From contig JAXHVD010000017.1 of assembly GCA_034189385.1 (NCBI GenBank), positions 36,084-100,083 of the forward strand: 64,000 bases of DNA. Direction: 5' to 3'. The position numbers were made by a program, and so were the translations under genes. Origin of the DNA: Thermodesulfobacteriota bacterium (lineage in GTDB: Bacteria > Desulfobacterota > Desulfobacteria > Desulfobacterales > C00003060). The notes under the pieces are model-generated. The model worked only from the letters and a program-made list of their open reading frames with translations, had not been told where the DNA came from and searched no databases. Each line of letters starts with the position of its first letter. Position 1 is the stretch's first letter. This document shows positions 1 through 64,000 of the stretch, in pieces.

Positions 1-1
1 G

Positions 2-607
2 ATTGGCAAGTACAACCTGAAACTCCTGACCCATAGTGAAGACAGGGATTTCACCAGCGTCTTTGTGGGCAAGCCCGCGCTGCGTCGTTTCCGGGAAGAC
101 TACCACCTCGCCCGTTTGTTGCAGGACTACTACTTTGTCTATGGCCTGTGGGTGCCGGCCTATGTCCTGGAAAAGGGGAAAATGGGCCGTGTCCTGGAGA
201 TCAGCGGAACCCTCCAGAACACGAAGATAGCCAGTTATATCCACGAGTTTGTCCAGCACTATGTGGATAGCCAGTGGGAAACATACAATGAAGACAAGGC
301 ATTGAATCGGTATCGAAAGACAGACTTTGCCGTAGGGATCATAGAGGGGTTTCGCTCCAAACTGAAACAGCAGGTCAAGGGGAAGAAACAGGTCACAGCG
401 CAACGAGGGCTTATCAAGCTTGAGGACCCCCTGCTCCTGGCCTATGCGGCCTATCGGTATCCCCACACGACAAACTTCAAGAGGGAGGGGTCCAGTCAAG
501 ATGATGATGTCTTAAGAGACGGGATGAAAGTGGGCAGAAAGATGGTTATTTCCAAAGGGATTACGGAAAAGGCTAAGAGCAAGAGACTTCTTTTGGAAAA
601 ACTGTAA
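2..607 (+). CDS. Partial (5'-truncated) DUF2786/SprT-associated-like conserved protein, C-terminal part
   Basis: Frame is open from base 2 (IGKYNLKLL...) through ORF 65..607. The 'KYNL' start and 'LEISGTLQN...IASYIHEF...DFAVGIIEGF' resemble the C-terminal region of DUF2786 proteins (recognised by eye). Confidence 0.55.
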   Translation: MGKYNLKLLTHSEDRDFTSVFVGKPALRRFREDYHLARLLQDYYFVYGLWVPAYVLEKGKMGRVLEISGTLQNTKIASYIHEFVQHYVDSQWETYNEDKALNRYRKTDFAVGIIEGFRSKLKQQVKGKKQVTAQRGLIKLEDPLLLAYAAYRYPHTTNFKREGSSQDDDVLRDGMKVGRKMVISKGITEKAKSKRLLLEKL

Positions 608-871
608 GCCTTGAGATGCGAGACCTTTTCACAACCCCTTCTCACTTGGTTCTGTGAGCGTCTTGATGGCCCAAGGCGCCCCGCATTCGCTCTTGGAGCT
701 ACAGCATTGCCTCGCCATTTATTCCTGTAGCGAGCTACAGGCTATTCTGACAAAGGCGAATAAACTGAGAAGGCTCTACTCCGCAAGCAAGAAGGAGTGG
801 AGCCTTCTTAGACTGGCACTGCTGCGGCGATGATGCGCATTTGGTGCCAGCCGTTTTATTGCCCAGACGGG

Positions 872-970
872 TCAACCCATCATGGTGACAAATACGATCA
901 ATATGATGATGCCAACAACACCGCATACGATCCAAACAGATAAGAGTTGCTTCCAGTCCCGCTCAGCCAT
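872..970 (-). CDS. Small single-pass membrane protein, 32 aa (MAERDWKQLLSVWIVCGVVGIIILIVFVTMMG)
   Basis: Translated by hand. Strong SD (AGGAAGGAGG) 10 nt upstream of the ATG and one hydrophobic helix. Below the ORF-track size cutoff. Confidence 0.55.
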   Translation of the reverse strand: MAERDWKQLLSVWIVCGVVGIIILIVFVTMMG

Positions 971-1281
971 TCTCAGAACACCTCCTTCCTGGACACGTCT
1001 GTACACTACTCTTCAAGGGCGGAAGGTCTTGGCAGTCGAAAGGCTCCCGTCGGCGGAGTGGCGTACTTACTGCATTCGGTCTAACTGGTGATGGTCCCTT
1101 TAGGGCACGGTCGATTTCGGGCAGAGGCTAGCGGCAGTGCAGATTTTTGTCAAGTCTTTCTATAGGATAACGGGTCGTTGGAGGAGGCCATAGGTGGGAC
1201 TCCCCAACCAGGACATGGCCCGCAACGCTTGCCAAGGCCCTCCTTCTATGCCATGGCAAGGCCTTGTATAGGTCTTCGGCA

Positions 1282-1788
1282 TCAAGGGGCCATATAGACC
1301 CCTCTTCGTATCCTCTTGATTTTTCCCTGTTTGAATGCCTTGGAGACAATATTTCTCACCTTGTTTTGATCATACCCTGTCTTCTGTGTCAGGGTGGAAA
1401 TATCAATCCCTTTCTTGGACCTCTTAATGAGCTTAATGACCTGGTCCGTGGCCGTCATGGACGCGCCCTTCTTTGGAGCCGCCTTGCCGACAGCAGGCCT
1501 CTTTGCTGGGGCCTTTGTCCCTGCCTTGCGCCTGACGCCTTGTTTCTTTACCTTCTTTTCCTTTTCGAGGGCCTCAACTGTCTTGGCCAGCTTCTCCATT
1601 TGGCGTGTCAAGCCTTTCAAGGCCTCAGCCGCCCGCTGTGCCGGGGATTTCAATTTAATGGCAGCCTGGGCGTGCTCAAGCCCCTCAACGGCCGTCCTTG
1701 TCAGTTGGGAGGTGAGGTTTCCGATTCTTTTTGAGAGTGTCTTGAACTCACTGGTCACAGCCCGCACGTCGTTTCTGAACTGTCTCAT
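1282..1788 (-). CDS. Basic, Lys/Ala-rich putative DNA-binding protein with C-terminal winged-helix-like domain
   Basis: ORF 1282..1854; ATG at 1788 preferred because GGAAAAGGA lies upstream. Coiled-coil N-terminus, KAPAK-rich linker, C-terminal 'TATDQVIKLIKRSKKGIDISTLTQKTGYDQNKVRNIVSKAFKQGKIKRIRRGVY'. Confidence 0.7.
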   Translation of the reverse strand: MRQFRNDVRAVTSEFKTLSKRIGNLTSQLTRTAVEGLEHAQAAIKLKSPAQRAAEALKGLTRQMEKLAKTVEALEKEKKVKKQGVRRKAGTKAPAKRPAVGKAAPKKGASMTATDQVIKLIKRSKKGIDISTLTQKTGYDQNKVRNIVSKAFKQGKIKRIRRGVYMAP

Positions 1789-1814
1789 GGATCCTTTTCC
1801 CCCTGTTCTTGGAT

Positions 1815-2093
1815 CTAACGGTGGTCCACCCGCTCTTTTAATTCTTTGCCACACTTGAAAAAGGGGAGCTTTTTGGCTGGCACCTCGATGGGTTCCCCTG
1901 TCTTGGGGTTTCTCCCCGTATAAGCTTCATAATCCTTTACATAGATGCTGAATAGGCCCCTGATTTCAACCCTGTCTCCAGAGACAAGGGTCTGCGCCAT
2001 GTTGTCAAAAAAAGACTCCACAATCCATTCGGCCATGCTTTTGGATAGGCCACTTTCCCTTGCCAACGCCTCTGAAAGCCCTGTCCTGTTCAT
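1815..2093 (-). CDS. ihfB: Integration host factor beta subunit / HU family
   Basis: 'GDRVEIRGLFS...YTGRNPKTGE...KKLPFFKCGKELKERVD' is the IHF/HU signature. SD GGAGG upstream. Confidence 0.9.
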   Translation of the reverse strand: MNRTGLSEALARESGLSKSMAEWIVESFFDNMAQTLVSGDRVEIRGLFSIYVKDYEAYTGRNPKTGEPIEVPAKKLPFFKCGKELKERVDHR

Positions 2094-2339
2094 GATGCCC
2101 TCCGATAATTAAGGTTAAATCAGTTACATATAAAATCAGCGCAAGAATGTCAAGGCGCCTGAGGCACAGTAAGGCTTGTTCGGAGCCTTTTCACCTTGCC
2201 GGCGCTGTAGATTAACCATTTGAAATTGCCATCTTTAGCCTTTCCAGGGGAGATGGAAAAACAACCTCTCAAAAGGTTTCAAAGAAATGTTGGTTTGGGC
2301 AAAAGGCCGTCCAGGTGGCTGCCCGAAGAAAAGATTCGA

Positions 2340-2803
2340 GCGAATCTCCCCATCCCTCTTTTGCGGAATAAAGATCAACAATTTGAAGTGATCTAAAAAT
2401 GTGGCGAGGTTTGAGGGGGGGCAGAGCAGTGGTTTGGGCGGTTTCTGTGCAATGGAAAGGTCGGGATGGGGAGACTCGCTTCACTTCGGCCTCCAATGCC
2501 TTTTGTAGCCGTCCGAAACTGATAGCTTGCAATGGCTGTACGCCTTCATTCAGCGAATCTTCCCATCCCTCTTTTGCCCAATCAAGATCAACGATTTGAA
2601 GTAAGGTAGGAGCGTAGGGGGGGTCGCAAAAAGGCAGAGTAGTGGTTTGGGCGGTTTCTGTGCAATGGAAAGGTCGGGATGGGGAGACTCGCTTCACTAC
2701 GGCCTCCAATGCCTTTCGCAGCTGTCCGAAGCTGGGTAAGAGGCAATGGCTGTAGGCCCCTGTTGAGATATGTCCAGCGAATCTCCCCATCCCTCTTTTG
2801 CCA
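2340..2803. repeat. Tandem ~213-224 bp palindromic element (about 2.3 units); another copy at 26650-26858
   Basis: GCGAATCT(C/T)CCCATCCCTCTTTTGC recurs at 2340, 2553 and 2777. Internal inverted repeat GGGATGGGGAGACTCGC / GCGAATCTCCCCATCCC. Confidence 0.85.
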
Positions 2804-3019
2804 AATCTGAGGGCTACAAGTCTTGACGGCCTACTTTTAGTGGAAACGAGGGGTCAGCCTTTTTTCAAGCCGCAGGCGCAAATTTGAGCAGGAATTTTCT
2901 AATCTTTTTTAGGTCCTTAAACAAGAAGCTCACGGGGAAGCCGAAGGGTGGGGCTTGGCTCGAAAAAGTAAGTGAGTGCCCATCCCCGAACGTCCAAGAA
3001 GGAAGTGGGCACTGGCGAC

Positions 3020-3162
3020 AGTTTCCAATTCAGAAATGAGCAGTTTTTCGCAAGATCAAGAAAATCAACGGATTGCGCGGAGGCGTACCGAGGTACGTCG
3101 CACAAGCGATCCGGCAGATTGACGCCGAGATTGCGGAAAAGGGCCCTTTATGGATGGAAACT
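3020..3162. repeat. MITE/REP-like long imperfect palindrome
   Basis: Ends AGTTTCCA...TGGAAACT with nested inverted pairs (TTTTTCGCAA/TTGCGGAAAA, GGATTGC/GCGATCC, CGTACC/GGTACG). Confidence 0.65.
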
Positions 3163-3213
3163 AGTGAGAAAGAGTTGTAAAGGGGTCTCTAAGTAGGAAA
3201 AGGCAGAGACTTG

Positions 3214-3289
<76 letters not shown>

Positions 3290-3307
3290 ACCCAAGTGGG
3301 GAACTCT

Positions 3308-4087
3308 TTATTGGAAGCCCCTGTTCTTGTCAATCCTTTTTTGGTCACCTCCAAGGTCCCCAAGCACATGCTGGAGAATGGCGCACGCGGCCATCGCCGC
3401 TGTGTCTGCCTTCAACGTTCTTGGCCCAAGGGAGACAGGAATGAAGCCGGCATCAGTGGCCGAGTTTACCTCTTTGTCTGTGAAACCGCCTTCCGGTCCT
3501 ATGAGTGCCAGGACCTTGCGCACCTTTTCCAAGGCCCAAGAAGACGACTCTGATCTGCTGTTGGTCTCGGTGTTGTGAAAGATGATTTTCAAATCATAGG
3601 CCTCCCGGGCTGAGATGAGCTCCTGGAAGGAGACTATCTGGCCAATATCCGGTGCCTTGGATCGGCCGCACTGTTTCAGGGCCTCCCTGGCAATGGTTTC
3701 CCATCGCCGCCGTCTCTCGGCCAGGGGCCCGGGCCTGGGCCGGGGCACACTCCGTTCAGCCATAAAGGGGATGAACCGCGAGGCCCCCAATTCGGTCAAC
3801 TGCCTGACCATGCGATCCATCTTTCTGGCCTTCAAAAAGCCCTGTCCCATGGTGATCTTGAGATGTGATTCCGAGATGTCAGGGAATTGGTCCAAGAGCA
3901 AAAAGGTGATGGCCCGTGGGGTGCTCCCGGTGATGCGGGCACGGTATTGCCATCCCTGGCCGTCAAAGAGTGAAACCTCGTCACCAGGTCCCAGTCTCAA
4001 GACCGTCCTGATATGCCTCACATCTGCTCCCTCAAGGACCAGTCTGTCCTGACGGATCTGCGTTCTGTCAATGAAAAAGCGTCTCAT
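3308..4087 (-). CDS. rsmE: 16S rRNA (uracil1498-N3)-methyltransferase
   Basis: 'MRRFF...HIRTVLRL', 'LTELGA', 'EALKQCGR', 'IGPEGGF' and 'SLGPRTLKADTA' motifs. Confidence 0.95.
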   Translation of the reverse strand: MRRFFIDRTQIRQDRLVLEGADVRHIRTVLRLGPGDEVSLFDGQGWQYRARITGSTPRAITFLLLDQFPDISESHLKITMGQGFLKARKMDRMVRQLTELGASRFIPFMAERSVPRPRPGPLAERRRRWETIAREALKQCGRSKAPDIGQIVSFQELISAREAYDLKIIFHNTETNSRSESSSWALEKVRKVLALIGPEGGFTDKEVNSATDAGFIPVSLGPRTLKADTAAMAACAILQHVLGDLGGDQKRIDKNRGFQ

Positions 4088-4252
4088 GATGTGGCTCTTC
4101 CCGTTGTTCGATGGGCCAGGCCATTTATATTATGGATTATGTTATATTTCAAGGAGATGTAGCGATGGCGCCCCTGCTGACAGCAAAGAGGCCATGGCGC
4201 CAAAGGGGACTAGGGCCCGTTTCTTGCTGTCACGGGTGGCCTCACAAAGGTC

Positions 4253-4282
4253 TTGACATATAGGAACGAGTCGTGATATTTT
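4253..4282 (+). promoter_or_regulatory. Putative sigma70 promoter for the 4370 gene
   Basis: TTGACA, 18-nt spacer, TATTTT preceded by TGn (extended -10), in the divergent rsmE/4370 intergenic region. Confidence 0.4.
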
Positions 4283-4369
4283 TATTAAGGAAATCAAAGA
4301 CTAGAGGAATTTGACTTTTCGCGGCATTGACCTTGTCCACGTGCCACCCAAATCAAAAAGGATCTGACC

Positions 4370-5137
4370 ATGGACACCGAAGAAAAAGACAAAGAGCTTC
4401 GCACATCGCAAGAGACCAGCCCATCGGAAGAGATTGACGATATGCAAGACGTCCTGGACCTGCTTGATGGCACCCCGGAAGAGGATGAAGGGGTTGGGGC
4501 AATGGACAGGATAGAGGAGAAGCTGGACGCAGAAGAGGGTGAAGAAGACCTTATTGATCTGATCGACATGGTCGACGAGGTGCCCCCAGAGGACAGGGCC
4601 CAGGATATCCCCATTGAGACCCTTGAGGGGGAACCTGAGGAGCCCCTCTCACTGGAGCTTGAGACGCCGGCAGAAGAGGAAATCCTCGACTTGGTCGATG
4701 AGGTGCAGGCGGAACCTGAGTCCACAGACGAGATCATTGACCTTGCAGGTGTGGTGGAAGACCAGGACCAAGGGGCCCAGGCCGAGGCGACGTTGGGTTA
4801 TTCCGATGCCGACTTTGACCTAGAGGCGTCCGAAGATGAGAGCAGGCTTTCAGAGGATTTAGGGATAAAGATGCCTGAAGCGCCCCTTGACGTTTTTGTT
4901 GCCGAGGAGCCAACGGAGCCATCTCCCGTCCAAGAGCCTATGTCAGGGGAGGCTCTCCAGCCCACTGATGAGATGCTGGCATCGATAGTGGCGGAAAGGT
5001 TATCTGACGAAAGGATAGAAGAAATCATCACACGGGTGGCCAAGGAGACCATGGAGAAAAAGGCCGAACGCATCCTCCTTGAGGCGGCCCAGGAGGCTAT
5101 TGCAAAGAGGATAGAAAAACTGAAGCAAGCCCTTTAG
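4370..5137 (+). CDS. Highly acidic, disordered protein with C-terminal amphipathic helices (PopZ/RomR C-terminus-like)
   Basis: D/E-rich, with repeated (D/E)(L/I/V)(L/I)DL motifs. C-terminus 'ERIEEIITRVAKETMEKKAERILLEAAQEAIAKRIEKLK'. Lies upstream of valS. Confidence 0.6.
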   Translation: MDTEEKDKELRTSQETSPSEEIDDMQDVLDLLDGTPEEDEGVGAMDRIEEKLDAEEGEEDLIDLIDMVDEVPPEDRAQDIPIETLEGEPEEPLSLELETPAEEEILDLVDEVQAEPESTDEIIDLAGVVEDQDQGAQAEATLGYSDADFDLEASEDESRLSEDLGIKMPEAPLDVFVAEEPTEPSPVQEPMSGEALQPTDEMLASIVAERLSDERIEEIITRVAKETMEKKAERILLEAAQEAIAKRIEKLKQAL

Positions 5138-5165
5138 GGGGGGCAATTTTTGGGAAACAGACTAT

Positions 5166-5378
5166 TGTTGAAATCGTAAAAAGTTCCTTTCGCTCTCTCC
5201 GTGAGCATTTGCGCCTGTGGGCTTGAGTAAAGAGGGGCGCACTTAGAATATTCGGCTAAAATGCTAAAACTCGGGCTAACGCCCTCAAACAGTTAGCATT
5301 TCTTAACGCCGAACATCCCAAGTGCTTTTTCCCAAAATGCTCAATGTCGTTTGCAAAAGACTTTTTACGAAACCGTCA
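5166..5378. mobile_element. MITE-like element with imperfect terminal inverted repeats
   Basis: TCGTAAAAAGT ... ACTTTTTACGA inverted core at the ends, plus an internal hairpin. Relatives at 9990-10102, 17090-17290 and 2860-2890. Confidence 0.7.
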
Positions 5379-5492
5379 CTATTGAGTTATTCAGGGGATT
5401 AAGATATTAATCCCCTTTTTAGTTGTGCGCTCGGCAGGGCGCACCCGATTGGAATGCCTTTGCTTGTGGGTAAAAGGGGTTTCAATGGGGCG

Positions 5493-5659
5493 TTGAACCG
5501 ATTAAGCGAGCGCATTCCCCGTAGGTTCCGCCTGACGGCAGTGGTTCTGCGCGTTGGCAGTGCTAGCGCGGCGCGGGCTGCGGGGTTAGCGAGCGTATAT
5601 AAAATGAGACATATTCCTTACGGTCGAAGATTCCCTGCAGCTTGCTGCAGGGTCTTCAA
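5493..5659. mobile_element. Non-autonomous hairpin element (TTGAA...TTCAA), possibly IS200/IS605-derived
   Basis: Subterminal hairpin CCCTGCAGC-TT-GCTGCAGGG. A short copy with the same ends is at 9319-9369. Confidence 0.6.
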
Positions 5660-5769
5660 AGGAATTTCGGTTTGGGCAAGGGCCCGTTAAAAACGTGTGA
5701 GAAAAGAGGCTCTTTCTTGCATCATGGAATTCTGTGGTGCACGGGGGCCAAGGCTAGGAGTGAAATCGG

Positions 5770-8478
5770 ATGAGTTCAGACACGGTGCTAAAGAAGGGCT
5801 ACGAACCACAGGAGGTGGAGAGGCGCTGGTACGCATACTGGGAAAAGGAAGGGCTTTTTGCGGCCAAGGATGACAGTAGCGAGAAGCCTTTTTCCATTGT
5901 CATCCCGCCCCCGAATGTGACGGGGGTGCTGCACATGGGCCATGCCCACAACAACACGCTTCAGGATATCCTTTGTCGGTACCGACGTATGCAGGGCTAC
6001 AATGTGCTGTGGATGCCAGGTACGGACCATGCAGGGATTGCCACCCAGAACGTGGTAGAGAAGGGCTTGGCCCAAGAGGGGATGACCCGCCACAGTGTGG
6101 GGCGGGAGGAATTCATCGAGCGGGTGTGGCAATGGCGGCGGGAATATGGCGGCCTGATTATTAAGCAGCTCAAGCGCCTCGGGGCCTCCTGCGATTGGGA
6201 CCGGGAACGTTTCACCATGGACGAAGGCCTGTCTCGCGCCGTAAGGACGGTCTTTGTGAGACTCTACGAGGAGGGCCTGATCTATCGGGGAGACTATATC
6301 ATTAATTGGTGCCCCCGCTGTCAGACGGCCCTGTCAGACTTGGAGGTAAGTCACGAGGATCACAACGGTCACCTCTATTATATCAGGTACCCCCTTGAAG
6401 ACGGCAAAGGCGGCGTGGTCGTGGCCACGACCAGGCCCGAGACCATGCTGGGAGACACAGCGGTGGCCGTCAATCCCAGCGATGAGCGCCACAGCAGCCT
6501 TCATGGAAAGCGGGTGATCTTGCCGCTGATGAATCGCAAGATTCCCGTGATCCTAGAGGAATATGTGGATACCAAGTTTGGAACCGGTGCCCTGAAGATC
6601 ACGCCGGCCCACGATCCAAACGATTTCGAAATAGGTCAGCGCCATCACCTGGAGACTGTCACCGTCATTGGGGGCGATGGCCGCATGAACGCCCAGGCCG
6701 GCCCTTTTAAAGGGCAAGATCGGTTTGAATGTCGGGAAAGGGTATTGGAGGCCCTGAAGGCGGAAGGCCTCCTTGAAAAGATAGAGCCCTATCAGCACAG
6801 TGTGGGGCACTGCTATCGCTGTAGAACGACAGTGGAGCCCTATCTTTCCAAGCAATGGTTTGTCAAGGTAAAGCCCTTGGCAGAGGAGGCTATTGCTGCC
6901 GTCAAGGCCGGTGACACCCGCATCATACCGGACATCTGGACAAATACCTTCTTTGAGTGGATGAACAACATCAGGGATTGGTGCATTTCCAGACAGATCT
7001 GGTGGGGACATCGCATACCGGCCTGGACCTGCCAGGGGTGCGGCAAGATGATCGTGGCCATGGAAGCCCCGGAGGCGTGCCCTGACTGTAAGGGGACGGC
7101 CCTTATCCAGGAGACCGATGTCCTGGATACGTGGTTCAGTTCAGCCTTATGGCCCTTTTCCACGATGGGGTGGCCAGACCATACCCAGACCGTGAAGACC
7201 TTTTACCCCACCTCTGTCCTGGTGACCGGCTTTGACATCCTTTTCTTCTGGGTGGCCCGAATGATGATGATGGGACTCCATTTCATGAAGGAAGTCCCCT
7301 TCAGGGATGTCTATATCCATGCCCTGGTCCGCGATGCCGAGGGGAAGAAGATGAGCAAGTCAAAGGGAAACGTCATTGATCCCCTCTACGTGATTGACGA
7401 ATTCGGCACCGATGCCTTCCGGTTTACCCTGGCCGCCTTTGCCGCCCAGGGGCGCGATATCAAGCTCTCTGAAGACCGCATAGAAGGGTACCGTCACTTC
7501 ATCAACAAGCTCTGGAATGCTTTCCGCTTTTCTCTGATGCACCTGAAGGATTTTGATCCCCATTCCATGGACGGAAGGGGCAACCATCTCTCCCTGGCAG
7601 ACAGGTGGATCCTCAGCCGGCTGGAGGGGGTCATTGAGGCCGTGACGACGGCCATCGAAGGGTACAAGTTCAATGAGGCGGCCAGTGCCCTCTATCGATT
7701 CGTGTGGCATGAATTCTGCGATTGGTACCTGGAAATCATTAAACCGGTGTTGTACGGAGAACCTGATGAGGATGGCACGGGCCCTGGAAAGGATAGGGGT
7801 CCAGGATCCTCCCCATATGAAGCCACGCGATCCGTGCTCTGGTCCGTTCTCAACGAAACGGTCCGTCTCCTGCACCCACTTATTCCATTTGTGACAGAAG
7901 AGCTCTGGCACAAGCTCCCTGGGACCCAAGGCTCTGTCATGAAGGCCCCGTTCCCCGTGGCCTCCAAGGATCGTCGGGATGGTGAGGCAGAAGCAACGGT
8001 GGATCTTCTCAAGGGGATCACCAGCGGCATTCGAAACATTAGGGGCGAGATGAACGTTCCACCGGCGCGGGTGGTGGACGTGATGGTGCAGTCGGCAGAC
8101 CAGGAGGTGGGTCAGATCCTCGAGCAATATGGCGACATCGTCATCAATCTGGCCAAGCTGGCCAGCCTGAAGGTAACGGCGCCAGGAGAGCGGCCTCCCT
8201 TTTGCGCGGCCTCTGTCTTTGGTGACAGCACCATTTTTGTTTCTTTAAAGGACATCATTGATTTTGAGGCGGAAGAGGCCCGCCTGGACAAAGAGATCAA
8301 CAAGATCGACAAAGAGCTTGGCGGTGTTGGCAAGAAGCTGGGTAACCAAGACTTCTTAAGCAAGGCCCCTGAGAAGGTTGTGGAAGGGGTGCGGGCAAAG
8401 CAGGGGAGACTGGCAGAAAAAAAGAAGAAGTTAGAGGCTCAACTAGAGGCTGTGAGGCAAGTAGCGGGAAATGGATAG
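5770..8478 (+). CDS. valS: Valine--tRNA ligase
   Basis: PPPNVTG, HMGH, WCISRQ and KMSKS motifs; C-terminal coiled coil; SD AGGAG. Confidence 0.98.
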   Translation: MSSDTVLKKGYEPQEVERRWYAYWEKEGLFAAKDDSSEKPFSIVIPPPNVTGVLHMGHAHNNTLQDILCRYRRMQGYNVLWMPGTDHAGIATQNVVEKGLAQEGMTRHSVGREEFIERVWQWRREYGGLIIKQLKRLGASCDWDRERFTMDEGLSRAVRTVFVRLYEEGLIYRGDYIINWCPRCQTALSDLEVSHEDHNGHLYYIRYPLEDGKGGVVVATTRPETMLGDTAVAVNPSDERHSSLHGKRVILPLMNRKIPVILEEYVDTKFGTGALKITPAHDPNDFEIGQRHHLETVTVIGGDGRMNAQAGPFKGQDRFECRERVLEALKAEGLLEKIEPYQHSVGHCYRCRTTVEPYLSKQWFVKVKPLAEEAIAAVKAGDTRIIPDIWTNTFFEWMNNIRDWCISRQIWWGHRIPAWTCQGCGKMIVAMEAPEACPDCKGTALIQETDVLDTWFSSALWPFSTMGWPDHTQTVKTFYPTSVLVTGFDILFFWVARMMMMGLHFMKEVPFRDVYIHALVRDAEGKKMSKSKGNVIDPLYVIDEFGTDAFRFTLAAFAAQGRDIKLSEDRIEGYRHFINKLWNAFRFSLMHLKDFDPHSMDGRGNHLSLADRWILSRLEGVIEAVTTAIEGYKFNEAASALYRFVWHEFCDWYLEIIKPVLYGEPDEDGTGPGKDRGPGSSPYEATRSVLWSVLNETVRLLHPLIPFVTEELWHKLPGTQGSVMKAPFPVASKDRRDGEAEATVDLLKGITSGIRNIRGEMNVPPARVVDVMVQSADQEVGQILEQYGDIVINLAKLASLKVTAPGERPPFCAASVFGDSTIFVSLKDIIDFEAEEARLDKEINKIDKELGGVGKKLGNQDFLSKAPEKVVEGVRAKQGRLAEKKKKLEAQLEAVRQVAGNG

Positions 8479-9205
8479 GCTGAGACCGATTCCCCCTTTC
8501 AGGTACGGAGCCAGGGTGGTCCTGGCTCTGGTGGTGGGGCTTTTGACGGCAAACGCCTATTGGACGGTCAGGCACTTTGCGGCCGAGGCCTACTGCAATA
8601 CCGTTACCAATTCCACCCTGAACAGAGACCAGGATCCAGCCTTGGAAGAGATCCATGGGGCCCTTTCGTGGGACAGTGAGAATGCAAAGTACTGGTATAG
8701 ACTGGCACGAAAGCTGTGGGGCATTCGCAGCAGCAGCCAGGGGGCGTTGAGTAGTGAGGAGAGCTACGAGAAGCAGCTTGAAATCGTAAAGGCCCTGGAA
8801 GAGGCCGTGCAATTGAATCCTTTTGACGCCCAGTGCCACGTGCTGCTGGGGTGGGAATATAGCTATTTGTGGCAAGATCCCGATTATCACAACAAGTGGC
8901 TCACTGCGGCTGACCGATCTATGGAAAGGGCCGCATTTTTTGCCGGAGAGAGCGACCCACATCTTCATATAAATATTGGCAATTACTGGATTATGCGTTC
9001 AAAAACCGCCCTTCCTTCCGACTCCCGATGGGGGGCCGCCTGGACCCAGGCCCGGCGCCACTATGGAAAGGCCCTGAGCCTGGGAAAGACAAAGGCCGTA
9101 AGGGATGAAATAGAGGCCTTTGTGTGGAAGTTCTATCCCGATGAAGCGATGCTCCGGGACGTTATCCTTTCAACCATGGCTGAAGAAGAATCGCACGGCA
9201 GATGA
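8471..9205 (+). CDS. Membrane-anchored TPR-like protein resembling the C-terminal half of O-antigen-ligase/TPR proteins
   Basis: N-terminal TM helix, then TPR-like 'ALSWDSENAKYWYRLA' and 'EAVQLNPFDAQCHVLLG'. Overlaps the valS stop. Confidence 0.6.
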   Translation: MDRLRPIPPFRYGARVVLALVVGLLTANAYWTVRHFAAEAYCNTVTNSTLNRDQDPALEEIHGALSWDSENAKYWYRLARKLWGIRSSSQGALSSEESYEKQLEIVKALEEAVQLNPFDAQCHVLLGWEYSYLWQDPDYHNKWLTAADRSMERAAFFAGESDPHLHINIGNYWIMRSKTALPSDSRWGAAWTQARRHYGKALSLGKTKAVRDEIEAFVWKFYPDEAMLRDVILSTMAEEESHGR

Positions 9206-9318
9206 AGATGCAAGGGGCATAGCATCTCTCCAGAAAGGCTCCGTTCCTCCCTCCTTTTCCCCCAAAGATACCCCTTCCGCCTGCCATGGGGTCTCCCGTG
9301 GTCCGGCGGCCTCCTGGG

Positions 9319-9369
9319 TTGAACCGATTAAGCGAGCGCATTCCCTGCAGCCTGCTGCCGGGTCTTCAA
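9319..9369. repeat. Internally deleted copy of the 5493-5659 element
   Basis: TTGAACCGATTAAGCGAGCGCATTCCC is identical to the start of the 5493 copy; ends GGGTCTTCAA. Confidence 0.8.
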
Positions 9370-9515
9370 AAAAAGCCTTGACATTTTTCATTGATTGACT
9401 CTACATATTGGGGCCAAATATCCAGAGAATACTATATATAGAAAGAATGAGGGATTTCACGACCCCTTTGAGAGCAGACGCCATCGATAGGTAATCGATT
9501 GGAGGGAGCTCGATC

Positions 9516-9992
9516 ATGCTGATGAGATGCAACATAGCGCTTGGTCTTTTTGTCATTGTTGGTCTGCTCATGGCGGCGACACACACCTTTGGAGCTGAGC
9601 CGGTCCGGTGTTTGGAGGCGATAGACGAAGCAGAGACTGTGGCAAAGAAGGCCGCCGAGTCCGGCCAAAAAGCCATGGAAGCCGTGGAAGTGGCAAGGGC
9701 GGAAGGGACCTTGGAGGCTGCGAGAAAGGCCAGGAAGGCCGCTCACGCCACAAGAGATGCCGCTAAAGAGGCCCGTGACGTGGCCAGCCATGCCAGATCC
9801 ATGGGGTGCTTGGGGGCTGCAGAGAGGGCCGAAGGGGCAGCCAGGGAGGCGGACAGGGTTGCCAAAGAGGCAGAAGAAGACGTTGCGAGAATCGTCAAGC
9901 TCCTTGAGGGCCTCAAGCCGGTATTCCTGGATCCAGGGACCTCGGAAGCGGAAAGATACCAGCAGGAAAAGGAAGTGAGCCCTTCTCAATGA
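9516..9992 (+). CDS. Secreted Ala/Glu/Arg-rich helical protein ending -EVSPSQ
   Basis: SD GGAGG, Sec-like signal peptide (..THTFG|AE), Ala-rich helices, two Cys in the mature part. Confidence 0.75.
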   Translation: MLMRCNIALGLFVIVGLLMAATHTFGAEPVRCLEAIDEAETVAKKAAESGQKAMEAVEVARAEGTLEAARKARKAAHATRDAAKEARDVASHARSMGCLGAAERAEGAAREADRVAKEAEEDVARIVKLLEGLKPVFLDPGTSEAERYQQEKEVSPSQ

Positions 9993-10102
9993 TGGTTTCG
10001 GAAGGCGTCTGTTTTGCTCCCAACCTGAGCATTTGCGCTTGCGGGCTTGAAAAGAGATGGGCGGACTGAATCGTTCGCAAAAGGTTTTTAACGAGACGGT
10101 CA
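9990..10102. mobile_element. Short MITE-like element of the 5166-5378 family
   Basis: Ends TGATGGTTTCG / CGAGACGGTCA. Shares TGAGCATTTGCGC.TG.GGGCTTGA with 5202-5226. Its first TGA is the stop codon of the 9516 gene. Confidence 0.6.
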
Positions 10103-10147
10103 ATGATAGATGAGAAAGAAAAAAGATCTGCTCAAAGGAGCCACATC

Positions 10148-11443
10148 ATGAAGAGGATCATTGCCATTTGCTTGCCCGCAGCCCTCCTTCTCTTTCTGGC
10201 AGCCTTTGTCATGGCCGAAGCGATCAACATCCATGTGGGCAGGTTGCACAACATCCCTCTCTCGGCCCACCAGCAACGGCGCGCCGAGGCCGGCAGGATT
10301 CACGTGGGCGACCTGAAGATCGTTCCCAGGCTGACTGTAGGCACGGTGTACGATGACAACGTCTTTTTAGGTAACGGGAGCAATAGCCCCGCGGAAAAGG
10401 AATCCTCCGACTGGGTGTTGCGTCTCATGCCTGGGTTGCTCCTGGACCAAAGCTTCGGCCCAAGGGGGCGTTTCAGGCTCGGCTACCGGGGCGATCTGGC
10501 CTATTACGACGATCACAGCAGAAACGACTGGCAAACCCATGAAGGGCTCTTTGATCTCGACTATCGTTCGCCAGGGGGGCTGATCGTCCGTGCCATCAAC
10601 GTTTACACCGATGCGGAAGACCCCTACACCTCGGAAAACGAATACAAACTGGGCCGGAAGATTAAGCGGTGGCATAACAATCTGAAAACCAAAGTGGGTT
10701 TTGATTTTAGAAATCGGTTTAAGTTCCTGGCCTTCTACAACTATTACAAACAGGACTATGATCACAAAGAAGACTTTACCCAGAACTACGATTCCGATGA
10801 ATTTGGTGCTGGCCTTGAGATGAAATTACTCCCCAAGACCTGGGGTTTTGTCAGGTATCACTACGGTGAGCGGGACTACTATACGCACAGAGAAGGCGTG
10901 ACAGAAGACAATGACTCAGATTTTTCCTGGCACCGGATGAATGCTGGTCTCACATGGGAGCCTGGCGCCAAACTGAGTGGCGAGTTGAACGTTGGCTATC
11001 AGTGGAAGGACTATGACAACAAGGGCAATAAGGACGGCTATGTCTACGATGATAGAAACACGTGGATTGCATCCACGGTGATATCCTACAAACCTGCCCT
11101 CACAAGGGTTCTCTCTCTGAGTATGATGAGGGCCCTGAAAGAGGTCGGTTCCATCACCGATGAGTATTATGAGGACACGGGAGTTGGCTTAAGCCTGCAG
11201 CAGGTGTTTCTGGATAAGTTCACGCTCTTTGTGGGCACGACCTTAAGCCAAAACGACTATAATGTCTTTGACGATAGATCTAGAAGGGATGACAATTATA
11301 AGGTCAACGTGGGCCTTGACTACGACATCCAAGATTGGCTCCGTGGCGGCCTGTCCTACAGCTATTGGAGAAAGGATTCAGACATCACGAAATATGACTT
11401 CACCGATAATCGGTTTATGGCCAAACTAGACATCGTGTACTAG
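10148..11443 (+). CDS. Outer-membrane beta-barrel protein (BBP2/EpsX/VpsM-like polysaccharide porin)
   Basis: SD AAAGGAG before ATG 10148 (ORF track starts at 10103). Signal peptide, 'YDDNVF' motif, Tyr-rich alternating beta strands, terminal aromatic residue. Confidence 0.85.
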   Translation: MKRIIAICLPAALLLFLAAFVMAEAINIHVGRLHNIPLSAHQQRRAEAGRIHVGDLKIVPRLTVGTVYDDNVFLGNGSNSPAEKESSDWVLRLMPGLLLDQSFGPRGRFRLGYRGDLAYYDDHSRNDWQTHEGLFDLDYRSPGGLIVRAINVYTDAEDPYTSENEYKLGRKIKRWHNNLKTKVGFDFRNRFKFLAFYNYYKQDYDHKEDFTQNYDSDEFGAGLEMKLLPKTWGFVRYHYGERDYYTHREGVTEDNDSDFSWHRMNAGLTWEPGAKLSGELNVGYQWKDYDNKGNKDGYVYDDRNTWIASTVISYKPALTRVLSLSMMRALKEVGSITDEYYEDTGVGLSLQQVFLDKFTLFVGTTLSQNDYNVFDDRSRRDDNYKVNVGLDYDIQDWLRGGLSYSYWRKDSDITKYDFTDNRFMAKLDIVY

Positions 11444-11668
11444 GGGCCGGTGACGTTTACCCACTATCTTTGAACATGCACTTCATGCCGCGGGAAAACC
11501 AAGGACGTGGCCTGTGCACCGTGTTCCGGGCAAGGGAGAAGACATTTGGCAAAGGGCCTGTGGAAGAGGCGACAGGGCTGTGAGACAAATCGATAAAGGG
11601 GTCCAGGGCCCCTTTTTTTCATGTGAACCTGCCCTTTTGTCTGGAGGCGGAGGAGAGAAAGAGCTTTT

Positions 11669-12727
11669 ATGACGTACCTTAGACTGATTGCCTGGTTGGC
11701 CGTTGCTGCAGTCTCCATGTCCGTGAGTGCCTGTGGCGGGGGAGAAGTGGTAAGAGTGACCACCCTCCACGACAGCCGCCTTGAGGGCATGGTGGGGGCG
11801 GAAGAACGGGCCAAAATCGCGGAGCTGAAAAAGTCCGGGCAGACCCAACAGGGTATTGACGCTGGTTTGAGCAACGTGATAGAGGCGACGCCCCATTTCT
11901 CTGTGTCCGAATACCTGGCCCAGCACCCAGAGGCCAGAGGCGCTGTGGGGGGCGACTACCTGGTGGGAGGATACGATGTGCTGAGCATCACGGTCTATGA
12001 AGAGAGCGACCTCTCCAAAGAGGCGGTCCGTGTTTCAGAGGACGGATACATCTCTTTTCCCCTTATAGGACGCATCAAGGTAGATGGCCTGGCCACATCG
12101 GACATAGAAAAGGTGATATCCCGCAAATTGGCCGAAGAGGAGTATCTCTTAGAGGCCCATGTCTCTGTGTTGGTGACGGAGTACAACAGCAAGGGTTTCC
12201 TGGTCCTGGGGGCCGTCAAGACCCCTGGTTCCTATTCCCTGCAGGCCAAGGAATGCGTCTTAGACGCTATTTCAAGGGCAGGGGGTATTGACTCTGAACA
12301 CGCCGGCAAGCGGGCCGTCATCGTGCGTTCAGAGGGTCTGAAGGGGGCCCAGGAGCGCAAAGTCGTCATCGACATAGATCTTCAGGGCCTCTTAAAAGGG
12401 AGGGATCAGATCTCCAACATATGTCTTGCCGATAAGGATGTCCTTTTCGTGCCCACGGCCGAGCATTTTTACATCATCGGTCAGGTGAACAAGCCTGCCT
12501 CTTATACCATGCCGGAAGGTGAGATCACGTTGGTGGAGGCCATTGGCATGGCTGGCGGGTTCACCCGGATCGCGGCCCGAAACCGCACCCGCATCATCCG
12601 TGTAGAAGAGGGGGCTGAAAAGGTCATTGAAGTGCAGGTGGATGCCATCACCAAAGCGGGAAGAAAGATCCAGGATGTGGTGATCCGACCCAATGACGTC
12701 ATCGTGGTTCCAGAGAGCTTTTTCTAA
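11669..12727 (+). CDS. Polysaccharide export (OPX/Wza-family) lipoprotein with SLBB domains, lacking the C-terminal OM helix
   Basis: Lipobox VSAC, 'DGYISFPLIG' export motif, two SLBB repeats, ends 'VVPESFF'. Confidence 0.9.
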   Translation: MTYLRLIAWLAVAAVSMSVSACGGGEVVRVTTLHDSRLEGMVGAEERAKIAELKKSGQTQQGIDAGLSNVIEATPHFSVSEYLAQHPEARGAVGGDYLVGGYDVLSITVYEESDLSKEAVRVSEDGYISFPLIGRIKVDGLATSDIEKVISRKLAEEEYLLEAHVSVLVTEYNSKGFLVLGAVKTPGSYSLQAKECVLDAISRAGGIDSEHAGKRAVIVRSEGLKGAQERKVVIDIDLQGLLKGRDQISNICLADKDVLFVPTAEHFYIIGQVNKPASYTMPEGEITLVEAIGMAGGFTRIAARNRTRIIRVEEGAEKVIEVQVDAITKAGRKIQDVVIRPNDVIVVPESFF

Positions 12728-12865
12728 TTAGCGAACTAGCGAATTAGCTCACTAGCTGGTAAGCCGATAAGCTGGTAAGCCGATAAGCTCATTAGCTCAT
12801 TAGCTTACTAGCTTACTAGCTCACTAGCTCAACAGCTCAACAGCTCAACAGCTCAACAGCTCAAC
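12728..12865. repeat. Degenerate 8-bp AGCT tandem array (array 1, polarity switches midway)
   Basis: AGCTGGTA/AGCCGATA units, then AGCTCATT, AGCTTACT, AGCTCACT and (AGCTCAAC)x5. Confidence 0.95.
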
Positions 12866-12869
12866 TGAT

Positions 12870-15155
12870 ATGGAACAGCACTTGGAAGAGCATATAGACC
12901 TTCGTGATTACCTGCGCGTGATTCTGAAACGCCGATGGACCGTGATGACGGTTTTCGTCATCATCTTGATCAGCGTTGCCATCTACACCTTCACGGCCAC
13001 ACCGATATACCAGGCCACCACCCGCTTGGTCATTGAGAGAGAAAACCCGAATGTGGTTTCTGTTGAAGAGGTCATGGCCGTTGATGCATCGGGCACCGAC
13101 TATTACCAGACCCAGTACAAGATTGTTGAAAGCCGTACCGTGGCCCGCGAGGTAATCAGACGGCTGAACCTGGAAAACAGTGAGGAGTTTTTCCCCACGC
13201 CCAAGGACGATCTCTTGTCTAGCCTGAAACGGTCTGTCGTGGAGACCGTGGCCTCCTGGAAGGAATCGATCACCTCTTTGCTTAAGATAGAAGAAGAGAA
13301 AGGGGCCGACGGTTCGGAAGCATATGCGCCCGATACTGCCCTGGTGTCCGATTTCATTGATAGGATTACTGTTGGTCCCATTCGCAACAGCCGTCTTGTA
13401 GACGTGAGCTTCCGGGCAGCGGACCCTGTGCTGGCCACCAAGATCGTCAACACCCTGGCCAGGGCCTATATAGACCAAAACCTGGAGACCAAGCTCGTGG
13501 CCGTGCAGAATGCAGGCAAATGGCTCCACACGAGAATCGACGAGGAGCGCGAAAAGGTGGAAAAGGCCGAGGAGTTGCTCCTTCAATACAAAGAGACACA
13601 CGGCATTGTGACGGATTTTTCAAGCGATGTGGAGCAGGTGACGGCGCAGAAGCTTGCACAGCTCAACTCCCAGGTGGTCCAGGCAGAATCCAGGCGCGTG
13701 GAAGCTGAAACCCGCTACAACCAGGCCCTTGCCCTGGTGGGCTCTCCTGACATGCTGGATTCCATCCCAGAAGTGCTCAACAACGAGTTGATCCGGCAAA
13801 TCAAATCCATGGAGGTCGACCTATACAAGCGGATGTCGGAGCTTTCTAAGAAATATGGGCAGAAACACCCTCAAATGTTGGCCATCGAATCGGAGCTCCA
13901 GACCCTTCAGAAACGAAAGGCCCAAGAGGTGGATCGCGTCATCAACTCCTTGCGGAACGAGTACAGGGTGACACTGGCAAAGGAGAAGTCCTTAAAAGAG
14001 GCCCTGAACAAACAGAAGAAGGAGGCCCTCGACCTGAACCAAAAGGCCATCAAGTACGGGGTGCTCCGACGGGAAGCAGACAGTGCCAGGCATATGTACG
14101 AAGTGTTGATCAAGCGCTTTAAGGAGACGAGCCTTACAGAAGATATGAAGACCGGCAACATCAGGGTCATAGACAGGGCAGAGGTGCCGTCTTTCCCTGT
14201 AACACCCAGAAAAAAGCTGAACCTTCTCATGGCTGTCACGCTAGGTCTCTTTGCGGGCATCGGCCTGGCCTTCTTCTTTGAATACCTGGATAACACCATC
14301 AAGGTTCCGGAAGATGTGAAACGACATCTTAAGATCCCTTATCTGGGCCCCGTTCCGCTTTTTGAAGTAAACGGCCAAGGCAAACAAGACGGCACAAGAC
14401 CTGAACTGGTTACGGTCCTTGCCCCCAAGTCCACGGCCAGCGAATCCTATCGCGGCATCCGCACCAGCATCCTGTTCTCTTCTGCTGAATCATCTCCTCA
14501 GGTCATCCTCGTGAGTAGTGTGGGACCTGCGGAAGGAAAGACCATTACCACTGCAAACCTGGCCATCACCATGGCCCAGTACGGGAGCAAGGTCATTGTC
14601 CTGGATTGCGACATGCGCAAGCCTAGGATGGACCAAATCCTGGGCGTGCCCAGGAATGAAGGGATGTCCAATCTTCTTGTGGGAAGCAATGCCAACATCC
14701 TTCGCACGGGCGTTCCCAACCTAGACGTCATCCCGGCAGGCCCTATTCCACCAAACCCATCGGAGATATTGGGCTCTGCCCGCATGGCCCACTTGTTGGG
14801 GACATTGCGTAAACGTTACACCCGCGTTCTGATCGACTCTCCGCCTTCCACGGCCGTCACCGATGCCGTGGCCCTCTCAAAATCGGTAGATGGTATTATC
14901 CTCGTCATTCGTGCCGGGACGACGACAAGAGAAATGGCAAAAAACGGCGTGGCCCAGTTTGACGCCGTCGGGGCCCCCATGCTTGGTGTGGTCTTAAACG
15001 GTGTAGGCGTTGGGAGGGATAGTTATTATTACTATCAGTATTCTTACGACTATTATGGCGATGACGGAGACAAGAGGAGAAGGCCCCGCAGCAAGAAGAC
15101 CCCCATGGGCCTAGAGGGCGACGACAAGGCCCCGCCGACGAGATTGGATGTTTAG
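12870..15155 (+). CDS. wzc: Wzc/GumC polysaccharide co-polymerase tyrosine autokinase
   Basis: 'IDLRDYLRVILKRRW', two TM helices, Walker A 'GPAEGKT', 'LDCDMR', 'IDSPP', C-terminal Tyr cluster. Confidence 0.93.
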   Translation: MEQHLEEHIDLRDYLRVILKRRWTVMTVFVIILISVAIYTFTATPIYQATTRLVIERENPNVVSVEEVMAVDASGTDYYQTQYKIVESRTVAREVIRRLNLENSEEFFPTPKDDLLSSLKRSVVETVASWKESITSLLKIEEEKGADGSEAYAPDTALVSDFIDRITVGPIRNSRLVDVSFRAADPVLATKIVNTLARAYIDQNLETKLVAVQNAGKWLHTRIDEEREKVEKAEELLLQYKETHGIVTDFSSDVEQVTAQKLAQLNSQVVQAESRRVEAETRYNQALALVGSPDMLDSIPEVLNNELIRQIKSMEVDLYKRMSELSKKYGQKHPQMLAIESELQTLQKRKAQEVDRVINSLRNEYRVTLAKEKSLKEALNKQKKEALDLNQKAIKYGVLRREADSARHMYEVLIKRFKETSLTEDMKTGNIRVIDRAEVPSFPVTPRKKLNLLMAVTLGLFAGIGLAFFFEYLDNTIKVPEDVKRHLKIPYLGPVPLFEVNGQGKQDGTRPELVTVLAPKSTASESYRGIRTSILFSSAESSPQVILVSSVGPAEGKTITTANLAITMAQYGSKVIVLDCDMRKPRMDQILGVPRNEGMSNLLVGSNANILRTGVPNLDVIPAGPIPPNPSEILGSARMAHLLGTLRKRYTRVLIDSPPSTAVTDAVALSKSVDGIILVIRAGTTTREMAKNGVAQFDAVGAPMLGVVLNGVGVGRDSYYYYQYSYDYYGDDGDKRRRPRSKKTPMGLEGDDKAPPTRLDV

Positions 15156-15310
15156 GCAAGGGAGGCGCAATGAGATCACAACCGGCTCTTTGCGATTCTG
15201 AGAGCAAAAGATCCCTTAGAGAGAGGGTGGTGCCCGATACCAGTATGCCACAGATCATGCAAAGCCGGTTGCCATGAAATCCCCAGTCCCAGAAGTCTGA
15301 GAGCGCCCCG

Positions 15311-16099
15311 GTGATCGACCTGCATTGCCATATCCTTCCTGGTGTGGATGATGGATCCCGCTCCCTGAAAGAAAGCCTGGCCATGGCACAGATGGCTGTC
15401 AGAGACGGTATCCACACGATTGTGGCCACGGCCCATACCCTCAATGGTATCTACGTCAACCCCATTAACAAGGTTGTGTCATGGGCCCATGCCCTTGAAA
15501 AGGCCTTTGCCAAGAATGGCATTTCGCTTCGACTCTTCGCTGGTTCTGAGGTGCACATATGTCCCCATATGGTAGAGCAGATTAAAAAGGGGACGGCCGG
15601 CACCATCAACAGGGGGGGGAAGTATCTGTTGCTGGAACTCCCTTCACAGAGCATTCCCGGTGGTGTGAAGGAAGAGATTTTTTCTCTGAAGTTAAATGGC
15701 ATTACGCCGATCATCGCCCATCCGGAACGCAATGCCCTCATACGGAGGGATTCGAATATCCTGTATGAACTGATTGGCATGGGGGCACTCAGTCAGGTGA
15801 CGGCCATGAGCGTGACCGGAGGCTTTGGCGTAGCCGTGAGGCAGTCGGCTGAAACCCTGTTGAGGCAGCGGATGTGTCACGTCATTGCAAGCGATGCCCA
15901 TTCTGCCGTCGCCCGCCCCCCGGTCTTGTCAGAGGCCGTGGAGGATGCAGCGGACATACTGGGCAGCTATGAGGAGGCAGCGCGCATGGTCACAGATGTG
16001 CCGGCTGCCATTGTTTCGGGCAGGGTCCCAGAGATTGCAGAACCAAGGCCGGCCCGAAGCAGGGTTCCCTTCTACAAGAGGTGGTTCAAGAAGTCCTGA
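15311..16099 (+). CDS. PHP-family tyrosine phosphatase (CpsB/CapC/YwqE)
   Basis: 'MIDLHCHILPGVDDG', 'AHPERN', 'ASDAH'. Confidence 0.93.
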   Translation: MIDLHCHILPGVDDGSRSLKESLAMAQMAVRDGIHTIVATAHTLNGIYVNPINKVVSWAHALEKAFAKNGISLRLFAGSEVHICPHMVEQIKKGTAGTINRGGKYLLLELPSQSIPGGVKEEIFSLKLNGITPIIAHPERNALIRRDSNILYELIGMGALSQVTAMSVTGGFGVAVRQSAETLLRQRMCHVIASDAHSAVARPPVLSEAVEDAADILGSYEEAARMVTDVPAAIVSGRVPEIAEPRPARSRVPFYKRWFKKS

Positions 16100-16229
16100 G
16101 AATGCCGAGTCAACACCATCAGGTCGTGGCCGTGGGCGTCTACAATGGACGTTGGAAAGAGTTACGCAAAGTCTTGGTGTGTGAAGGTTCTAGAAGATGG
16201 CTCTTTGGCCGGTGCACGAAAGGAGGTTC

Positions 16230-17060
16230 ATGATGAAGGTTCGTACCATCGGTTTGTTCGTGGCCTACGTCCTCTTCACGTCGACAGTTTTTCTTGCGGC
16301 ATCTTTGCCCTGTGCTGCCCTGACAGCGGCTGAGGTGGAAAACCAGGTCAAGGCAGCCATGGGCACCGGCACTGCGGCAAGAGATGCAGTGAAATCAGCT
16401 GTTGCCGGTGCCATTGCAGAAGGGATGTCAGTAAAAGAGGCGGCTCGAGCCGCCGCAAAGGGTGCCGTTGAAGCGGCGTCGGCCATGGGGCGGGACATCC
16501 ACCCGGCCATCAAGGGTGCTGTCATGGGGGCAGCCGCGGGGGCTGCTGCTACTGGGCTCGATACGAATGGGGCCATTGAGGGTGCCTCAGAGGGGGGCAT
16601 CATGGCAGTTGCGGCAGCCGGTGCAGATGTCCGAATTGCCGCGCAAGCTGCTGTGTGCGGGGCGGTGTTGATTGCCGCGGAACAAGGGCGCAACACCACT
16701 GCCGCTCTTTCCAGCGCTGTGAACGGTCTGTTGAGCGGTTCCATCGGCTCCAAGCTGGGCCCTGAGCAGACAGAAGGCACGGTCTATGGTGCCGCCCAGG
16801 GGGCCAGAGTTGCGGCTGCGGCCACGGGCCAGGACAGGGCGGCTCTTTTCAGTGCATTGACAGACAGTGTGTCCCGAGCTGCAGAGGCCCACGGGCTTCC
16901 TCCCGGCACCTTGATTGGTGCTGCAAGGGGCGGTATGGCCGACAGGGGCCCGTGCGCCGGTTGCCCGACGCCCAGGGCAGTGGAAAGGCCGGCGGCAATA
17001 CCTTCCGTTGCTCCCGATGCGGTGGAACCGGTCCCTGACCCGACGGCAAGTCCCATCTAG
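16230..17060 (+). CDS. Secreted Ala/Gly-rich repeat protein with Pro-rich tail ending -TASPI
   Basis: SD AAGGAGG before ATG 16230. Signal peptide, repeated 'AAxGAvxGA' helices, CAGC motif, Pro-rich C-terminus. Confidence 0.75.
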   Translation: MMKVRTIGLFVAYVLFTSTVFLAASLPCAALTAAEVENQVKAAMGTGTAARDAVKSAVAGAIAEGMSVKEAARAAAKGAVEAASAMGRDIHPAIKGAVMGAAAGAAATGLDTNGAIEGASEGGIMAVAAAGADVRIAAQAAVCGAVLIAAEQGRNTTAALSSAVNGLLSGSIGSKLGPEQTEGTVYGAAQGARVAAAATGQDRAALFSALTDSVSRAAEAHGLPPGTLIGAARGGMADRGPCAGCPTPRAVERPAAIPSVAPDAVEPVPDPTASPI

Positions 17061-17089
17061 CGTCGTGTCTCTAAAAACTAGAGTGCCGC

Positions 17090-17290
17090 CATGAAGCCGT
17101 TTTCCTGGCTCCGTGAGCATTTTCGGGACTGCGCTGAGCCGAATCATGCACGAAGTGGCTCTTTTCAAGCCGTCAGGCGCAACCATTAGCGCTATAACTT
17201 TGCGCTGCGGCGGATCAAAGAGTTTATGATTCTTAGCGCTTCACGCAGCTGACGTCTGATTCCGAAAATACTCAATGTCGCACGTAAAGG
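17090..17290. repeat. Degenerate MITE-like element related to 5166-5378
   Basis: Shares CTCCGTGAGCATTT, TCAAGCCG.CAGGCGCAA and AAAAT.CTCAATGTCG blocks with 5166-5378 and 2866-2885. Confidence 0.5.
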
Positions 17291-17445
17291 GCTTTGGGCC
17301 GCACAGGGACCAATGACACTTATTTCTGGTTCATGACACTAGGGCCGTGTCTTGGCAAGGGGTCAGATAAGTAAAAGAGCTCACAGAACTAAGTGAAAAG
17401 GGGTTGTGCGAAGCTCTCATGTTAAAGAGGGGAGGAGATATTGAA

Positions 17446-18690
17446 ATGCTGAATCCAGCTTGCATCCAGAGTCCAGATCTTGAACGCCTAAACACCAGAA
17501 GGGGGCCACACAAATGCTTTTTCTTTGGCATTCTTCTTCTGCTTTTAGGCTGTCCGGCCGCCTTTGCTGCTGTTGAAACGGATATCGTGTTCTCACTCGA
17601 TACAGAAGAGCAGTATAGCGACAATTATTACAGACGGGGGAGCAAGGAGATAGAGGTGTACACCACCGTCATCAGACCAGCCATCACCGGTAAGGCCTGG
17701 ACGGGTCGGAGTTCCTTTCTTTTTTCCTATGCGCCTACCTTAAATTACTACCACGATGACAGCTCCAGGGTACGTGCCTCTGACGATGATTTTGTGGGAC
17801 ACGAGCTGGAGCTTGCGGCAGAAACCACATTGTTTGAGCGCCTGGGGTTTACCCTCACAGAGAGGTTTCAGCGCACCAGGGAGCCGGGGGCCTTCGACGC
17901 CCTGCTCGAGGCTGAGGCAGACAGGGAAGAGTACAAAGTCAATCGGATAGGTCCCTTCCTGACCTATGATTTTGCAGAGAAGTTTACGGCCATTGTTGGC
18001 TATCAAAACGAGTTCTACGATTACGAGGACTCCGAGGATTCTGATGAGCACCGGGGGGTTTTCACCCTCAGGTACCACTTGGATGATCGGAATTCCATTG
18101 AAGTGGAGGACCAGTACTGGAAAAGGCTCTATGACGATACTCCTGACTATACCTCGAACCAGGTCAAGCTTATCTTCAGGAGGGAACTGAGCGATTTTCT
18201 CAAGTGTGAGATCGGCGGGGGCTACCACGATCGGGAGTTTGAATCAGGAGCTGAAAACGTGGAAGACTTCCACAGTTTTATCTACAGGGTGGCCCTAACG
18301 GGCGAGTCTGATGTAAGCCGGGTCTTTCTCAGCTACCGACGAAACCTAAACGACGTATCCCTGGGAACCTCGTACTTTGATGCGCACAGGCTTACACTGG
18401 ACCTAGAGCACACTGTCTTTGACAGGCTGAGAGGCATTCTGGGGGGATATTACCAGGATAACGATTATGACACCTGGACCGGCGTGACTTCTGGCGGGAA
18501 CTTGGATCTGCGGGAAGACGAAATTTGGAGCGGTCACCTTGGCGTCAGATACTGGTTTGCCGACTGGATATCTGCCGGGCTCCACTATGAGTACACGGAC
18601 AGAGATTCCAATATCGCGGGGGAAAGCTATACGGAAAACAGGGTCTTTGGAAATATCAGGTTTGAATACAGCACAGCCAAAAGGCTGTAG
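17446..18690 (+). CDS. Second outer-membrane beta-barrel protein (BBP2-like)
   Basis: Start chosen by SD GGAGGAG (ORF track starts at 17404). 'YSDNY' motif, beta-strand pattern, C-terminal 'RDSNI...YTENRVF...FEY'. Confidence 0.82.
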   Translation: MLNPACIQSPDLERLNTRRGPHKCFFFGILLLLLGCPAAFAAVETDIVFSLDTEEQYSDNYYRRGSKEIEVYTTVIRPAITGKAWTGRSSFLFSYAPTLNYYHDDSSRVRASDDDFVGHELELAAETTLFERLGFTLTERFQRTREPGAFDALLEAEADREEYKVNRIGPFLTYDFAEKFTAIVGYQNEFYDYEDSEDSDEHRGVFTLRYHLDDRNSIEVEDQYWKRLYDDTPDYTSNQVKLIFRRELSDFLKCEIGGGYHDREFESGAENVEDFHSFIYRVALTGESDVSRVFLSYRRNLNDVSLGTSYFDAHRLTLDLEHTVFDRLRGILGGYYQDNDYDTWTGVTSGGNLDLREDEIWSGHLGVRYWFADWISAGLHYEYTDRDSNIAGESYTENRVFGNIRFEYSTAKRL

Positions 18691-18731
18691 CAGGTTGAGC
18701 GAAACGATGGGGGCTGAGGTGCCGGAGATTC

Positions 18732-19664
18732 ATGGGAAGTAGAAGCAGGCCCAGAGGAGGAGGTCGTTGGCGGGGTGCCTTGATCCTGCTGTCGATCTTT
18801 ATGGTATGTGGCTTGGCCACACCGGCCCTTGCTCAGAAAGGAAAATACGTGTTGGGCATCGGTGATAGGCTCTCCTTTCTCCTCTATGCCGGTGGCGAGA
18901 GCCAGCTTGAAAGCAAAGGCCCCATCATGCTCACCATCTCCGAAGAGGGCACGGTGACGCTCCCCTTTCTGGGAAAGGTCCAGGCAGACGGTTTGACCGT
19001 TGACCTGCTGACTCAGGAGATCACGGCGGGCCTGGCCGCCGATTACTTCGTTGATCCTCAGGTTATTTTATCGGTGGTAGATTATCGGAGTAAGAGGGTC
19101 TATATCCTGGGCGAGGTAAAGTCCCCTGGGTCCTACGGTATGGAGCGGGAAAATCCCACCCTCATTGAATTGATATCCATGGCCGGCGGGGCCACTGAGA
19201 GGAGGGGTAAGAAGGCCTTTGTGCTCCGAGGGGCATACGACCATGTGGCCGCCGGAGGCGAGATTGACGAACTGGTAGAAAAAAGGGACCCCATGGCGGT
19301 GGACCTGCAACGGCTCCTGGAAAGGGGAGATCTCACTGCCAACGTCCGGCTTGAGCCCGATGACGTGGTCTATATCCCGCCCAGGGCCTTTGTGGACATT
19401 GCCCAGTCCAAGATATACGTCATGGGACACGTGAAAAACCCCGGTGTCTATGAATTCCAAGATGGAATTACAGCCTTAAACGCCTGTCTCCTGGCAGGAG
19501 GGTTTGCCAAGTTTGCTGCCGCCAACCGGGCCACCGTGACCCGTGACAACGGGGAAAAGAAGACCGTCATCAAGATTGACCTGAACGATGTCAAGCACGG
19601 CAAGGCCGACGATATGGTGCTCAAACCCGGCGATCGGGTCTATGTCCCTAAGTCGTGGCTGTAG
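18732..19664 (+). CDS. Second OPX/Wza-family export protein, short periplasmic type
   Basis: 'YVLGIGDRL', 'EGTVTLPFLG', SLBB repeats, ends 'VYVPKSWL'. No lipobox evident. Confidence 0.9.
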   Translation: MGSRSRPRGGGRWRGALILLSIFMVCGLATPALAQKGKYVLGIGDRLSFLLYAGGESQLESKGPIMLTISEEGTVTLPFLGKVQADGLTVDLLTQEITAGLAADYFVDPQVILSVVDYRSKRVYILGEVKSPGSYGMERENPTLIELISMAGGATERRGKKAFVLRGAYDHVAAGGEIDELVEKRDPMAVDLQRLLERGDLTANVRLEPDDVVYIPPRAFVDIAQSKIYVMGHVKNPGVYEFQDGITALNACLLAGGFAKFAAANRATVTRDNGEKKTVIKIDLNDVKHGKADDMVLKPGDRVYVPKSWL

Positions 19665-19666
19665 TG

Positions 19667-21175
19667 ATGATGGAACCACACCTTTCAGACATTGACGAAC
19701 ACGTCCACCTTTCCGACTACCTCTATGTGGTGAGGAGGCGCAAGGGGGTCATCGTGGCCTTCATGGTCATCTTGGTGACCCTGGTGGCTGTCGTCACCTT
19801 TACCATGACGCCTACCTATAAGGCCACGGCCCGGATGGTCATTGACAAAGAGTCCAAGAAATCGCCGCTCACGGGAGAACAGCTCGACTATGAATCCTAC
19901 GCCTCAGAAAGCCTCACCTTTCAAACCCATTTCAAGCTGATCAAGAGCCGACCGGTGCTGTCCAAGGTCTATGAGGTCCTCAACCTGGCAGACAGGATGG
20001 ACCAAGATGGATCGGCCGGCGCCGTGGCCACCTTTGTGGGCAGCGTTGGCCGCAACCTGAAGAAGCTGGTCCTCCTTTTTCAAGGCAGATCATCTGACTC
20101 AAGGCAGCCCAAGGAGGAAGCCCACGACATCGACCCCGTGGCTGTCTTGGACCAAAAGATTGACGTAGAGCAGGTGCGAAACACGCGGTTGGTGTTGGTC
20201 AGCGCCCAAGACCAGGACCCTGCCATGGCCCAGGCCATGGCCAACACGGTCTGCAATGCCTATATCCAATACAACATGGACCTGCGCCTTGAGGCGACAC
20301 AGGGGGTACTCTCGTGGCTGGCAGACGAGATGGGCAAAATGAAGGAGAAGCTGGAAGAATCAGAGGCCCGGTTTCTGGCCTTTAAAGAGCGGGAGAAGAT
20401 ATTCTCCATTGCAGGCAAGCAGAAGGTCCACACCCAGAAGATCGGCGAGATCAACACCTCCTATATCAACACCAGATCCAGCCGTGTGGACATAGAGGCA
20501 AGGATAGCAGAGCTGGAAAGAATCCTTGCCAGCGATGCCCTCGTGGAGTTTCCTCCGGCCTTTGCCAGGAACGAGCTGCTCAGCTCCCTGTACGAAGAAC
20601 AGGCCCTCCTTGCCATTGAACTGAAGAAGAATCAAAGGGTGTACAAGGCCAAGCATCCCCAGATTGTCAAGATCACCACCAAGTTGGACCAGATAAAGAA
20701 ACGCTTTCGCACAGAGCTCCAAAAGGTGCTGTTGAGTTTGCAGTCAGAGCATGCGGTCCTGGCAACAAGGGAAGAGGCCCTTCAGGAGGCCTTGGAGAAG
20801 TATGAAAATGACGCCCTTGAGACCAACAAGAAGGAGGCAGAGTACGCTATCCTGGAAAGAGAGGTCAAGACCAACAAAGAGCTCTACAACGTCATGTCCA
20901 CCAAGGTGAAGGAGTCTATGATATCCCAAGGGATCGAGACGGTGAATATCCGCCTGGCCGAACCGGCATCACGGCCGGCCAGCCCATTTAAGCCAAAGAA
21001 GATGCTCAACATCCTCCTGGCCATCCTGGGCAGTCTCATGGGGGGCATAGGCCTTGCCTTCTTTCTGGAATACCTGGATCAGACGGTGAAGACCCCAGAC
21101 GACCTCGAGAACCACTTCAGACTCCCTGTGCTGGCCGTGGTTCAGGATGTATCCACCAATGGAGTGGCAAAATGA
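19667..21175 (+). CDS. GumC/Wzc-type co-polymerase, membrane domain only (split Wzc)
   Basis: 'VHLSDYLYVVRRR', two TM helices, coiled coil, 'FFLEYLDQTVKTPDD'. No kinase domain. ORF track starts at 19655. Confidence 0.88.
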   Translation: MMEPHLSDIDEHVHLSDYLYVVRRRKGVIVAFMVILVTLVAVVTFTMTPTYKATARMVIDKESKKSPLTGEQLDYESYASESLTFQTHFKLIKSRPVLSKVYEVLNLADRMDQDGSAGAVATFVGSVGRNLKKLVLLFQGRSSDSRQPKEEAHDIDPVAVLDQKIDVEQVRNTRLVLVSAQDQDPAMAQAMANTVCNAYIQYNMDLRLEATQGVLSWLADEMGKMKEKLEESEARFLAFKEREKIFSIAGKQKVHTQKIGEINTSYINTRSSRVDIEARIAELERILASDALVEFPPAFARNELLSSLYEEQALLAIELKKNQRVYKAKHPQIVKITTKLDQIKKRFRTELQKVLLSLQSEHAVLATREEALQEALEKYENDALETNKKEAEYAILEREVKTNKELYNVMSTKVKESMISQGIETVNIRLAEPASRPASPFKPKKMLNILLAILGSLMGGIGLAFFLEYLDQTVKTPDDLENHFRLPVLAVVQDVSTNGVAK

Positions 21176-22620
21176 AGACCCCCGTCCTTTCCGAAAAAGG
21201 GGCCCCTAGGGCAAAAGGGGTCAACGGTCCGTCAGTGGCCCGCCATGGCATGCGTTTGCAGTTGACCGAGGCTTTTCAAGCGCTTAAGGCCAAGGCCCGT
21301 CTTCCAAGCTCCAAGGAGTCGCCTTCTAAGGGTCAGACGGCCAAGCGCCCGGCAGTGCCCCGACATGGGGATTTTAGTCTCATTTCTCCTTTTACAGAGT
21401 CCTTTAACACGCTGAGGGCCAATATCCGTCTCGCCAGGCTGGACAGTCCTGGAAAGGCCTTCCTGGTTACGGGAGCAGCCCCCCAGGAGGGAAAGACCAC
21501 CGTTGCCGTGAACTTTGCCGAGTCCCTGGCCTTTGCAGGCCAAAAGGTGCTCCTCATCGAGGGGGACCTGAGGCTGGCGCGGTTTCATCACCTCTTTGGC
21601 ACAGACCCCAAAAAGGGGCTTTCCAGTCTTTTGTCTGAGACCTTTAACATCCCTGTGGAAAAGGGGTCTCTGGGCAGCGTGACCCTGGGCGACCTCATGA
21701 CCCTGATCGACCTTCAGGAGATGACGGGCGCACTGACCATTACGGACAATGGCGATGCCTATCGATTCACCTTTGAGCTGGGAAGACTGGTTTCCTCTGC
21801 CTGGAAGCAGAGGCCCAGGGAAAAGCACCTTGTCGCCACCCTTGTCAAGAGCGGCAGCCTCACCGTGGATCAGGCCCGAGAGGCCATGAACAGGGCCCGC
21901 CAGTTCGGCCAGCGGCTGCCCCTTGCCTTGCTCAACATGCGTGTCCTGAGTGCCGACCATCTAAAGGGGCCGCTGCGTCTTCAAATCCTGGACACCCTTG
22001 GCCAGGCTGTGAATCTTTCCCGAGCCGAGTACAGGTTTCAGAAAACCTCGCACGTGACCTACGATCGGGGGATCGTAGAGCCGATCCCCTTTAAAGAGAT
22101 CCTCTCTGACGGGTTGCCCGGTCTGGCAACACGCCCCTTTATGAGCAGGCAGATCGCCGCTTCCATCACGAAAAAGACGGGGGTAAAAAACCTCCATGTC
22201 TTGCCTGCCGGCCCCACGCCGCCCAACCCATCAGAGATGCTGGGTTCAAGGCGCATGGCCGCCCTCATGGGCATGCTCAAAGAGGCCTCAGCCTATGACG
22301 TGTTGGTGATCGACTCGCCCCCGGTGACGACGGTGAGCGATGCCTCCATCCTTTCGGTCTTTGCAGACGGCATCATCATGGTCGTCTGTGCGGGAACCCT
22401 CAACCGGGCCATGATCCACAAGGCCGTTGACCAGCTCCAACAAGTCGACACCCCTCTTTTGGGATTTGTCTTAAACCGGATGAATCCGAAAGAAGAAGAA
22501 CGCTACTACAGCCATTATTATGGATATGGATACCACGACTACTACTACAGAGGAAAACCTAAGGAGCGGGCAGGGCAGGCCTCCGCAGTCCCATCATCTC
22601 ATGACGCTTCTCAGATATAG
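21172..22620 (+). CDS. Stand-alone BY-kinase (CpsD/CapB) with inserted DUF4388-like domain
   Basis: Walker A 'PQEGKT', 'IEGDLR', then an insert starting 'KGSLGSVTLGDLMTLIDLQEMTGALTI', then 'PPNPSEML', 'IDSPP' and a Tyr cluster. Confidence 0.85.
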   Translation: MKTPVLSEKGAPRAKGVNGPSVARHGMRLQLTEAFQALKAKARLPSSKESPSKGQTAKRPAVPRHGDFSLISPFTESFNTLRANIRLARLDSPGKAFLVTGAAPQEGKTTVAVNFAESLAFAGQKVLLIEGDLRLARFHHLFGTDPKKGLSSLLSETFNIPVEKGSLGSVTLGDLMTLIDLQEMTGALTITDNGDAYRFTFELGRLVSSAWKQRPREKHLVATLVKSGSLTVDQAREAMNRARQFGQRLPLALLNMRVLSADHLKGPLRLQILDTLGQAVNLSRAEYRFQKTSHVTYDRGIVEPIPFKEILSDGLPGLATRPFMSRQIAASITKKTGVKNLHVLPAGPTPPNPSEMLGSRRMAALMGMLKEASAYDVLVIDSPPVTTVSDASILSVFADGIIMVVCAGTLNRAMIHKAVDQLQQVDTPLLGFVLNRMNPKEEERYYSHYYGYGYHDYYYRGKPKERAGQASAVPSSHDASQI

Positions 22621-22704
22621 GAGCCTTGGCAGCAAGGCCACGTTTCGGGCCCTTCTCGCTGGGTGGGTGGAGGTTGTGGACGCGGGCCCTTTAGACAGGG
22701 AGGC

Positions 22705-25428
22705 GTGAGACATATCTCTAAGACCACAGCACGCGTCATCGAGACATCCCTGATCGCCCTTCTTGTTTTCACCCCCCTTGCCCGTGGTGCGGTTCAGCCC
22801 TGGGCAGTATCCATTGCCCACTTTCTCACTTTCATCATGGTCACCACCTATCTGTTGGGCGTCGTCTTTGGCGCCCAGCCCCGGCCAGGAAGAACGCCTC
22901 TTGATCTTCCCCTCGTGGCCCTTTTTCTCCTGGCCCTTTTCTCCTCTCTCTTTTCCATTGAGCGCCATAGCAGTGTGGTGGCCCTTGCACGATTGGCCCA
23001 CTACGTGGCTCTCTACGTCATCGTCGTCAATACTGTCAGGCGCAGGGACCAGGTGCGGCGTCTGGCCTATACGATCGTGGCCGTAGGGAGCTTTTTGGCG
23101 CTCTTCGGCCTGATCAAGTACTTGGGAGGGCTCACGCCACCCTGGTGGGACTATGATGTTCAATCTGCCGGTCTCACAGCCACCTTTGTCAACAAGAATC
23201 ACCTGGCCGGATATATGGAAATGGCCATTCCTGTGGCCGCCGGTCTCCTGTTAGCTGCAAGAAGGGGGTGGGAAAAGGCCCTGTTCGCCTTTTCTATCTT
23301 CCTCCTGTGTGTGGCCCTGACCTTGTCCCTTTCCCGCGGCGGGTGGATATCGGCAACCTTTGCCTTAGGCCTGATGTGTTGCCTTTATCTCATGAAGGCA
23401 AAGAGGCATTATAAAGGCTTGATGGTCGGCGCCGTGTCCGTGGCCACGGTGGTGGTCTTGACGGCACTTGCCAGCGCCCCTGTCGTAGGGCGGCTGGAGA
23501 CATTGACACACGGGGAAGATATGGGCAAGCGCCAGGGGCGGCCGGCCCTGTGGGCCAAGACCCTGGATCTCATAGAGGATCATGCTGTGCTCGGCACTGG
23601 CCCCGGAACTTTTCCCATTGCCTTCACGCCGTACCGGCCGGCTGGTGTAAATTCGACATACCAATACGCCCACAATGATTATCTCCATTTTGTATCAGAA
23701 ACAGGCCTCTTTACCTTGGGGATCATGTTGTGGCTGGTGGCCGCTTTCTTCCCATGGGCCACAGCAAAGATCAAGGCCACAAAGAGCGAGCTGACCCTGG
23801 GCATCACCCTTGGCGCTCTTTCCGGCATGGTGGCCATCATGGTGCACAGCCTCGTGGATTTTAATCTGCACATCATGGCCAACGCTACGCTTTTTACGGT
23901 CTTGGCAGGGCTTGTCATGTCTCCGGCCCATGGCCCTTGGACTGCTGGTCGTTCCCCTTTGCGCTTTCCACTGTCCGCCGCAACAACCATGCCTGTGGTG
24001 AAGACAGCACTCACTGTGACCATGGTGGGCCTCTTTGCCTTGGGAAGCCATTTTCTCTACCGATGGTTCATGGGGGACTACTTCATCCACCGGGCCAAGG
24101 AGTTGGAAAAGACAACAGGCTGGAACACGTCCATGGGCGCCTATGAAAAGGCCCTTCAATATGGGCCGGGCAACCCTGAGTATCACTATCTCTTCGGCAG
24201 GTTCTATCAGATGTTTGCAAAGGCAGCCAAAGATGAGGGCATCAAGGAGATGCTCTTTCAAAGGGCCTGGGCTGAACTGGAAGAGGCAAGAAAGGGGTCG
24301 CCCAGGGATGCCCGTACCTATCTGGCCCTGGCTCAGACGTCAGAGGGCCTCGGGCGTCTGGGCCAGAGCGCGTCAACAGACTCCACAGAGACATGGTATC
24401 AAAGGGCAGTCTCCCTTTATCCACACAGCGCCCCATATCGCTATTTCCTGGCCAGGCATTACAAGAGGGCGGGAGACGTTGAAAAGGCCTTACACCACGT
24501 TTCGACCATGCTCGCACTTGATCCCAGTGCCGACAGATACATACGGCACCATGCCTTCTGGGATGTGCCGAACATAGACAAGGCAGCAGAAAAGGCCCTG
24601 GAAAAGGCCCTGGAGAATCCTTTTACCTGCAACGCCGCTGCCGCGGCACTGGCCGCCAGGTTGGCGGAAAAGAAGAGGTGGCTGGAGGCTGCCCAGGTAT
24701 ACGGACGCCAAGTCCCGGAAAGTGCCTTTGCAGACCGCAGTGGCTACTACATACAGATGGGTCGATACTTGCTCCTGGGAGGCGAAGAAAGAGCGGCTGA
24801 GGTCTATTTTTTACGGGCCCTTGAAGGGGCCTCTGATCTCTTTGCCGCGCTGAGAGGCGTGAAGACGGCATACCAGCGGGCGGAGCAATTGGACCGGCTT
24901 TCTGTCTTGTTTGAAACCCTGAAGCAGGGTCGCCCAGAGGTGGTGGAAATCGACCTCTATTTGGCGCAGGTCTTATACGAACAGGGGCAGTACAAGGAAG
25001 CCCTCGCTTACCTTGATGCCTTCTTAAGGGTCAAAGAGACGTCAGGGGTCGATTTTTGGATGGCCAAGACCTTGAAGGCCTTGGGAAAGGATTACAAGGC
25101 CGAAGCCTATATCAAGCAAGCGATCAGGTGGGAGCCGGAAAATGCCCAGTTCCACCACTTCTATGCCGGTCTTTTGTATGATCGAGGACGTTTTTTAGAG
25201 GCCCTTGAAGAAGCCGACAGGGCCATTCATGCCTCCCATGGGGAGAATGCCTGGTACCTGGACCGCAAGGCCTGGATACTCTACCGCATGAAACGTTACG
25301 ACGCAGCCATCAAGGCGTGGCAGCGGGCGGCCACGTTGAAACCGGCGCACAAGGCCTTCCGTCGCCAGATTGACATGGCCAAAAGAGAAGCCAATGGAGA
25401 CGCTGTGAACCGGCTATTAAGCTATTGA
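22705..25428 (+). CDS. O-antigen ligase (Wzy_C) family protein with C-terminal TPR repeats
   Basis: 'TFVNKNHLAG', 'LSLSRGG', 'GTGPGTF', 'YAHNDY', 'HSLVDFNL', followed by TPRs. GTG start after GGGAGG. Confidence 0.9.
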   Translation: MRHISKTTARVIETSLIALLVFTPLARGAVQPWAVSIAHFLTFIMVTTYLLGVVFGAQPRPGRTPLDLPLVALFLLALFSSLFSIERHSSVVALARLAHYVALYVIVVNTVRRRDQVRRLAYTIVAVGSFLALFGLIKYLGGLTPPWWDYDVQSAGLTATFVNKNHLAGYMEMAIPVAAGLLLAARRGWEKALFAFSIFLLCVALTLSLSRGGWISATFALGLMCCLYLMKAKRHYKGLMVGAVSVATVVVLTALASAPVVGRLETLTHGEDMGKRQGRPALWAKTLDLIEDHAVLGTGPGTFPIAFTPYRPAGVNSTYQYAHNDYLHFVSETGLFTLGIMLWLVAAFFPWATAKIKATKSELTLGITLGALSGMVAIMVHSLVDFNLHIMANATLFTVLAGLVMSPAHGPWTAGRSPLRFPLSAATTMPVVKTALTVTMVGLFALGSHFLYRWFMGDYFIHRAKELEKTTGWNTSMGAYEKALQYGPGNPEYHYLFGRFYQMFAKAAKDEGIKEMLFQRAWAELEEARKGSPRDARTYLALAQTSEGLGRLGQSASTDSTETWYQRAVSLYPHSAPYRYFLARHYKRAGDVEKALHHVSTMLALDPSADRYIRHHAFWDVPNIDKAAEKALEKALENPFTCNAAAAALAARLAEKKRWLEAAQVYGRQVPESAFADRSGYYIQMGRYLLLGGEERAAEVYFLRALEGASDLFAALRGVKTAYQRAEQLDRLSVLFETLKQGRPEVVEIDLYLAQVLYEQGQYKEALAYLDAFLRVKETSGVDFWMAKTLKALGKDYKAEAYIKQAIRWEPENAQFHHFYAGLLYDRGRFLEALEEADRAIHASHGENAWYLDRKAWILYRMKRYDAAIKAWQRAATLKPAHKAFRRQIDMAKREANGDAVNRLLSY

Positions 25429-25472
25429 GCTATTGAGCTGGTAAGCTAGTGAGCTAATGAGCTGCTCAGCTG
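25412..25472 (+). repeat. AGCT 8-bp array 2, containing the ligase stop codon
   Basis: GGCTATTA AGCTATTG AGCTATTG AGCTGGTA AGCTAGTG AGCTAATG AGCTGCTC AGCT. Confidence 0.9.
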
Positions 25473-25816
25473 CAATAAAATACTGTAAAAGTTCTGCAAT
25501 TATCTTGACATTTATTTAATTTTTAGCTAGTTAAAGGTCAGTTAAAATTATGATAGCTTTAATTATATATAATTAATATACATATATTGATAATAACAAC
25601 GGTTTTCGCTTCCACAAACAGTCTTTCGTAAGGGGTTGACTGGGCCGGCTCTGTGTAATCCAGGGAGCGGAGCTGTGTCTGGTCTGAGATCTTAAGGCCT
25701 CAGACCTTTACATGGGATTCAAACAACGATACCATGGCAATGAACGTTCGAAAGAGTTATGCAAAGCTCTCGCTGTCTTGATGTGCAGGGGAGGAGGCCG
25801 GCCCCGGAAGGTTGAA

Positions 25817-26203
25817 ATGGAGCAGGCAAGAAAGAAGATCCTGAGTGATGCCTTGTCGGGTCGTGATGAAATCCTTTTCGCCCTCCTCTACGGCACGGCC
25901 GCTGAGGGCTTTCGTTTTCGCGACTTGGACATTGGGATCTTTGTGAACCGGAAGATCATACCGGCTGAAAGGGAGCTGGCATATGCCTTTGCCCTCTCAG
26001 ACGAATTGGCATCCATGTCTTCATGTCCTGTGGACGTTCGCGTTATCAACGATGCCCCTCTACTCTTTCGTCGCAGTGTGAGCTGCGGGACCCCGCTGGT
26101 GGTAAACGATGAGGAGGTCTTTACCACTTTTTTGACGCGAACGTGGAGTGAGTTTCTCGATTTTCAGCCAGTGGCCATGAAATACCTGAAAGAACTGCGA
26201 TGA
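25817..26203 (+). CDS. MntA-like minimal nucleotidyltransferase antitoxin
   Basis: 'FALLYGT....FRDLDIGI' and 'VDVRVINDAP'. Paired with a downstream HEPN gene. ORF track starts at 25712. Confidence 0.85.
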   Translation: MEQARKKILSDALSGRDEILFALLYGTAAEGFRFRDLDIGIFVNRKIIPAERELAYAFALSDELASMSSCPVDVRVINDAPLLFRRSVSCGTPLVVNDEEVFTTFLTRTWSEFLDFQPVAMKYLKELR

Positions 26204-26636
26204 AAGAGGTAGATCCCATCCGCATCAGAGATCTGCTGGGGAACATGAACGATGCGCTACGCCGCTTGCGGGAACTGGGTGATGTGCCTGAAGAAGCATT
26301 TCTTGCCGACTATCGCAATACCGAGAGTGCGAAGTACCTGCTCATTGTTGCCATGGAAAGCGCCATCGATTCGTGCAATCATATAGTGGCGCGCAAAGGG
26401 GGAGGGCGCCGCAGGATTATGCCGACTGCTTTACGATTCTTGCCGAGCTTAAGGTTGTTGACTCGCAACTGGCTTCACGCCTCAGGCAGATGGCACGGTT
26501 TCGAAATCTCATTGTCCATCTTTACTGGCAGGTAGACAACCGGCGGGTTTACTCCTTGATTCGTGAGGATCTTGTCGACTTGGATCTCTTTCGCGAACAG
26601 GTCCTGGATTGGGGACAATGGGGCAGGACACACTAG
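26200..26636 (+). pseudogene. HepT/DUF86 HEPN ribonuclease toxin, frameshifted
   Basis: N-half is in ORF 26200..26535 and C-half, with the RNLIVH (Rx4H) motif, is in 26373..26636. One extra G in the G5 run at 26398-26402 would restore KGGRAPQDY. Confidence 0.85.
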
Positions 26637-26649
26637 AGGAACGGCATGG

Positions 26650-26858
26650 CAGTGGTTAGGGCGGTTTCTGTGCAATGGAAAGGTCGGGATGGGGAGACTC
26701 GCTTCACTCCGGCCTCCAATGCCTTTCGCAGCCGTCCGAAGAGGATGGGTCGCAATGGCTGTAGGCCCCTGTTGAGATATGTCCAGCGAATCTCCCCATC
26801 CCACTTTTGTCGAATTAGGCTCAATGATTTGAAGTGACGTAAAAGTGTGGCGAGGTTT
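26650..26858. repeat. Dispersed copy of the 2340-2803 element
   Basis: Closely matches 2641-2800 and continues into sequence matching 2381-2412. Confidence 0.88.
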
Positions 26859-26870
26859 CCCAAAACTACC

Positions 26871-27524
26871 ATGATTGCCAATGACAAAAACTGGATAGTC
26901 TTTCTCTTTGCCCTGGCTTTGTTGGGGGCATCCTTTTACTCCCTATGCTGGGCCCAAGGCGATCTTAACGTCACATGGGAAAAGGAGACCCTTTATTCTG
27001 CTGAAATTACCGGCGTGCCCCTGCAGCGTGTCCTTGAGCACCTGTCAGACGAAGAGGGCATGTGGTTTGAGGCTCACAAGTCTGTTGCCGCTCACAAGGT
27101 CTCTGTTCATTTCGAGGGACTTTCATTGGAGGAAGGGCTAAGACGCATCTTTGCTGGCCTCGACTATAGCCTTGAGTTTGACGGCGAGGGCAACCCAAGC
27201 GGCATCGTCATTATCGGTGAAGAGAAATCGCCTCGTGCTCGTGGAAGGGTAAAGGCCCCCACGGCCCGCCGCAGAGTTCCCGTGCGGAGCCGGAACACGA
27301 CAGAGCCCATGGAACTCGATGAAGATGATGAAGACGACGAGGACGACGAGGAGAGGTCCTCCACCGTCGGGCCCTACGGGCCTGATCAGGTGCGCGTCCA
27401 AAAACGGAGAGGTGTCATGAAGCCGCCACAGCCAGATGAATCAGCGGACGAGGAATCTCCTTACGGCCCGGGCGATGTGAACCCTGAGGGGGCAAAAAGC
27501 GCTCAGGAGAGCGAGACGCCTTAA
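26871..27524 (+). CDS. Exported protein with secretin/TonB N-terminal (STN)-like domain and acidic disordered tail
   Basis: Signal peptide and 'GVPLQRVLEHL...VSVHFEGLSLEEGLRRIF', then a D/E run. Start uncertain (ORF track 26847). Confidence 0.6.
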   Translation: MIANDKNWIVFLFALALLGASFYSLCWAQGDLNVTWEKETLYSAEITGVPLQRVLEHLSDEEGMWFEAHKSVAAHKVSVHFEGLSLEEGLRRIFAGLDYSLEFDGEGNPSGIVIIGEEKSPRARGRVKAPTARRRVPVRSRNTTEPMELDEDDEDDEDDEERSSTVGPYGPDQVRVQKRRGVMKPPQPDESADEESPYGPGDVNPEGAKSAQESETP

Positions 27525-27609
27525 TCTCCTCGTGAATCTGCCTCACCCCCACCGGCCCACGGTCAGCGGCCAAATGTAAACGGTTCACCCCGTGAAATAG
27601 GGTTCTCCT

Positions 27610-27845
27610 TAATCCAGCATCAAGCATCGTAAGAGATCACCGTTCACCGACAAACATCTGCGAACCGAAGCACTGAGCCCACTAAGGACAACGGACAACC
27701 GTCAACGGTGAACGGCTATCAGGGTAAACGATTATCCGGCATCCAGCATCCAGCATGATGTTTTGTTCCCATCAATGGTCAACGGATAACGGTCAACGTT
27801 CAACAGTGAACCTCCATCATGGTAAACCCTTATCCGGCATCCAAT
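27610..27845. repeat. Degenerate 7-bp tandem repeats (TCAACGG-type and ATCCAGC-type)
   Basis: ACAACGG ACAACCG TCAACGG TGAACGG; TCAATGG TCAACGG ATAACGG TCAACGT TCAACAG; ATCCGGC ATCCAGC ATCCAGC. Confidence 0.75.
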
Positions 27846-27892
27846 GCCCACACCCCTAAAAAGACCCTCAGCCAAAACTGGATCATCAGCCC

Positions 27893-29083
27893 ATGAGTGA
27901 ATTAGCCTTGGATGGAGCTCGCCCCGTTAGGAAAAAGGAGAATTTCCTTGTTTTTGGTGCACCGCTGATCGAGGAGCCTGAAATAGAAGAGGTGGTCGGC
28001 TGCATGCGCCGTCGCTGGATCGGCACTGGCCCGAAGGTCCGGCAGTTTGAGGAAGACTTCGCGGCTTTCAAGGGCTGCAAACACGCTATTGCCCTCAATT
28101 CATGTACTGCCGCCTTGCACCTTTCCATGTTCGCGGCAGGCATCGGGCCAGGCGACGAGGTCATTACCACAGCCATGACCTTTTGTGCGACGATAAATGC
28201 GATCATCCATTGCGGTGCAACTCCGGTCTTGGTGGACTGTGACAGGGAAACCATGAATATCCTCCCCGAGGAAATTGAAAAGAAGGTCACCGCCAAGACG
28301 AAAGCCATCCTTCCGGTCCATTTTGCCGGTCGGTGCTGCGACATGGATGCCATCATGGAGATTGCGCGCACCTTCGATCTTCTGATCATTGAAGACTGTG
28401 CCCACGCCATCGAATCGGAGTATCACGGCCAAAAGGCTGGAAGGTTTGGAGACATCTCCTGCTTCAGTTTTTATGTCACCAAAAACGTCGTCACCGGCGA
28501 GGGCGGCATGGTTGTCACAGATGATGACCGCTTTGCTGAAAGGATAAAGGTCCTGGGCCTCCACGGCATGAGCAAGGACGCCTGGAAGCGGTTTTCTGAT
28601 GAGGGCTATAAGCACTACCAGGTTATTCATGCTGGATACAAATACAATATGATGGACATTCAGGCTGCCATGGGAATTCATCAGCTAAAAAGGGTGGACA
28701 GGTACTGGAAGCACAGACAGGACATCTGGAACAAATACAATCAAGCGTTTAAGAGTCTCCCTTGCTTGATCCCTCCTGAACCCGAGCCGGATACGAAGCA
28801 TGCCTACCACCTGTACACCCCCTTGATAGACATTGACAGGATCGGCAAGACCAGAGATTGGGTGTTAAATGCACTGACGGCTGAAAACATTGGTGCCGGG
28901 GTTCATTATATCCCTGTCCACTTGCACCCGTTTTACCGCAAGACATATGGCTGGAAAGAAGGTGACTTCCCCAATGCCGAATGGATCGGGGAACGAACAG
29001 TCTCCCTGCCGCTTTCGGCGGCATTGAGCGAGGAAGATGCCGGAGATGTGATAGAAGCATTCGCCAAAGTGTTACATGGCTGA
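27893..29083 (+). CDS. DegT/DnrJ/EryC1/StrS PLP-dependent sugar aminotransferase
   Basis: 'NSCTAALH', 'IEDCAHA', 'SFYVTKNVVTGEGGM'. Confidence 0.95.
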   Translation: MSELALDGARPVRKKENFLVFGAPLIEEPEIEEVVGCMRRRWIGTGPKVRQFEEDFAAFKGCKHAIALNSCTAALHLSMFAAGIGPGDEVITTAMTFCATINAIIHCGATPVLVDCDRETMNILPEEIEKKVTAKTKAILPVHFAGRCCDMDAIMEIARTFDLLIIEDCAHAIESEYHGQKAGRFGDISCFSFYVTKNVVTGEGGMVVTDDDRFAERIKVLGLHGMSKDAWKRFSDEGYKHYQVIHAGYKYNMMDIQAAMGIHQLKRVDRYWKHRQDIWNKYNQAFKSLPCLIPPEPEPDTKHAYHLYTPLIDIDRIGKTRDWVLNALTAENIGAGVHYIPVHLHPFYRKTYGWKEGDFPNAEWIGERTVSLPLSAALSEEDAGDVIEAFAKVLHG

Positions 29084-29146
29084 TCCCCTCACATTTTCGT
29101 CCTATTTTGTCCATGAAGGAGCTGTGCTCAAGTGTACAATAAAGCC

Positions 29147-29510
29147 ATGATCGATGTCCGGGGACTTCCAGAAGGGTTTGGAGAGTTTGCCTTTACCTCA
29201 GCCAAGAAGCTTTTCAAGCTATTTTTGGGGTATCCATTGACGACACCTCCGTTGGGTTCAGTTACCCTGGATTTAGACGATGTGGCCATTGCCAAGGAAC
29301 AACTGAAGAGGAAACAAGATTGGTTCAATCCTGAGAAGGTTGAGGAATACCAAAACGCCTTTGCCTCGTGGAATGGCTCTAAGTACGCCTTCGCCTTTAT
29401 GGGAGATCACTCTCTTTAGTGCTTACATTCAAGCACTTGGACCAATTTCTGAGACGCGGTAAGCCTCCCAGGCTATTCGTGTGTGGTGAATCCCAAAGGC
29501 TTTCACTGGG
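29147..29510 (+). pseudogene. Degraded fragment of a second DegT-family aminotransferase
   Basis: 'EEYQNAFASWNGSKYAFAFMG' continues after frameshifts as 'SAYIQALG' and 'DAVSLPGYSCVVNP', matching the DegT N-terminal pattern, then stops. Confidence 0.65.
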
Positions 29511-29601
29511 AAGATAGGAAGTCCACTGCATTCTTTGAACTGTCTCTTACAGGAAACAAACCGATCTCGACATGACGCCAAAGAGAGGATAGGAGGAGCG
29601 C

Positions 29602-30369
29602 ATGGACCTTACGTCAGCAGATGGTGAGAGCTTTGTAGTAGACATGTCCTTAACTCAGGGCGATAAGATACGCAGGATAAGACAATTTTGGGACGACAGA
29701 GCAAAGCAATACGGTGATGGATGTCGAGCCACACTTGGTGAAGTCAGGCTGCGGAAGCTAGAGATAAGAACGATGATTAAATACATAAGGAAGTTCGCTC
29801 CGTCACTTGTTTTAGATGTTGGGTGCGGAAATGGGTATTCGACAAAGATGTATGCTCAAAACTTCCCAACTATTGATTTCCTAGGCGTAGATTACAGTCC
29901 TGAAATGATCAAACATGCAAGAAAGAATGTAACGAGGAATTGCTCCTTTGATACTGCCGACGTGCTCGACATTGGCTCGATGCCGAGAGGTCGTTTTGAC
30001 TTAATTATCACACAAAGGTGCCTTCAAAACCTACCTGATTATGCCAGACAGCGCGATGCTATATACAATTTGATTTCTCTGAAGGCCCCTGATGGCAGGT
30101 TGTTGTTGATGGAATGCTCGAAAACTGGTGTTGCACAGCTTAACAGGGTCCGAAAGCAATTTTGCAGGTCACCTCTAAATAATATTGAACCATGGCACAA
30201 TTGTTTCTTCGTAGATGAGACCATTAAAGAAGATTTCAAAGCTGATATTGTCTATTTTAGCTCCACATATATGTTTATCAGTAAGGTTATACACCGAAGG
30301 CTGTCCCTCGTGGGTTACTGGCTTCCTCCAATTGGCAAATTCGGATATGACAGACTATATATCTTGTGA
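29602..30369 (+). CDS. Class I SAM-dependent methyltransferase
   Basis: 'VLDVGCGNG', 'GVDYSPEMI'. SD AGGAGG. Confidence 0.88.
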   Translation: MDLTSADGESFVVDMSLTQGDKIRRIRQFWDDRAKQYGDGCRATLGEVRLRKLEIRTMIKYIRKFAPSLVLDVGCGNGYSTKMYAQNFPTIDFLGVDYSPEMIKHARKNVTRNCSFDTADVLDIGSMPRGRFDLIITQRCLQNLPDYARQRDAIYNLISLKAPDGRLLLMECSKTGVAQLNRVRKQFCRSPLNNIEPWHNCFFVDETIKEDFKADIVYFSSTYMFISKVIHRRLSLVGYWLPPIGKFGYDRLYIL

Positions 30370-30449
30370 AGTGAAGGTATCTTTGTGAACTCAGGGTGGG
30401 GGGGCTTTACAGATCGGCTGGCCTGAACTGAGTTTGTCTGAGCCAGCGA

Positions 30450-31163
30450 GTGTTCCCTCACAACCCGCGATCTTTACAGTGGACAATGTACAGGATCAAC
30501 TATACTGGGCATAACTGGCTTATTTTTAGAAACATGAATGAAAGGTTGATTGAGTGGTCAAAGCATATCAAAGGTACGGTTTACGATCTCGGGTGTGGAG
30601 AAAGGCCCTATGAACGATTCATTCTCGAACATGCGAACCAGTATGTGGGTGTGGATTGGTCAAATACATTGCATGGCTTGAAGGCCGACATTGTAGCCGA
30701 CCTAAACGAACCCCTCGAGACGATAGACGATCGGGTTGCAGATACAGTTTTCTCCATCTCCGTCATGGAGCACTTGTGCGAGCCACAGCAATTTCTAGAG
30801 GAAGCGTTTCGTATACTTAAAGAAGGGGGGGGGCTGCTTTTACAGGTGCCCTTTCAGTGGCATGTGCACGAGGCCCCGTATGACTACTTCCGATATACTG
30901 AGTATGGACTTAAGTACCTCCTTGCTAAGACGGGTTTCCGGAATATCGAGGTAACCGCAACGACAGGCTTCTGGTCAACGATGGCATTAAAGGCGAATTA
31001 CCACTCACTTCGATACATACGGGGTCCCAAGTTCCTACGCTATGTGGTGAGATCTTTGTTAATCCCCTTTTGGCTTGCCGACCAGAGTATTGCAGACTTC
31101 TTGGATAGAATTGACTCGGACAAAAATGAAACAGCGGGATATACTGTTATGGCCTTCAAATAG
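30450..31163 (+). CDS. Class I SAM-dependent methyltransferase
   Basis: 'VYDLGCGERPY', 'VMEHL', 'HEAPYDYFRYT'. Start may be ATG 30486. Confidence 0.88.
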   Translation: MFPHNPRSLQWTMYRINYTGHNWLIFRNMNERLIEWSKHIKGTVYDLGCGERPYERFILEHANQYVGVDWSNTLHGLKADIVADLNEPLETIDDRVADTVFSISVMEHLCEPQQFLEEAFRILKEGGGLLLQVPFQWHVHEAPYDYFRYTEYGLKYLLAKTGFRNIEVTATTGFWSTMALKANYHSLRYIRGPKFLRYVVRSLLIPFWLADQSIADFLDRIDSDKNETAGYTVMAFK

Positions 31164-32643
31164 AAGGATTGACCATACCTCGTGTAAGCCGGCGCCCTCA
31201 AGCCTTAGAAGATCTGCCGCCTCTGGGGCTAAATGGACCACTGCATCGACTGCAGCCACGACTGCCCTGCACTTTTGCCAATTGGCCGTGTTGGCAAGAC
31301 TGCTGGCGCCTCAAGATTTTGGCCTTATGGCCATGATCATGGTTGTTCTGGGCTTTGCCCAAGCATATTCAGACATGGGTATTAGCAATGCAATCATTTG
31401 TCGACAAGATGCAACGGCCGATCAACTCTCTTCCCTATACTGGCTGAACATGGTGGCCGGCATTCTCGTATTCTTTCTTATTCTTTCAGCTGTGCCGCTG
31501 ATTGTCGCATTTTATAAGGAACCTAGGTTAGCATCGCTACTTCCTTGGGCGGCTTCTATCTTCTTGGTAACACCCATTGGCCATCAATTTCAAGTTCTTC
31601 TGCAAAAGGAACTTGCATTCAGGTCCCTAGCTGTCATTGAGACTACAAGTGCCGTAGGAGGATTTGCCACAGCGGTTGGTTTTGCCATCGCAGGTGCCGG
31701 AGTCTTTTCTTTGATTCTCGGCCAACTGGCCAGGAGTGGCATAAAGGCTCTGACATTGGCAAGTGTTGGGTTTCGTCGATGGCGCCCTAAGCTTCGATTC
31801 AAGAGAGTGGACATTAAGGGCTACACAGGCTTCGGCCTTTATCAGATGGGCGAGAAAAGTGTGAATTACTTCTCGGCTAACGTGGATTACCTGGTGATCG
31901 GAAGACTTTTGGGTGCCAATGTCTTGGGTTTCTACACTTTGGCCTATCAGATGGTAGTCTTCCCCCTACAAAAGATGAACCCCGTATTGACACGGGTCAC
32001 ATTTCCAATTTTTGCTAGGGTGCAAAAAGATGACAGCCTTTTAAGAAGAGGCTTCTTGGAACTGACGAAAGCTCTTTCCTATATTGCCTGTCCACTGCTT
32101 GTTGGACTGGGGGCCACATCGCCTGTTCTTGTTCGTGAACTGTTTGGTTTTAACTGGTCACAGGCTGTACCTCTGATCCAGATACTGGCTCTGGTCGGCC
32201 TTTTGAAAACGCTGGGGAACCCAATGGGTTCGGTACTTTTGGCCAAAGGGCGAGCAGATGTTGGCTTCAAGTGGAATGTTTTGGTTGCTGGACTCAACAC
32301 CACAGTCTTTTACCTCGCTGCTAAGTTCAGCATTCATCATGTCGCGTGGTCCCACGCATGCTTGTCTTGCGTCTACTTTTTCGGTTCCACATGCATACTG
32401 ACTAGGATAATCGGGCTCACGTGGGGGCCCTACCTGCTGGGCCTTGCACCGCCGTTCGTTCTAAGTGCGGCAATGGGTACATTTATTTTGTCGTTTCTGA
32501 CAATTAGCCGTTACGTGGGCGATACGACCGTGCTCATCATGCAAATAGTGTTTGGGTCCATTATGTATTCGCTACTTGTATGTACCTTTCAGCGACGATA
32601 CATATTTGGCGTGCTTGAACAACTCTTTAACAGACGGAGTTGA
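31075..32643 (+). CDS. wzx: Wzx flippase (MOP superfamily, WzxC-like)
   Basis: 'LARLLAPQDFGLMAM', 'DYLVIGRLLG...LGFYTLA', many TM helices. True start is probably downstream of 31163. Confidence 0.9.
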   Translation: MPTRVLQTSWIELTRTKMKQRDILLWPSNRRIDHTSCKPAPSSLRRSAASGAKWTTASTAATTALHFCQLAVLARLLAPQDFGLMAMIMVVLGFAQAYSDMGISNAIICRQDATADQLSSLYWLNMVAGILVFFLILSAVPLIVAFYKEPRLASLLPWAASIFLVTPIGHQFQVLLQKELAFRSLAVIETTSAVGGFATAVGFAIAGAGVFSLILGQLARSGIKALTLASVGFRRWRPKLRFKRVDIKGYTGFGLYQMGEKSVNYFSANVDYLVIGRLLGANVLGFYTLAYQMVVFPLQKMNPVLTRVTFPIFARVQKDDSLLRRGFLELTKALSYIACPLLVGLGATSPVLVRELFGFNWSQAVPLIQILALVGLLKTLGNPMGSVLLAKGRADVGFKWNVLVAGLNTTVFYLAAKFSIHHVAWSHACLSCVYFFGSTCILTRIIGLTWGPYLLGLAPPFVLSAAMGTFILSFLTISRYVGDTTVLIMQIVFGSIMYSLLVCTFQRRYIFGVLEQLFNRRS

Positions 32644-32644
32644 A

Positions 32645-34435
32645 ATGCCTGGGCTAGTTGGCTTTCTTTCTATGGAAAACGAACCCCAGATGGTTCTGAG
32701 TCGCATGCAGGATAGCATTACTCACCACGACTTCCAGGTGACAGATCGCCTTTTTTTCGATGGCCAGTTTGGCTGCACCAGAAGTCACATCAATGTCATT
32801 CAAAAAGACTCACAGCCATTGGAACTAAATGGAGTCTATATTTGGCTAGATGGGGAGTTTTATAATCAAAGAGAGCTGGCTCGGCGAACCAATGGTGCCG
32901 TAAGCGATCCCGAAATCCTCTTGAACCTTTACAAAACCCATCCTGATTTCTCGTTTCTTAAGAACATAGATGGCATATATTCAGCCATAATATACGATAA
33001 AATACAACAAAGCGTTCATCTGATAACCGATCGTTACGGACTTAAACACTTGTACTGGTGCCATCGGAACAACTCCCTGGCATGGGCATCTGAGGTTAAA
33101 GCATTTCTGTGCCTGCCGTGGCTGACACTCACAATTGATGAGCAATCATTAAGCGACTTCTTTAGGGTGGGATATCTCCTTGAAAATGAGACGTGGTTTA
33201 ATGAAGTCAAATTGCTGCCTTCCGGAACGGTGCTTTCGTACCAGATAAAATCTAAGAATAAGAAACAACTCCGATATTGGTGGTGGGATAATATCATCCC
33301 ACTTCAACAAGACTTAGATGAGGGAGACTTAGTTGAAGAGTTGGGCCGATTGTTTAATGAAGCAGTGGCAAATCGATGCAAAAAGGGTGAGCGGGTCGGC
33401 TTGACTTTAAGCGGGGGACTTGATTCCAGGGCGATTTTGGCGGCTATGCCCGAGGGTACTGAGCCAATCCATGCCATAACCTTTGGGAAGAAGGGGTGCG
33501 AGGACATCCGCATCGCAGCTGTGGCAGCCGAAGTCAAGGGGGCTGAACACCACGTCTGCCATATCAATGAGAGTAATTGGCTTGCACCTCGTATTGAAGG
33601 AGTCTGGTGGACAGATGGGCAGTTGAACATGTTGCACATGCATGGGATAGAAGGGCTTGAAGGCGGAAAGAAGTATATGGATATAACTCTAAACGGTTTT
33701 GCAGGTGACGTAATCTTGGGCGGCAGTTTTCTCAAGAACCGAAGGTGTTGCGACACCGTGACCAAATGCTATGCCGGCCAGGTGATGAAGGTGACCGAGG
33801 AATGCCTTCACAATTTTCAAGAGTACAAACAGCTAAGGAAACCTGACTACTATTTCCTTCAGAATAGAATTCGGCGATTCGTGCACTGTGGAAGCAAGGC
33901 TGCTGAGACTCACGTGCATAACCCAAAGCCGTTTTATGACAATAAACTAATTGAGTTTATCTATTCTCTCCCGGATAGACTGCGCCTTAATTCACATTTG
34001 TACACTAAGATGCTGGTTGGAGTGTTTCCTGACTACTTCAGCAGTATCCCATGGCAGGCAACCGGATATCCTATTTCAAGAGATCCAAGAAGAGTGGCTA
34101 TGCTATTGGGAATAAGGAAAATAAGACGGAGAGTGTCTTATCTCCTGACCAAAGGGAGTTCTGATAAGCTCCATGGCAGTTCAAACTACACAGATTATTA
34201 CCGCTGGATCAGATCCGAACCTGCTAGCTCATACTTCCGGCAGGTGCTTTTAAGCAGAGATGCAATCTACGGTGAATATATTCCGAGGGAGCGGGTCGTC
34301 GCCGACTTGGATGGGCATCTCAGAGGATCAGCTGACCATTCAGATATGTTATGCCGGTATTTGACTTTTGAGATATGGCTACAACAGGTGTTTATGGAAA
34401 GGCAGAAGATGTGGAAGGGGTCGAAGGCTACATAG
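32645..34435 (+). CDS. Asparagine-synthetase-like amidotransferase (N-terminus MPG, no catalytic Cys)
   Basis: 'DGEFYN', 'TDRYGLKHLY', 'LSGGLDSR', 'PFYDNKL'. Confidence 0.85.
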   Translation: MPGLVGFLSMENEPQMVLSRMQDSITHHDFQVTDRLFFDGQFGCTRSHINVIQKDSQPLELNGVYIWLDGEFYNQRELARRTNGAVSDPEILLNLYKTHPDFSFLKNIDGIYSAIIYDKIQQSVHLITDRYGLKHLYWCHRNNSLAWASEVKAFLCLPWLTLTIDEQSLSDFFRVGYLLENETWFNEVKLLPSGTVLSYQIKSKNKKQLRYWWWDNIIPLQQDLDEGDLVEELGRLFNEAVANRCKKGERVGLTLSGGLDSRAILAAMPEGTEPIHAITFGKKGCEDIRIAAVAAEVKGAEHHVCHINESNWLAPRIEGVWWTDGQLNMLHMHGIEGLEGGKKYMDITLNGFAGDVILGGSFLKNRRCCDTVTKCYAGQVMKVTEECLHNFQEYKQLRKPDYYFLQNRIRRFVHCGSKAAETHVHNPKPFYDNKLIEFIYSLPDRLRLNSHLYTKMLVGVFPDYFSSIPWQATGYPISRDPRRVAMLLGIRKIRRRVSYLLTKGSSDKLHGSSNYTDYYRWIRSEPASSYFRQVLLSRDAIYGEYIPRERVVADLDGHLRGSADHSDMLCRYLTFEIWLQQVFMERQKMWKGSKAT

Positions 34436-34467
34436 CTCCGCGTGTGTGCAAGGAGAGAAACCCAGAT

Positions 34468-35661
34468 ATGGGGATGCAAAAGGGGACGGTCGCGCATTTT
34501 GTACACAGTTACCTTTTCCCAACGGGCAGTTGGATCTACACACAGCTCATCAACATGAAAAGATATCGGCCCGTTGTCCTTACATCCACCCTGGAAAACC
34601 AGGATCAGTTTCCGTTCAAAAACGTATACTGCTACCGCCAGGCTTTTAAAGGGACTAGAATAGCACAGGTTGCATGCAGAAAGGTTTATGAGACGATTAC
34701 GCAAAAGAGGAAGCGGTATTTCACTGGTGTGATCAGAGGAGAGAGAGCCCGATTGCTCCATGCGCACTTCGGAACGGAAGGTTACTACAATCTGGCACTT
34801 CAGAGAACAACACACCTTCCACTTGTCACTACCTTCTATGGCTTAGACGTGTCCAAACTCCCGAGCACAAAGCCAAAATGGCGAGAGCGCTACAGGGCAC
34901 TATTCGAAGTAGGAGTCCTGTTCCTGGCAGAGGGCCCCTTCATGGCGGAGGCCATAGTAGACTTGGGGTGTCCGGCTGAAAAAGTGCGGGTGCAGCATCT
35001 TGGGGTTGATGTACAGCGAATCCGGTTTGTTCCCCGATTCCAGCAGGACGGTCAGCCTGTGCGCATTTTGATGGCGTGCAGTTTCAGAGAGAAAAAGGGT
35101 ATTCGCTTCGGAATTGAAGCATTTGCAAAGGCTGTGCGGAAACATCCAAATATGGAGCTTCGCATTATCGGAGGTGCAAATACTTCTGGAGAAACGCGGC
35201 TAATGGAGCGTTGTAAGAAGATTGCCCTGAAGGAAGGAGCCGGGGAAAAAGTTCGCTTTCTGGGATACATTTCCTATAGTGACTATCTGAAAGAAATAAC
35301 ATGCGCCCACATCTTTCTGGCTCCAAGCGTTCGAGCGCGGGATGGAGATACAGAGGGTGGTGCGCCAGTTTCTGTTATCGAAGCATCAGCTGCCGGCATG
35401 CCAGTTATTGCAAGCCGGCATTGTGACATTCCTAACGTCATTATCGACGACGAAGCCGGCATCCTTGTTCCGGAGCGGAATGTGGATGCCCTGACGGAGG
35501 CCATTTTGAGCTTGGCTTGTGCTCCCGAGTGCTGGGCCGCACTTGGTGAAGCGGGACGGAAGCGAGTTGTAAAGGAATTCGATGTGGTTAGGCAAGTGGC
35601 GCGATTGGAAAGCCTTTATGATGAAGCTTTGGGGCAGACAGTTGAAGTAGCGGCGTCTTGA
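34468..35661 (+). CDS. Glycosyltransferase family 4 (WcaL-like)
   Basis: 'LHAHFG', 'EKKG', 'DGDTEGGAPVSVIEA'. Start uncertain (ORF track 34375). Confidence 0.9.
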   Translation: MGMQKGTVAHFVHSYLFPTGSWIYTQLINMKRYRPVVLTSTLENQDQFPFKNVYCYRQAFKGTRIAQVACRKVYETITQKRKRYFTGVIRGERARLLHAHFGTEGYYNLALQRTTHLPLVTTFYGLDVSKLPSTKPKWRERYRALFEVGVLFLAEGPFMAEAIVDLGCPAEKVRVQHLGVDVQRIRFVPRFQQDGQPVRILMACSFREKKGIRFGIEAFAKAVRKHPNMELRIIGGANTSGETRLMERCKKIALKEGAGEKVRFLGYISYSDYLKEITCAHIFLAPSVRARDGDTEGGAPVSVIEASAAGMPVIASRHCDIPNVIIDDEAGILVPERNVDALTEAILSLACAPECWAALGEAGRKRVVKEFDVVRQVARLESLYDEALGQTVEVAAS

Positions 35662-35721
35662 GACAGCTATCTAATGAGAATTGTTTGGCAGAGGATAAAG
35701 ATCGCCTTAGAGTTATAAAAT

Positions 35722-37092
35722 ATGCCCGCAGGAAAACTTGTTTTGCAAGGTGGCCCGAAAACAAGGTCATCTGCTCCTTCTCAAAGTCCCCGAAGGCCTG
35801 ATGTCCGGTCAAAAAGGGTTGTGCCATCACCTGGAAGAGCCCCCGCCGGGGCCTTTCTGCTATTAGTATGGGCAGCCTTTGTTTTGCCTAACGCGAATTG
35901 GGCCGCTTTTGAGTTTCTTATAGGGCACACGACCTTTTCCGAACTGGCTCTAATTCTGCTGCCCCTAATTTACGCGCTGTACCCCCGACGGCGCGCAGTA
36001 TGGCACACAACCCGGCTACGAATTGCAATCGTTGGTTTTTTTGCTTCCTGCCTCCTTAGCAACGTAGTTCAATATTTAATATATGGTGGCAGCATAACGT
36101 CGTTCCTTCGTGTACACCGAGCGCTTATTCCTCTGTATTGCGCAATGTCTCTCCTATACCTCGGCCCACGACTGCGTTGCGCGACGATTATTCGCAATTT
36201 AGGGGCATGCCTTTCAATTTCGTTCTCTATATCCATTGTTTTCTTTCTTTTTGACGTGGATTTTCAGCCGTACTTTCAGGCTGAATTGAGAGAAGGGGCA
36301 TATGAGGTAGTTCGCTCTGGGCGGCTTTACAACGTAAATGCTGGCTTTGCTTACTTAGGACTTGCCATCATTGCTGCATTTTCTTACTATCGGAAGAAGG
36401 CGCAAGCAAATCGGGCTACTTTGTTTCTGGTTGTGGCTAGTGCGTTGGCAATCTTGACGTGCATTCTGACATTCAACAGGACGTTTCTGTTTGTTTCTCC
36501 TTTCTTAATCATCACATCCCTCCTGATCTTTTCAAGGTTTCGCGTTGTACTCTATTTGATATTGACGGTGTCTCTTGCAATTTCATTAGGTCTATATAGC
36601 TATCGTGAGGCTGAAACAGTTCGGCGGCAGGTCGATGAGCGTATTATCATTCCATTGAAACATCAACGAATTTTTGAGAACGTATACTATGGCAAGCGTG
36701 ATGTCCTTTACCGAAGCTATTTTGAGGTTGGAAAGGATTACTTTCTGACAGGGGTGCCGCCACATGTTCCGTTGTGCATCGTCGGTCTTGAGTCCCGGCA
36801 AGTTATGACGACAGATATAAGTTTTGTAAGTGTTGTGCTGAGAAATGGTTTTTTTTCATTTCTAGTGTACTGCTGGGTGGGCTGGCTAATATACCGCAGC
36901 CTGTGGAAAATGAAAAACAAAAATGAATGGTCACAGGCAGGCATGCTGAGGCGCTCACTATTGATGGCCTTGCCGTTCATGGCGATTGCCAGTTTGAATA
37001 TTGACATCTTGGCGCGTCATTATAGCATTGTATTCGTTGCACTTCTAATTGTTTCGGTGAGGGACGATCAGGCAACTGGGCAAAAATGCTGA
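35722..37092 (+). CDS. Putative Wzy polymerase (polytopic membrane protein)
   Basis: About ten hydrophobic segments with a large late loop; position among the glycosyltransferases. Confidence 0.6.
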   Translation: MPAGKLVLQGGPKTRSSAPSQSPRRPDVRSKRVVPSPGRAPAGAFLLLVWAAFVLPNANWAAFEFLIGHTTFSELALILLPLIYALYPRRRAVWHTTRLRIAIVGFFASCLLSNVVQYLIYGGSITSFLRVHRALIPLYCAMSLLYLGPRLRCATIIRNLGACLSISFSISIVFFLFDVDFQPYFQAELREGAYEVVRSGRLYNVNAGFAYLGLAIIAAFSYYRKKAQANRATLFLVVASALAILTCILTFNRTFLFVSPFLIITSLLIFSRFRVVLYLILTVSLAISLGLYSYREAETVRRQVDERIIIPLKHQRIFENVYYGKRDVLYRSYFEVGKDYFLTGVPPHVPLCIVGLESRQVMTTDISFVSVVLRNGFFSFLVYCWVGWLIYRSLWKMKNKNEWSQAGMLRRSLLMALPFMAIASLNIDILARHYSIVFVALLIVSVRDDQATGQKC

Positions 37093-37420
37093 AGTCAGAA
37101 GAACCTGAAGCCGGTGCATGGCAGGCGCAAATGGACTATGTGGCACTCGGCGGTTGTGGGTACTATGACGGCAGGAAAAATTCGATGTGACTTGACGAGA
37201 AGCAAATAGTATTCCGTATGGAGCATTATCAGTGCGAATTAGGGAGCAAGCCAGCGGTCAGTTCGGGATAAGCTGGGAAGCCAAGAAAGCATGCAAGAGC
37301 CCAAGCCGGTGACACTTAAAAGCTAAAAAGATTAAAGTGATGAAATGGGTCCGGAGCTTAGCGATGTGGCGAATAGCCGGGGTTAGGAACCAAAGTGGCC
37401 GCTGGTAGTTAAGGTTTAAA

Positions 37421-38611
37421 ATGAAACGACGCGTTATCTTTATTGCTGATGGCAGCATAAAGAATCCCATTTTACATTCGCAGGGGCTTCCTCTATATGG
37501 GGCTCTTGCGGCCAGGGGTTATGGGTGCTCATTTGTCACCTTTGAGACACGGCTAAATGAAAATGCGTATAAGAGGCTTGTCAGTGAACTCGTAAAGAAA
37601 CATGGCAACATCGGATTCAAAAGAATAGCCATTCGACAAAAATGGCCCGTTCCTTCTGGGGCTGAGAACGTTCTTAAGGCTCTGTTTTGGATCGTCGCGA
37701 AATGTTACAGGGGGAAGCTGCATATAATCCATGCTCGCAGCCTTGTTCCGGGCATAGTGGCGTTGTGGGCCAAGGTGTGCAGTTTTAATAGATTGAAAGT
37801 TATTTACGATAAGAGGGGAGTGTTGATTGAAGAAGAGATATTGAAGGGGAATTGGGACGAAGGTAGTATGAAAGTTAGGCTATTATATCTAATAGAATGG
37901 CTTCTGCTGAAGTATTCGGATCAAATTGTTACCGTATCTTACGCCTTCAAGGAACACTTACTAACTACCTACGAGCTCGTCGGACTCAAGAGCAAAATAC
38001 ATGTAGTTCCGAATGGGACGAAGCTGTCAGAGGGCGAGAAATCCACCTCTGAGATGAAGCATTTGGTCAGCAAAGTGACGTGCGTTTACTCTGGGTCGGC
38101 AGCTCCCTGGCAAAAGATTGATGATGTTTTGATAATATTCTCAATTGCAGAAAGTATTTTCCGGAATATATCGTTTAAGATTTTCACGTATCAGAAGGAA
38201 ATAGTTCTTGATAAAATGAGCGCACACCCAAAAGTGTGGCCCAAACTGGAGATGTCAGATCTGCCGCCGCACGAAGTCCGTCAGGAGCTGGCAAAATGTA
38301 GTTTTGGGCTATTGATAAGGGAGAGAAACCTGATTAATCGCGTGGCATCACCTTTAAAATTCGCAGAGTATTTGGCGGCCGGTATACCTGTATTAATAAG
38401 CGAAGGTATCGGAGATACTGAACAAGTTGTGAGGAAGTATAATATCGGAGTAATCATTAAGAATGGCAATTATGCTAAGGCATTGGTCGAGATGAAGAAG
38501 CTGCTGACTGACCCATCTGTCTATTCAAGGTGTCGGACTGCGGCATCATCAGAGTTGAACGTTCAGGATGGGATTAATGGATACGTATCTATTTATCAAA
38601 AATTGCGTTGA
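37421..38611 (+). CDS. Glycosyltransferase family 4
   Basis: 'IIHARS', 'NRVASPLKFAEYLAAGIPV'. Confidence 0.88.
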   Translation: MKRRVIFIADGSIKNPILHSQGLPLYGALAARGYGCSFVTFETRLNENAYKRLVSELVKKHGNIGFKRIAIRQKWPVPSGAENVLKALFWIVAKCYRGKLHIIHARSLVPGIVALWAKVCSFNRLKVIYDKRGVLIEEEILKGNWDEGSMKVRLLYLIEWLLLKYSDQIVTVSYAFKEHLLTTYELVGLKSKIHVVPNGTKLSEGEKSTSEMKHLVSKVTCVYSGSAAPWQKIDDVLIIFSIAESIFRNISFKIFTYQKEIVLDKMSAHPKVWPKLEMSDLPPHEVRQELAKCSFGLLIRERNLINRVASPLKFAEYLAAGIPVLISEGIGDTEQVVRKYNIGVIIKNGNYAKALVEMKKLLTDPSVYSRCRTAASSELNVQDGINGYVSIYQKLR

Positions 38612-38617
38612 GGATCC

Positions 38618-39505
38618 TTGTGCATGCGGGGCAGATTAAAGCAAAGTGTCGCGGCTAGCGTAATTCTGTATAATCCCACAGGAACTGTAAGAGAAAATGT
38701 CTTATCTTACATAAATGATGTCCATAGGCTATATGTTTTGGATAATTCACGGGAAGTGAACACCGATCTATTAACGTATTTTGATCCTAGAAAGGTTGAG
38801 TATATCTATAACGGCTGCAATGTCGGTGTTGCTAGAGCTCTAAACGTCGCGATTGGAAGGGCTATCACAGATGGTTATCAGTACCTATTTACTTTCGATC
38901 AGGATAGCCATGCGAGTGCTTCAATGATTAGAAACATGATTGAGTTTATAGAAAAAACGGATTGTTCAAAAATTGGGGTGATATCAGCTTTTCATAATAA
39001 CAAGGGATACAAAAAGCCGGATCAAGTAAAATTGGTAAATGAAAGATTGTGTATAGCCACTTCTGGGAATATTTTGAATTTGAGGGTGGCTGAGATGGCT
39101 GGAGGCTTCGATGAAAAGTTGTTTATAGATTATGTTGATATAGAATACTGTCTAAGAATTAATTCGCTGGGTTATAGGGTAATAGAGCTTAACAACGCCG
39201 TTCTAGAACACAACCTTGGACAGCTCGAAGAAAAAAAACTATTTGGAAAAAAAATTGCCGTCACGCATCATTCGGCTGAGAGACTATACTTCAGAACTCG
39301 TAATAGGCTTCATGTAAGCAGACGATATTTTCGATGCTTCAAAAGATATTGTCTTAGGGTTCTAGTGTTGATTGGGAAGGATGTCATTAAGATATGCTTG
39401 TTTGAGAAGAACCGATTATCTAAAATGGGACTGATGGCGAAGGGGATATTTGATTTTAAGAGGAATAGGTTTGGAAATCCATTTCGGGATGGGAATGGGT
39501 GCTAA
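38618..39505 (+). CDS. Glycosyltransferase family 2 (rhamnosyltransferase-like)
   Basis: 'VILYNP', 'LDNS', 'FDQDS', 'FDEKLFIDYVDIEYCLR'. Confidence 0.88.
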   Translation: MCMRGRLKQSVAASVILYNPTGTVRENVLSYINDVHRLYVLDNSREVNTDLLTYFDPRKVEYIYNGCNVGVARALNVAIGRAITDGYQYLFTFDQDSHASASMIRNMIEFIEKTDCSKIGVISAFHNNKGYKKPDQVKLVNERLCIATSGNILNLRVAEMAGGFDEKLFIDYVDIEYCLRINSLGYRVIELNNAVLEHNLGQLEEKKLFGKKIAVTHHSAERLYFRTRNRLHVSRRYFRCFKRYCLRVLVLIGKDVIKICLFEKNRLSKMGLMAKGIFDFKRNRFGNPFRDGNGC

Positions 39506-39694
39506 AGGTCGGGGACAAATAACAAAGGGCCGTCGGGTGAGTGCGGACGAATGTTGAGAAGCCCTGGGAAAAGGTAGAGGCAGACTGAAGGAGAGCAGTT
39601 TTCGGCCTGAAAAATGAGATTCGGTGAGTAGGAAGGCGGGCCTAATGGCCAGTCAGTGGTGTGGATTGTGTAGGGCAATGGAAGGGAGGGTGAG

Positions 39695-40579
39695 GTGGGA
39701 GTGGTCAGTAGTAGGGTAAATCAGGAGGTATTGTCGATCTGTGTGAACTATTGTTGTGAGGAAAGGACAGTAACCTTCGTGACGGATCTTCTCCAGCAAG
39801 ATTGTTCCGAGTCAGTACGCGTGATCGTAGTCGATAACAGTGGGAGGGATGGTCCAGAATTGTCGTTATCGCGTTTTTCCTGCATGGAGGAGCGGGTGGA
39901 GGTATTCTGCCCAGGAAAGAATCTTGGATACTATGGCGGAGCTGCTTGGGCACTTCAAAAACACCTAGACTGCGGGGCGAGGTTTCCGGATTGGGTTATT
40001 GTTTCAAATATTGATATATCCTTTCCTGGGCGGGACTTTTTTTGTACTTTATTTAAGCTTTATGGGAAAGAGGCCCCAGCCGTGTTGGCTCCGAGGGTTA
40101 TTTCGAGTCGCACGGGGATTGATCAAAATCCAGAAATGGCGCGACGTCCTTGCAAGGCTCGATGTCGCCTATACACGTTGATTTTTCGATACTACCCGGT
40201 TTTCACGGCATACCGCCTGTTGGCCCTTGCTAAGAACAAACTGCGCGGCATTGTCGCTAGTAGGCGCATTTCGGGCGAATCTGGTGAGAGGGATCAGGCC
40301 ACGCCACGAATGCCAATCTATGGGCCACATGGTTCTTTTGTGATCTTTAATCGTGCTTACTTTGAGGCGGGAGGAAGCCTGGACGTTGGTTCATTCATGT
40401 TTGCAGAGACGATGTTTATCGCAGAGACCTTGGAGCGTTTAGGCCTCAGTGCCGTGTACGAGCCAAGACTGCGCGTTATTCACGATGAACATGTAACAAT
40501 GGGTAGATTCAAGAGCCCTCGAGTCGCTCGATTGCAGTGGGAGGCAAGCGTATATTGCTTCCGCGAATTCTTTTCTTAA
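39695..40579 (+). CDS. Glycosyltransferase family 2
   Basis: 'VNY', 'VVDNS', 'NLGYYGG', 'SNIDI', 'HGSF'. Confidence 0.82.
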   Translation: MGVVSSRVNQEVLSICVNYCCEERTVTFVTDLLQQDCSESVRVIVVDNSGRDGPELSLSRFSCMEERVEVFCPGKNLGYYGGAAWALQKHLDCGARFPDWVIVSNIDISFPGRDFFCTLFKLYGKEAPAVLAPRVISSRTGIDQNPEMARRPCKARCRLYTLIFRYYPVFTAYRLLALAKNKLRGIVASRRISGESGERDQATPRMPIYGPHGSFVIFNRAYFEAGGSLDVGSFMFAETMFIAETLERLGLSAVYEPRLRVIHDEHVTMGRFKSPRVARLQWEASVYCFREFFS

Positions 40580-40920
40580 ACGGTAGCCTGAATCTGACAA
40601 GAAACAGACCAATTGCGAGATATATTCTTCTGCTTTGTTGTCGCTTCGGTAGCCGGGACGAAGAACAGAGCGAATAAAAAGCCCGCAAGAGATGCTGTGC
40701 TGTGTGTGAGAACAGCGATTAAGGAACACCAGTAGGAATGGTTCAGAAGTGAATTGAATTCCTAGAAGACTATTCAACAGTGTAGAGCACCGTCCCTTAC
40801 CAACTGTCTTGGCGTAAAAGCCTCATCGAATCGACCTACCTTTATAATATACTCCCCCGGGATCTGTAAGCCATAAACCAAGCTCCCTAGCGGATCTGTC
40901 CTTTTGAAAATGGAAACGAT

Positions 40921-43900
40921 TTGGCCTGTGGAATGTTGTTTCCACGTTTAAGCTTTAACCCCATAGGCCATAGACAAGGCCTATATATCTGCCATCAAGC
41001 GGTGCTTTTTGTGATCTTGAATGCCGCTTTGTCAGCTGCGGTCCAGCCGCCTACTCCTCGGGTTACCTTAGGGAGAGGACAACATGCCCCGCTGATAGAC
41101 GCGGTATTCAATGACAGGTGTTGGGAAGAAGTACCCTGCTTCACCTTTTCAAATCTAGTCGCCCCGGACTTCAGCCGCGTTGCCCAAATCCAGACGGTGG
41201 CCAGGGCGTGTTACAATGAATCGCATTTGTACCTTGCCATTCGTTGTGAAGAACCACGCGTCCAGGGGATGAGGACGGAGGTAATGAAACGAGACGGGCC
41301 CGTCTGGCGGGATGACTGCATCGAGCTCTTTTTCGATCCGGGACGAACGCGGGAACAATACTACCAAATCGTGGTAAATTCACGGGGCACAGTGTTCGAC
41401 CAGATGGAACCGAGCTCCGAGAACTGGGATTCCAGGGTGAAGGTGGCAACCAGCATGCTGGAAGAAGGTTGGGTATTGGAGGTGGCGATTCCGTGGGCGG
41501 CATTCGAGACGCCACCATCGGTGAGTGAGGTGTGGGGATTCAATTTGGCGCGGGAACGTTACGCAGGGGGGGCGCGGGAACTGTCTTCATGGTCTGCCAC
41601 TGGGGAGGACTTTGGGCAACCTGGCCGTTTTGGAGAGGTAATTTTTGGAGAATATCCGATCTGTTATGAAATTGCAATGCCGGTATTTTTCGGATTTGGC
41701 CCAAATTACATCAAGGTGTCGCCCATCTCTGAGATGGAACCAACGGTTCGCATTATTCGGTCATCGCAAGGCAGGCAGGGCGGAGTGCAACAATCCGATC
41801 GGCTCCCGTTGCTTCGGAAGTCAAAAGGGTGGGATTTGGCCTTGCGAATTCTGGATGGAACGGAGCTTGGCGTGGTGGTGTCTCATGGAGATGGGGGCAA
41901 TGCCGGTTTTGTTCAGGCCTTGCCATTTGGGATCACACCAAAACCGCTGACTTTGGAGATTCAACAACGAATCTTTTCCCTCCGCCAGAAGTTGCAGGAT
42001 GGAGATGTCCCTTATACTGCGCAAACTGTGCCATTGTTAAAACGGGCTGAGGCAGCGCTCGGTCGCTTCATTCAAAGCAACAAGAGCAGGTCAATTCCCA
42101 TGTCACCAGAGGAATGGGATGCGGCGCATGACTCGCAACTGAAACTACGTGACGAGCTGGTCGGAAGCGACTACGTGGTCTGGACAAAGTCTCCTCTGGA
42201 TAATCTGCTGCCCACACAAGGGCCACCCTCCCTGGAAGCATCAACCAGAATCCTTATAGAGGCTTGTGTCAATGAGCGTGAAGCGGGTTCTTTTGTGATT
42301 TCGAACACTGAAGAAGAGGCGTTTGAAGGCCATTTCACTTTCACTGGATTGCACATGACAGGGCTTGAAGTTGACGCTCTCAAGTCCGGAACAGTCTTCT
42401 CAAACTGTGTCACGCTTCATGAGGTCCTTTTCCATAGACTGCGAAACGGCCAAACAGTGGCGGATCCCTTGCCGCGAATGAATGAGGCTCAGTCCTTCAT
42501 CATTCCGGCCGGTCATTGCCGTGAGTTCTGGATGGAGGTAGATGCCAAGCATTTACCTCCAGGTCGTTACAAGGGGGCTATTGAGGTGTTGCCGTTTGAC
42601 CACGATACTTCGAAGAAGACCGTGGACCTTCTGGTGGATGTAAAACGTGTGCGCTTGCCGGACCGGATGCCTATTGCAACTTACAATTGGGACTATGCGC
42701 GAGACGAGCGCTACGTTCTTAATTTGGTGGAACATCGAACCAATTGCTTTCTGATGAACACCCATCCACCCATCAAAATAGGGAAGGACGGGACAGAAGA
42801 AAAGCCCACCGATTGGACCGCCTATGACAGGTTGCTCCGGATCAAATTGGCTGCCGCACGGGAGCACGGAGGTATCGTGGTCTTTTCCTATGGTCTAATC
42901 CGGGACTTCCACCGCCGCTATTCGAATAAATATCGATGGAAGTTCATGAATGAACGTTGGAAACAGGCATTTCGTGCTTTGGTGCTTGAATTCGACCGGC
43001 ACCTTCGCGAAGATGTCGGAATGGCTTACGAAGATTACGTGGTCCAGCTCTGGGATGAAGCTGAGAACCACAATGTGGAACGGACGGTGGCCGCCGGCCG
43101 TCTCCTTCGCTCAATTGCCCCGCGAATGCGCACCTGCATGGATGGAGCCCAGGATAGCAACGAGATTAGGGTTATGGAGCCATTTGTGGATCACTGGATC
43201 CCGCATCAGAAGGTGCTTCATGACCGAGGGAAACACTCCGACCTATATAAGACTTACAACAGCATTATGGGCCGGGGCAAGCCCGTCTGGACCTATACCT
43301 GCAGCAGGAACATGAAGGCACAAAGCCCACTTGGTTACTATCGCCTAAAGGAATGGCGTGTTTGGGACTTGGGCCTTCAGGGTTCGTGCTATTGGGCGTA
43401 CAATAGCTGGAGTGGTGATCCATGGAATGATTTTGACGGTGAGAGAGAAGACTGTGGCGTGGTTTACGATGGTCCTGACGGCCCCGTGAACAGCCGGCGC
43501 TGGGAGGCCACGCGGGACGGCAGGGAAGACTACTTATGCCTCCACTTGCTGCGAGAAGCGAGTGAGTTGGCGGGGAACAAGAAACGGCGGGAGGTCAAAG
43601 TATTTATCGACGGACTCGTAGCAGAGGTGCTTGCCTCTGCTTCTGACGTTGAAGGCTTTGAGACGTCGAGAAGTGAGCTTTTGAAGAAGCTCGAAGAAGT
43701 ATGCGCTCCTTCCATACCAGAACTGATTGCAGAACCCGTCTTCTCCAAAAGGGGCAATGAAGTTGTTTGCCGATTGCGTGCATCACGTCCTGTGACTGTG
43801 CAATTTCTGTGGAGAAAGCCGGGCGACACCATGTGGCACTGCTTACAATCCGAGCGTTCTGCTGAACCTACCATCCACCTGGCACCTCCTTTGGAAGATT

Positions 43901-44028
43901 CAATTGAATGGTTTTTGATGTTCTACGACAACCTCGGCGCGACAGGCTGCCTCTTGGAGGGGCTTCACAAAGACAATTGGCTTTGTTTCAGGCACTTACA
44001 TCCTCTGAATATGCCTGATAGACCCTAG
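40921..44028 (+). CDS. Large carbohydrate-active protein: CBM9/DOMON-like N-terminal domain plus GH123/DUF4091-like domain
   Basis: 'DDCIELFFDP...YYQIVVNSRG...D' and 'WGFNLAR' (CBM9-like); 'LWDEA' and 'VVYDG...SRRWEATRDGREDY' (DUF4091-like). Confidence 0.65.
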   Translation: MACGMLFPRLSFNPIGHRQGLYICHQAVLFVILNAALSAAVQPPTPRVTLGRGQHAPLIDAVFNDRCWEEVPCFTFSNLVAPDFSRVAQIQTVARACYNESHLYLAIRCEEPRVQGMRTEVMKRDGPVWRDDCIELFFDPGRTREQYYQIVVNSRGTVFDQMEPSSENWDSRVKVATSMLEEGWVLEVAIPWAAFETPPSVSEVWGFNLARERYAGGARELSSWSATGEDFGQPGRFGEVIFGEYPICYEIAMPVFFGFGPNYIKVSPISEMEPTVRIIRSSQGRQGGVQQSDRLPLLRKSKGWDLALRILDGTELGVVVSHGDGGNAGFVQALPFGITPKPLTLEIQQRIFSLRQKLQDGDVPYTAQTVPLLKRAEAALGRFIQSNKSRSIPMSPEEWDAAHDSQLKLRDELVGSDYVVWTKSPLDNLLPTQGPPSLEASTRILIEACVNEREAGSFVISNTEEEAFEGHFTFTGLHMTGLEVDALKSGTVFSNCVTLHEVLFHRLRNGQTVADPLPRMNEAQSFIIPAGHCREFWMEVDAKHLPPGRYKGAIEVLPFDHDTSKKTVDLLVDVKRVRLPDRMPIATYNWDYARDERYVLNLVEHRTNCFLMNTHPPIKIGKDGTEEKPTDWTAYDRLLRIKLAAAREHGGIVVFSYGLIRDFHRRYSNKYRWKFMNERWKQAFRALVLEFDRHLREDVGMAYEDYVVQLWDEAENHNVERTVAAGRLLRSIAPRMRTCMDGAQDSNEIRVMEPFVDHWIPHQKVLHDRGKHSDLYKTYNSIMGRGKPVWTYTCSRNMKAQSPLGYYRLKEWRVWDLGLQGSCYWAYNSWSGDPWNDFDGEREDCGVVYDGPDGPVNSRRWEATRDGREDYLCLHLLREASELAGNKKRREVKVFIDGLVAEVLASASDVEGFETSRSELLKKLEEVCAPSIPELIAEPVFSKRGNEVVCRLRASRPVTVQFLWRKPGDTMWHCLQSERSAEPTIHLAPPLEDSIEWFLMFYDNLGATGCLLEGLHKDNWLCFRHLHPLNMPDRP

Positions 44029-44208
44029 TTCGAGGAAGAATAAAGAGTGTTTGGGCTGGAGCGAAAATCGTACGATGTTTCAAGAGGTTCTGTGGAGATG
44101 GGCACGCGTCCATTTCGAAGTTTGGGAGCGCACGAGATGCTACCTACTTTTAGGCAGTAAGATGCCGATGACGGAGAATGTGAATAGGGCTGGAAAGCCC
44201 AAATAGGG

Positions 44209-45435
44209 ATGAGCATTTGGATCATAAATCACGCGGGCGGCACTCCCTATCATGGCCCCAATATGCGAAGCTACTACCTGGCTAGGGAGTTTGTCCGTCG
44301 GGGAAACCGCACTGCGATTGTTAGCGCCTCTTTCTTTCACAAATACATCAACCCACCCAAGGTGCAAGCAGGCAATGGGCATGAGGTCATCGATGGAGTA
44401 GACTATTTCTGGACAGGTGTTCCTCGGTACAACGGCAGAGGGGGGGGACAAGTTCTTAATCAGTTGGTCTTCACTGCTAGGGCGTTTGGTCACGTCGTAC
44501 AGCTTCCAATGGCCCGTCCGAGAGTGGTCATAGCGTCTTCGCCGCATCCTTTTGTTTCATTGCCGGCATGGCGCGTTGCACAAAGATTCTCCTGTCCTTT
44601 TGTATTCGAAATCAGGGACCTTTGGCCCTTGGCTATACGAGAATTGACCGGTTGGCCCTCTTGGCACCCATATATCGCGATGCTTTCTTGGGCAGAGCGG
44701 TTCGGTTGCACCAAAGCGGATCACATAGTCTCGGTGAAACCTGGGGACATCCAGTACCTGAGTCAAAGGTTTGGAACCACAACCGAAGGCTTCAGTTGGA
44801 TCCCCAATGGACATCCCTGTGAAGACTCACCCCCCAGTTTTAAGACCTACATTACGTGGCCAAAAGGGGACTTTACCCTGGGTTATGTGGGGGCGCTATC
44901 GAAGTACTATGCATTGGAGACACTGCTAAAGGCTGTGGGTGTACTTCAAAGTGGGAACCTCAACATACAGCTTGTCATCGTCGGAGATGGAGCACTTCGT
45001 AGCTCGCTCGAGAAGATCGTTCAACAGATGAGGCTGAAGAATGTTTTCTTTGCGGGTGCTGTGCCCAAGCAAGCCGTGCCTGAGATCCTCAGACATTTTG
45101 ACGTTTGCTATCTCGGTCTCGCTGCAGTGAGCATAAATCGTTTTGGCGTTTCGTGTAACAAACTCTATGATTACATGTATGCCTCTGTCCCAGTGATAAT
45201 GTCCGCGGCCGTTCCACGAGAGTTTGATCCTGTCGCAGAGGCGGCGTGTGGGATATCGGTTCCCGCCGAGGAACCTGAGGCTGTTGCCCACGCAGTCCAG
45301 CAGTTTCGCGACATGCCGAGGTCCTATCGGATTCAGCTGGGTAAGAATGGCCGGAAGTATCTGGAGCGGCGCCACTCCTTTAAGCACATAGCCGATACTT
45401 ATCTTGAGTGTATAGCTTCACTTAGAAAACAGTGA
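44209..45435 (+). CDS. Glycosyltransferase family 4 (WbuB-like)
   Basis: 'IWIINH', 'ASSPHP', 'FEIRDLWP', 'NKLYDYM'. Confidence 0.9.
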   Translation: MSIWIINHAGGTPYHGPNMRSYYLAREFVRRGNRTAIVSASFFHKYINPPKVQAGNGHEVIDGVDYFWTGVPRYNGRGGGQVLNQLVFTARAFGHVVQLPMARPRVVIASSPHPFVSLPAWRVAQRFSCPFVFEIRDLWPLAIRELTGWPSWHPYIAMLSWAERFGCTKADHIVSVKPGDIQYLSQRFGTTTEGFSWIPNGHPCEDSPPSFKTYITWPKGDFTLGYVGALSKYYALETLLKAVGVLQSGNLNIQLVIVGDGALRSSLEKIVQQMRLKNVFFAGAVPKQAVPEILRHFDVCYLGLAAVSINRFGVSCNKLYDYMYASVPVIMSAAVPREFDPVAEAACGISVPAEEPEAVAHAVQQFRDMPRSYRIQLGKNGRKYLERRHSFKHIADTYLECIASLRKQ

Positions 45436-45619
45436 CCTCAAAGGAGCAATTGTGCAACTTGTAATATATAGTGGTTAGCGAAAGATTGTGTCGGGCGTAA
45501 GGTGCCACAAGAAACTGGCAACAGCCCGACAAAGTAAAGAGACGAGGCACTCTTTCACTCTGCCACTGTTTACGAGCTTGGGGCCTGCTAAATAGAGAAA
45601 AGCCCGAATTGACATTGTA

Positions 45620-46483
45620 GTGTATCAACCGGTAATCATCATTGGAGCTGCCCGCTCGGGAACCAACATATTGCGAGATCTCATCTCACAATTCCCGGGG
45701 GCAGGTACCTGGCCCTGTGACGAGATCAACTATATTTGGCGTTATGGTTCCCGGCACCACCCAACGGATGAATTGCCGAGATCTTTGGCCAATTCTAAGG
45801 CCAAGCGATATATCCGAGATGAATTCGCCAGGCTGAGCAGAAAAGGGAACTTAACCCATGTAGTTGAAAAGACGTGCGCGAACTCATTGAGAGTATCTTT
45901 TGTTGACAGGATATTTCCAGAAGCTAAATATGTGCAAATCGTGCGCGATGGACGGGATGTTGTGGCCTCCGCAATGAAACGGTGGGTGGCACCCTTGGAT
46001 ATCCCATATGTTTTGGCAAAAGCTCGATTTATTCCTATCTCTCATCTTGCTTTTTATGCTTCGAGATATCTGTCAAATCGACTCCATAAGATAGCATCAA
46101 ATAACAAACAGCTCGCCTCCTGGGGCCCTCGATTTCAGGGTATGGAGGAAATGGTGCGGTCAAAGTCTCTTGAAGAGGTATGCGCAGTCCAGTGGGCTCG
46201 GTCCGTTCAAAAAAGTGGGCAGGCTTTTTCGAAAATGGAGCTGGGGAGATACATCACAATTCGGTATGAGGACTTTGTATCGAATGCGGTCTCAGAAATG
46301 GGCAAGATAGGACGTTTTCTTGGGATATCCCTTAAACCGAAGGCAATAGGGAATATGGTTTGTTCGGTTTCGGACAGAAGTGTGGGTAGGTGGCAAAGAG
46401 ACTTGGATCAGAATGCGGTGGGGAGGATTATGCCCCATATTTCTCCGACATTAAAGAAATATGGCTACCTTCAGGAAGAATAG
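45620..46483 (+). CDS. Sulfotransferase
   Basis: PAPS-binding motifs 'IIGAARSGT' and 'VRDGRDVVAS'; also 'EKT' and 'RYEDF'. Confidence 0.9.
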   Translation: MYQPVIIIGAARSGTNILRDLISQFPGAGTWPCDEINYIWRYGSRHHPTDELPRSLANSKAKRYIRDEFARLSRKGNLTHVVEKTCANSLRVSFVDRIFPEAKYVQIVRDGRDVVASAMKRWVAPLDIPYVLAKARFIPISHLAFYASRYLSNRLHKIASNNKQLASWGPRFQGMEEMVRSKSLEEVCAVQWARSVQKSGQAFSKMELGRYITIRYEDFVSNAVSEMGKIGRFLGISLKPKAIGNMVCSVSDRSVGRWQRDLDQNAVGRIMPHISPTLKKYGYLQEE

Positions 46484-47111
46484 AAAGGAGCTAACGCTTT
46501 GGAATAGGTGCTTGAAAAGATCTTTTGACGTCAGTTTATCCCTTGTGGGAATGAGTTTTACGTCTTGGATTATCCTAGCTGCGTACGTCTTGGCCAGCCT
46601 TGAAACGAAGTCCAACGGGTTCTTTATCCAAAAGAGAATAGGTAGAAACGGAAGAATCTTTCATTTCGTCAAGATTCGCACAATGAGAAATTGTAATGCA
46701 TCTAATACAACGGTGACTACGTCCAAAGACCCTCGCGTCACTCGCCTTGGACGCATTTTGCGCAAAACAAAGATCGATGAGCTTCCGCAACTTATTCACG
46801 TATTTTTCGGTCAAATGAGTTTGGTGGGTCCTCGTCCTGACGTTCCAGGCTTTGCCGACAAGTTAGGTGGAAGTGACAGGGTCATTCTTACTATACGGCC
46901 GGGAATCACGGGGCCTGCAACACTAAAGTACCGTAACGAGGAAGATCTCCTGTCCTCGGTACAGGACCCTGAGCGCTACAACGAGGAGGTTCTGTTCCCC
47001 GACAAAGTTCGGCTCAATCGTGAGTATGTCGAGAGTTACAGGTTCCTAAATGACATAGAATACGTTTTCCGCACCTTAGCTCCAAAATGGGGTAGTAGCA
47101 ATGCTCGATGA
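46461..47111 (+). CDS. Monotopic phosphoglycosyltransferase (bacterial sugar transferase, PglC-like)
   Basis: 'KRSFD', 'KIRTM', 'KIDELPQL', 'MSLVGPRP', 'RPGITG'. Confidence 0.93.
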   Translation: MATFRKNRKELTLWNRCLKRSFDVSLSLVGMSFTSWIILAAYVLASLETKSNGFFIQKRIGRNGRIFHFVKIRTMRNCNASNTTVTTSKDPRVTRLGRILRKTKIDELPQLIHVFFGQMSLVGPRPDVPGFADKLGGSDRVILTIRPGITGPATLKYRNEEDLLSSVQDPERYNEEVLFPDKVRLNREYVESYRFLNDIEYVFRTLAPKWGSSNAR

Positions 47112-47227
47112 GCAACAACCGTATACATGCAAACTGTATCTGTTTCCGAATTCGGTCCTGCGCGGTAGCGAGAAGAACAGACTCTTCTACGAAACACTGA
47201 CGTGTGAGGCCCTGAACGCACCGCTTT

Positions 47228-48493
47228 ATGTACGATTCTAATCAAAAGAAAGAACGCATTTTCCTCTCTCCTCCCCACATGGGAGGTGTGGAGTTTGAGT
47301 TCATACGCGAGGCCTTTGAGAGTAACTACATCGCTCCAGTGGGACCTCAGGTAGATGCCTTTGAAGAGGAGTTTTCCGAAAAGGTGGGCATTCCCCATGC
47401 CGTGGCCGTATCAAGCGGCACAGCAGCCATGCACCTAGCCATGCAGCTCTTGGGGGTAGGCCCAGGTGACGAGGTAATGGCATCTACGCTTACCTTTATA
47501 GGCAGTGTGACCCCCATTGTGTTCCAAGGGGCAACGCCAGTCTTTATTGATGCGGATCGCACTTCGTGGAACATGGACCCCAATTTCCTTGCTGAAGAGC
47601 TGGAAAAATGTGACAAGGCGGGACATTTGCCGAAGGCAGTGGTCCCCACAGACCTTTACGGACAGTGCGCTGATATGGAGAGGATTCTGAAAATCTGTGA
47701 GCCCTATGGCATTCCCGCGGTGGTGGATGCGGCAGAGGCAATCGGCGCAAAGCGCCGTGTCGAGGCTCAAGGCTCAAGGCTCAGGGCTCAAGGTTCAGAG
47801 TTTAATGTTGATGAAAAATGGGTGCATGCTGGGGCTGGCGCCAAGGCGGCGGTTTTTTCGTTTAATGGAAACAAGATTATTACAACCTCAGGTGGTGGGA
47901 TGCTGGCGTCACACGACAAGGAATTCATAGAACGGGCAAGGTTTCTCTCCCAGCAGGCCCGCGACGCTGCCCCCCATTATGAGCATTCCACTATTGGATA
48001 TAACTACCGAATGAGCAATGTCTTGGCTGCCATAGGCCGTGGCCAGCTCCTCGTGTTGGATGACAGGGTGGAAGCAAAGCGTAAGATATTTGACATTTAC
48101 AAGGAGGCCCTGAAAGATCTTGCCGGCATTGAATTCATGCCCGAGGCGCCATACGGGAGATCGAACCGCTGGCTCACGGTGATCTTGATCACCCCTGAGG
48201 CCTTTGGTGCAGACCGGGAAACGGTGCGCTTGGCCTTGGAGGCTGAGAATATCGAGTCAAGGCCGGTGTGGAAGCCGATGCATTGCCAACCTGTTTTTCA
48301 GGTTGAAGGTCAAAGCCGAAAGCTCAAAGGTGAAAGCAAGTGCCACAGCGCCTACAGGGCGAGGGTGGTGGGGGGAGCGGTGGCGGAGGATCTCTTTGAT
48401 CGGGGGCTTTGCTTGCCCTCTGGAACGGCCATGACGAGCAGTGATCTGGAACGGGTCATTGGGGTGATAAGGAAATGCTGTAAGTTTAGCTAG
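47228..48493 (+). CDS. DegT-family aminotransferase (PglE/EpsN-like) with two repeat-derived insertions
   Basis: 'IFLSPPHMG', 'SSGTAAMH', 'SFNGNKIITTSGGG', 'RPVWKPMH', 'LCLPSG'. Confidence 0.93.
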   Translation: MYDSNQKKERIFLSPPHMGGVEFEFIREAFESNYIAPVGPQVDAFEEEFSEKVGIPHAVAVSSGTAAMHLAMQLLGVGPGDEVMASTLTFIGSVTPIVFQGATPVFIDADRTSWNMDPNFLAEELEKCDKAGHLPKAVVPTDLYGQCADMERILKICEPYGIPAVVDAAEAIGAKRRVEAQGSRLRAQGSEFNVDEKWVHAGAGAKAAVFSFNGNKIITTSGGGMLASHDKEFIERARFLSQQARDAAPHYEHSTIGYNYRMSNVLAAIGRGQLLVLDDRVEAKRKIFDIYKEALKDLAGIEFMPEAPYGRSNRWLTVILITPEAFGADRETVRLALEAENIESRPVWKPMHCQPVFQVEGQSRKLKGESKCHSAYRARVVGGAVAEDLFDRGLCLPSGTAMTSSDLERVIGVIRKCCKFS

Positions 48494-48612
48494 CTAGTTA
48501 GCTGGTCCGCCCAGCAAACCGGCGGATAAACCCGCCTAGTAATCCGGCGGATAAATGAGCTGATGAGCTGGTGAGCATTCTAGCTATTGAGCTGATGAGC
48601 TGATAAGCTATT
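48487..48612 (+). repeat. AGCT array 3 with two nested 25-bp CCGCC-N9-GGCGGATAAA units
   Basis: Read directly; spans the gap between the convergent stop codons. Confidence 0.92.
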
Positions 48613-50513
48613 TATAGGACGCATTCTGTTTCCTGGGGCCTGTATTCGGGCACCAGTTCGTTTAGCTTCTCTTTGATGCCAGGGGCATCCTGGCTTCCTG
48701 CCAGTCGATAAAGATCATCCACGCCTTGGTATAGCCACCTACAAAATCCCTCCCTGTTACCATGGCCATTCCAACCCCCATTTGGCTTCAGGACCAGTAT
48801 CTTCTCATGGGGCGTGGGTGCGATCCCTTCATCTTCGGTGATGAGCTCTTCGTTGAGCTTTTCGCCCGGCCGGAGGCCGGTAAAGACGATTTCCACATCC
48901 CGATCGGGGTCCTTACCGGAAAGGCGGATGAGGTCCCGGGCCATGTCCACAATCTTGACGGGTGTTCCCATCTCCAAGACGAAGATTTCCCCTCCGTTGC
49001 CCAGGGCGCCTGCCTGAAGAATAAGCTGGCATGATTCCGGAACGGTCATGAAGTATCGCCTGACCTCCGGGTGCGTGACCGTCACCGGGCCGCCGCGAGC
49101 AATCTGTTGCCGGAAATGGGGGATAACCGATCCCGAAGATCCCATGACATTGCCAAAACGCACGGCCCGCATGCGGGTGCCGTTTGCCCGGAAAGACTGT
49201 AAGACAAGCTCACACACCCTCTTGCTGGCCCCCATGACATTGGTGGGCCGGACGGCCTTGTCTGTGGAGACCAGCACAAAGTCCTCTACCTTGTGTCGGA
49301 TGCTATGTTCCATGATCATGCGGCTGGCCCGTATATTGTTATTGACTGCCTGCCAGGGGTTTCGCTCCAGCATGGGCACATGCTTGTAGGCGGCCGCATG
49401 AAAGACGACCTGGGGTTTGTACCGACGGAACGTACTCTCCAAAACGGGCTCGTTTTGTATGCCTCCCAGGACGGCTGAACAGGGTAGGTCCCTGCAGCTC
49501 TGTTCCAGTTCCATGTGTATGTCGTAGAGATTCGGCTCAGAGGCATCGAGAAGAACCAGCCTTTCAGGGTGGAAGCGGGCGATCTGGCGGCATAGTTCAG
49601 AGCCAATAGACCCTCCTGCCCCGCTCACCAGGACCCGTCTCCCCTTGAGATACCCCTGGATCTGTTCGAAATGCAGATGGACGGGGGGCCGTCCTAGGAG
49701 ATCCCGGTAGTCCACGTCCCTTAGGGCCTTGATGCTTACGTGACCGTTAATGAGTTCTCCCATGCCCGGCAGGGTCTTATAGGGCAAACCGGATGCCTCA
49801 CAGGCCTCGACAATCCTGCGCATCTGCTTGCCCGTGGCCGATGGAACGGCAATGAGGACCTCGTCTGCCCGATACTTTTCCGCCACCTGCGGGAGGGACT
49901 CCACATTGCCCAAGACAGGCAGGTGATGGATAGCTCGCCCCATCTTTTTCGGGTCGTCGTCAATAAAACCCACCACGCGGTAGGAAAGCCGCGGATTGTC
50001 CCTTAATTCCCTGAGGGTCTTTTCGCCTGCGTCTCCAGCGCCGATGATCAGCAGCCGTCTGGCATGGTCATGATGGGATCTAAGGAAAGGGATGCGGCTG
50101 CTAGTGTCTTTGCGATGAAAGTAGAGCCTGATGCCGAGGCGTAATCCACCCACAAGAAAGAAGGTGAGCAGAATATCCATGACAAACACACTTCTCGGAA
50201 AGCCGTGAAAGCGAACGGTGATGAGGAGCGCAAGCACAATCATGGCAGAGCTGGCAAGACATGCCTTTGCCAGGTTTTCCAGATCTTGAACGCTGGTATA
50301 ACGCCACATCCCGCTGTACATGCCGAAAACCATAAAGCAGGCCAGTTTGAGAGGCACGATCCACGCGACTGTGTGCATCCAACTGGCGAAGAAGTTGGCA
50401 GGGATACTCCCGTCAAAGCGAAGATAGTAGGCAGCGTAGTAAGAAGTGGCGAGAAGGAGGGCGTCCACCAAAAGCATGATCCAGAAATTGCGGTTTTTCA
50501 GGATGTGAGGCAT
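48612..50513 (-). CDS. Membrane-bound NDP-sugar 4,6-dehydratase (PglF/CapD/WbpM family)
   Basis: N-terminal TMs, 'IIGAGDAG', 'GAGGSIGSE', 'HAAAYKHVP', 'STDKAV', 'MGASK', 'RFGNV', 'GLRPGEKL'. Confidence 0.95.
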   Translation of the reverse strand: MPHILKNRNFWIMLLVDALLLATSYYAAYYLRFDGSIPANFFASWMHTVAWIVPLKLACFMVFGMYSGMWRYTSVQDLENLAKACLASSAMIVLALLITVRFHGFPRSVFVMDILLTFFLVGGLRLGIRLYFHRKDTSSRIPFLRSHHDHARRLLIIGAGDAGEKTLRELRDNPRLSYRVVGFIDDDPKKMGRAIHHLPVLGNVESLPQVAEKYRADEVLIAVPSATGKQMRRIVEACEASGLPYKTLPGMGELINGHVSIKALRDVDYRDLLGRPPVHLHFEQIQGYLKGRRVLVSGAGGSIGSELCRQIARFHPERLVLLDASEPNLYDIHMELEQSCRDLPCSAVLGGIQNEPVLESTFRRYKPQVVFHAAAYKHVPMLERNPWQAVNNNIRASRMIMEHSIRHKVEDFVLVSTDKAVRPTNVMGASKRVCELVLQSFRANGTRMRAVRFGNVMGSSGSVIPHFRQQIARGGPVTVTHPEVRRYFMTVPESCQLILQAGALGNGGEIFVLEMGTPVKIVDMARDLIRLSGKDPDRDVEIVFTGLRPGEKLNEELITEDEGIAPTPHEKILVLKPNGGWNGHGNREGFCRWLYQGVDDLYRLAGSQDAPGIKEKLNELVPEYRPQETECVL

Positions 50514-50518
50514 TGTTT

Positions 50519-50627
50519 TAGCTTATAAGCTGTTCCGTCCAGCAAACCGGCGGACAAGCCCGCCTAGTAAGCCGGCGGACAAGTAAGCTAGTAAGCTGTT
50601 GAGCCAGTAAGCTGCTGGACTGATAAG
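50519..50627 (+). repeat. AGCT array 4 with two 25-bp units
   Basis: Read directly; abuts the dehydratase start codon. Confidence 0.88.
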
Positions 50628-50887
50628 GGCCTATTCGCCTACCAGCCTGGGTGCTTTCGGGCCCTGGAAAATGGCACAATACACCGCGCTTTGCTAGTTA
50701 AAGATAATTATATATAATTATATTAATGTCAAGATAATTTTGACTTGGCGTGGCTGTACGCAGGAGAGGGGCGCATATTATGATGGTAATAACAATGGGT
50801 TGTACGTATTGATCCGTCTGGACAGGATGTGCTCAAAGGCATATCTTGGAGCAAGAACAAGCGTGGAGGGGCCGCAAGGGACCTGTT

Positions 50888-51013
50888 TAGCTGGTGAGCT
50901 ATTTAGCTGGTAAGCTATTAAGCTGATGAGCTGGTCCGCCAAGCAGACCGGCGGATAAACCCGCCCAGTAAGCCGGCGGATAAACCCGCCTAGTAAGCCG
51001 GCGGATAAATGAG
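50888..51013 (+). repeat. AGCT array 5 with three 25-bp units
   Basis: Read directly. Confidence 0.92.
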
Positions 51014-51174
51014 AAGTAAGGGCCTTGTTTTTCCAGTTGACCCGTAACGGTTTTAGTGTTATGTTAATGCTGTTACGGAAAAAGCATAATTTGACGGACT
51101 AAACAACCTTGTTTTGAGCCGGGGTGCGGGACCATTTTTTAGGACGGCGAAATCGGACAGTCGGGAACGTCTAC

Positions 51175-52308
51175 ATGAAGAATCCTTTCATCTATGGCGG
51201 CCTTGTTTTCGGTAGTCATTTTGCCGATAGGCAACGCGAGCTTTCTGAGCTAACGGCCGAAATGAGTAATGGAGGTAAGGTCTTCTTGATTTCGCCCAGA
51301 CGCATGGGCAAAACATGCCTGCTGAAAAACCTGCAACGGAAGATGGAAATGGAGGGCTTCTTCACCGCCTATGTGGATCTTTATCGTGCTCCCACGCTAA
51401 GGCATTTCACCGAGCTATATGCAAAAGCGGTTGTAGAAGCCGTGGAAGGCAAGATTGAGAAGATGGTGAAGGCCATCCCCAGGCTCCTTCCGGGCTTTCG
51501 ACCGAAACTTGAGCCAAGTCCTGACGGGACAATCTCGTTCTCGGTGGAGTACGTTGCCAGGGAGAAGGAGGTCTTTCAAGTATTGACCGAAGTCCTTGAG
51601 TATCCTGAAAAAGCATCGGTCAAGAAGAGCAAACCGTTTGTCGTTGTTATTGACGAATTTTCAGATATCACTAAATACAACGGTGAGGATGTTGAAAAAG
51701 CTATTAGAGCAGTGGTTCAAACCCACCAGCAGGTGGGCTATATTTTTTCTGGTTCCAAAAGGTCGGTGATACATGACATGGTAAAGGACAGGACACGGGC
51801 CTTCTATCGCATGGGCTCAGCCATGGAATTGAGCCCCATCCCGCGTGACTTGTTTCGTCCCTTTATGGAAAGCTGGTTTGGCAAAGGGGGCTATGACCTT
51901 GGAGAGGGCGTGGTTGACCTTGTTTTTGAAAAAGGCCGCGATGTGCCTTACAACATTCAGCGTATTGCTCACAATATTTGGGAAGATGCAAGGGAGTCTA
52001 AAAAGATAGAAGAAGACCTGGTCGAAAAAGCGGTAGGGACAATCATCCGCCAAGAGTCCATGCACTACGAAGCCTTCTGGGACGGCACACCTCAAAAGCA
52101 ACGGGAGGTCCTCATCGCCTTGGCTAGTGATGAGCCTGCCAGCCTTTTCTCACAGGAGTTTCTGCAAAAATGGCGGCTTGGTGTTTCATCGCTCCAGTCC
52201 TCTATTAAGGCCCTGGAAAACAAGGGGGTGTTGGAAAGGGGGAAACAAGGAAAATGCAGGTTCGATGATGAGTTCTTTCGTCTCTGGATTGTGCGAATGC
52301 CTGATTAG
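51175..52308 (+). CDS. AAA/archaeal-type ATPase with C-terminal wHTH-like region
   Basis: 'MKNPFIYG', 'FADR..E', Walker A 'SPRRMGKT', Walker B 'VVIDEF', 'FSGS'. Confidence 0.88.
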   Translation: MKNPFIYGGLVFGSHFADRQRELSELTAEMSNGGKVFLISPRRMGKTCLLKNLQRKMEMEGFFTAYVDLYRAPTLRHFTELYAKAVVEAVEGKIEKMVKAIPRLLPGFRPKLEPSPDGTISFSVEYVAREKEVFQVLTEVLEYPEKASVKKSKPFVVVIDEFSDITKYNGEDVEKAIRAVVQTHQQVGYIFSGSKRSVIHDMVKDRTRAFYRMGSAMELSPIPRDLFRPFMESWFGKGGYDLGEGVVDLVFEKGRDVPYNIQRIAHNIWEDARESKKIEEDLVEKAVGTIIRQESMHYEAFWDGTPQKQREVLIALASDEPASLFSQEFLQKWRLGVSSLQSSIKALENKGVLERGKQGKCRFDDEFFRLWIVRMPD

Positions 52309-52559
52309 TGATTGAGGTGGTCCGCCAAGCAGACCGGCGGATAAATAAGCTGATGAGCTGGTTAGCTATTAAGCTGATGAGCTAGTTAGCTATTAAGCTG
52401 ATGAGCTAGTTAGCTATTAAGCTGGTAAGCTGATGAGCTGGTAAGCGATTGAGGTGGTCCGCCAAGCAGACCGGTGGATAAACCCGCCTAGTAAGCCGGC
52501 GGATAAACCCGCCTAGTAAGCCGGCGGATAAACCCGCCTAGCAAACCGGCGGATAAATG
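52305..52559 (+). repeat. AGCT array 6 with five 25-bp units
   Basis: Read directly. Confidence 0.93.
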
Positions 52560-52561
52560 TC

Positions 52562-52912
52562 CTAAAGGTCGACAAAATCAATGGTGTATGGCTCCATCCC
52601 TGATGGGTGTTTCGTGGCATAATCCTTGAGGGCCTCTGCAACAAGAGAAAATCTATCCCCTGGGATGGTATGGGGAACAATGAGTACCCCGCAGTGCGGG
52701 CGGAGTTCATTAAAGAACTGAACGGTCAGACGGATAAAGTCATCTCGATTTCGGGTGACAAGGGTCCTGTTCTCTGAGACTGCATATTCCAATTGCTCTC
52801 TATCCAGTGCCTGGGTCATACTCACCTCGTGGGCACTCATTACATTGACTGCATATTTTCTCAAGATTTCTGCAACTTTTGGACTTATGTCTTCATCAAG
52901 GTAGTACTTCAC
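52562..52912 (-). CDS. DUF5615 (PIN-like) putative toxin
   Basis: 'KYYLDEDIS', 'LVTRNRDDF', 'HCGVLIV'. GTG start at 52912. Confidence 0.85.
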
Positions 52913-53333
52913 GAGACTTCGTTCCGGCAAGAAAGGGATAGGTTCTGTGAGTGCTTTCCTTTGTCCACCCTTTATTCTGATCTATGAGAGCATCAATTTC
53001 TTTTGGGTACGCCCGATAGTAGCCTAATGCGGCTCTGAGCTGCAAATCGTTGAGCCAGTGGTACGCAGAGCGCAGGCGGTCAAAATCCTCATTTACACTT
53101 TTGTGCGTGGCGATCACCTCCCACACCTCCAGGCCGGTGCCGGCAATTCGCGCCCTGCGGCCCGTTACCCCTTCGGCGAAGACGATGCCAGGACAGCGAT
53201 GCATTCTAATTGCCTCTTGAAGCAGCTCTTTTGTAATGGTGGAGAAGTCCTTTCCTGATCGTTCTGCAATGCCCTGAATTTCGGCAACTATTTCCTTTGG
53301 AATCCTCATGCTCTTTTGAATACTCGCCATCAT
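52896..53333 (-). CDS. DUF433 antitoxin with RHH-like N-terminus
   Basis: 'QKSMRIP', '[15 protein letters not shown]', '[14 protein letters not shown]'. Confidence 0.85.
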
Positions 53334-53400
53334 GACCTCCACGGGGACAATGTGTATGACACCACACTACGATGCATTGCACCGCATGTCAAGCCGATTT

Positions 53401-53557
53401 GGCTATTTAGCCATTTAGCTGTTAAGTTAGTAAGCTATTTAGCTGTTGAGCTGGTCCGCCTAGTAAGCCGGCGGACAAGCCCGCCAAGCAGACCGGCGGA
53501 TAAACCCGCCCAGTGAGCCGGCGGATAAACCCGCCCAGTAAGCCGGCGGATAAATGA
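53401..53557 (+). repeat. AGCT array 7 with four 25-bp units
   Basis: Read directly. Confidence 0.92.
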
Positions 53558-53618
53558 GGCTTTACGGTGAAACGGAAACCCGGTTGAGGCTTTTGCAACC
53601 GTCTCGCATTAATGCAAT

Positions 53619-54029
53619 TCAGGGGATGATGGTGAACCCGGCTGTCACAAAATGCCGGTCAAAGCAGAAAGCTTGTTCAATACCGGTTTGGCGCATCACG
53701 GCAAAACTGACTGCATCGGTGTAGCTGAAAACCTGATCTCGGTATTTTCGCAGGATATCTTCGGCAGTTCCTTCCAACAGGCTGTCCGAATAGATTTTGA
53801 TGACCCGGGGACTGGCTGCAATACTTTCCAGAAAGCTGATAGCGGGTTCGTGGCCCATGGCTCGGCGTATGAGGATATAGGTTTCGGCAACAACGAGATT
53901 GGTTGTTGTCAAGTGGTATTCACTGAGGAGATTCGGATAGACCTTGACAGCCTCTTTGTGATGTTGATCAGATCTGTCGGCCAGAGCAAACCACGCACCC
54001 GTGTCCACAAATATATCGCCTTTTTTCAC
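53619..54029 (-). CDS. vapC: VapC PIN-domain toxin
   Basis: 'IFVDTGAW', 'VVAET', 'SYTDAVSFAVM', 'FDRHF'. Confidence 0.9.
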   Translation of the reverse strand: MKKGDIFVDTGAWFALADRSDQHHKEAVKVYPNLLSEYHLTTTNLVVAETYILIRRAMGHEPAISFLESIAASPRVIKIYSDSLLEGTAEDILRKYRDQVFSYTDAVSFAVMRQTGIEQAFCFDRHFVTAGFTIIP

Positions 54030-54038
54030 CCTGTTCTC

Positions 54039-54281
54039 CTATTCCTCCGAGATCAAGTAGTCATCATGCCTTTGTCCAATGTCCTTTTTCCCTGAGGCCC
54101 CAAGGTTCATAATGTCCAGTGCGGGATCTTTTTCAGGTGGAATGCCAGCGATAAACTCGGAGACGCATGAGCGGATGAGGGCGGCCTTGGACTTTCCACT
54201 GTTCTTGGAAATAAGACCAATAATCTTGTCCTGTTGGGGATCCAAATAGATCTGAATGGGGATCTTCTTTTGCTTTTTCAT
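54039..54281 (-). CDS. vapB: RHH/CopG-type antitoxin
   Basis: 'PIQIYLD', 'SKAALIR', 'HDDYL'. Directly upstream of vapC. Confidence 0.82.
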   Translation of the reverse strand: MKKQKKIPIQIYLDPQQDKIIGLISKNSGKSKAALIRSCVSEFIAGIPPEKDPALDIMNLGASGKKDIGQRHDDYLISEE

Positions 54282-54363
54282 GGCATCATTCTCCGCATGT
54301 CTAATTAATGCTATATACATAACATGCTATATAAAATAGTGATTGTCAATTACAAAATGTGAT

Positions 54364-54510
54364 GGCTGGTCCGCCCAGTAAGCCGGCGGATAAATGAGCT
54401 GGTGAGCTAGTTAGCTATTAAGCTGGCCCGCCTAGTAAGCCGGCGGATAAACCCGCCTAGCAGACCGGCGGATAAATAAGCTGATGAGCTGGTAAGCGAT
54501 TGAGCTGGTC
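54364..54510 (+). repeat. AGCT array 8 with three 25-bp units
   Basis: Read directly. Confidence 0.92.
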
Positions 54511-55342
54511 CGGCTTTGCGGTGAGACTGATGCCTGTTTGAAGGGGGCGCATGGAAGGAGTCAAAAAGTTGGCACCTGGCTCATTCTTCGCCACATCAAT
54601 ATATTAGATCAAGCTTAGGCCCGGCTTGTATCAAAAGTTGGCACTAAGGCATTTTACATACATATCAGTCAGTTGAGGTCCATTTATGGGGAGCACGTCA
54701 AAAACTTCTGCTGATTGACCGGCCTGGACGGCCAAGAAGGGGCGGCTGAGGAGGTCGTCTCCGATAGGTCCTTATCTGAGCGTGTGACGTTCTGCACACA
54801 TTTATTTGGTTAGAAACTGAACGGTTAGGTCCCCTCCATAAGAAGAGGGCGGGGCACCCCGGTGCCAAAGGGGGCTCGGAAAGGCGAGAGTGGCACCTTT
54901 TTCGCATAGGCTATGGCGTTTAAAACTTTGCATAACTGCTTTGAGCGGCCATTGCAAGCTTTTTGGGGAACCCATTCCGGCGCAGCGAACGGCCCACGTT
55001 AGTGGGCAAATCCTAAACTGTTTGAGGCCGTTAGGCAGAGTATGAGCGCAAAGCTTCACTGCGCTCCGCTCCGTGTTAGGATTTAGTAAGCAAGTCGGCA
55101 TATGGGTCAAAAAGCTTGTAGGAGGAAGCGAAAATAGGTTGTGCAAAGGTTTCCCCTTATTCCTGTTAGAGGCTAATCGGCAAGCGGGCGATTAGCCTTT
55201 TTTTACACAGCCGGGTGAATGCCCCGAAGAACTCATAGGAACGATTGAGAAGAGGTTCTGCAAAGGTCCCGTAACATCGTTAACCGAGAGCGGCAGATGT
55301 GGCAAGAGGGCAGACTCACTTTCTCTCAGTTGTAGAAACAAA

Positions 55343-55774
55343 TATTCACCGCAAAGGCGCGAAGAGCGCAGAGTGTATTTTTCTTTATGTTTTCCGCTGA
55401 GACGCCGGAAAACATAAAAAAGCTATCGCCTACGGCGAACAGAAACGGATCGAGATCAGGCATTTTAGCTGTATTTACATATGGTTCCGGTGAAAGATGG
55501 CTGACGTTCATTAGCTCCTTGTTGTGAAGATAAATAATCACCGCAAAGGCGCGAAGAGCGCAGAGTCTATTTTACTTTATGTTTTCCGCTGAGACGCCGG
55601 AAAACATAAAAAAGCTATCGCCTACGGCAAGAAGAAGGGCATATTCACCGCAGAGACGCAGAGTTCGCAGAGCCAGTCCTACTTTATGTTTTCCACCGGT
55701 AACAGGCTATTAAGCTAGTGAGCTAATGAGCTAATCAGCTTTGCGCCCTTTGCGTCTCGAGCGTAGCGGGCGGT
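55343..55774. repeat. Composite repeat region: duplicated ~100-bp hairpin unit plus AGCT array 9 (55705-55740)
   Basis: TCACCGCAAAGGCGCGAAGAGCGCAGAG...TATGTTTTCCG-CTGAGACGC-CGGAAAACATA at 55346 and 55538, with a third variant at 55645. Confidence 0.88.
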
Positions 55775-55936
55775 GGCCTCATGTCTAAATGTCAATGATC
55801 TCATCAGTAGCTGGGGCCTGCCTCGTTGGCCGAAGGCCTTCACTGGGGCGCCCTCAGCATCTACGCGGTAAATACCCAAGCAGGCGAAGACAAGCGTTTT
55901 CCATTGTCGCCTGAACGAATATATTGGAGAGTGTTA

Positions 55937-58606
55937 ATGCGAAAACATGCCAGTGTTTTGGCAAAAATAATGTTGCAGGCCCTTCTCATGGTGCTTGTTC
56001 TATCGGGCACACACGCCTTTTCCGGTGAGCTGAGCCTGAGATGGAACCCTAACCTGGAATCGGACATTGCCGGTTACAAACTCCACTACGGCACTGCGAG
56101 CTGGGATTACGAATTTGCCGTGGATGTGGGAAACGAGACAAGCTACACGCTTTCAGGCCTCCAAAGCGGAATGGTCTATTATTGTGCGGCAAGCGCCTAT
56201 GATACGCAGGGAAACGAAAGTGACCTGTCTGAAGAAGTGGTTCACGTGGTGGCTTCTGATGAGGCAACGGTCTATGAAGATGCCGAAGATGGGAAGGTTG
56301 ACGGGTGGTATGTGTACGATAATAGCCCTGTGGGTATGGAGATCACCAATGTGTTTGATGAAGAACGGCAGAGTCGGGTGATTCAGTTGTCAGGTTCCGG
56401 CCAGACCAATGGTGCCTCTTTGAGAAATCGTGATTTTACCCTGTGGCAGAATGCAGGACAGTTTGTGATACAGTGGAGCATGAAGTATGCTGAATCCTTC
56501 ACCATCTATATTGACGTTGAGACCACTGCGGGTCATCGATACATGTATTACACTCCGGTTGACCACGACGGACTGGGGCAGGGTGAGTATGTCCATCACG
56601 GACTGGGAACCAATGTGATCGACGGACGATGGCGCACCTTTGTTAGAGAGCTTCAGGCAGATCTTCGAGATGCCCAGCCTGGGGTAAGTATCATAGAAGT
56701 GAACGGTTTTTTGATCCGAGGCAGCGGACGTGTGGATGATATCAAACTGCTTGATGCCATGCCTTCCTCAACGGTCTATGAAGATGCTGAGGATGGGACG
56801 GTTGACGGGTGGTATGTGTACGATAATACCCCTAAGGGCATGGAGATAACCAATGTGTTTGACGAGGAACGGCAGAGCCGCGTGATCGAGTTCTCAGGCG
56901 CTGGCCAAGACAACTGTGGTAGTTTAAGAAATGCTGATCTTAGCAAGTGGCGCAATGACCATCAGTTTGTGATCCAGTGGAGCCTCAGCTATACTGAATA
57001 TTTTACCGTGTACCTTGACGTTGAGACCACTGCGGGTCATCGATACGTCTACTACACTGCCCATGACCACGACGGACTGGGGCAGGGTGAGTATGTCCAT
57101 CACGGACTGGGGACCAATGTGATTGACGGACGATGGCGCACCTTTGTTAGGGACCTTCGGGCAGATCTTCGAGACGCCCAGCCTGGGGTAAGTATCATAG
57201 AAGTGAACGGTTTTTTGATCCGAGGCAGCGGACGTGTGGATGATATCAAACTGCTTGATGCCATGCCTTCCTCAACGGTCTATGAAGATGCCGAGGACGG
57301 GACGGTTGACGGGTGGTATGTGTACGATAATACCCCTGAGGGCATGGAGATAACCAATGTGTTTGACGAGGAACGGCAGAGTCGGGTGATTCAGTTGACA
57401 GGAGCGGGGCGGAGTAACGGTGGTTGTTTGAGAAATCCCAATTTCAGCGTGTGGCAGAATACTGGCCAGTTTGTGATACAATGGAGCATGAAGTATGCTG
57501 AATCCTTCACCATCTATATTGACGTTGAGACCACTGCAGGTCATCGATACATGTATTACACTCCGGTTGACTCCGACGGATTGGGAGGCGGTGGATATGT
57601 CCATCATGGACTGGGAAGCCATGTGACTGACGGACAATGGCGCACCTTTGTAAGGGACCTTGAGGCAGATCTTGCCGATGCCCAGCCTGAGGTGACCATT
57701 CTGGAAGTAAACGGCTTTCTGATCCGAGGCAGTGGGCGGTTGGATGACATCATGCTTCATGATCAGATGCCATTGGATGGGGATGAAGACGGCATTGATG
57801 ATGCGTTAGAAACAGCGGGCTACGGCACGGATCCAACCCTGATGGATACAGATGGAGATGGTATAAACGATGGCAATGAACTAGCCTTTTGGCAGGGGGT
57901 CTGGGGTACAGACTATGATGCTGATGGTGTGGTGAATCTTTTGGATGGAGATTCAGACGGGGACGGGTATCTGGATGGTGAAGAGATCGCAGCTGGCTCT
58001 GATCCGGCAGATCCTTATTCTGTGCCGCCAGGGGCAAGCTGGACAGACTATCGGGTGATGTTTACCATGGGCTCTAATGATAATGATGCTGTGGGGCTGA
58101 TGTTTCGGTTTCAGGATGCGGACAACTACTACCGTTTTTCCTGGGACAACCAGCGTGATTACCGCCGTCTGGTGAAGTGTGAAAATGGGGTCTTTACCCT
58201 GCTTGCAGAGGATAGTGTAGGGTACGTCACAGGAGAGACCTACGAGATAGAAGTTGTTGCAGAGGGGACCACTCTGGAAGTCTTTGTCGATGATGAATTG
58301 GTCTTCTCGGTGACGGACCAGACTTTTACCGGCGGGACCATTGGGCTTTACTCCTGGGGGAACCGGGGAAGTCTCTTTGACAATGTGCTGGTGGAGGACC
58401 TTTCCACGGATGTGGTCGTGCTGTGGGAGGATTTTGGGGATGGTGACTACAGTGGCTGGAGTGTTGTAGATGAGGGTACTATTAGTGGGCCGTCAGCATG
58501 GTCGGCCGAAAGTGGGACTCTGGTGCAAAGCGCCAATATCTATTCCGGGCCGACTGACCGCGCCGATTTGAGCAAGTTGGGCACATTTGTCGTCTACGAC
58601 GGCTAG
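55937..58606 (+). CDS. Secreted multidomain protein: FN3, three 168-aa CBM-like repeats, Ca-binding DxDxDG repeats, lectin/DUF1080-like domain
   Basis: Signal peptide, FN3 'LRWNPN...GYKLHYG...AYD..GNES', 3x 'TVYEDAEDG', 'DTDGDGINDG.E', 'WTDYR...DNYYRF'. ORF track starts at 55826. Confidence 0.8.
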   Translation: MRKHASVLAKIMLQALLMVLVLSGTHAFSGELSLRWNPNLESDIAGYKLHYGTASWDYEFAVDVGNETSYTLSGLQSGMVYYCAASAYDTQGNESDLSEEVVHVVASDEATVYEDAEDGKVDGWYVYDNSPVGMEITNVFDEERQSRVIQLSGSGQTNGASLRNRDFTLWQNAGQFVIQWSMKYAESFTIYIDVETTAGHRYMYYTPVDHDGLGQGEYVHHGLGTNVIDGRWRTFVRELQADLRDAQPGVSIIEVNGFLIRGSGRVDDIKLLDAMPSSTVYEDAEDGTVDGWYVYDNTPKGMEITNVFDEERQSRVIEFSGAGQDNCGSLRNADLSKWRNDHQFVIQWSLSYTEYFTVYLDVETTAGHRYVYYTAHDHDGLGQGEYVHHGLGTNVIDGRWRTFVRDLRADLRDAQPGVSIIEVNGFLIRGSGRVDDIKLLDAMPSSTVYEDAEDGTVDGWYVYDNTPEGMEITNVFDEERQSRVIQLTGAGRSNGGCLRNPNFSVWQNTGQFVIQWSMKYAESFTIYIDVETTAGHRYMYYTPVDSDGLGGGGYVHHGLGSHVTDGQWRTFVRDLEADLADAQPEVTILEVNGFLIRGSGRLDDIMLHDQMPLDGDEDGIDDALETAGYGTDPTLMDTDGDGINDGNELAFWQGVWGTDYDADGVVNLLDGDSDGDGYLDGEEIAAGSDPADPYSVPPGASWTDYRVMFTMGSNDNDAVGLMFRFQDADNYYRFSWDNQRDYRRLVKCENGVFTLLAEDSVGYVTGETYEIEVVAEGTTLEVFVDDELVFSVTDQTFTGGTIGLYSWGNRGSLFDNVLVEDLSTDVVVLWEDFGDGDYSGWSVVDEGTISGPSAWSAESGTLVQSANIYSGPTDRADLSKLGTFVVYDG

Positions 58607-58683
58607 CTATTAAGCTGTTAAGCTATTAAGCTGTTGAGCTGATGAGCATTCTAGCTGATAAGCTGTTAAGCTGGTGAGTAGCT
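58601..58683 (+). repeat. AGCT array 10, spanning from the upstream stop to the four-helix-bundle ATG
   Basis: Read directly. Confidence 0.93.
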
Positions 58684-59052
58684 ATGAATGGGGAGCGGCT
58701 GTTTAGTTTTCAGGATTTGAAGGTGTGGCAGAAGTCCGTCTCCTTTGCCGAAGAAGTCATTCGAACTATTGATGAACTTGACACGCCGCGTAAACACTAT
58801 CGTCTGGTAGAGCAGCTTGAAGCAGCCGCCACGAGCGTGTCCATGAACATTGCCGAAGGGAAAGGCCGCCAATCCACGAAAGAGTTCATCCAGTTTCTTT
58901 ACATAGCCAGAGGCTCTTTATTTGAAGTCGTAACCCTTCTGATCATTCTGGAAAGAGTCGGGTGGATGGCGCAGAAGAAGGTCGGAATGCTTCAAGGGCT
59001 GGCCGAAGAGATTGCCAAGATGATTAATGCCCTGGTGAAGTCGATGAGATAA
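58684..59052 (+). CDS. Four-helix-bundle protein (23S rRNA IVP / bAvd-like family)
   Basis: 'FQDLKVWQKS', 'QL..AA.SVSMNIAEG.GR', 'FLYIARGSLFE'. Confidence 0.93.
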   Translation: MNGERLFSFQDLKVWQKSVSFAEEVIRTIDELDTPRKHYRLVEQLEAAATSVSMNIAEGKGRQSTKEFIQFLYIARGSLFEVVTLLIILERVGWMAQKKVGMLQGLAEEIAKMINALVKSMR

Positions 59053-59053
59053 A

Positions 59054-59175
59054 TTAGCTGGTAAGCTGTTGAGCTGGTAAGCTAATGAGCTAGTGAGCTG
59101 ATCAGCTAATGAGCTGGCCCGCCCAGCCAGCCGGCGGACAAGCCCGCCAAGCATACCGGCGGATAAATGAGCTGT
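59054..59175 (+). repeat. AGCT array 11 with two 25-bp units
   Basis: Read directly. Confidence 0.92.
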
Positions 59176-59308
59176 CCAGCAGGGTTTTGGCATCCTTCCA
59201 AAGGCTTGAGCACTTCCTGATATTTTGATATAAACCCACCGTCTATTTGGTTTCACCGAAAAGACGCCGAGCACGGAAAGCTGACCACCCAACTGCGGCA
59301 AAGGGGTC

Positions 59309-59432
59309 TGTTTCTGTTCGCCACAGGCGATAGCTTTCTTATGTTTTCCGGCGTCTCAGCGGAAAACATAAAGTAGGACTGGCTCTGCGAACTCTGCGGC
59401 TCTGCGGTGAATATGCCCTTCTTCTTGCCGTA
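59309..59432 (-). repeat. Inverted copy of the 55343-55694 hairpin unit
   Basis: 59361-59432 is the reverse complement of 55623-55694 with one mismatch. 59309-59372 matches 55384-55446 in reverse. Confidence 0.9.
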
Positions 59433-59464
59433 TGAGTATTTAGAACTCCAGGGAATTTTTGCTA

Positions 59465-60931
59465 ATGGGTGTGGCAACTGTGGATGAGATTATCCGGAAG
59501 GGGCTGCTGGTTGTTTTAGGTTTTTCGGTGGTCTTTTTTGGAGCGGTCCATACATGGGCGTACACCTGTGTGCAGCTTTTCCTCGTTTGCCTGGCCCTGT
59601 TTTTTGTTCTTGTTCGTGTGCGGGCCTGGCGCCGGGAGGGCAGGGGTGAGATCTCCTGGATTGTCACACCTGTGAATCTGGCTGCCCTTGTTTTCCTGGT
59701 TGTGGTGATTCTTCAAATCATCCCTTTGCCTGGAAGCCTTGTGGGGGTGCTTAGCCCGAACACAGCGGCTGTGACCAAGATGTCAGAAGGCGTTGTCACC
59801 GGGCCTGCCTCCAGTTATCATTTCAGCCTCTACCGCTACGCCACCGTCCAAAGCCTGATGATGGTGCTGGCCATCCTCTATTTCTACTTTCTGTTGCTCT
59901 ATTCCATCAAAGGGCGATCGCAATTAAAATCCTCTGTCAAGTGGGTCCTCTATCTTGGATTGGCTGTTTGCATCTACGGGCTCTTCGAGAAACTGAGCGG
60001 CCACGGCCACATCCTGTGGTGGCGGCACCAAACCCAACATGGATTCAGGGTCTTTGGAACATTTATTAATCCGAACCACTTTGCCTTTTTTCTGAACCTC
60101 ATCCTCTGCCTGCTCTTCGGGCATCTATACGCATTGATGGGACGAAGAGAGAGAAACAGATACGACAGGGCAAGGGGCCTGTTTCGTGCTTTTATGGAAA
60201 ATGAGCCGGGTACCCATGAGATCGTCTTTCTTTCTTTCTGCTTTGGCGTGATGGTGGTCACGGTCATCATGACAGGTTCAAGGGCGGCTGTTTTTTCCCT
60301 GGCCCTATCCATGTGTGTCATTCTGATACTCCTTTTTGTGAAGACGAGAAAGAGAAGCCTCTTTTTTCTCATAGGGGCCCTCTTTCTCATTGTCCTGGTC
60401 TGCGGGCAGCGGATCGGCATTGAAAAAACGATCAATCGCTTTGAAGCGCTTTCCAAGGAGGGGATCTTCCAACAAGAGCGGATGGTGCACAACCGGGCGG
60501 TATTTCCTATCATCAAAGAATACCCTCTCTTGGGGACAGGGTTGGGCACCTTTGAACATGTCTATCCCCGCTACCAACCGGCCCAGGCCCGGGGGTATCG
60601 TAGAGAACTGCACAACGACTGGTTGCAGTTGTTGGTGGAAACGGGGGGCGTGGGTTTTCTAACGGTCCTCGTGGGCTTCATCGCCCTGATGAAGCGCTTT
60701 TTGGGGTTGTGGTGGAAAAGGAGAGATCCCTTTGCCGTAGGTGTGGGTATGGGATGTATCGGCGGCCTTGTGGCCGCTGCTGTCCACAGCCTCTTTGACT
60801 TTAGCCTGCACATACCGGCCAATGCCTTGACTCTGGCCACTGTGGTGGCCATGGGCTTTTTGGCGCTCCACAGCAAGAAGCATAGCCATCGGACGCCCTT
60901 TACTTACCCGGTGAAGAAATTAGTTAGCTAG
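59465..60931 (+). CDS. Second O-antigen ligase (Wzy_C) family protein, without TPR tail
   Basis: 'GTFINPNHFA', 'TGSRA', 'GTGLGTF', 'LHNDW', 'HSLFDFSLHIPAN'. The stop falls inside AGCT array 12. Confidence 0.9.
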   Translation: MGVATVDEIIRKGLLVVLGFSVVFFGAVHTWAYTCVQLFLVCLALFFVLVRVRAWRREGRGEISWIVTPVNLAALVFLVVVILQIIPLPGSLVGVLSPNTAAVTKMSEGVVTGPASSYHFSLYRYATVQSLMMVLAILYFYFLLLYSIKGRSQLKSSVKWVLYLGLAVCIYGLFEKLSGHGHILWWRHQTQHGFRVFGTFINPNHFAFFLNLILCLLFGHLYALMGRRERNRYDRARGLFRAFMENEPGTHEIVFLSFCFGVMVVTVIMTGSRAAVFSLALSMCVILILLFVKTRKRSLFFLIGALFLIVLVCGQRIGIEKTINRFEALSKEGIFQQERMVHNRAVFPIIKEYPLLGTGLGTFEHVYPRYQPAQARGYRRELHNDWLQLLVETGGVGFLTVLVGFIALMKRFLGLWWKRRDPFAVGVGMGCIGGLVAAAVHSLFDFSLHIPANALTLATVVAMGFLALHSKKHSHRTPFTYPVKKLVS

Positions 60932-61133
60932 TTAGCTAGTTAGCTGGTGAGCTGTTAAGCTAGTTAGCTGGTAAGCTGGTGAGCTGGTAAGCTGGTAAGC
61001 TGGTCCGCCCAGCAAACCGGCGGATAAATGAGCTGGTGAGCTGTTAAGCTGATAAGTTGATAGCTGTTGAGCTCTTTAGCTGATAAGCTATTGAGCTATT
61101 GAGCTATTGAGCTAATGAGCTGGTGAGCTGTTG
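60921..61133 (+). repeat. AGCT array 12 with one 25-bp unit, followed by TGAACGG-type heptamers (61132-61178)
   Basis: Read directly. Confidence 0.93.
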
Positions 61134-61189
61134 AACGGAAAACGATAAGCGGACAACAGTGAACGGACAACCAACAACAGGAGTCTAAC

Positions 61190-61843
61190 ATGAAAAATCC
61201 CATTGGCCGCTATTGGAGGGTCCGCCTAACGGATGTGAAGAAGCAGTTGGAGGCCAACAACTTTGAGGCCTTTGTGGCAGAAAACGCCGCCAAGGCAAGG
61301 CAAATTGTCCTGCAAGAGATCCTTCCCAAGATCAGGGCAAAGAGTGTCTCCTGGGGCGGGTCGTTGACCTTTGTCTCCTCCGGGCTCTATGATGTGCTAA
61401 AGGACGATAGGAAAATGAAAGTCCTGGACGTCTTCGACAAGGAGCGGCCCCGTAAAGAAACGGCCGAACTGCGGAGACAGGCCCTTTTGGTGGATCTCTT
61501 TGTTACCGGCACCAATGCCGTCACAGAGACCGGCAAACTCGTCAACCTGGATATGTACGGAAACCGCGTGGCAGCCATCACCTTTGGTCCCAAATATGTA
61601 ATCATCCTCGTGGGCCGGAATAAGATCGTGGGCGATATTGAGGAGGCCATGGTGCGGATCAAAGACTATGCAGCCCCTGTCAATGCCATGCGCCTGGACA
61701 AAAAGACGCCATGTGTTAAGACGTCTTACTGCGAAGACTGCCGGAGCCCGGACCGCATCTGCAACACCTGGACCATTACAGAGAAGTCCTTTCCCAAGGG
61801 GCGGATAAAGGTGGTGTTGATCAATAAGGACATGGGGTTTTGA
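61190..61843 (+). CDS. LUD-domain (lactate-utilisation/YkgG-like) protein
   Basis: 'SWGGS.T', 'TGTNAVT..G.LVNLD..GNRVAA..FGP', 'GRNKIV', 'PCVKTSYC.DC.SP.RICN'. Confidence 0.88.
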   Translation: MKNPIGRYWRVRLTDVKKQLEANNFEAFVAENAAKARQIVLQEILPKIRAKSVSWGGSLTFVSSGLYDVLKDDRKMKVLDVFDKERPRKETAELRRQALLVDLFVTGTNAVTETGKLVNLDMYGNRVAAITFGPKYVIILVGRNKIVGDIEEAMVRIKDYAAPVNAMRLDKKTPCVKTSYCEDCRSPDRICNTWTITEKSFPKGRIKVVLINKDMGF

Positions 61844-61889
61844 AAAAAGAGAGGGTTCAAGGGGTCAAGGGCTCGAGGGGTTGAGTGAA

Positions 61890-62363
61890 GTGCTGAAGAA
61901 TTATAAAGAGCTGAAAGTCTGGCAAAGGTCCTATCAGCTATGTTTGCAGACTTACGGAATAACAAAAGAATTTCCTGAAGACGAGAGATACGGCCTGTCA
62001 TCGCAAATGAGAAGGGCCGCAGTTTCTGTTCCCAGCAACATAGCGGAAGGATATGGAAGAAAAACGACACAGGACTATATTCGGTTTCTGCACATAGCCT
62101 ATGGTTCGAACTGTGAATTAGAGACACAGATATTGCTTGGCGGCGACCTGGGGTATATCGAAGCTCCTAAACTGGAGATACTCCGGCAGGGAATAGGAGA
62201 GGTCGAGAGGATGCTTAAAGCACTCATAAGGTCGCTGGAGAGAAAGCACTCGACCCCTTGGGCCCCTTGCATCTTTTTAAGGCGAAAGCCGCAATCCTGG
62301 AACCCTTTTCTTCAACTGAGTTGGAGAAAAATCTGCATTAAGAACAAAGGAATTTCGCAATGA
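61890..62363 (+). CDS. Second four-helix-bundle protein; C-terminus reads through the flanking repeat
   Basis: 'LKNYKELKVWQ', 'FP..E.YGL.SQMRRAAVSVPSNIAEGYGR', 'IAYGSNCELETQ'. Confidence 0.92.
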   Translation: MLKNYKELKVWQRSYQLCLQTYGITKEFPEDERYGLSSQMRRAAVSVPSNIAEGYGRKTTQDYIRFLHIAYGSNCELETQILLGGDLGYIEAPKLEILRQGIGEVERMLKALIRSLERKHSTPWAPCIFLRRKPQSWNPFLQLSWRKICIKNKGISQ

Positions 62364-62857
62364 GAAGAACTTGTACAAAGGTCTTGAGGATTTGTGGTGT
62401 GTGGATGGGTGTCTGCCTGTTGTTGCTGGCCTGCTCTCATTCTGACTCGTCCTTGCCCTTTGATCCGAACATCAAGGACATGGAGATGGTTCAGTGGATC
62501 ACAGGAGAGGAGGCCCAAAAGGCCATCGACAGACTCCATGGAATGTCTATCGACGTGGTCAGGGGCTTCATCGCCCATTACAAGGGCGCTTACGGCAAGG
62601 CCACCATATGGGTATCGGAAGCGACCACGGAAGACCTGGCCAGCGAACAGATTGACGTGATGATCGACAAGATGAAAAAGAGCAAACGCTCGCCCTTCAG
62701 TAACTATCGCCAATGGAATAAAGAGGGCTTGAACGTCATTGCATTTGATGGTATGGGCCAGGTTCATTATGTGTTTAAAGATAAGACCTGGGTCTATTGG
62801 GTGAGCGCAGATGGAAGGGGCATAGATACGATTCTAGAGCATATTCAAGATGGCTAG
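62360..62857 (+). CDS. Putative lipoprotein of unknown function
   Basis: Lipobox LLAC; ATGA overlap with the upstream gene. Confidence 0.7.
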
Positions 62858-63815
62858 TGGGAGGTTTGAGGAGAAATTTATGAGAATGCCTAAAGTGCTG
62901 GTTACAGGAGGGGCGGGTTTTCTGGGCAGTCATCTGTGTGACAGATTGCTGGCTGAAGGGAAAGAGGTGCTGTGCCTGGACAATTTCTTCACAGGATCGA
63001 AAAACAACATTTTCCATTTAATGGATGATCGGCGTTTTGAACTGGTCCGACACGACCTGGTGCAGCCCATCTTTCTGGAGGTGGATCAGATTTTCAACCT
63101 GGCTTGTCCTGCGTCACCGGTCCATTATCAGTACAACCCTGTAAAGACGGTCAAGACGAACGTCATGGGAACGATTAACATGTTGGGGCTGGCCAAACGG
63201 GTCGACGCCCGGATCTTGCAGGCCTCCACATCTGAGGTCTATGGCAACCCGAAGGAACATCCTCAGAAGGAAAGCTATTGGGGACATGTGAACCCCATTG
63301 GCCTGCGCAGTTGCTATGACGAAGGAAAAAGGGTGGCCGAGACATTGATGATGGACTACCATCGCCAGAACAGAGTAGACATTAGAATTGTCCGCATCTT
63401 TAATACCTACGGTCCAAGAATGGCCGTTTCCGACGGCAGGGTGGTGAGCAATTTCATCGTCCAGGCCCTGAAGAATGAACCGCTTACGGTATACGGAGAC
63501 GGAAGTCACACCCGCGCCTTTTGCTATGTCTCCGATATGATCGACGGGTGCATGAAGATGATGGCGTGCGATGATTTTGTGGGGCCTGTAAATCTGGGAA
63601 ATCCGAATGAGTTTTCCATTCGAGAGCTCGCTGAGTTGGTGCTCGAGATCACCGGGTCCAAGTCGCCCATCGTAACCAAGCCCTTGCCAGAGGATGATCC
63701 TGTTCAGCGACGTCCCCATATCGCACTGGCCAAGGAAAAACTGGACTGGGAACCCCGGGTGAGTCTGAGGGAGGGGTTGGAAAAGACCATCGACTATTTT
63801 AGTCAGATGATATGA
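62850..63815 (+). CDS. uxs: UDP-glucuronate decarboxylase (UDP-xylose synthase), SDR family
   Basis: '[11 protein letters not shown]', '[11 protein letters not shown]', 'STSEVYG', 'YDEGKR', 'RIFNTYGP'. Start may be 62880 or 62886. Confidence 0.93.
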
Positions 63816-63883
63816 GTGAGTTGGCGATTTAGCTGATGAGGTGATGAGCTGATGAGCTGGTCCGCCCAGTAAGCCGGCGGATA
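63813..63883 (+). repeat. AGCT array 13 ending in an interrupted 25-bp unit
   Basis: AGCTGATG units, then AGCTGGT-CCGCCCAGTAAGCCGGCGGA-TA followed by unrelated sequence. Confidence 0.88.
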
Positions 63884-64000
63884 TTAACCCGGCAAGAAAA
63901 TAGATGAGTTGTTTGTGATAATATGTTATAGAGTCGTGCATGAAAAAGACAGATGCACGCAAACTTTCTACTGAGGCCCAACAGCAACTGCGCCACCAAG
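63884..64000 (+). mobile_element. Left end of an IS630-family element with transposase start at 63940 (partial)
   Basis: TA|TTAACCCGGC end and ORF start MKKTDARKLSTEAQQQLRHQ, which resembles IS630 transposase N-termini. Only 20 codons are visible. Confidence 0.65.

Follow-up and report, generated by a model that had tools for sequence, protein, structure and literature searches.

AGCT-core repeat arrays in a polysaccharide locus as candidate solo arms of a four-helix-bundle gene cassette

The window, by which we mean the whole stretch of 64,000 nucleotides analysed, lies on contig C9 of a 4.13 Mb metagenome-assembled genome (G000) and holds a polysaccharide locus. Tokenising and grouping of the region 48400-64000 delimited eleven AGCT composite repeat elements at 48492-63885, each of + polarity. 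They are built from an octamer, AGCT-R-D-T-D, and a 25-nt GC hairpin repeat (CCGGCGGATAAACCCGCCTAGTAAG) that occurs in runs of one to four interleaved with the octamers; a preliminary description of this DNA had the octamer right and missed the hairpin module. Gene families in the following list are from Pfam, and repeats from Tandem Repeats Finder and tokenising.

12726-12865: AGCT array with units of both polarities, chiefly reverse, between Poly_export and Wzz-kinase genes
25413-25471, + strand: forward AGCT array, 3' end of a Wzy_C-TPR gene; an AT-rich element and an MNT/HepT pair come next
48492-48613, + strand: composite of 2 AGCT, 2 hairpin and 6 AGCT units, the whole spacer between convergent DegT and dehydratase genes
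48612-50513, - strand: block 1, Polysacc_synt_2/CoA_binding_3 dehydratase, 633 aa
50520-50617, + strand: composite aaHHaaa, 77% identical over 109 nt to the copy at 48491
50626-50885: AT-rich spacer, where the region's best promoter-like matches fall
50889-51009, + strand: composite of 6 AGCT and 3 hairpin units
51124-52308, + strand: ATPase_2/AAA ATPase block, 394 aa
52321-52557, + strand: largest composite (1 hairpin, 12 AGCT, 4 hairpins), filling the spacer between convergent ATPase and DUF5615 genes
52562-53342, - strand: block of a DUF5615 and DUF433 pair
53397-53554, + strand: composite of an AGCT array and 4 hairpins
53619-54320, - strand: PIN (VapC-like) gene with a small ORF upstream
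54370-54510, + strand: composite H a4 HH a3
54511-55810: non-coding block built of dispersed repeats (genome repeat comparison)
54926-55153: within that block, member of a 228-nt repeat family with about 22 genomic copies
55316-55810: within that block, three partial tandem copies of 'element A', the last holding the core at 55713-55744
55826-58606, + strand: secreted-protein block (3 x 504-nt repeats); the first AGCT unit contains the stop codon
58605-58676, + strand: IVP1 upstream arm, a forward AGCT array
58684-59052, + strand: IVP1, a 122-aa PF05635 four-helix-bundle gene (E 3.8e-32)
59056-59167, + strand: IVP1 downstream flank, a forward AGCT array (8 units) and 2 hairpins, direct and not inverted
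59307-59432, - strand: inverted copy of element A, arm 99% complementary over 72 nt to 55623-55694
59459-60931, + strand: Wzy_C block (O-antigen ligase/polymerase family)
60926-61133, + strand: composite of 10 AGCT, 1 hairpin and 12 AGCT units
61190-63815, + strand: block of LUD gene, IVP2 cassette, hypothetical gene and UXS-like epimerase
61852-62269, + strand: canonical IVP2 cassette; its upstream arm (61852-61881) has unit AGGGGTCA
61881-62363, + strand: IVP2 gene, PF05635 (E 1.2e-38)
62249-62269: reverse-complement arm of IVP2, in the tail of its ORF
63831-63885, + strand: last composite, AGCT units and 1 hairpin, the hairpin/array junction cut by an IS insertion
63886-64000, + strand: left end of a multi-copy IS element, inside which the window ends

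Pfam agrees with the gene labels proposed earlier, including two 23S_rRNA_IVP genes, Wzy_C, LUD and the UXS-like epimerase. The IS, which we take to be IS630-like, split the last composite at a TA, and the contig ends in it; contig C18 opens with the matching right IS end and a 12-unit AGCT array, the other half of the split composite, and the locus thus goes on from C9 to C18. The inverted pair of element A (55623-55694 and 59307-59432) brackets the secreted-protein gene and IVP1. An AT-rich element that by eye, rather than by alignment, resembles 50626-50885 is present upstream of the orthologue in genome G013 and near 25560-25680 of the window.

Tandem Repeats Finder placed 8-bp AGCT arrays at 48555, 50582, 50886, 52346, 53397 and 54395, then at 55713, 58605, 59056, 60923, 61029 and 63831, with two more outside the cluster, at 12726 and 25413. 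Together with the eleven composites, this list establishes the eleven arrays first noticed as real. The array at 55713-55744 is a 4-unit AGCT core inside a separate dispersed repeat, element A, of about 20 genomic copies. At a threshold of at least 4 AGCT units, G000 contains 20 arrays, 13 of which are concentrated in 0.37% of the genome (C9:84641-99941, or 48.5-63.9 kb of the window); of the other seven, C9 has two, C18 has four and C56 has one, which looks like a chance match. Among the spacers of the 13 clustered arrays, 68 conform to forward R-D-T-D and one to the reverse, as expected from the uniform + polarity claimed at the outset; were orientation random, the chance of 13 co-oriented arrays would be about 2^-12. 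Three blocks lie on the - strand yet are bordered on both sides by + polarity arrays. The outlying arrays had also been reported, and both exist, but the one at 12726-12865 has the opposite polarity for the most part (10 reverse vs 4 forward spacers). Hairpin cores are also concentrated, 22 of the 26 copies in G000 lying in the 15-kb array stretch, all 22 on the + strand. The composites form families of 109 nt and 155 nt whose copies are 74-81% identical. Distant arrays do share rare octamer variants, one common to 48573 and 58644 and another to 52430 and 54481, each with exactly two copies in the window.

At least ten gene-less forward arrays fill the spacers neighbouring IVP1. We counted AGCT in the two 200-nt flanks of 29 IVP1 relatives, where about 1.6 would be expected by chance: all 17 relatives at least 50% identical to IVP1 have 3-19, and the 12 that are at most 49% identical have 0-2. 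By these counts the arm word is specific to the IVP1 protein clade, a specificity of lineage among relatives that share descent and not proof of binding, and the proposed link between the arrays and the four-helix-bundle gene at 58684 is upheld. The closest full-length homologues, in genomes G222 (69% identity) and G128 (67%), have AGCT-R-D-T-D arrays upstream of the gene and the reverse complement downstream. Inverted flank matches outnumber direct ones in 27 of the 29 relatives, and complementary arms are found there and at IVP2 but not at IVP1, whose flanks share 18 direct vs 2 inverted 7-mers. The relatives have the canonical order of forward arm, gene and reverse arm, and the window lineage has non-canonical direct arms. 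A 1748-nt Logan contig from run X1, identical to 57542-59289, repeats the array-IVP1-array order, which therefore does not rest on the metagenome-assembled genome alone. Our literature search found no paper describing an AGCT-armed cassette design.

Complementary termini that form a stem also enclose the gene in ORF-bearing 23S rRNA intervening sequences, such as the one with an S23p ORF in helix 45 of Coxiella burnetii, regarded as selfish, horizontally acquired inserts (PMC4990558); the PF05635 family is common to both. They differ in having a unique 28-bp stem, where the window has arrays of a 7-8-nt word, direct arms at IVP1 and many gene-less arms. The window cassettes moreover lie between protein-coding genes (Pfam) and not in rRNA, one tRNA being the only Rfam match in the window, and they were not assigned to this class.

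Gene-less arrays likewise cluster in a polysaccharide locus holding an IVP1-clade gene in G081, a genome of another family (43 forward vs 9 reverse pattern matches), so that the gathering of such arrays in an IVP-bearing locus is seen in two families. The G081 arrays are perfect repeats with a TTCG loop in the repeat unit, and forward/reverse pairs enclose a Wzz gene and an RNase H gene as well as IVP genes. GC hairpins adjoin arrays there, in G290, L091 and L113 (TTCG in all three) and in G013 (a similar GC hairpin). The arrays of G222 and G128 are essentially arms only. In G201 (158 pattern matches over many contigs) and G236 (15 on 8 contigs) the matches lie far from IVP genes, and the clustering seen on a genome-wide map of G000 does not extend to these two. 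In relatives this cassette type also stands beside BacA/RtcB genes, and the genes around the L138 cassette are, by eye, presumably of the arginine pathway. With these neighbours and the scatter in G201 and G236, we find no support for the earlier proposal that the arrays belong to an acquisition system devoted to surface-glycan loci.

Comparison with metagenome contigs, which are short assemblies where joins through repeats can be chimeric, indicates that block content between the arrays differs among close relatives. A form lacking IVP1, with a short secreted protein (219 aa), a 4-unit array, one hairpin and the region upstream of Wzy, is present in contig L166 and, from a different study, in run X3 (joint 58029 to 59093, side 80, depth 41). 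Contig L169, which matches the window at 97.3% identity over the DUF433 gene and at 88% over 54477-54771, has a PIN and MazE-type pair in place of the window PIN block, between the same hairpin/AGCT repeats; blastn finds no match to this pair in G000, the PIN proteins of L169 and the window are unrelated (BLASTP E 0.39), and an 80-nt dispersed module replaces the AGCT part of the 53397-53554 composite. Block order, which in G000 runs through repeats of 100-240 nt, may differ too: a 606-nt X3 contig joins the 3' part of IVP1 and its array (58836-59111) to the 3' end of the dehydratase (48606-48935; side 255), a short assembly whose join through a repeat could, above all others here, be chimeric. 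Alternative joints in X1 connect 54401 to 59144 (depth 34) and 61002 to 48590 (depth 31). As arrays fill every spacer, breakpoints inside them are partly unavoidable, and any whole-gene exchange would break there whether or not the arrays cause it.

None of the 11 Phage_integrase matches in G000 (90% complete) is on C9 or C18 and the assembly has no RVT_1 match, in line with the original remark that neither integrase nor reverse transcriptase is visible; all seven Y1_Tnp transposase matches are on contigs other than those of the array locus, and no RAYT-type gene adjoins the arrays. REP, BIME and BOX repeats consist of short palindromic units in variable tandem numbers, mixed with other short modules and, for REP, dispersed in hundreds. 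The window repeats too fill gene 3' ends and spacers between convergent genes, but their hairpins are confined to one locus and co-oriented, and with the Y1_Tnp matches elsewhere we did not class them as REP/BIME. Both PDB relatives of IVP1, 2GSC and 2RLD, contain five chains, and IVP2 has a weak Pfam match to bAvd; PF05635 resembles Avd, the accessory protein of diversity-generating retroelements, according to PMC10053308, and the suggested kinship of the fold is supported. A retroelement of that kind was discarded for want of a reverse transcriptase match in G000; the variable array positions do not follow adenines because the A of AGCT is invariant.

Our favoured explanation, to which we give about an even chance, is that the arrays are arms of IVP1-type cassettes, mostly gene-less and fused to hairpins, and that they offer common sequence for recombination, through which blocks are added, removed or reordered. 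Recombination between two direct arrays would delete the intervening DNA and leave one array, much as solo LTRs originate, and the released circle, carrying one array, could re-enter at any other. Deletion and re-entry would both preserve array polarity whatever the cargo orientation, so each event would keep or enlarge a co-oriented local cluster. The tie of the unit to the IVP1 clade, the direct arms of IVP1, the IVP1-less form, the replaced block of L169 and the X3 contig with IVP1 beside the dehydratase all count for this explanation. So do the polarity and concentration of the arrays in G000, the composite families and the rare variants common to distant arrays, which suggest copying between them, and the IS-split composite, which suggests that arrays tolerate insertions. 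Neisserial dRS3/RS arrays and minimal mobile elements offer a parallel, since there homologous recombination at conserved repeats swaps entire gene blocks in a naturally transformable host. Both are mosaic repeat arrays near surface-structure genes, but the sequences are unrelated and no cognate small protein gene is linked to the neisserial ones. Counting against recombination are the lack of a recombinase nearby and of a Chi-like signature: outside the arrays, 15 array octamers occur in G000 about as often as expected (e.g. 93 vs 93.7), without over-representation, and a Chi-like hotspot was rejected. Local homologous recombination, moreover, cannot produce the dispersal seen in G201 and G236.

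The main rival, possible though rather unlikely in our judgement, is RNA-level control, also raised in the preliminary description: arrays and GC hairpins, co-transcribed with the polysaccharide operon, would punctuate it by guiding RNA processing or stability at gene 3' ends, the recombination seen being a by-product. The opposed arms of a canonical cassette would pair into a long stem cut by RNase III, as in rRNA intervening sequences, whose stems are RNase III substrates (PMC4990558). In the window, hairpin runs would protect 3' ends, and they do fold better than shuffled sequence (z -2.6 to -4.9), but a terminator scan flagged none of them. Forward arrays would pair only weakly through the AGCU palindrome, with a mean forward-forward duplex of -35 vs -142 kcal/mol for a perfect complement, in 4-bp AGCU blocks only. 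Placement agrees with such a role, composites beginning 0-15 nt past stop codons in the window and arrays 23-67 nt past them in G081, and forward polarity following the main gene direction in G000, G081 and the solo array of G222, so that these arrays fit an RNA-level constraint as well; the three - strand blocks between + polarity arrays do not. The Wzz and RNase H pairs of G081 and the hairpins beside arrays in other genomes also speak for this rival. No RNA run holding the locus was found, and base composition is not conserved (arrays G-rich in G000, C above G in the G081 unit), which makes a common Rho-related role unlikely.

We regard as improbable that the arrays are neutral selfish or slippage DNA with no role of their own, solo arms and hairpins being decaying remnants and microsatellite-like expansions that a fast-evolving locus tolerates, and strain differences the usual gain and loss of glycan and toxin-antitoxin genes. 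The same spacers gather element A, the 228-nt family, the 80-nt module and the IS; in G013 another 7-mer run occupies the corresponding place 5' of the dehydratase; perfect repeats as in G081 are typical of recent slippage; and of 123 AGCT-array loci in other genomes the majority are simple microsatellites. Yet arms retain the AGCT core even where their genes share only 50% identity and other unit positions have drifted, the arrays are strictly co-oriented and exactly placed after stop codons in two genomes, and they recur independently in a second polysaccharide locus.

Structured, co-oriented repeats also stand between the unrelated cassettes of integron arrays and CALINs, whose content varies with the strain, and chromosomal integrons carry toxin-antitoxin pairs and orphan ATPase-type cargo. 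The locus shares the co-oriented structured repeats, the toxin-antitoxin cargo and the variable content, but no integron integrase lies on its contigs, and it was not classed as an integron or CALIN. Its repeats are arrays of variable length and module number, which do not look like one attC-like site with core sites in pairs; words resembling GTTRRRY are confined to the array octamer. A dedicated integron-like system, in which the composites are sites where one particular protein (perhaps the IVP pentamer together with an enzyme of the host) captures, excises and shuffles cassettes, is most doubtful: co-orientation regardless of cargo, toxin-antitoxin pairs and an orphan ATPase, folded hairpin modules, strain-variable content and a repeat unit that co-varies with IVP clade speak for it, but the tyrosine recombinase and Y1 transposase matches lie on other contigs, the assembly has no reverse transcriptase match, module numbers vary without a defined site, the G222 and G128 arrays are arms only, large housekeeping-type glycan genes also sit between arrays, and the PF05635 match names no enzyme.

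The initial interpretation is thus partly supported. Its expectation that strains differ is borne out for block content, and for order by the single short contig at most. If the recombination reading is true, the AGCT arrays are likely the places where blocks of sugar-coat genes swap between strains.

The region from 48.4 to 64 kb forms the distal part of a large locus for surface polysaccharide (EPS), whose earlier parts are as follows:

near 10 kb: start of the locus, with BBP2_2 porin, Poly_export, Wzz/GNVR kinase and CpsB
after CpsB: a second export set, Wzy_C-TPR, aminotransferases, methyltransferases and glycosyltransferases

Tandem Repeats Finder and our own scan confirmed the presence in this distal part of 8-bp arrays in which AGCT is invariant and the other half, R-D-T-D, varies. 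They belong to 11 composite elements lying between 48492 and 63885, in which the octamers are interleaved with a second module absent from the preliminary description, a 25-nt GC hairpin unit (CCGGCGGATAAACCCGCCTAGTAAG) where GGCGG and CCGCC words alternate, present in runs of 1-4 and with a constant junction to the octamers. When mapped over the whole 4.13-Mb assembly, 13 of the 20 arrays of at least four units fall within 15.4 kb, as do 22 of the 26 hairpin cores of the genome; both modules are almost private to the 48.5-63.9 kb stretch. The common polarity reported previously was also recovered, with all arrays on the + strand (spacers: 68 forward versus 1 reverse). The two rare variants said to be shared between arrays are each found at exactly two distant ones, and composites of 109 and 155 nt recur with 74-81% identity, indicating that array segments were copied between sites. 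With respect to + strand stop codons, composites start at -2 nt (DegT and the secreted protein), -6 nt (Wzy), +3 nt (IVP1, the PF05635 four-helix-bundle gene at 58684-59052), +12 nt (ATPase) and +15 nt (UXS). They also lie at the 3' ends of - strand genes (dehydratase, -2; DUF5615, 4 nt), and spacers between convergent genes are entirely composite.

Elsewhere in the window, a Polbeta nucleotidyltransferase/HepT toxin-antitoxin pair (25712-26535) directly follows the array at 25413, forming another small mobile-type block. AT-rich elements with a TAATTATATATAATTA core, alike by eye, lie beside arrays at 50690-50760 and 25560-25680, and a similar one, also by eye, is found upstream of the dehydratase orthologue of genome G013 (L172, 3630-3680); the element is likely a promoter or regulatory region. 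An AGCT array or IVP cassette stands directly upstream of a Wzz/chain-length-determinant gene in three organisms (window 12726-12865; L075 3001-3045; L146 in G088), the Wzz identity in L075 and L146 being a by-eye reading of the N-terminal sequence; the position may mark an ancient insertion site common to them.

The source genome harbours at least seven PF05635 genes (tblastn). Inspection by eye of nine tblastn-match loci revealed arms of short tandem words, running one way upstream and reverse-complemented downstream, at seven IVP loci besides IVP1, the word differing from copy to copy; the same inspection showed no clear arms at the locus on contig C45. IVP2, the second PF05635 gene of the window (61881), is a canonical cassette with arm word AGGGGTCA. 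Matches to IVP1 (E 1e-10 or better) were found in 121 of 301 genomes of the order. Among the best 30 loci (29 counted, the thirtieth being IVP1's own), AGCT occurs 3-19 times in the 2 x 200 nt of flank at 17/17 loci at least 50% identical to IVP1, and 0-2 times at 12/12 loci at most 49% identical. At the two nearest full-length homologues (69% and 67%), the unit is again AGCT-R-D-T-D, in forward orientation upstream and as its reverse complement downstream. Somewhat more distant homologues have arm 7-mers such as AGCTCAA or AGCTGAT, and in genomes G222 and G128 AGCT-R-D-T-D arrays are essentially arms only. These clade-matched flank words therefore identify the AGCT arrays as the repeats that form the arms of IVP1-clade genes, and the numerous other arrays of the locus as gene-less forward arms. 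IVP1 itself is exceptional: whereas flank-to-flank matches are more often inverted than direct in 27 of the 29 loci of its relatives, it has forward arrays on both sides (shared 7-mers: 18 direct versus 2 inverted). The match of word to clade, for which kinship partly accounts, shows that gene and arms travel together; it does not imply that the protein binds the arms. A general link between AGCT arrays and IVP genes was not borne out across all genomes: of 123 loci with at least five AGCT units, 43 of which had flanks of only 300 nt, probed with seven IVP queries, an IVP match was present at only 5, always adjoining the array, and most were plain microsatellites.

Other dispersed repeats also occur. 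Element A is about 170-190 nt long; its ends are CACCGC...GCAGAG, it contains a perfect hairpin, and some copies include an AGCT core of 4 units. It has roughly 20 copies in the source genome:

55316-55810: element A
59307-59432: element A
C18:5216-5596, 11379-11570 and 37488-37679: element A
about 15 further sites: element A

Two inverted copies (72 nt, 99% complementary) lie on either side of the segment with the secreted-protein gene and IVP1, and an element-A-like frame encloses the IVP gene at C9:24827. A 228-nt family (54926-55153; about 22 copies in the genome, no Rfam match) reaches a metagenome depth of up to about 1700, and must therefore be present in many organisms.

The proposed specificity for surface-glycan loci was supported in part: a second EPS cluster occurs in G081, a genome of another family, but in other genomes arrays are dispersed or occur as arms only. 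On contig C21 of G081, an EPS locus of the exosortase type contains three genes of the IVP1 clade, and (AGCTCAA)n arrays occupy one spacer after another, 23-67 nt past the stop codons. Of the 52 genomic pattern matches (43 forward, 9 reverse), 48 are on this contig, and forward/reverse pairs flank a Wzz gene and an RNase H gene as well as IVP genes; the locus is an independent second case of the array-cluster pattern. The G128 cassette lies between what we take, by eye, to be two arginine-pathway genes, and the G222 cassette is next to BacA and RtcB, where several types of array occur. In G201 (158 matches), clade-word arrays are scattered across many contigs, as they are in G236 (15 matches, 8 contigs), and eight further genomes have 0-6 matches; local clustering was found in 2 of the 15 genomes examined. 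In G222, a second word family (GTTTGCCG and its complement) occupies successive spacers next to the AGCT-armed IVP gene (L179, 7870-16472), the GTTTGCCG arrays lying between MFS, PGM, RtcB, archease and MoeA genes.

The idea that cassettes differ among strains stood as regards block content, whereas a possible change of order is seen in a single 606-nt contig. The closest genus match to the dehydratase (G013) has only 73% DNA identity, which precludes a species-level comparison of gene order from the genome set. A metagenome scan with the hairpin pattern returned five loci, three being chance matches inside a membrane-protein gene and two being contigs from close relatives (L169 and L166); these, like the contigs from metagenome runs X1 and X3 (the latter from another study), are short assemblies in which joins through repeats can be chimeric, and the MAG's own block order likewise passes through repeats. 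L169 (97.3% identical to the window across the DUF433 gene, 88% across 54477-54771) carries, between the same hairpin/AGCT repeats, a PIN and MazE-type pair unrelated to the window's PIN and with no match in the source genome. L166 has a 219-aa short secreted protein, a 4-unit array, one hairpin and the region upstream of Wzy, and IVP1 is absent. Contigs of X3, about 90% identical to the window, share this IVP1-less joint (58029->59093, side 80), and the 606-nt contig joins the 3' part of IVP1 and its array to the dehydratase 3' end (side 255). A 1748-nt X1 contig is identical to 57542-59289 and therefore confirms the array-IVP1-array arrangement here. Breakpoints inside arrays are partly unavoidable, because arrays fill every spacer. 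Joints with one side inside an array were left uncounted as possible mis-placements or chimeras (X3: 48474->61062, 60917->52410, 61004->58683; X1: 54401->59144, 61002->48590), and foreign composition of the blocks was uninformative (GC 45-56%, around the window mean of 51.7%). In L169, an 80-nt dispersed hairpin-like module replaces the AGCT part of the composite (581-660, 1473-1553) and meets the hairpin repeat at the same junction; in the source genome it occurs at C2:4535, C11:86587, C12:26358 and C20:44647. The secreted protein of the window has three 504-nt repeats (56265-57572), 80-89% identical, with Glce_b_sandwich domains, which the 219-aa form of the relatives lacks; in X3, 1779 nt within the repeats are skipped.

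The last bases of the window (63886-64000) are the left end of a multi-copy IS, presumably IS630-like, the right end of which opens contig C18, followed by a 12-unit array. When the two halves are joined, the usual hairpin/array junction reappears, with a TA duplication. Beyond the array lie a GT2 gene, a TPR/PMT_2 gene and then housekeeping genes; the repeat cluster thus ends with the glycan locus. This IS (also C18:1-121) terminates at least seven contig ends (C9, C46, C25, C5, C18 twice, C12, C39), and so explains several assembly breaks. At the far end of the glycan locus, a decayed IVP2-type cassette (C18:5572-5800, - strand, L134) still shows both arms and the beginning and end of its gene region, the gene body being gone.

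The reading we favour, at even odds, is that the arrays are passive recombination substrates at which the blocks between them are exchanged. Homologous recombination or slippage would act on direct arrays: loss of the DNA between two of them would leave one solo array, the IVP1-less form, and a circle carrying one array could enter at any other. Clusters would grow in place, because polarity is kept whatever the cargo orientation. Passive recombination leaves the arrival of arrays at new spacers, and their dispersal in G201, unexplained. The unit resembles the E. coli Chi octamer; a Chi-like hotspot was rejected, array octamers being neither enriched nor skewed outside arrays.

The main rival, that the arrays are RNA-level elements of the operon, is possible but rather unlikely. 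It would fit their placement after stop codons and their co-orientation with the operon. In several genomes, moreover, arrays are accompanied by GC hairpins, often closed by a TTCG loop, and rRNA intervening sequences offer a precedent for RNase III action (PMC4990558). Against the RNA reading stand the - strand blocks of the locus and the weakness of forward-forward pairing: via AGCU and G-U, only 4-bp blocks pair in + strand RNA, which we judged too weak (means of -35 kcal/mol for + RNA, -23 for - RNA, -19 for shuffles and -142 for a perfect complement). Terminator features were not found either: the hairpin runs were not flagged by the terminator scan, and a Rho-related composition rule failed, arrays being G-rich in the window and the G081 unit having C above G. 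Known RNA families gave, at gathering score, nothing except a tRNA, with chance-level matches only in 54300-55900, and none of the RNA runs contains the locus.

That the arrays are neutral junk DNA seems improbable. We regard as bolder and quite improbable the view that each orphan IVP/Avd-like lineage recognises its own 7-8-nt word and forms with its word arrays a mobile system, which would seed co-oriented arrays into operon spacers and move itself and neighbouring genes between them, as an integrase-less counterpart of integrons remodelling surface-polysaccharide loci. A dedicated integron-like system is very improbable; no reverse transcriptase was found in the assembly, no tyrosine recombinase on C9 or C18, and no Y1 transposase near the locus.

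PF05635 proteins are common in bacteria and, to our knowledge, have remained without known function since their discovery in rRNA intervening sequences. A paper on the Coxiella IVS is the closest literature on ORF-bearing intervening sequences of this kind (PMC4990558), and a DGR paper likens PF05635 to Avd (PMC10053308); our literature searches returned no account of word arrays around PF05635 genes outside rRNA, nor of gene-less arrays. The locus contributes a direct-arm variant and a dense cluster of co-oriented arrays fused with a hairpin repeat, together with natural variants that lack IVP1 here or, in a single short contig, have it next to another array; the EPS locus of G081 contributes a second such cluster. 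This gives a concrete handle on PF05635, with one protein clade, one word (AGCT core), arrays as both arms and gene-less copies, and natural variants with IVP1 absent, present or possibly at another array. In practice, such arrays break assemblies and can scramble MAG gene order. If they are RNA elements, they would be a new way of punctuating long operons; if they drive block exchange, they would be a mechanism of capsule/EPS diversification in sediment bacteria of the sulfate-reducer type.

Follow-up and report, generated by a model that had tools for sequence, protein, structure and literature searches.

Hairpin units and AGCT arrays at the locus

The window, meaning the whole 64,000-nt stretch of contig C9 analysed here, carries arrays of tandem AGCT-RDTD 8-mers, some of which contain copies of a short hairpin unit. 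The setting of the arrays is a polysaccharide gene cluster. The features are as follows.

48494..48609, +, unit-bearing AGCT 8-mer array
48506..48555, +, two-unit run; its array lies between the aminotransferase and dehydratase genes
50534..50583, +, two-unit run, the first unit with one stem change, both tails ACAAG
50935..51009, +, three-unit run upstream of the ATPase gene, on the right edge of its array
51124..52308, +, ATPase_2/AAA_14 gene with unit-bearing arrays on both sides
52309..52457, +, AGCT 8-mer array between two runs
52321..52345, +, single unit directly after the ATPase gene; site empty in a contig of run X3
52458..52557, +, four-unit run directly adjoining the end of the DUF5615 gene, its first unit with one stem change
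52562..53342, -, DUF433 and DUF5615 gene pair, bracketed by unit-bearing arrays
53455..53554, +, four-unit run separating the DUF433/DUF5615 pair from the PIN gene
53619..54320, -, PIN-domain gene with a small ORF upstream of it (no Pfam match), between unit-bearing arrays
54370..54394, +, single unit
54427..54476, +, two-unit run; a possible 4-base stump of another unit at 54509-54512
55705..55740, +, unit-free AGCT array within a larger dispersed repeat
58605..58683, +, unit-free AGCT array upstream of the four-helix-bundle gene
58684..59052, +, four-helix-bundle (TIGR02436/PF05635) gene, with an array on either side
59118..59167, +, two-unit run after the four-helix-bundle gene
60920..61134, +, the longest AGCT 8-mer array of the window
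61004..61028, +, single unit midway in the longest array
63861..63883, +, single unit, interrupted at its TA by an insertion sequence
63884..64000, +, left end of a multicopy insertion sequence with inverted ends

The DUF433 and DUF5615 pair is, by family, of toxin-antitoxin type. The tail of the split unit and its array resume at the start of contig C18. All eight ends found of the insertion sequence lie at TA, and the element is putatively IS630-like. We rejected the unit as the target of this element, since one of 23 units is hit and the other ends lie at unrelated TA sites.

The pattern CCGCC-N9-GGCGG matches 22 times in the window, against 0.09 expected from 100 shuffles. Twenty-one matches fall within 48507-63880, and the remaining one, which is tailless, lies at 6087 inside valS. 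Two copies with one mismatch (50535 and 52459) raise the tailed units to exactly 23, the approximate number counted in the earlier note. All are intergenic and on the + strand, in 11 runs of 2, 2, 3, 1, 4, 4, 1, 2, 2, 1 and 1 copies, matching the one to four copies per run described before. The natural unit is YCCGCC-N9-GGCGG-AYAAR, set between AGCTGG and TRAGCT; both of its borders lie one base before those first given for it. At 25 nt it is within the 20-40 bp range of the imperfect palindromes of REPs. The junctions also agree with the first description: the 6-mer before a run is AGCTGG in 7 of 11 cases, AGGTGG in two, AGCTGT in one and GGCTGG in one, and TGAG or TAAG follows 9 of the 11 runs as assembled, or 10 once the two parts of the last copy, separated by the insertion sequence, are joined.

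A position table and folds demonstrate a conserved stem, a variable loop and an unpaired tail on one side. The stem, reported as nearly invariant, has two substitutions in 230 stem positions, and the loop, reported as variable, occurs in 10 sequences. There are two loop lineages, which reassort: C goes with A in 10 of 11 copies and T with G in 11 of 12. The stem is 5-7 bp long, and the DNA folds at -5.7 to -6.6 kcal/mol (z -2.4 to -3.0).

The unit is a second element nested in the arrays

The entry point into the 8-mer array is identical for all 11 runs, and removal of the run restores the 8-nt phase in nine of them. No target base is duplicated, because two runs begin with C after AGCTGG yet still end before TRAG. 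With its clean borders, empty and filled alleles and relatives in other repeats, the unit is a separate, REP-like second element, and the earlier proposal to this effect is largely right. Eleven of the 20 AGCT arrays listed for this genome lack the unit; those at about 12746, 25412, 55705 and 58605 fit the four arrays (1, 2, 9 and 10 of the earlier note) said to be without it. That the unit targets the arrays is supported only in part. All 23 exact copies lie in arrays, but the many unit-free arrays here and in other genomes count against it, as does the wider family described below, found mostly in other, non-tandem repeats: flank periodicity of at least 0.5 was seen in 2 of 45 tailed relatives, with a background of 2%.

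Units crowd at array edges. In six of the 11 runs, one side carries no more than a single in-phase 8-mer; at three runs unique DNA starts straight after the tail, without an in-phase 8-mer, and at two further runs one 8-mer separates the run from unique DNA on the left. The flanks of the runs at 52321 and 52458 are duplicated.

Distribution of the exact unit and turnover between strains

A genome-wide search found no unit outside arrays. All 23 copies lie in arrays within a 15-kb stretch of contig C9, and so the exact unit in this genome is not, as the opposite view would have it, a sequence found mostly outside arrays with random junctions. The unit was found in none of 40 relatives. Searched without array context, assembled genome contigs gave 23 single matches, none in an AGCT array; six are one Trebonia repeat, one (L032) is intergenic and most others are chance coding matches, as judged by eye. 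Viral contigs gave 62 pattern matches with no array visible by eye, and plasmids gave matches to the 8-mer array only. A metagenome scan, whose pattern required array context and thus covers only copies within arrays, gave 11 matches, of which three are real (L159, L163 and L166) and eight, by eye, due to chance. In the literature text searched, most subscription papers lying outside it, we found neither the unit nor the TCCGCC/GGCGGA family nor the AGCT arrays described; figures or supplements may list related consensus repeats. An assembly artefact was ruled out, as contigs of the likely source run span several runs of units with no differences and independent metagenomes carry the unit.

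Arrays turn over faster than their flanks between strains, and the copies per site vary from 0 to 4. At an orthologous site with 98% identical flanks, another strain has two different units in a 95-nt array, compared with one unit in 174 nt here. Where the window has two units (59118..59167), the related locus L159 has a single one, and the four-helix-bundle gene, which is missing or elsewhere in relatives, is missing there. The unrelated EPS locus L163 carries two units in the same array phase and shares an array irregularity with the window, as expected if unit and array travel together.

The unit as a signal in RNA or a site of recombination

Most genes of the locus have the units on their sense strand, likewise in L163, an arrangement that would suit a pause, antitermination or processing signal in the RNA of a long polysaccharide operon. 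In addition, GGCGG-N5-TG, present in 7 of the 23 copies, has the spacing of an ops-type pause. The ops/JUMPstart motif is GGCGGTAGnnTG and is expected together with a NusG paralog; the window has no match to GGCGGTAGnnTG, and one NusG-family (PF02357) gene was found in the genome, which is 90% complete. On neither strand is there a U-tract after the stem: the tail AYAAR comes next on the + strand and array sequence on the - strand. The unit is not among the 27 terminator-like matches, from a scan that allowed loops up to 8 nt only, and Rfam matched a single tRNA in the window and not the unit. The most densely bracketed genes are oriented opposite to the units. Together with the variation in copies per site between strains, these data make a role in RNA highly improbable.

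The unit could instead be the place at which the arrays are cut or cross over, making them recombinogenic and thereby causing small genes to be gained, lost and reordered without an integrase, a reading that we regard as decidedly unlikely. In its favour, 17 of the 23 copies lie within 4 kb holding the ATPase gene and two toxin-antitoxin-type pairs, runs lie near unique DNA and the arrays change faster than the flanks. A parallel is offered by the NTS repeats of Neisseria, which, according to PMC11893778, influence how incoming DNA is integrated and are concentrated at variable surface genes. The joints themselves argue otherwise. On one contig of run X3, the four-helix-bundle cassette and the dehydratase gene meet (59111 to 48606) in 8-mer phase with no unit, and another contig of this run has the ATPase end without its unit. 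The four-helix-bundle cassette is relocated through array-to-array joints lacking the unit, and its gene, whose upstream array is unit-free, is missing from L159. Forty-four of 44 arrays in 12 other genomes are without the unit. At the loci of homologs of the bracketed genes, neither the tailed unit nor an AGCT array was found (0 of 13 for DUF433, 0 of 22 for the ATPase). The suggestion that the unit is the actual recombination or processing site therefore finds no support in the unit-free, in-phase cassette joints in relatives or in these homologs, nor is any RAYT/HUH gene flanked by the unit. Integron attC sites have RYYYAAC and GTTRRRY cores around a hairpin; no such core pair surrounds any of the 23 units. 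An integron integrase is encoded on contig C42 (TIGR02249, over the cut-off), unlinked to the locus in the assembly.

A wider family of mini-hairpins

By its sequence, the 25-nt unit is a long-loop form of a wider YCCGCC-loop-GGCGG(A) mini-hairpin family with a shared stem and tail. Short TCCGCC-N2/3-GGCGGA hairpins occur 55 times across this genome, against 0.34 expected per spacing, and for 18 of the 55 a sister site holds an unrelated perfect hairpin between identical flanks. Tailed relatives occur in other genomes, including genomes of the order, with loops of 3, 8, 10 and 14 nt. In G135, another genome, a site within the repeat arm of genes of the four-helix-bundle type is filled by five tailed relatives, and the same site is empty here. 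A loose pattern matched 177 of 401 genomes across the phylum with similar numbers for controls in most, so that only multi-copy cases were followed.

Clean insertion, the 25-nt size and a short tag at the hairpin foot suit HUH chemistry (PMC6006769), and the unit could be a REP-type element moved by peel-and-paste, without target duplication, by a Y1/HUH tyrosine transposase (a RAYT or an IS200-type TnpA). This genome has seven Y1 matches. An IS200-like gene on contig C22 has a CCGCC-N9-GGCGGA hairpin at its downstream end, which recurs at C9:35534, and REPs inserted within other palindromes are on record (PMC3733652). Nevertheless, we consider this reading clearly unlikely. The tag GTAG is found within 6 nt of the foot in none of the 23 units, and GTGG in two. 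The earlier note had suggested looking for a RAYT/HUH transposase flanked by the unit; none of the seven Y1 genes here is so flanked, and the stem is absent from 19 Y1 loci of five hairpin-rich genomes. The C22 hairpin differs from the unit in its self-paired loop and in lacking the AYAAR tail. Moreover, the units are exclusively head-to-tail, an arrangement that is rare among REPs according to PMC3733652.

Short hairpins flank small GIY-YIG genes

Short relatives of the unit flank small GIY-YIG genes. The five closest homologs (at least 70%) of a tRNA-Asn-linked GIY-YIG gene all have a short hairpin within 500 nt; as all five adjoin tRNA-Asn or a fragment of it, they probably represent one inherited event. 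More distant homologs mostly have other hairpins or none, with the loose pattern in 6 of 25. The short hairpin may simply have invaded pseudo-tRNAs beside GIY-YIG genes, just as it has entered other repeats. Beside nuclease genes we saw the short untailed form only; the tailed unit with its 9-nt loop was never found there. At 20 loci of a second GIY-YIG subfamily we found related but different hairpins, the tailed unit in none and a tailless long-loop form of the stem in one (by eye). By hand count, a gene of the tRNA-linked type is present in 12 of 14 genomes with at least 20 short hairpins versus 26 of 137 others; here the threshold was set after the counts were known, the set includes the genome of the query and this genome, and kin are not independent.

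The candidate nuclease has fewer than 100 residues and is UPF0213-like, its best solved relatives being the UPF0213 proteins 1zg2 and 1ywl. It is 25% identical to the Ssn-type gene of this genome that is flanked by SRM repeats. The published SRM pattern matches none of the 23 units and 46 other sites of the genome, two of which flank a GIY-YIG gene on contig C45. This genome yielded three small GIY-YIG genes, each of which appears to be broken.

A model for placement and spread of the unit

We favour, at about an even chance of being right, the following reading: the unit, a likely selfish passenger from the mini-hairpin family, was probably placed on one or a few occasions through a process dependent on a small GIY-YIG single-strand nuclease and then likely multiplied by slippage and array recombination. 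Clean borders, fixed phase and polarity, strain-variable copy number and family membership by stem and tail are observed. A putative Ssn-like nuclease is the best candidate for a part in placement.

By analogy with SsnA at NTS, the stem in single-stranded DNA would serve as the binding site of the nuclease, and cleavage a few bases past the unpaired tail would set the tail-side border of the unit. Host repair would then paste or copy the hairpin into another repeat. As a nuclease cannot rejoin DNA, the insertion step is not explained by the nuclease alone. Exchange between arrays would spread the unit in register, which would explain the single orientation, the head-to-tail runs and the confinement to 15 kb. 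The unit would need no host function. The crowding of units at array edges is not predicted by passive spreading.

A single locus, a single orientation, the duplicated flanks at 52321 and 52458 and two reassorting loop lineages would also be consistent with a hairpin captured once by template switching or repair and amplified by slippage and gene conversion, with no dedicated enzyme. Many unrelated host repeats and genomes, however, contain the same stem and tail, again with exact borders, which is unexpected of random capture, and we judge this alternative very unlikely.

Extending the nuclease-dependent reading, there could be a class of minimal mobile hairpins of 14-30 bases that insert into or replace repeat tips with exact borders, driven by tRNA-linked UPF0213-like GIY-YIG ssDNA nucleases in place of a transposase, each subfamily with its own hairpin, while the cut sites here would also speed integrase-free turnover of arrays and of small genes in the polysaccharide cluster. 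This extension is tentative and, on balance, unlikely. The locus provides a test case: the 25-nt substrate is defined and has exact borders, filled alleles can be compared with empty ones, sister hairpins come in two lengths, and a candidate nuclease can be named. If that nuclease cuts at the tail border, it would represent a second family of site-specific ssDNA nucleases and account for hairpin swaps in many repeats of uncultured bacteria; if it does not, the locus is a clean but ordinary nesting of one repeat within another.

Comparison with known systems

Like integron attC sites, the units are hairpin repeats between small cassettes that include toxin-antitoxin-type pairs. Unlike attC, they have no RYYYAAC/GTTRRRY cores, are far shorter and occur in several copies per boundary; attC travels with its cassette, whereas homologs of the cassettes here do not carry the unit. 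The tandem-repeat arms of four-helix-bundle (23S rRNA IVS protein) genes resemble the locus in that a PF05635 gene here lies between AGCT arrays and, in G135, such arms harbour tailed relatives of the unit. They differ in that the hairpin is a separate passenger and most arrays are without it.

GTAG REPs and BIMEs with their RAYT (TnpA-REP), as presented in the text of PMC3733652 and PMC6006769, are likewise extragenic imperfect palindromes of 20-40 bp with a tag, and vary in copy number between strains, amplify in tandem and, in some families, nest in palindromes. Compared with that text rather than with family consensus lists, the unit lacks the GTAG tag, inverted dimers and a flanked Y1 gene. 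REPs are dispersed and often in inverted dimers, whereas the exact unit is at one locus and only its short relatives are dispersed.

A further parallel is that of the NTS/SRM repeats, which include dRS3 and CGTC-type repeats, and Ssn (Chenal et al. 2025, PMC11893778). In this paper, SsnA cleaves ssDNA a few bases upstream of the hairpin, requires stem sequence and orientation and tolerates loop change; cleavage is demonstrated there, not insertion. The nuclease considered here differs in being UPF0213-like and tRNA-linked, tRNA being unmentioned in the text of that paper, and the units differ in lying head-to-tail inside a tandem array. Both systems share a short hairpin with a conserved stem, a tolerant loop and a one-sided unpaired tag that gives polarity, and both cluster near surface-structure genes. 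Here the short relatives of the stem, but not the tailed 25-nt unit itself, were seen to flank small single-domain GIY-YIG genes, probably at one inherited locus.

The hairpin unit and its fixed position in the AGCT arrays

The window lies at the end of contig C9 of G000 (4.13 Mb, GC 52%, completeness 90%), in a gene cluster for polysaccharide export and synthesis. From 48.5 kb onward, arrays of the 8-mer AGCT-RDTD separate the genes, among them a dehydratase, an ATPase, a DUF433/DUF5615 pair, a PIN gene with a small partner, a secreted repeat protein and two four-helix-bundle genes. Against an expectation of 0.09, the window contains 22 matches to CCGCC-N9-GGCGG. Adding two one-mismatch copies and omitting one match in valS that lacks the tail (AYAAR) gives 23 units, all on the + strand in 11 runs, in agreement with the earlier note's estimate of about 23 copies in runs of 1-4. 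Allowing one mismatch, the rest of the whole G000 genome holds no further copy, and 40 relatives searched hold none.

The full consensus is YCCGCC-HAGYVDDCC-GGCGG-AYAAR. The fixed entry and exit proposed earlier were confirmed: an AGCTGG-like hexamer precedes 11/11 runs and TRAG follows 10/11, one of them read across an insertion sequence. Removal of the run brings back the 8-nt spacing in nine of the 11 cases; the remaining two lie at the ends of their arrays. The first base is T in nine runs and C in two, and it is C in every inner copy; since the C-starting runs too leave the array intact, no base is duplicated on insertion. The loops fall into two linked types, C..A in 10/11 copies and T..G in 11/12, which reassort with the first loop base. 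Either strand of the isolated unit is predicted to fold into a DNA hairpin of 6-7 bp. The nested hairpin unit in the AGCT arrays is real.

A multicopy insertion sequence, probably IS630-like, with inverted ends and TA at 8/8 ends found, interrupts the last unit at TA. It breaks the assembly and links C9 to C18, where the tail resumes; an independent contig confirms the join across the split unit. Ends of this element were located as follows:

Window 63884-64000: end of the multicopy insertion sequence
C18:1-118: end of the multicopy insertion sequence
C5, C12, C25, C39 and C46: further ends

Around three central cassettes 17 of the 23 copies are concentrated, and 6/11 runs stand at an array edge; this crowding counts against a purely passive picture. 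Capture of the hairpin without any enzyme is, in our estimate, quite unlikely. The scans for an ops motif, an Rfam match and a terminator (loops of up to 8 nt) were all negative for the units, and a role as an RNA signal is very unlikely.

Several other features were seen in G000. A MntA/HepT-like toxin-antitoxin pair (window 25712-26535) directly follows a unit-free array at 25412. The aminotransferase gene holds in-frame heptamer tandem repeats at 47763-47797 and 48306-48337, and a contig of the public sequencing run X3 omits 48030-48254 in this gene region. A secreted FN3 protein (55826-58606) has three long internal repeats, which its shorter homolog at the metagenomic locus L159 lacks. 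C42:3191-4123 encodes an integron integrase scoring above the TIGR02249 cut-off.

Short hairpins and tailed relatives

G000 also contains untailed short hairpins, 29 of the form TCCGCC-N2-GGCGGA and 26 of the form TCCGCC-N3-GGCGGA, where 0.34 would be expected for each; spacings 0, 1, 4 and 5 give none. They occupy several host repeats. In 18 of the 55 cases an unrelated perfect hairpin occupies a sister site whose 14-nt flanks are identical, and comparison within G000 found no empty sister site, indicating that the short forms take the place of tips and do not insert. At least 20 short hairpins are present in 14 of 151 genomes of the order. Tailed relatives share the same ends, their loops being 3, 8, 10 or 14 nt long, and were found in G142, G064, G034, G135, G057, G139, G495 and G458; in G135 five copies with 8-nt loops stand just before start codons of four-helix-bundle type, at a site that is empty in G000.

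The earlier note suggested that the unit may target the arrays, an idea that is only partly supported. In G000 all 23 units are array-borne, but most tailed relatives of the wider family lie outside tandem arrays: flank periodicity of at least 0.5 is found for 2/45 of them, against 8/10 runs in the window and 2% of random stretches. No unit was found in 44 AGCT arrays (20 regions, 12 other genomes), six of which have some other GC hairpin at the edge. The sparse array hosts among relatives and the unit-free arrays elsewhere indicate that array preference belongs to this lineage and not to the family.

In several dispersed repeat families of G000 the apical hairpins are exchangeable and their borders exact. 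No fewer than six unrelated tips recur, and in relatives (L040, L056, L139, L141, L145 and L155) one of these tips is also found capping AGCT arrays. In the window, other high-copy dispersed repeats lie at 54960-55110, 55340-55770 and 59280-59420; relatives have a short TCCGCC..GGCGGA tip at 54989-55107, and in L159 the repeat at 59381-59407 contains a different hairpin element. In control searches the reversed AGCT pattern gave multi-copy matches in some relatives (G008, G042, G335, G395 and others), so there are also 8-mer arrays in mirror image. On Sodalis praecaptivus plasmid pHS1 (L421:1500-1670), about 20 near-perfect AGCTATTR 8-mers between two biosynthetic genes make up a purer version of the AGCT array type. 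Exact matches to the unit pattern also occur in a Trebonia genome repeat of more than 150 nt (L022, L024, L027, L031, L035, L037).

A GIY-YIG nuclease as candidate enzyme

The RAYT/HUH gene flanked by the unit that the earlier note envisaged did not turn up among Y1 matches of G000 (0/7), and the unit stem was absent from 19 Y1 loci of five hairpin-rich genomes. At the end of one IS200-like gene of G000 there is a CCGCC-N9-GGCGGA hairpin whose loop is of a different type. Movement of the unit by Y1/HUH transposition is improbable.

A GIY-YIG gene of 86-97 residues is flanked by four short hairpins in G142 and by five in G064, and these hairpins replace 10-nt pieces of partial tRNA-Asn copies. 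The same layout is present on C12 of G000 with a truncated gene; the G000 assembly yielded no intact candidate gene. The candidate protein is of UPF0213 type. At loci of the tRNA-Asn type, the partial tRNA copies have TCCGCC-N3-GGCGGA in place of 10 nt in the anticodon arm or the T arm. The loci at which a small GIY-YIG gene and such copies lie behind tRNA-Asn are:

G000 C12:129420-129830 (L177)
L288 (gene intact), L294, L334, L336 and L337

The short hairpin is present at the five closest of 30 homolog loci (5/5), and more distant loci have mostly other hairpins or none. A homolog is present in 12/14 hairpin-rich genomes versus 26/137 others (hand count; Fisher p 9e-7, a value that is overstated because the threshold of at least 20 was set after the counts were seen, the query's genome and G000 are included, and kin are non-independent).

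GIY-YIG subfamilies at tRNA-Asp/Val have TCCCGC..GCGGGA or TCCCGTC..GACGGGA hairpins. At C45:137522-137870 (L178) of G000 a GIY-YIG gene, its frame apparently shifted near the start, lies between two inverted matches to SRM, the published Ssn-bound repeat, in an Ssn-type layout.

Variation among strains and the origin of the unit

A metagenome scan demanding array context gave 11 matches, three of them real (L159, L163, L166). In L166, with flanking genes 98% identical, two different units lie in a 95-nt array, versus one unit in 174 nt in G000. L159 (87-95% in its main matches) has one unit at a site where the window has a run of two, and it lacks the four-helix-bundle gene. L163, an unrelated sugar-transferase locus, has two units with phase, polarity and an array irregularity shared with the window; hence unit and array appear to move as a pair. 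At homologs of two bracketed genes elsewhere, unit and array are absent (0/13 and 0/22 loci). The four-helix-bundle genes at window 58684-59052 and 61881-62363 are both missing from the orthologous sites of L159 and L166, and in L166 a different hairpin repeat stands in place of the second.

In public-run contigs site 52321 is empty of the unit, and X3 joins the four-helix-bundle cassette to the dehydratase (59111 to 48606) in 8-mer phase without it, on a single contig of 606 nt, of which 330 and 276 nt lie to either side of the joint; at 85% likeness such joints call for caution. Cassettes thus relocate in the absence of the unit, and there are no attC cores around the units. The idea that the unit is a working recombination site, also raised in the earlier note, was not upheld and is unlikely.

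The borders, phase, variation and family membership of the unit are established; its most likely origin, to which we give about even odds, is by nuclease-dependent cut and repair followed by copying. On one or a few occasions a hairpin of the wider family would have lodged in an AGCT array, by way of a cut that we infer to be nuclease-dependent and a paste attributed to host repair; slippage and exchange among arrays would then have multiplied it in register.

Comparison with known systems

Nested REP-like elements are already known (PMC3733652), and so are hairpin-flanked GIY-YIG nucleases. According to PMC11893778, Ssn, another single-domain GIY-YIG group, binds hairpin repeats round its own gene as ssDNA and cuts on the tagged side, a few bases away from the stem. 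The unit has the same architecture as these NTS/SRM repeats but fails the published SRM pattern; it is not an NTS, although by analogy it may work like one. A literature search with partial subscription coverage returned no account of the TCCGCC/GGCGGA hairpin family or its AGCT host arrays. To the known systems this case adds exactly defined borders together with alleles both empty and filled, hairpin forms that grade continuously from 14 to 30 nt, and a named candidate enzyme for the hairpin family.
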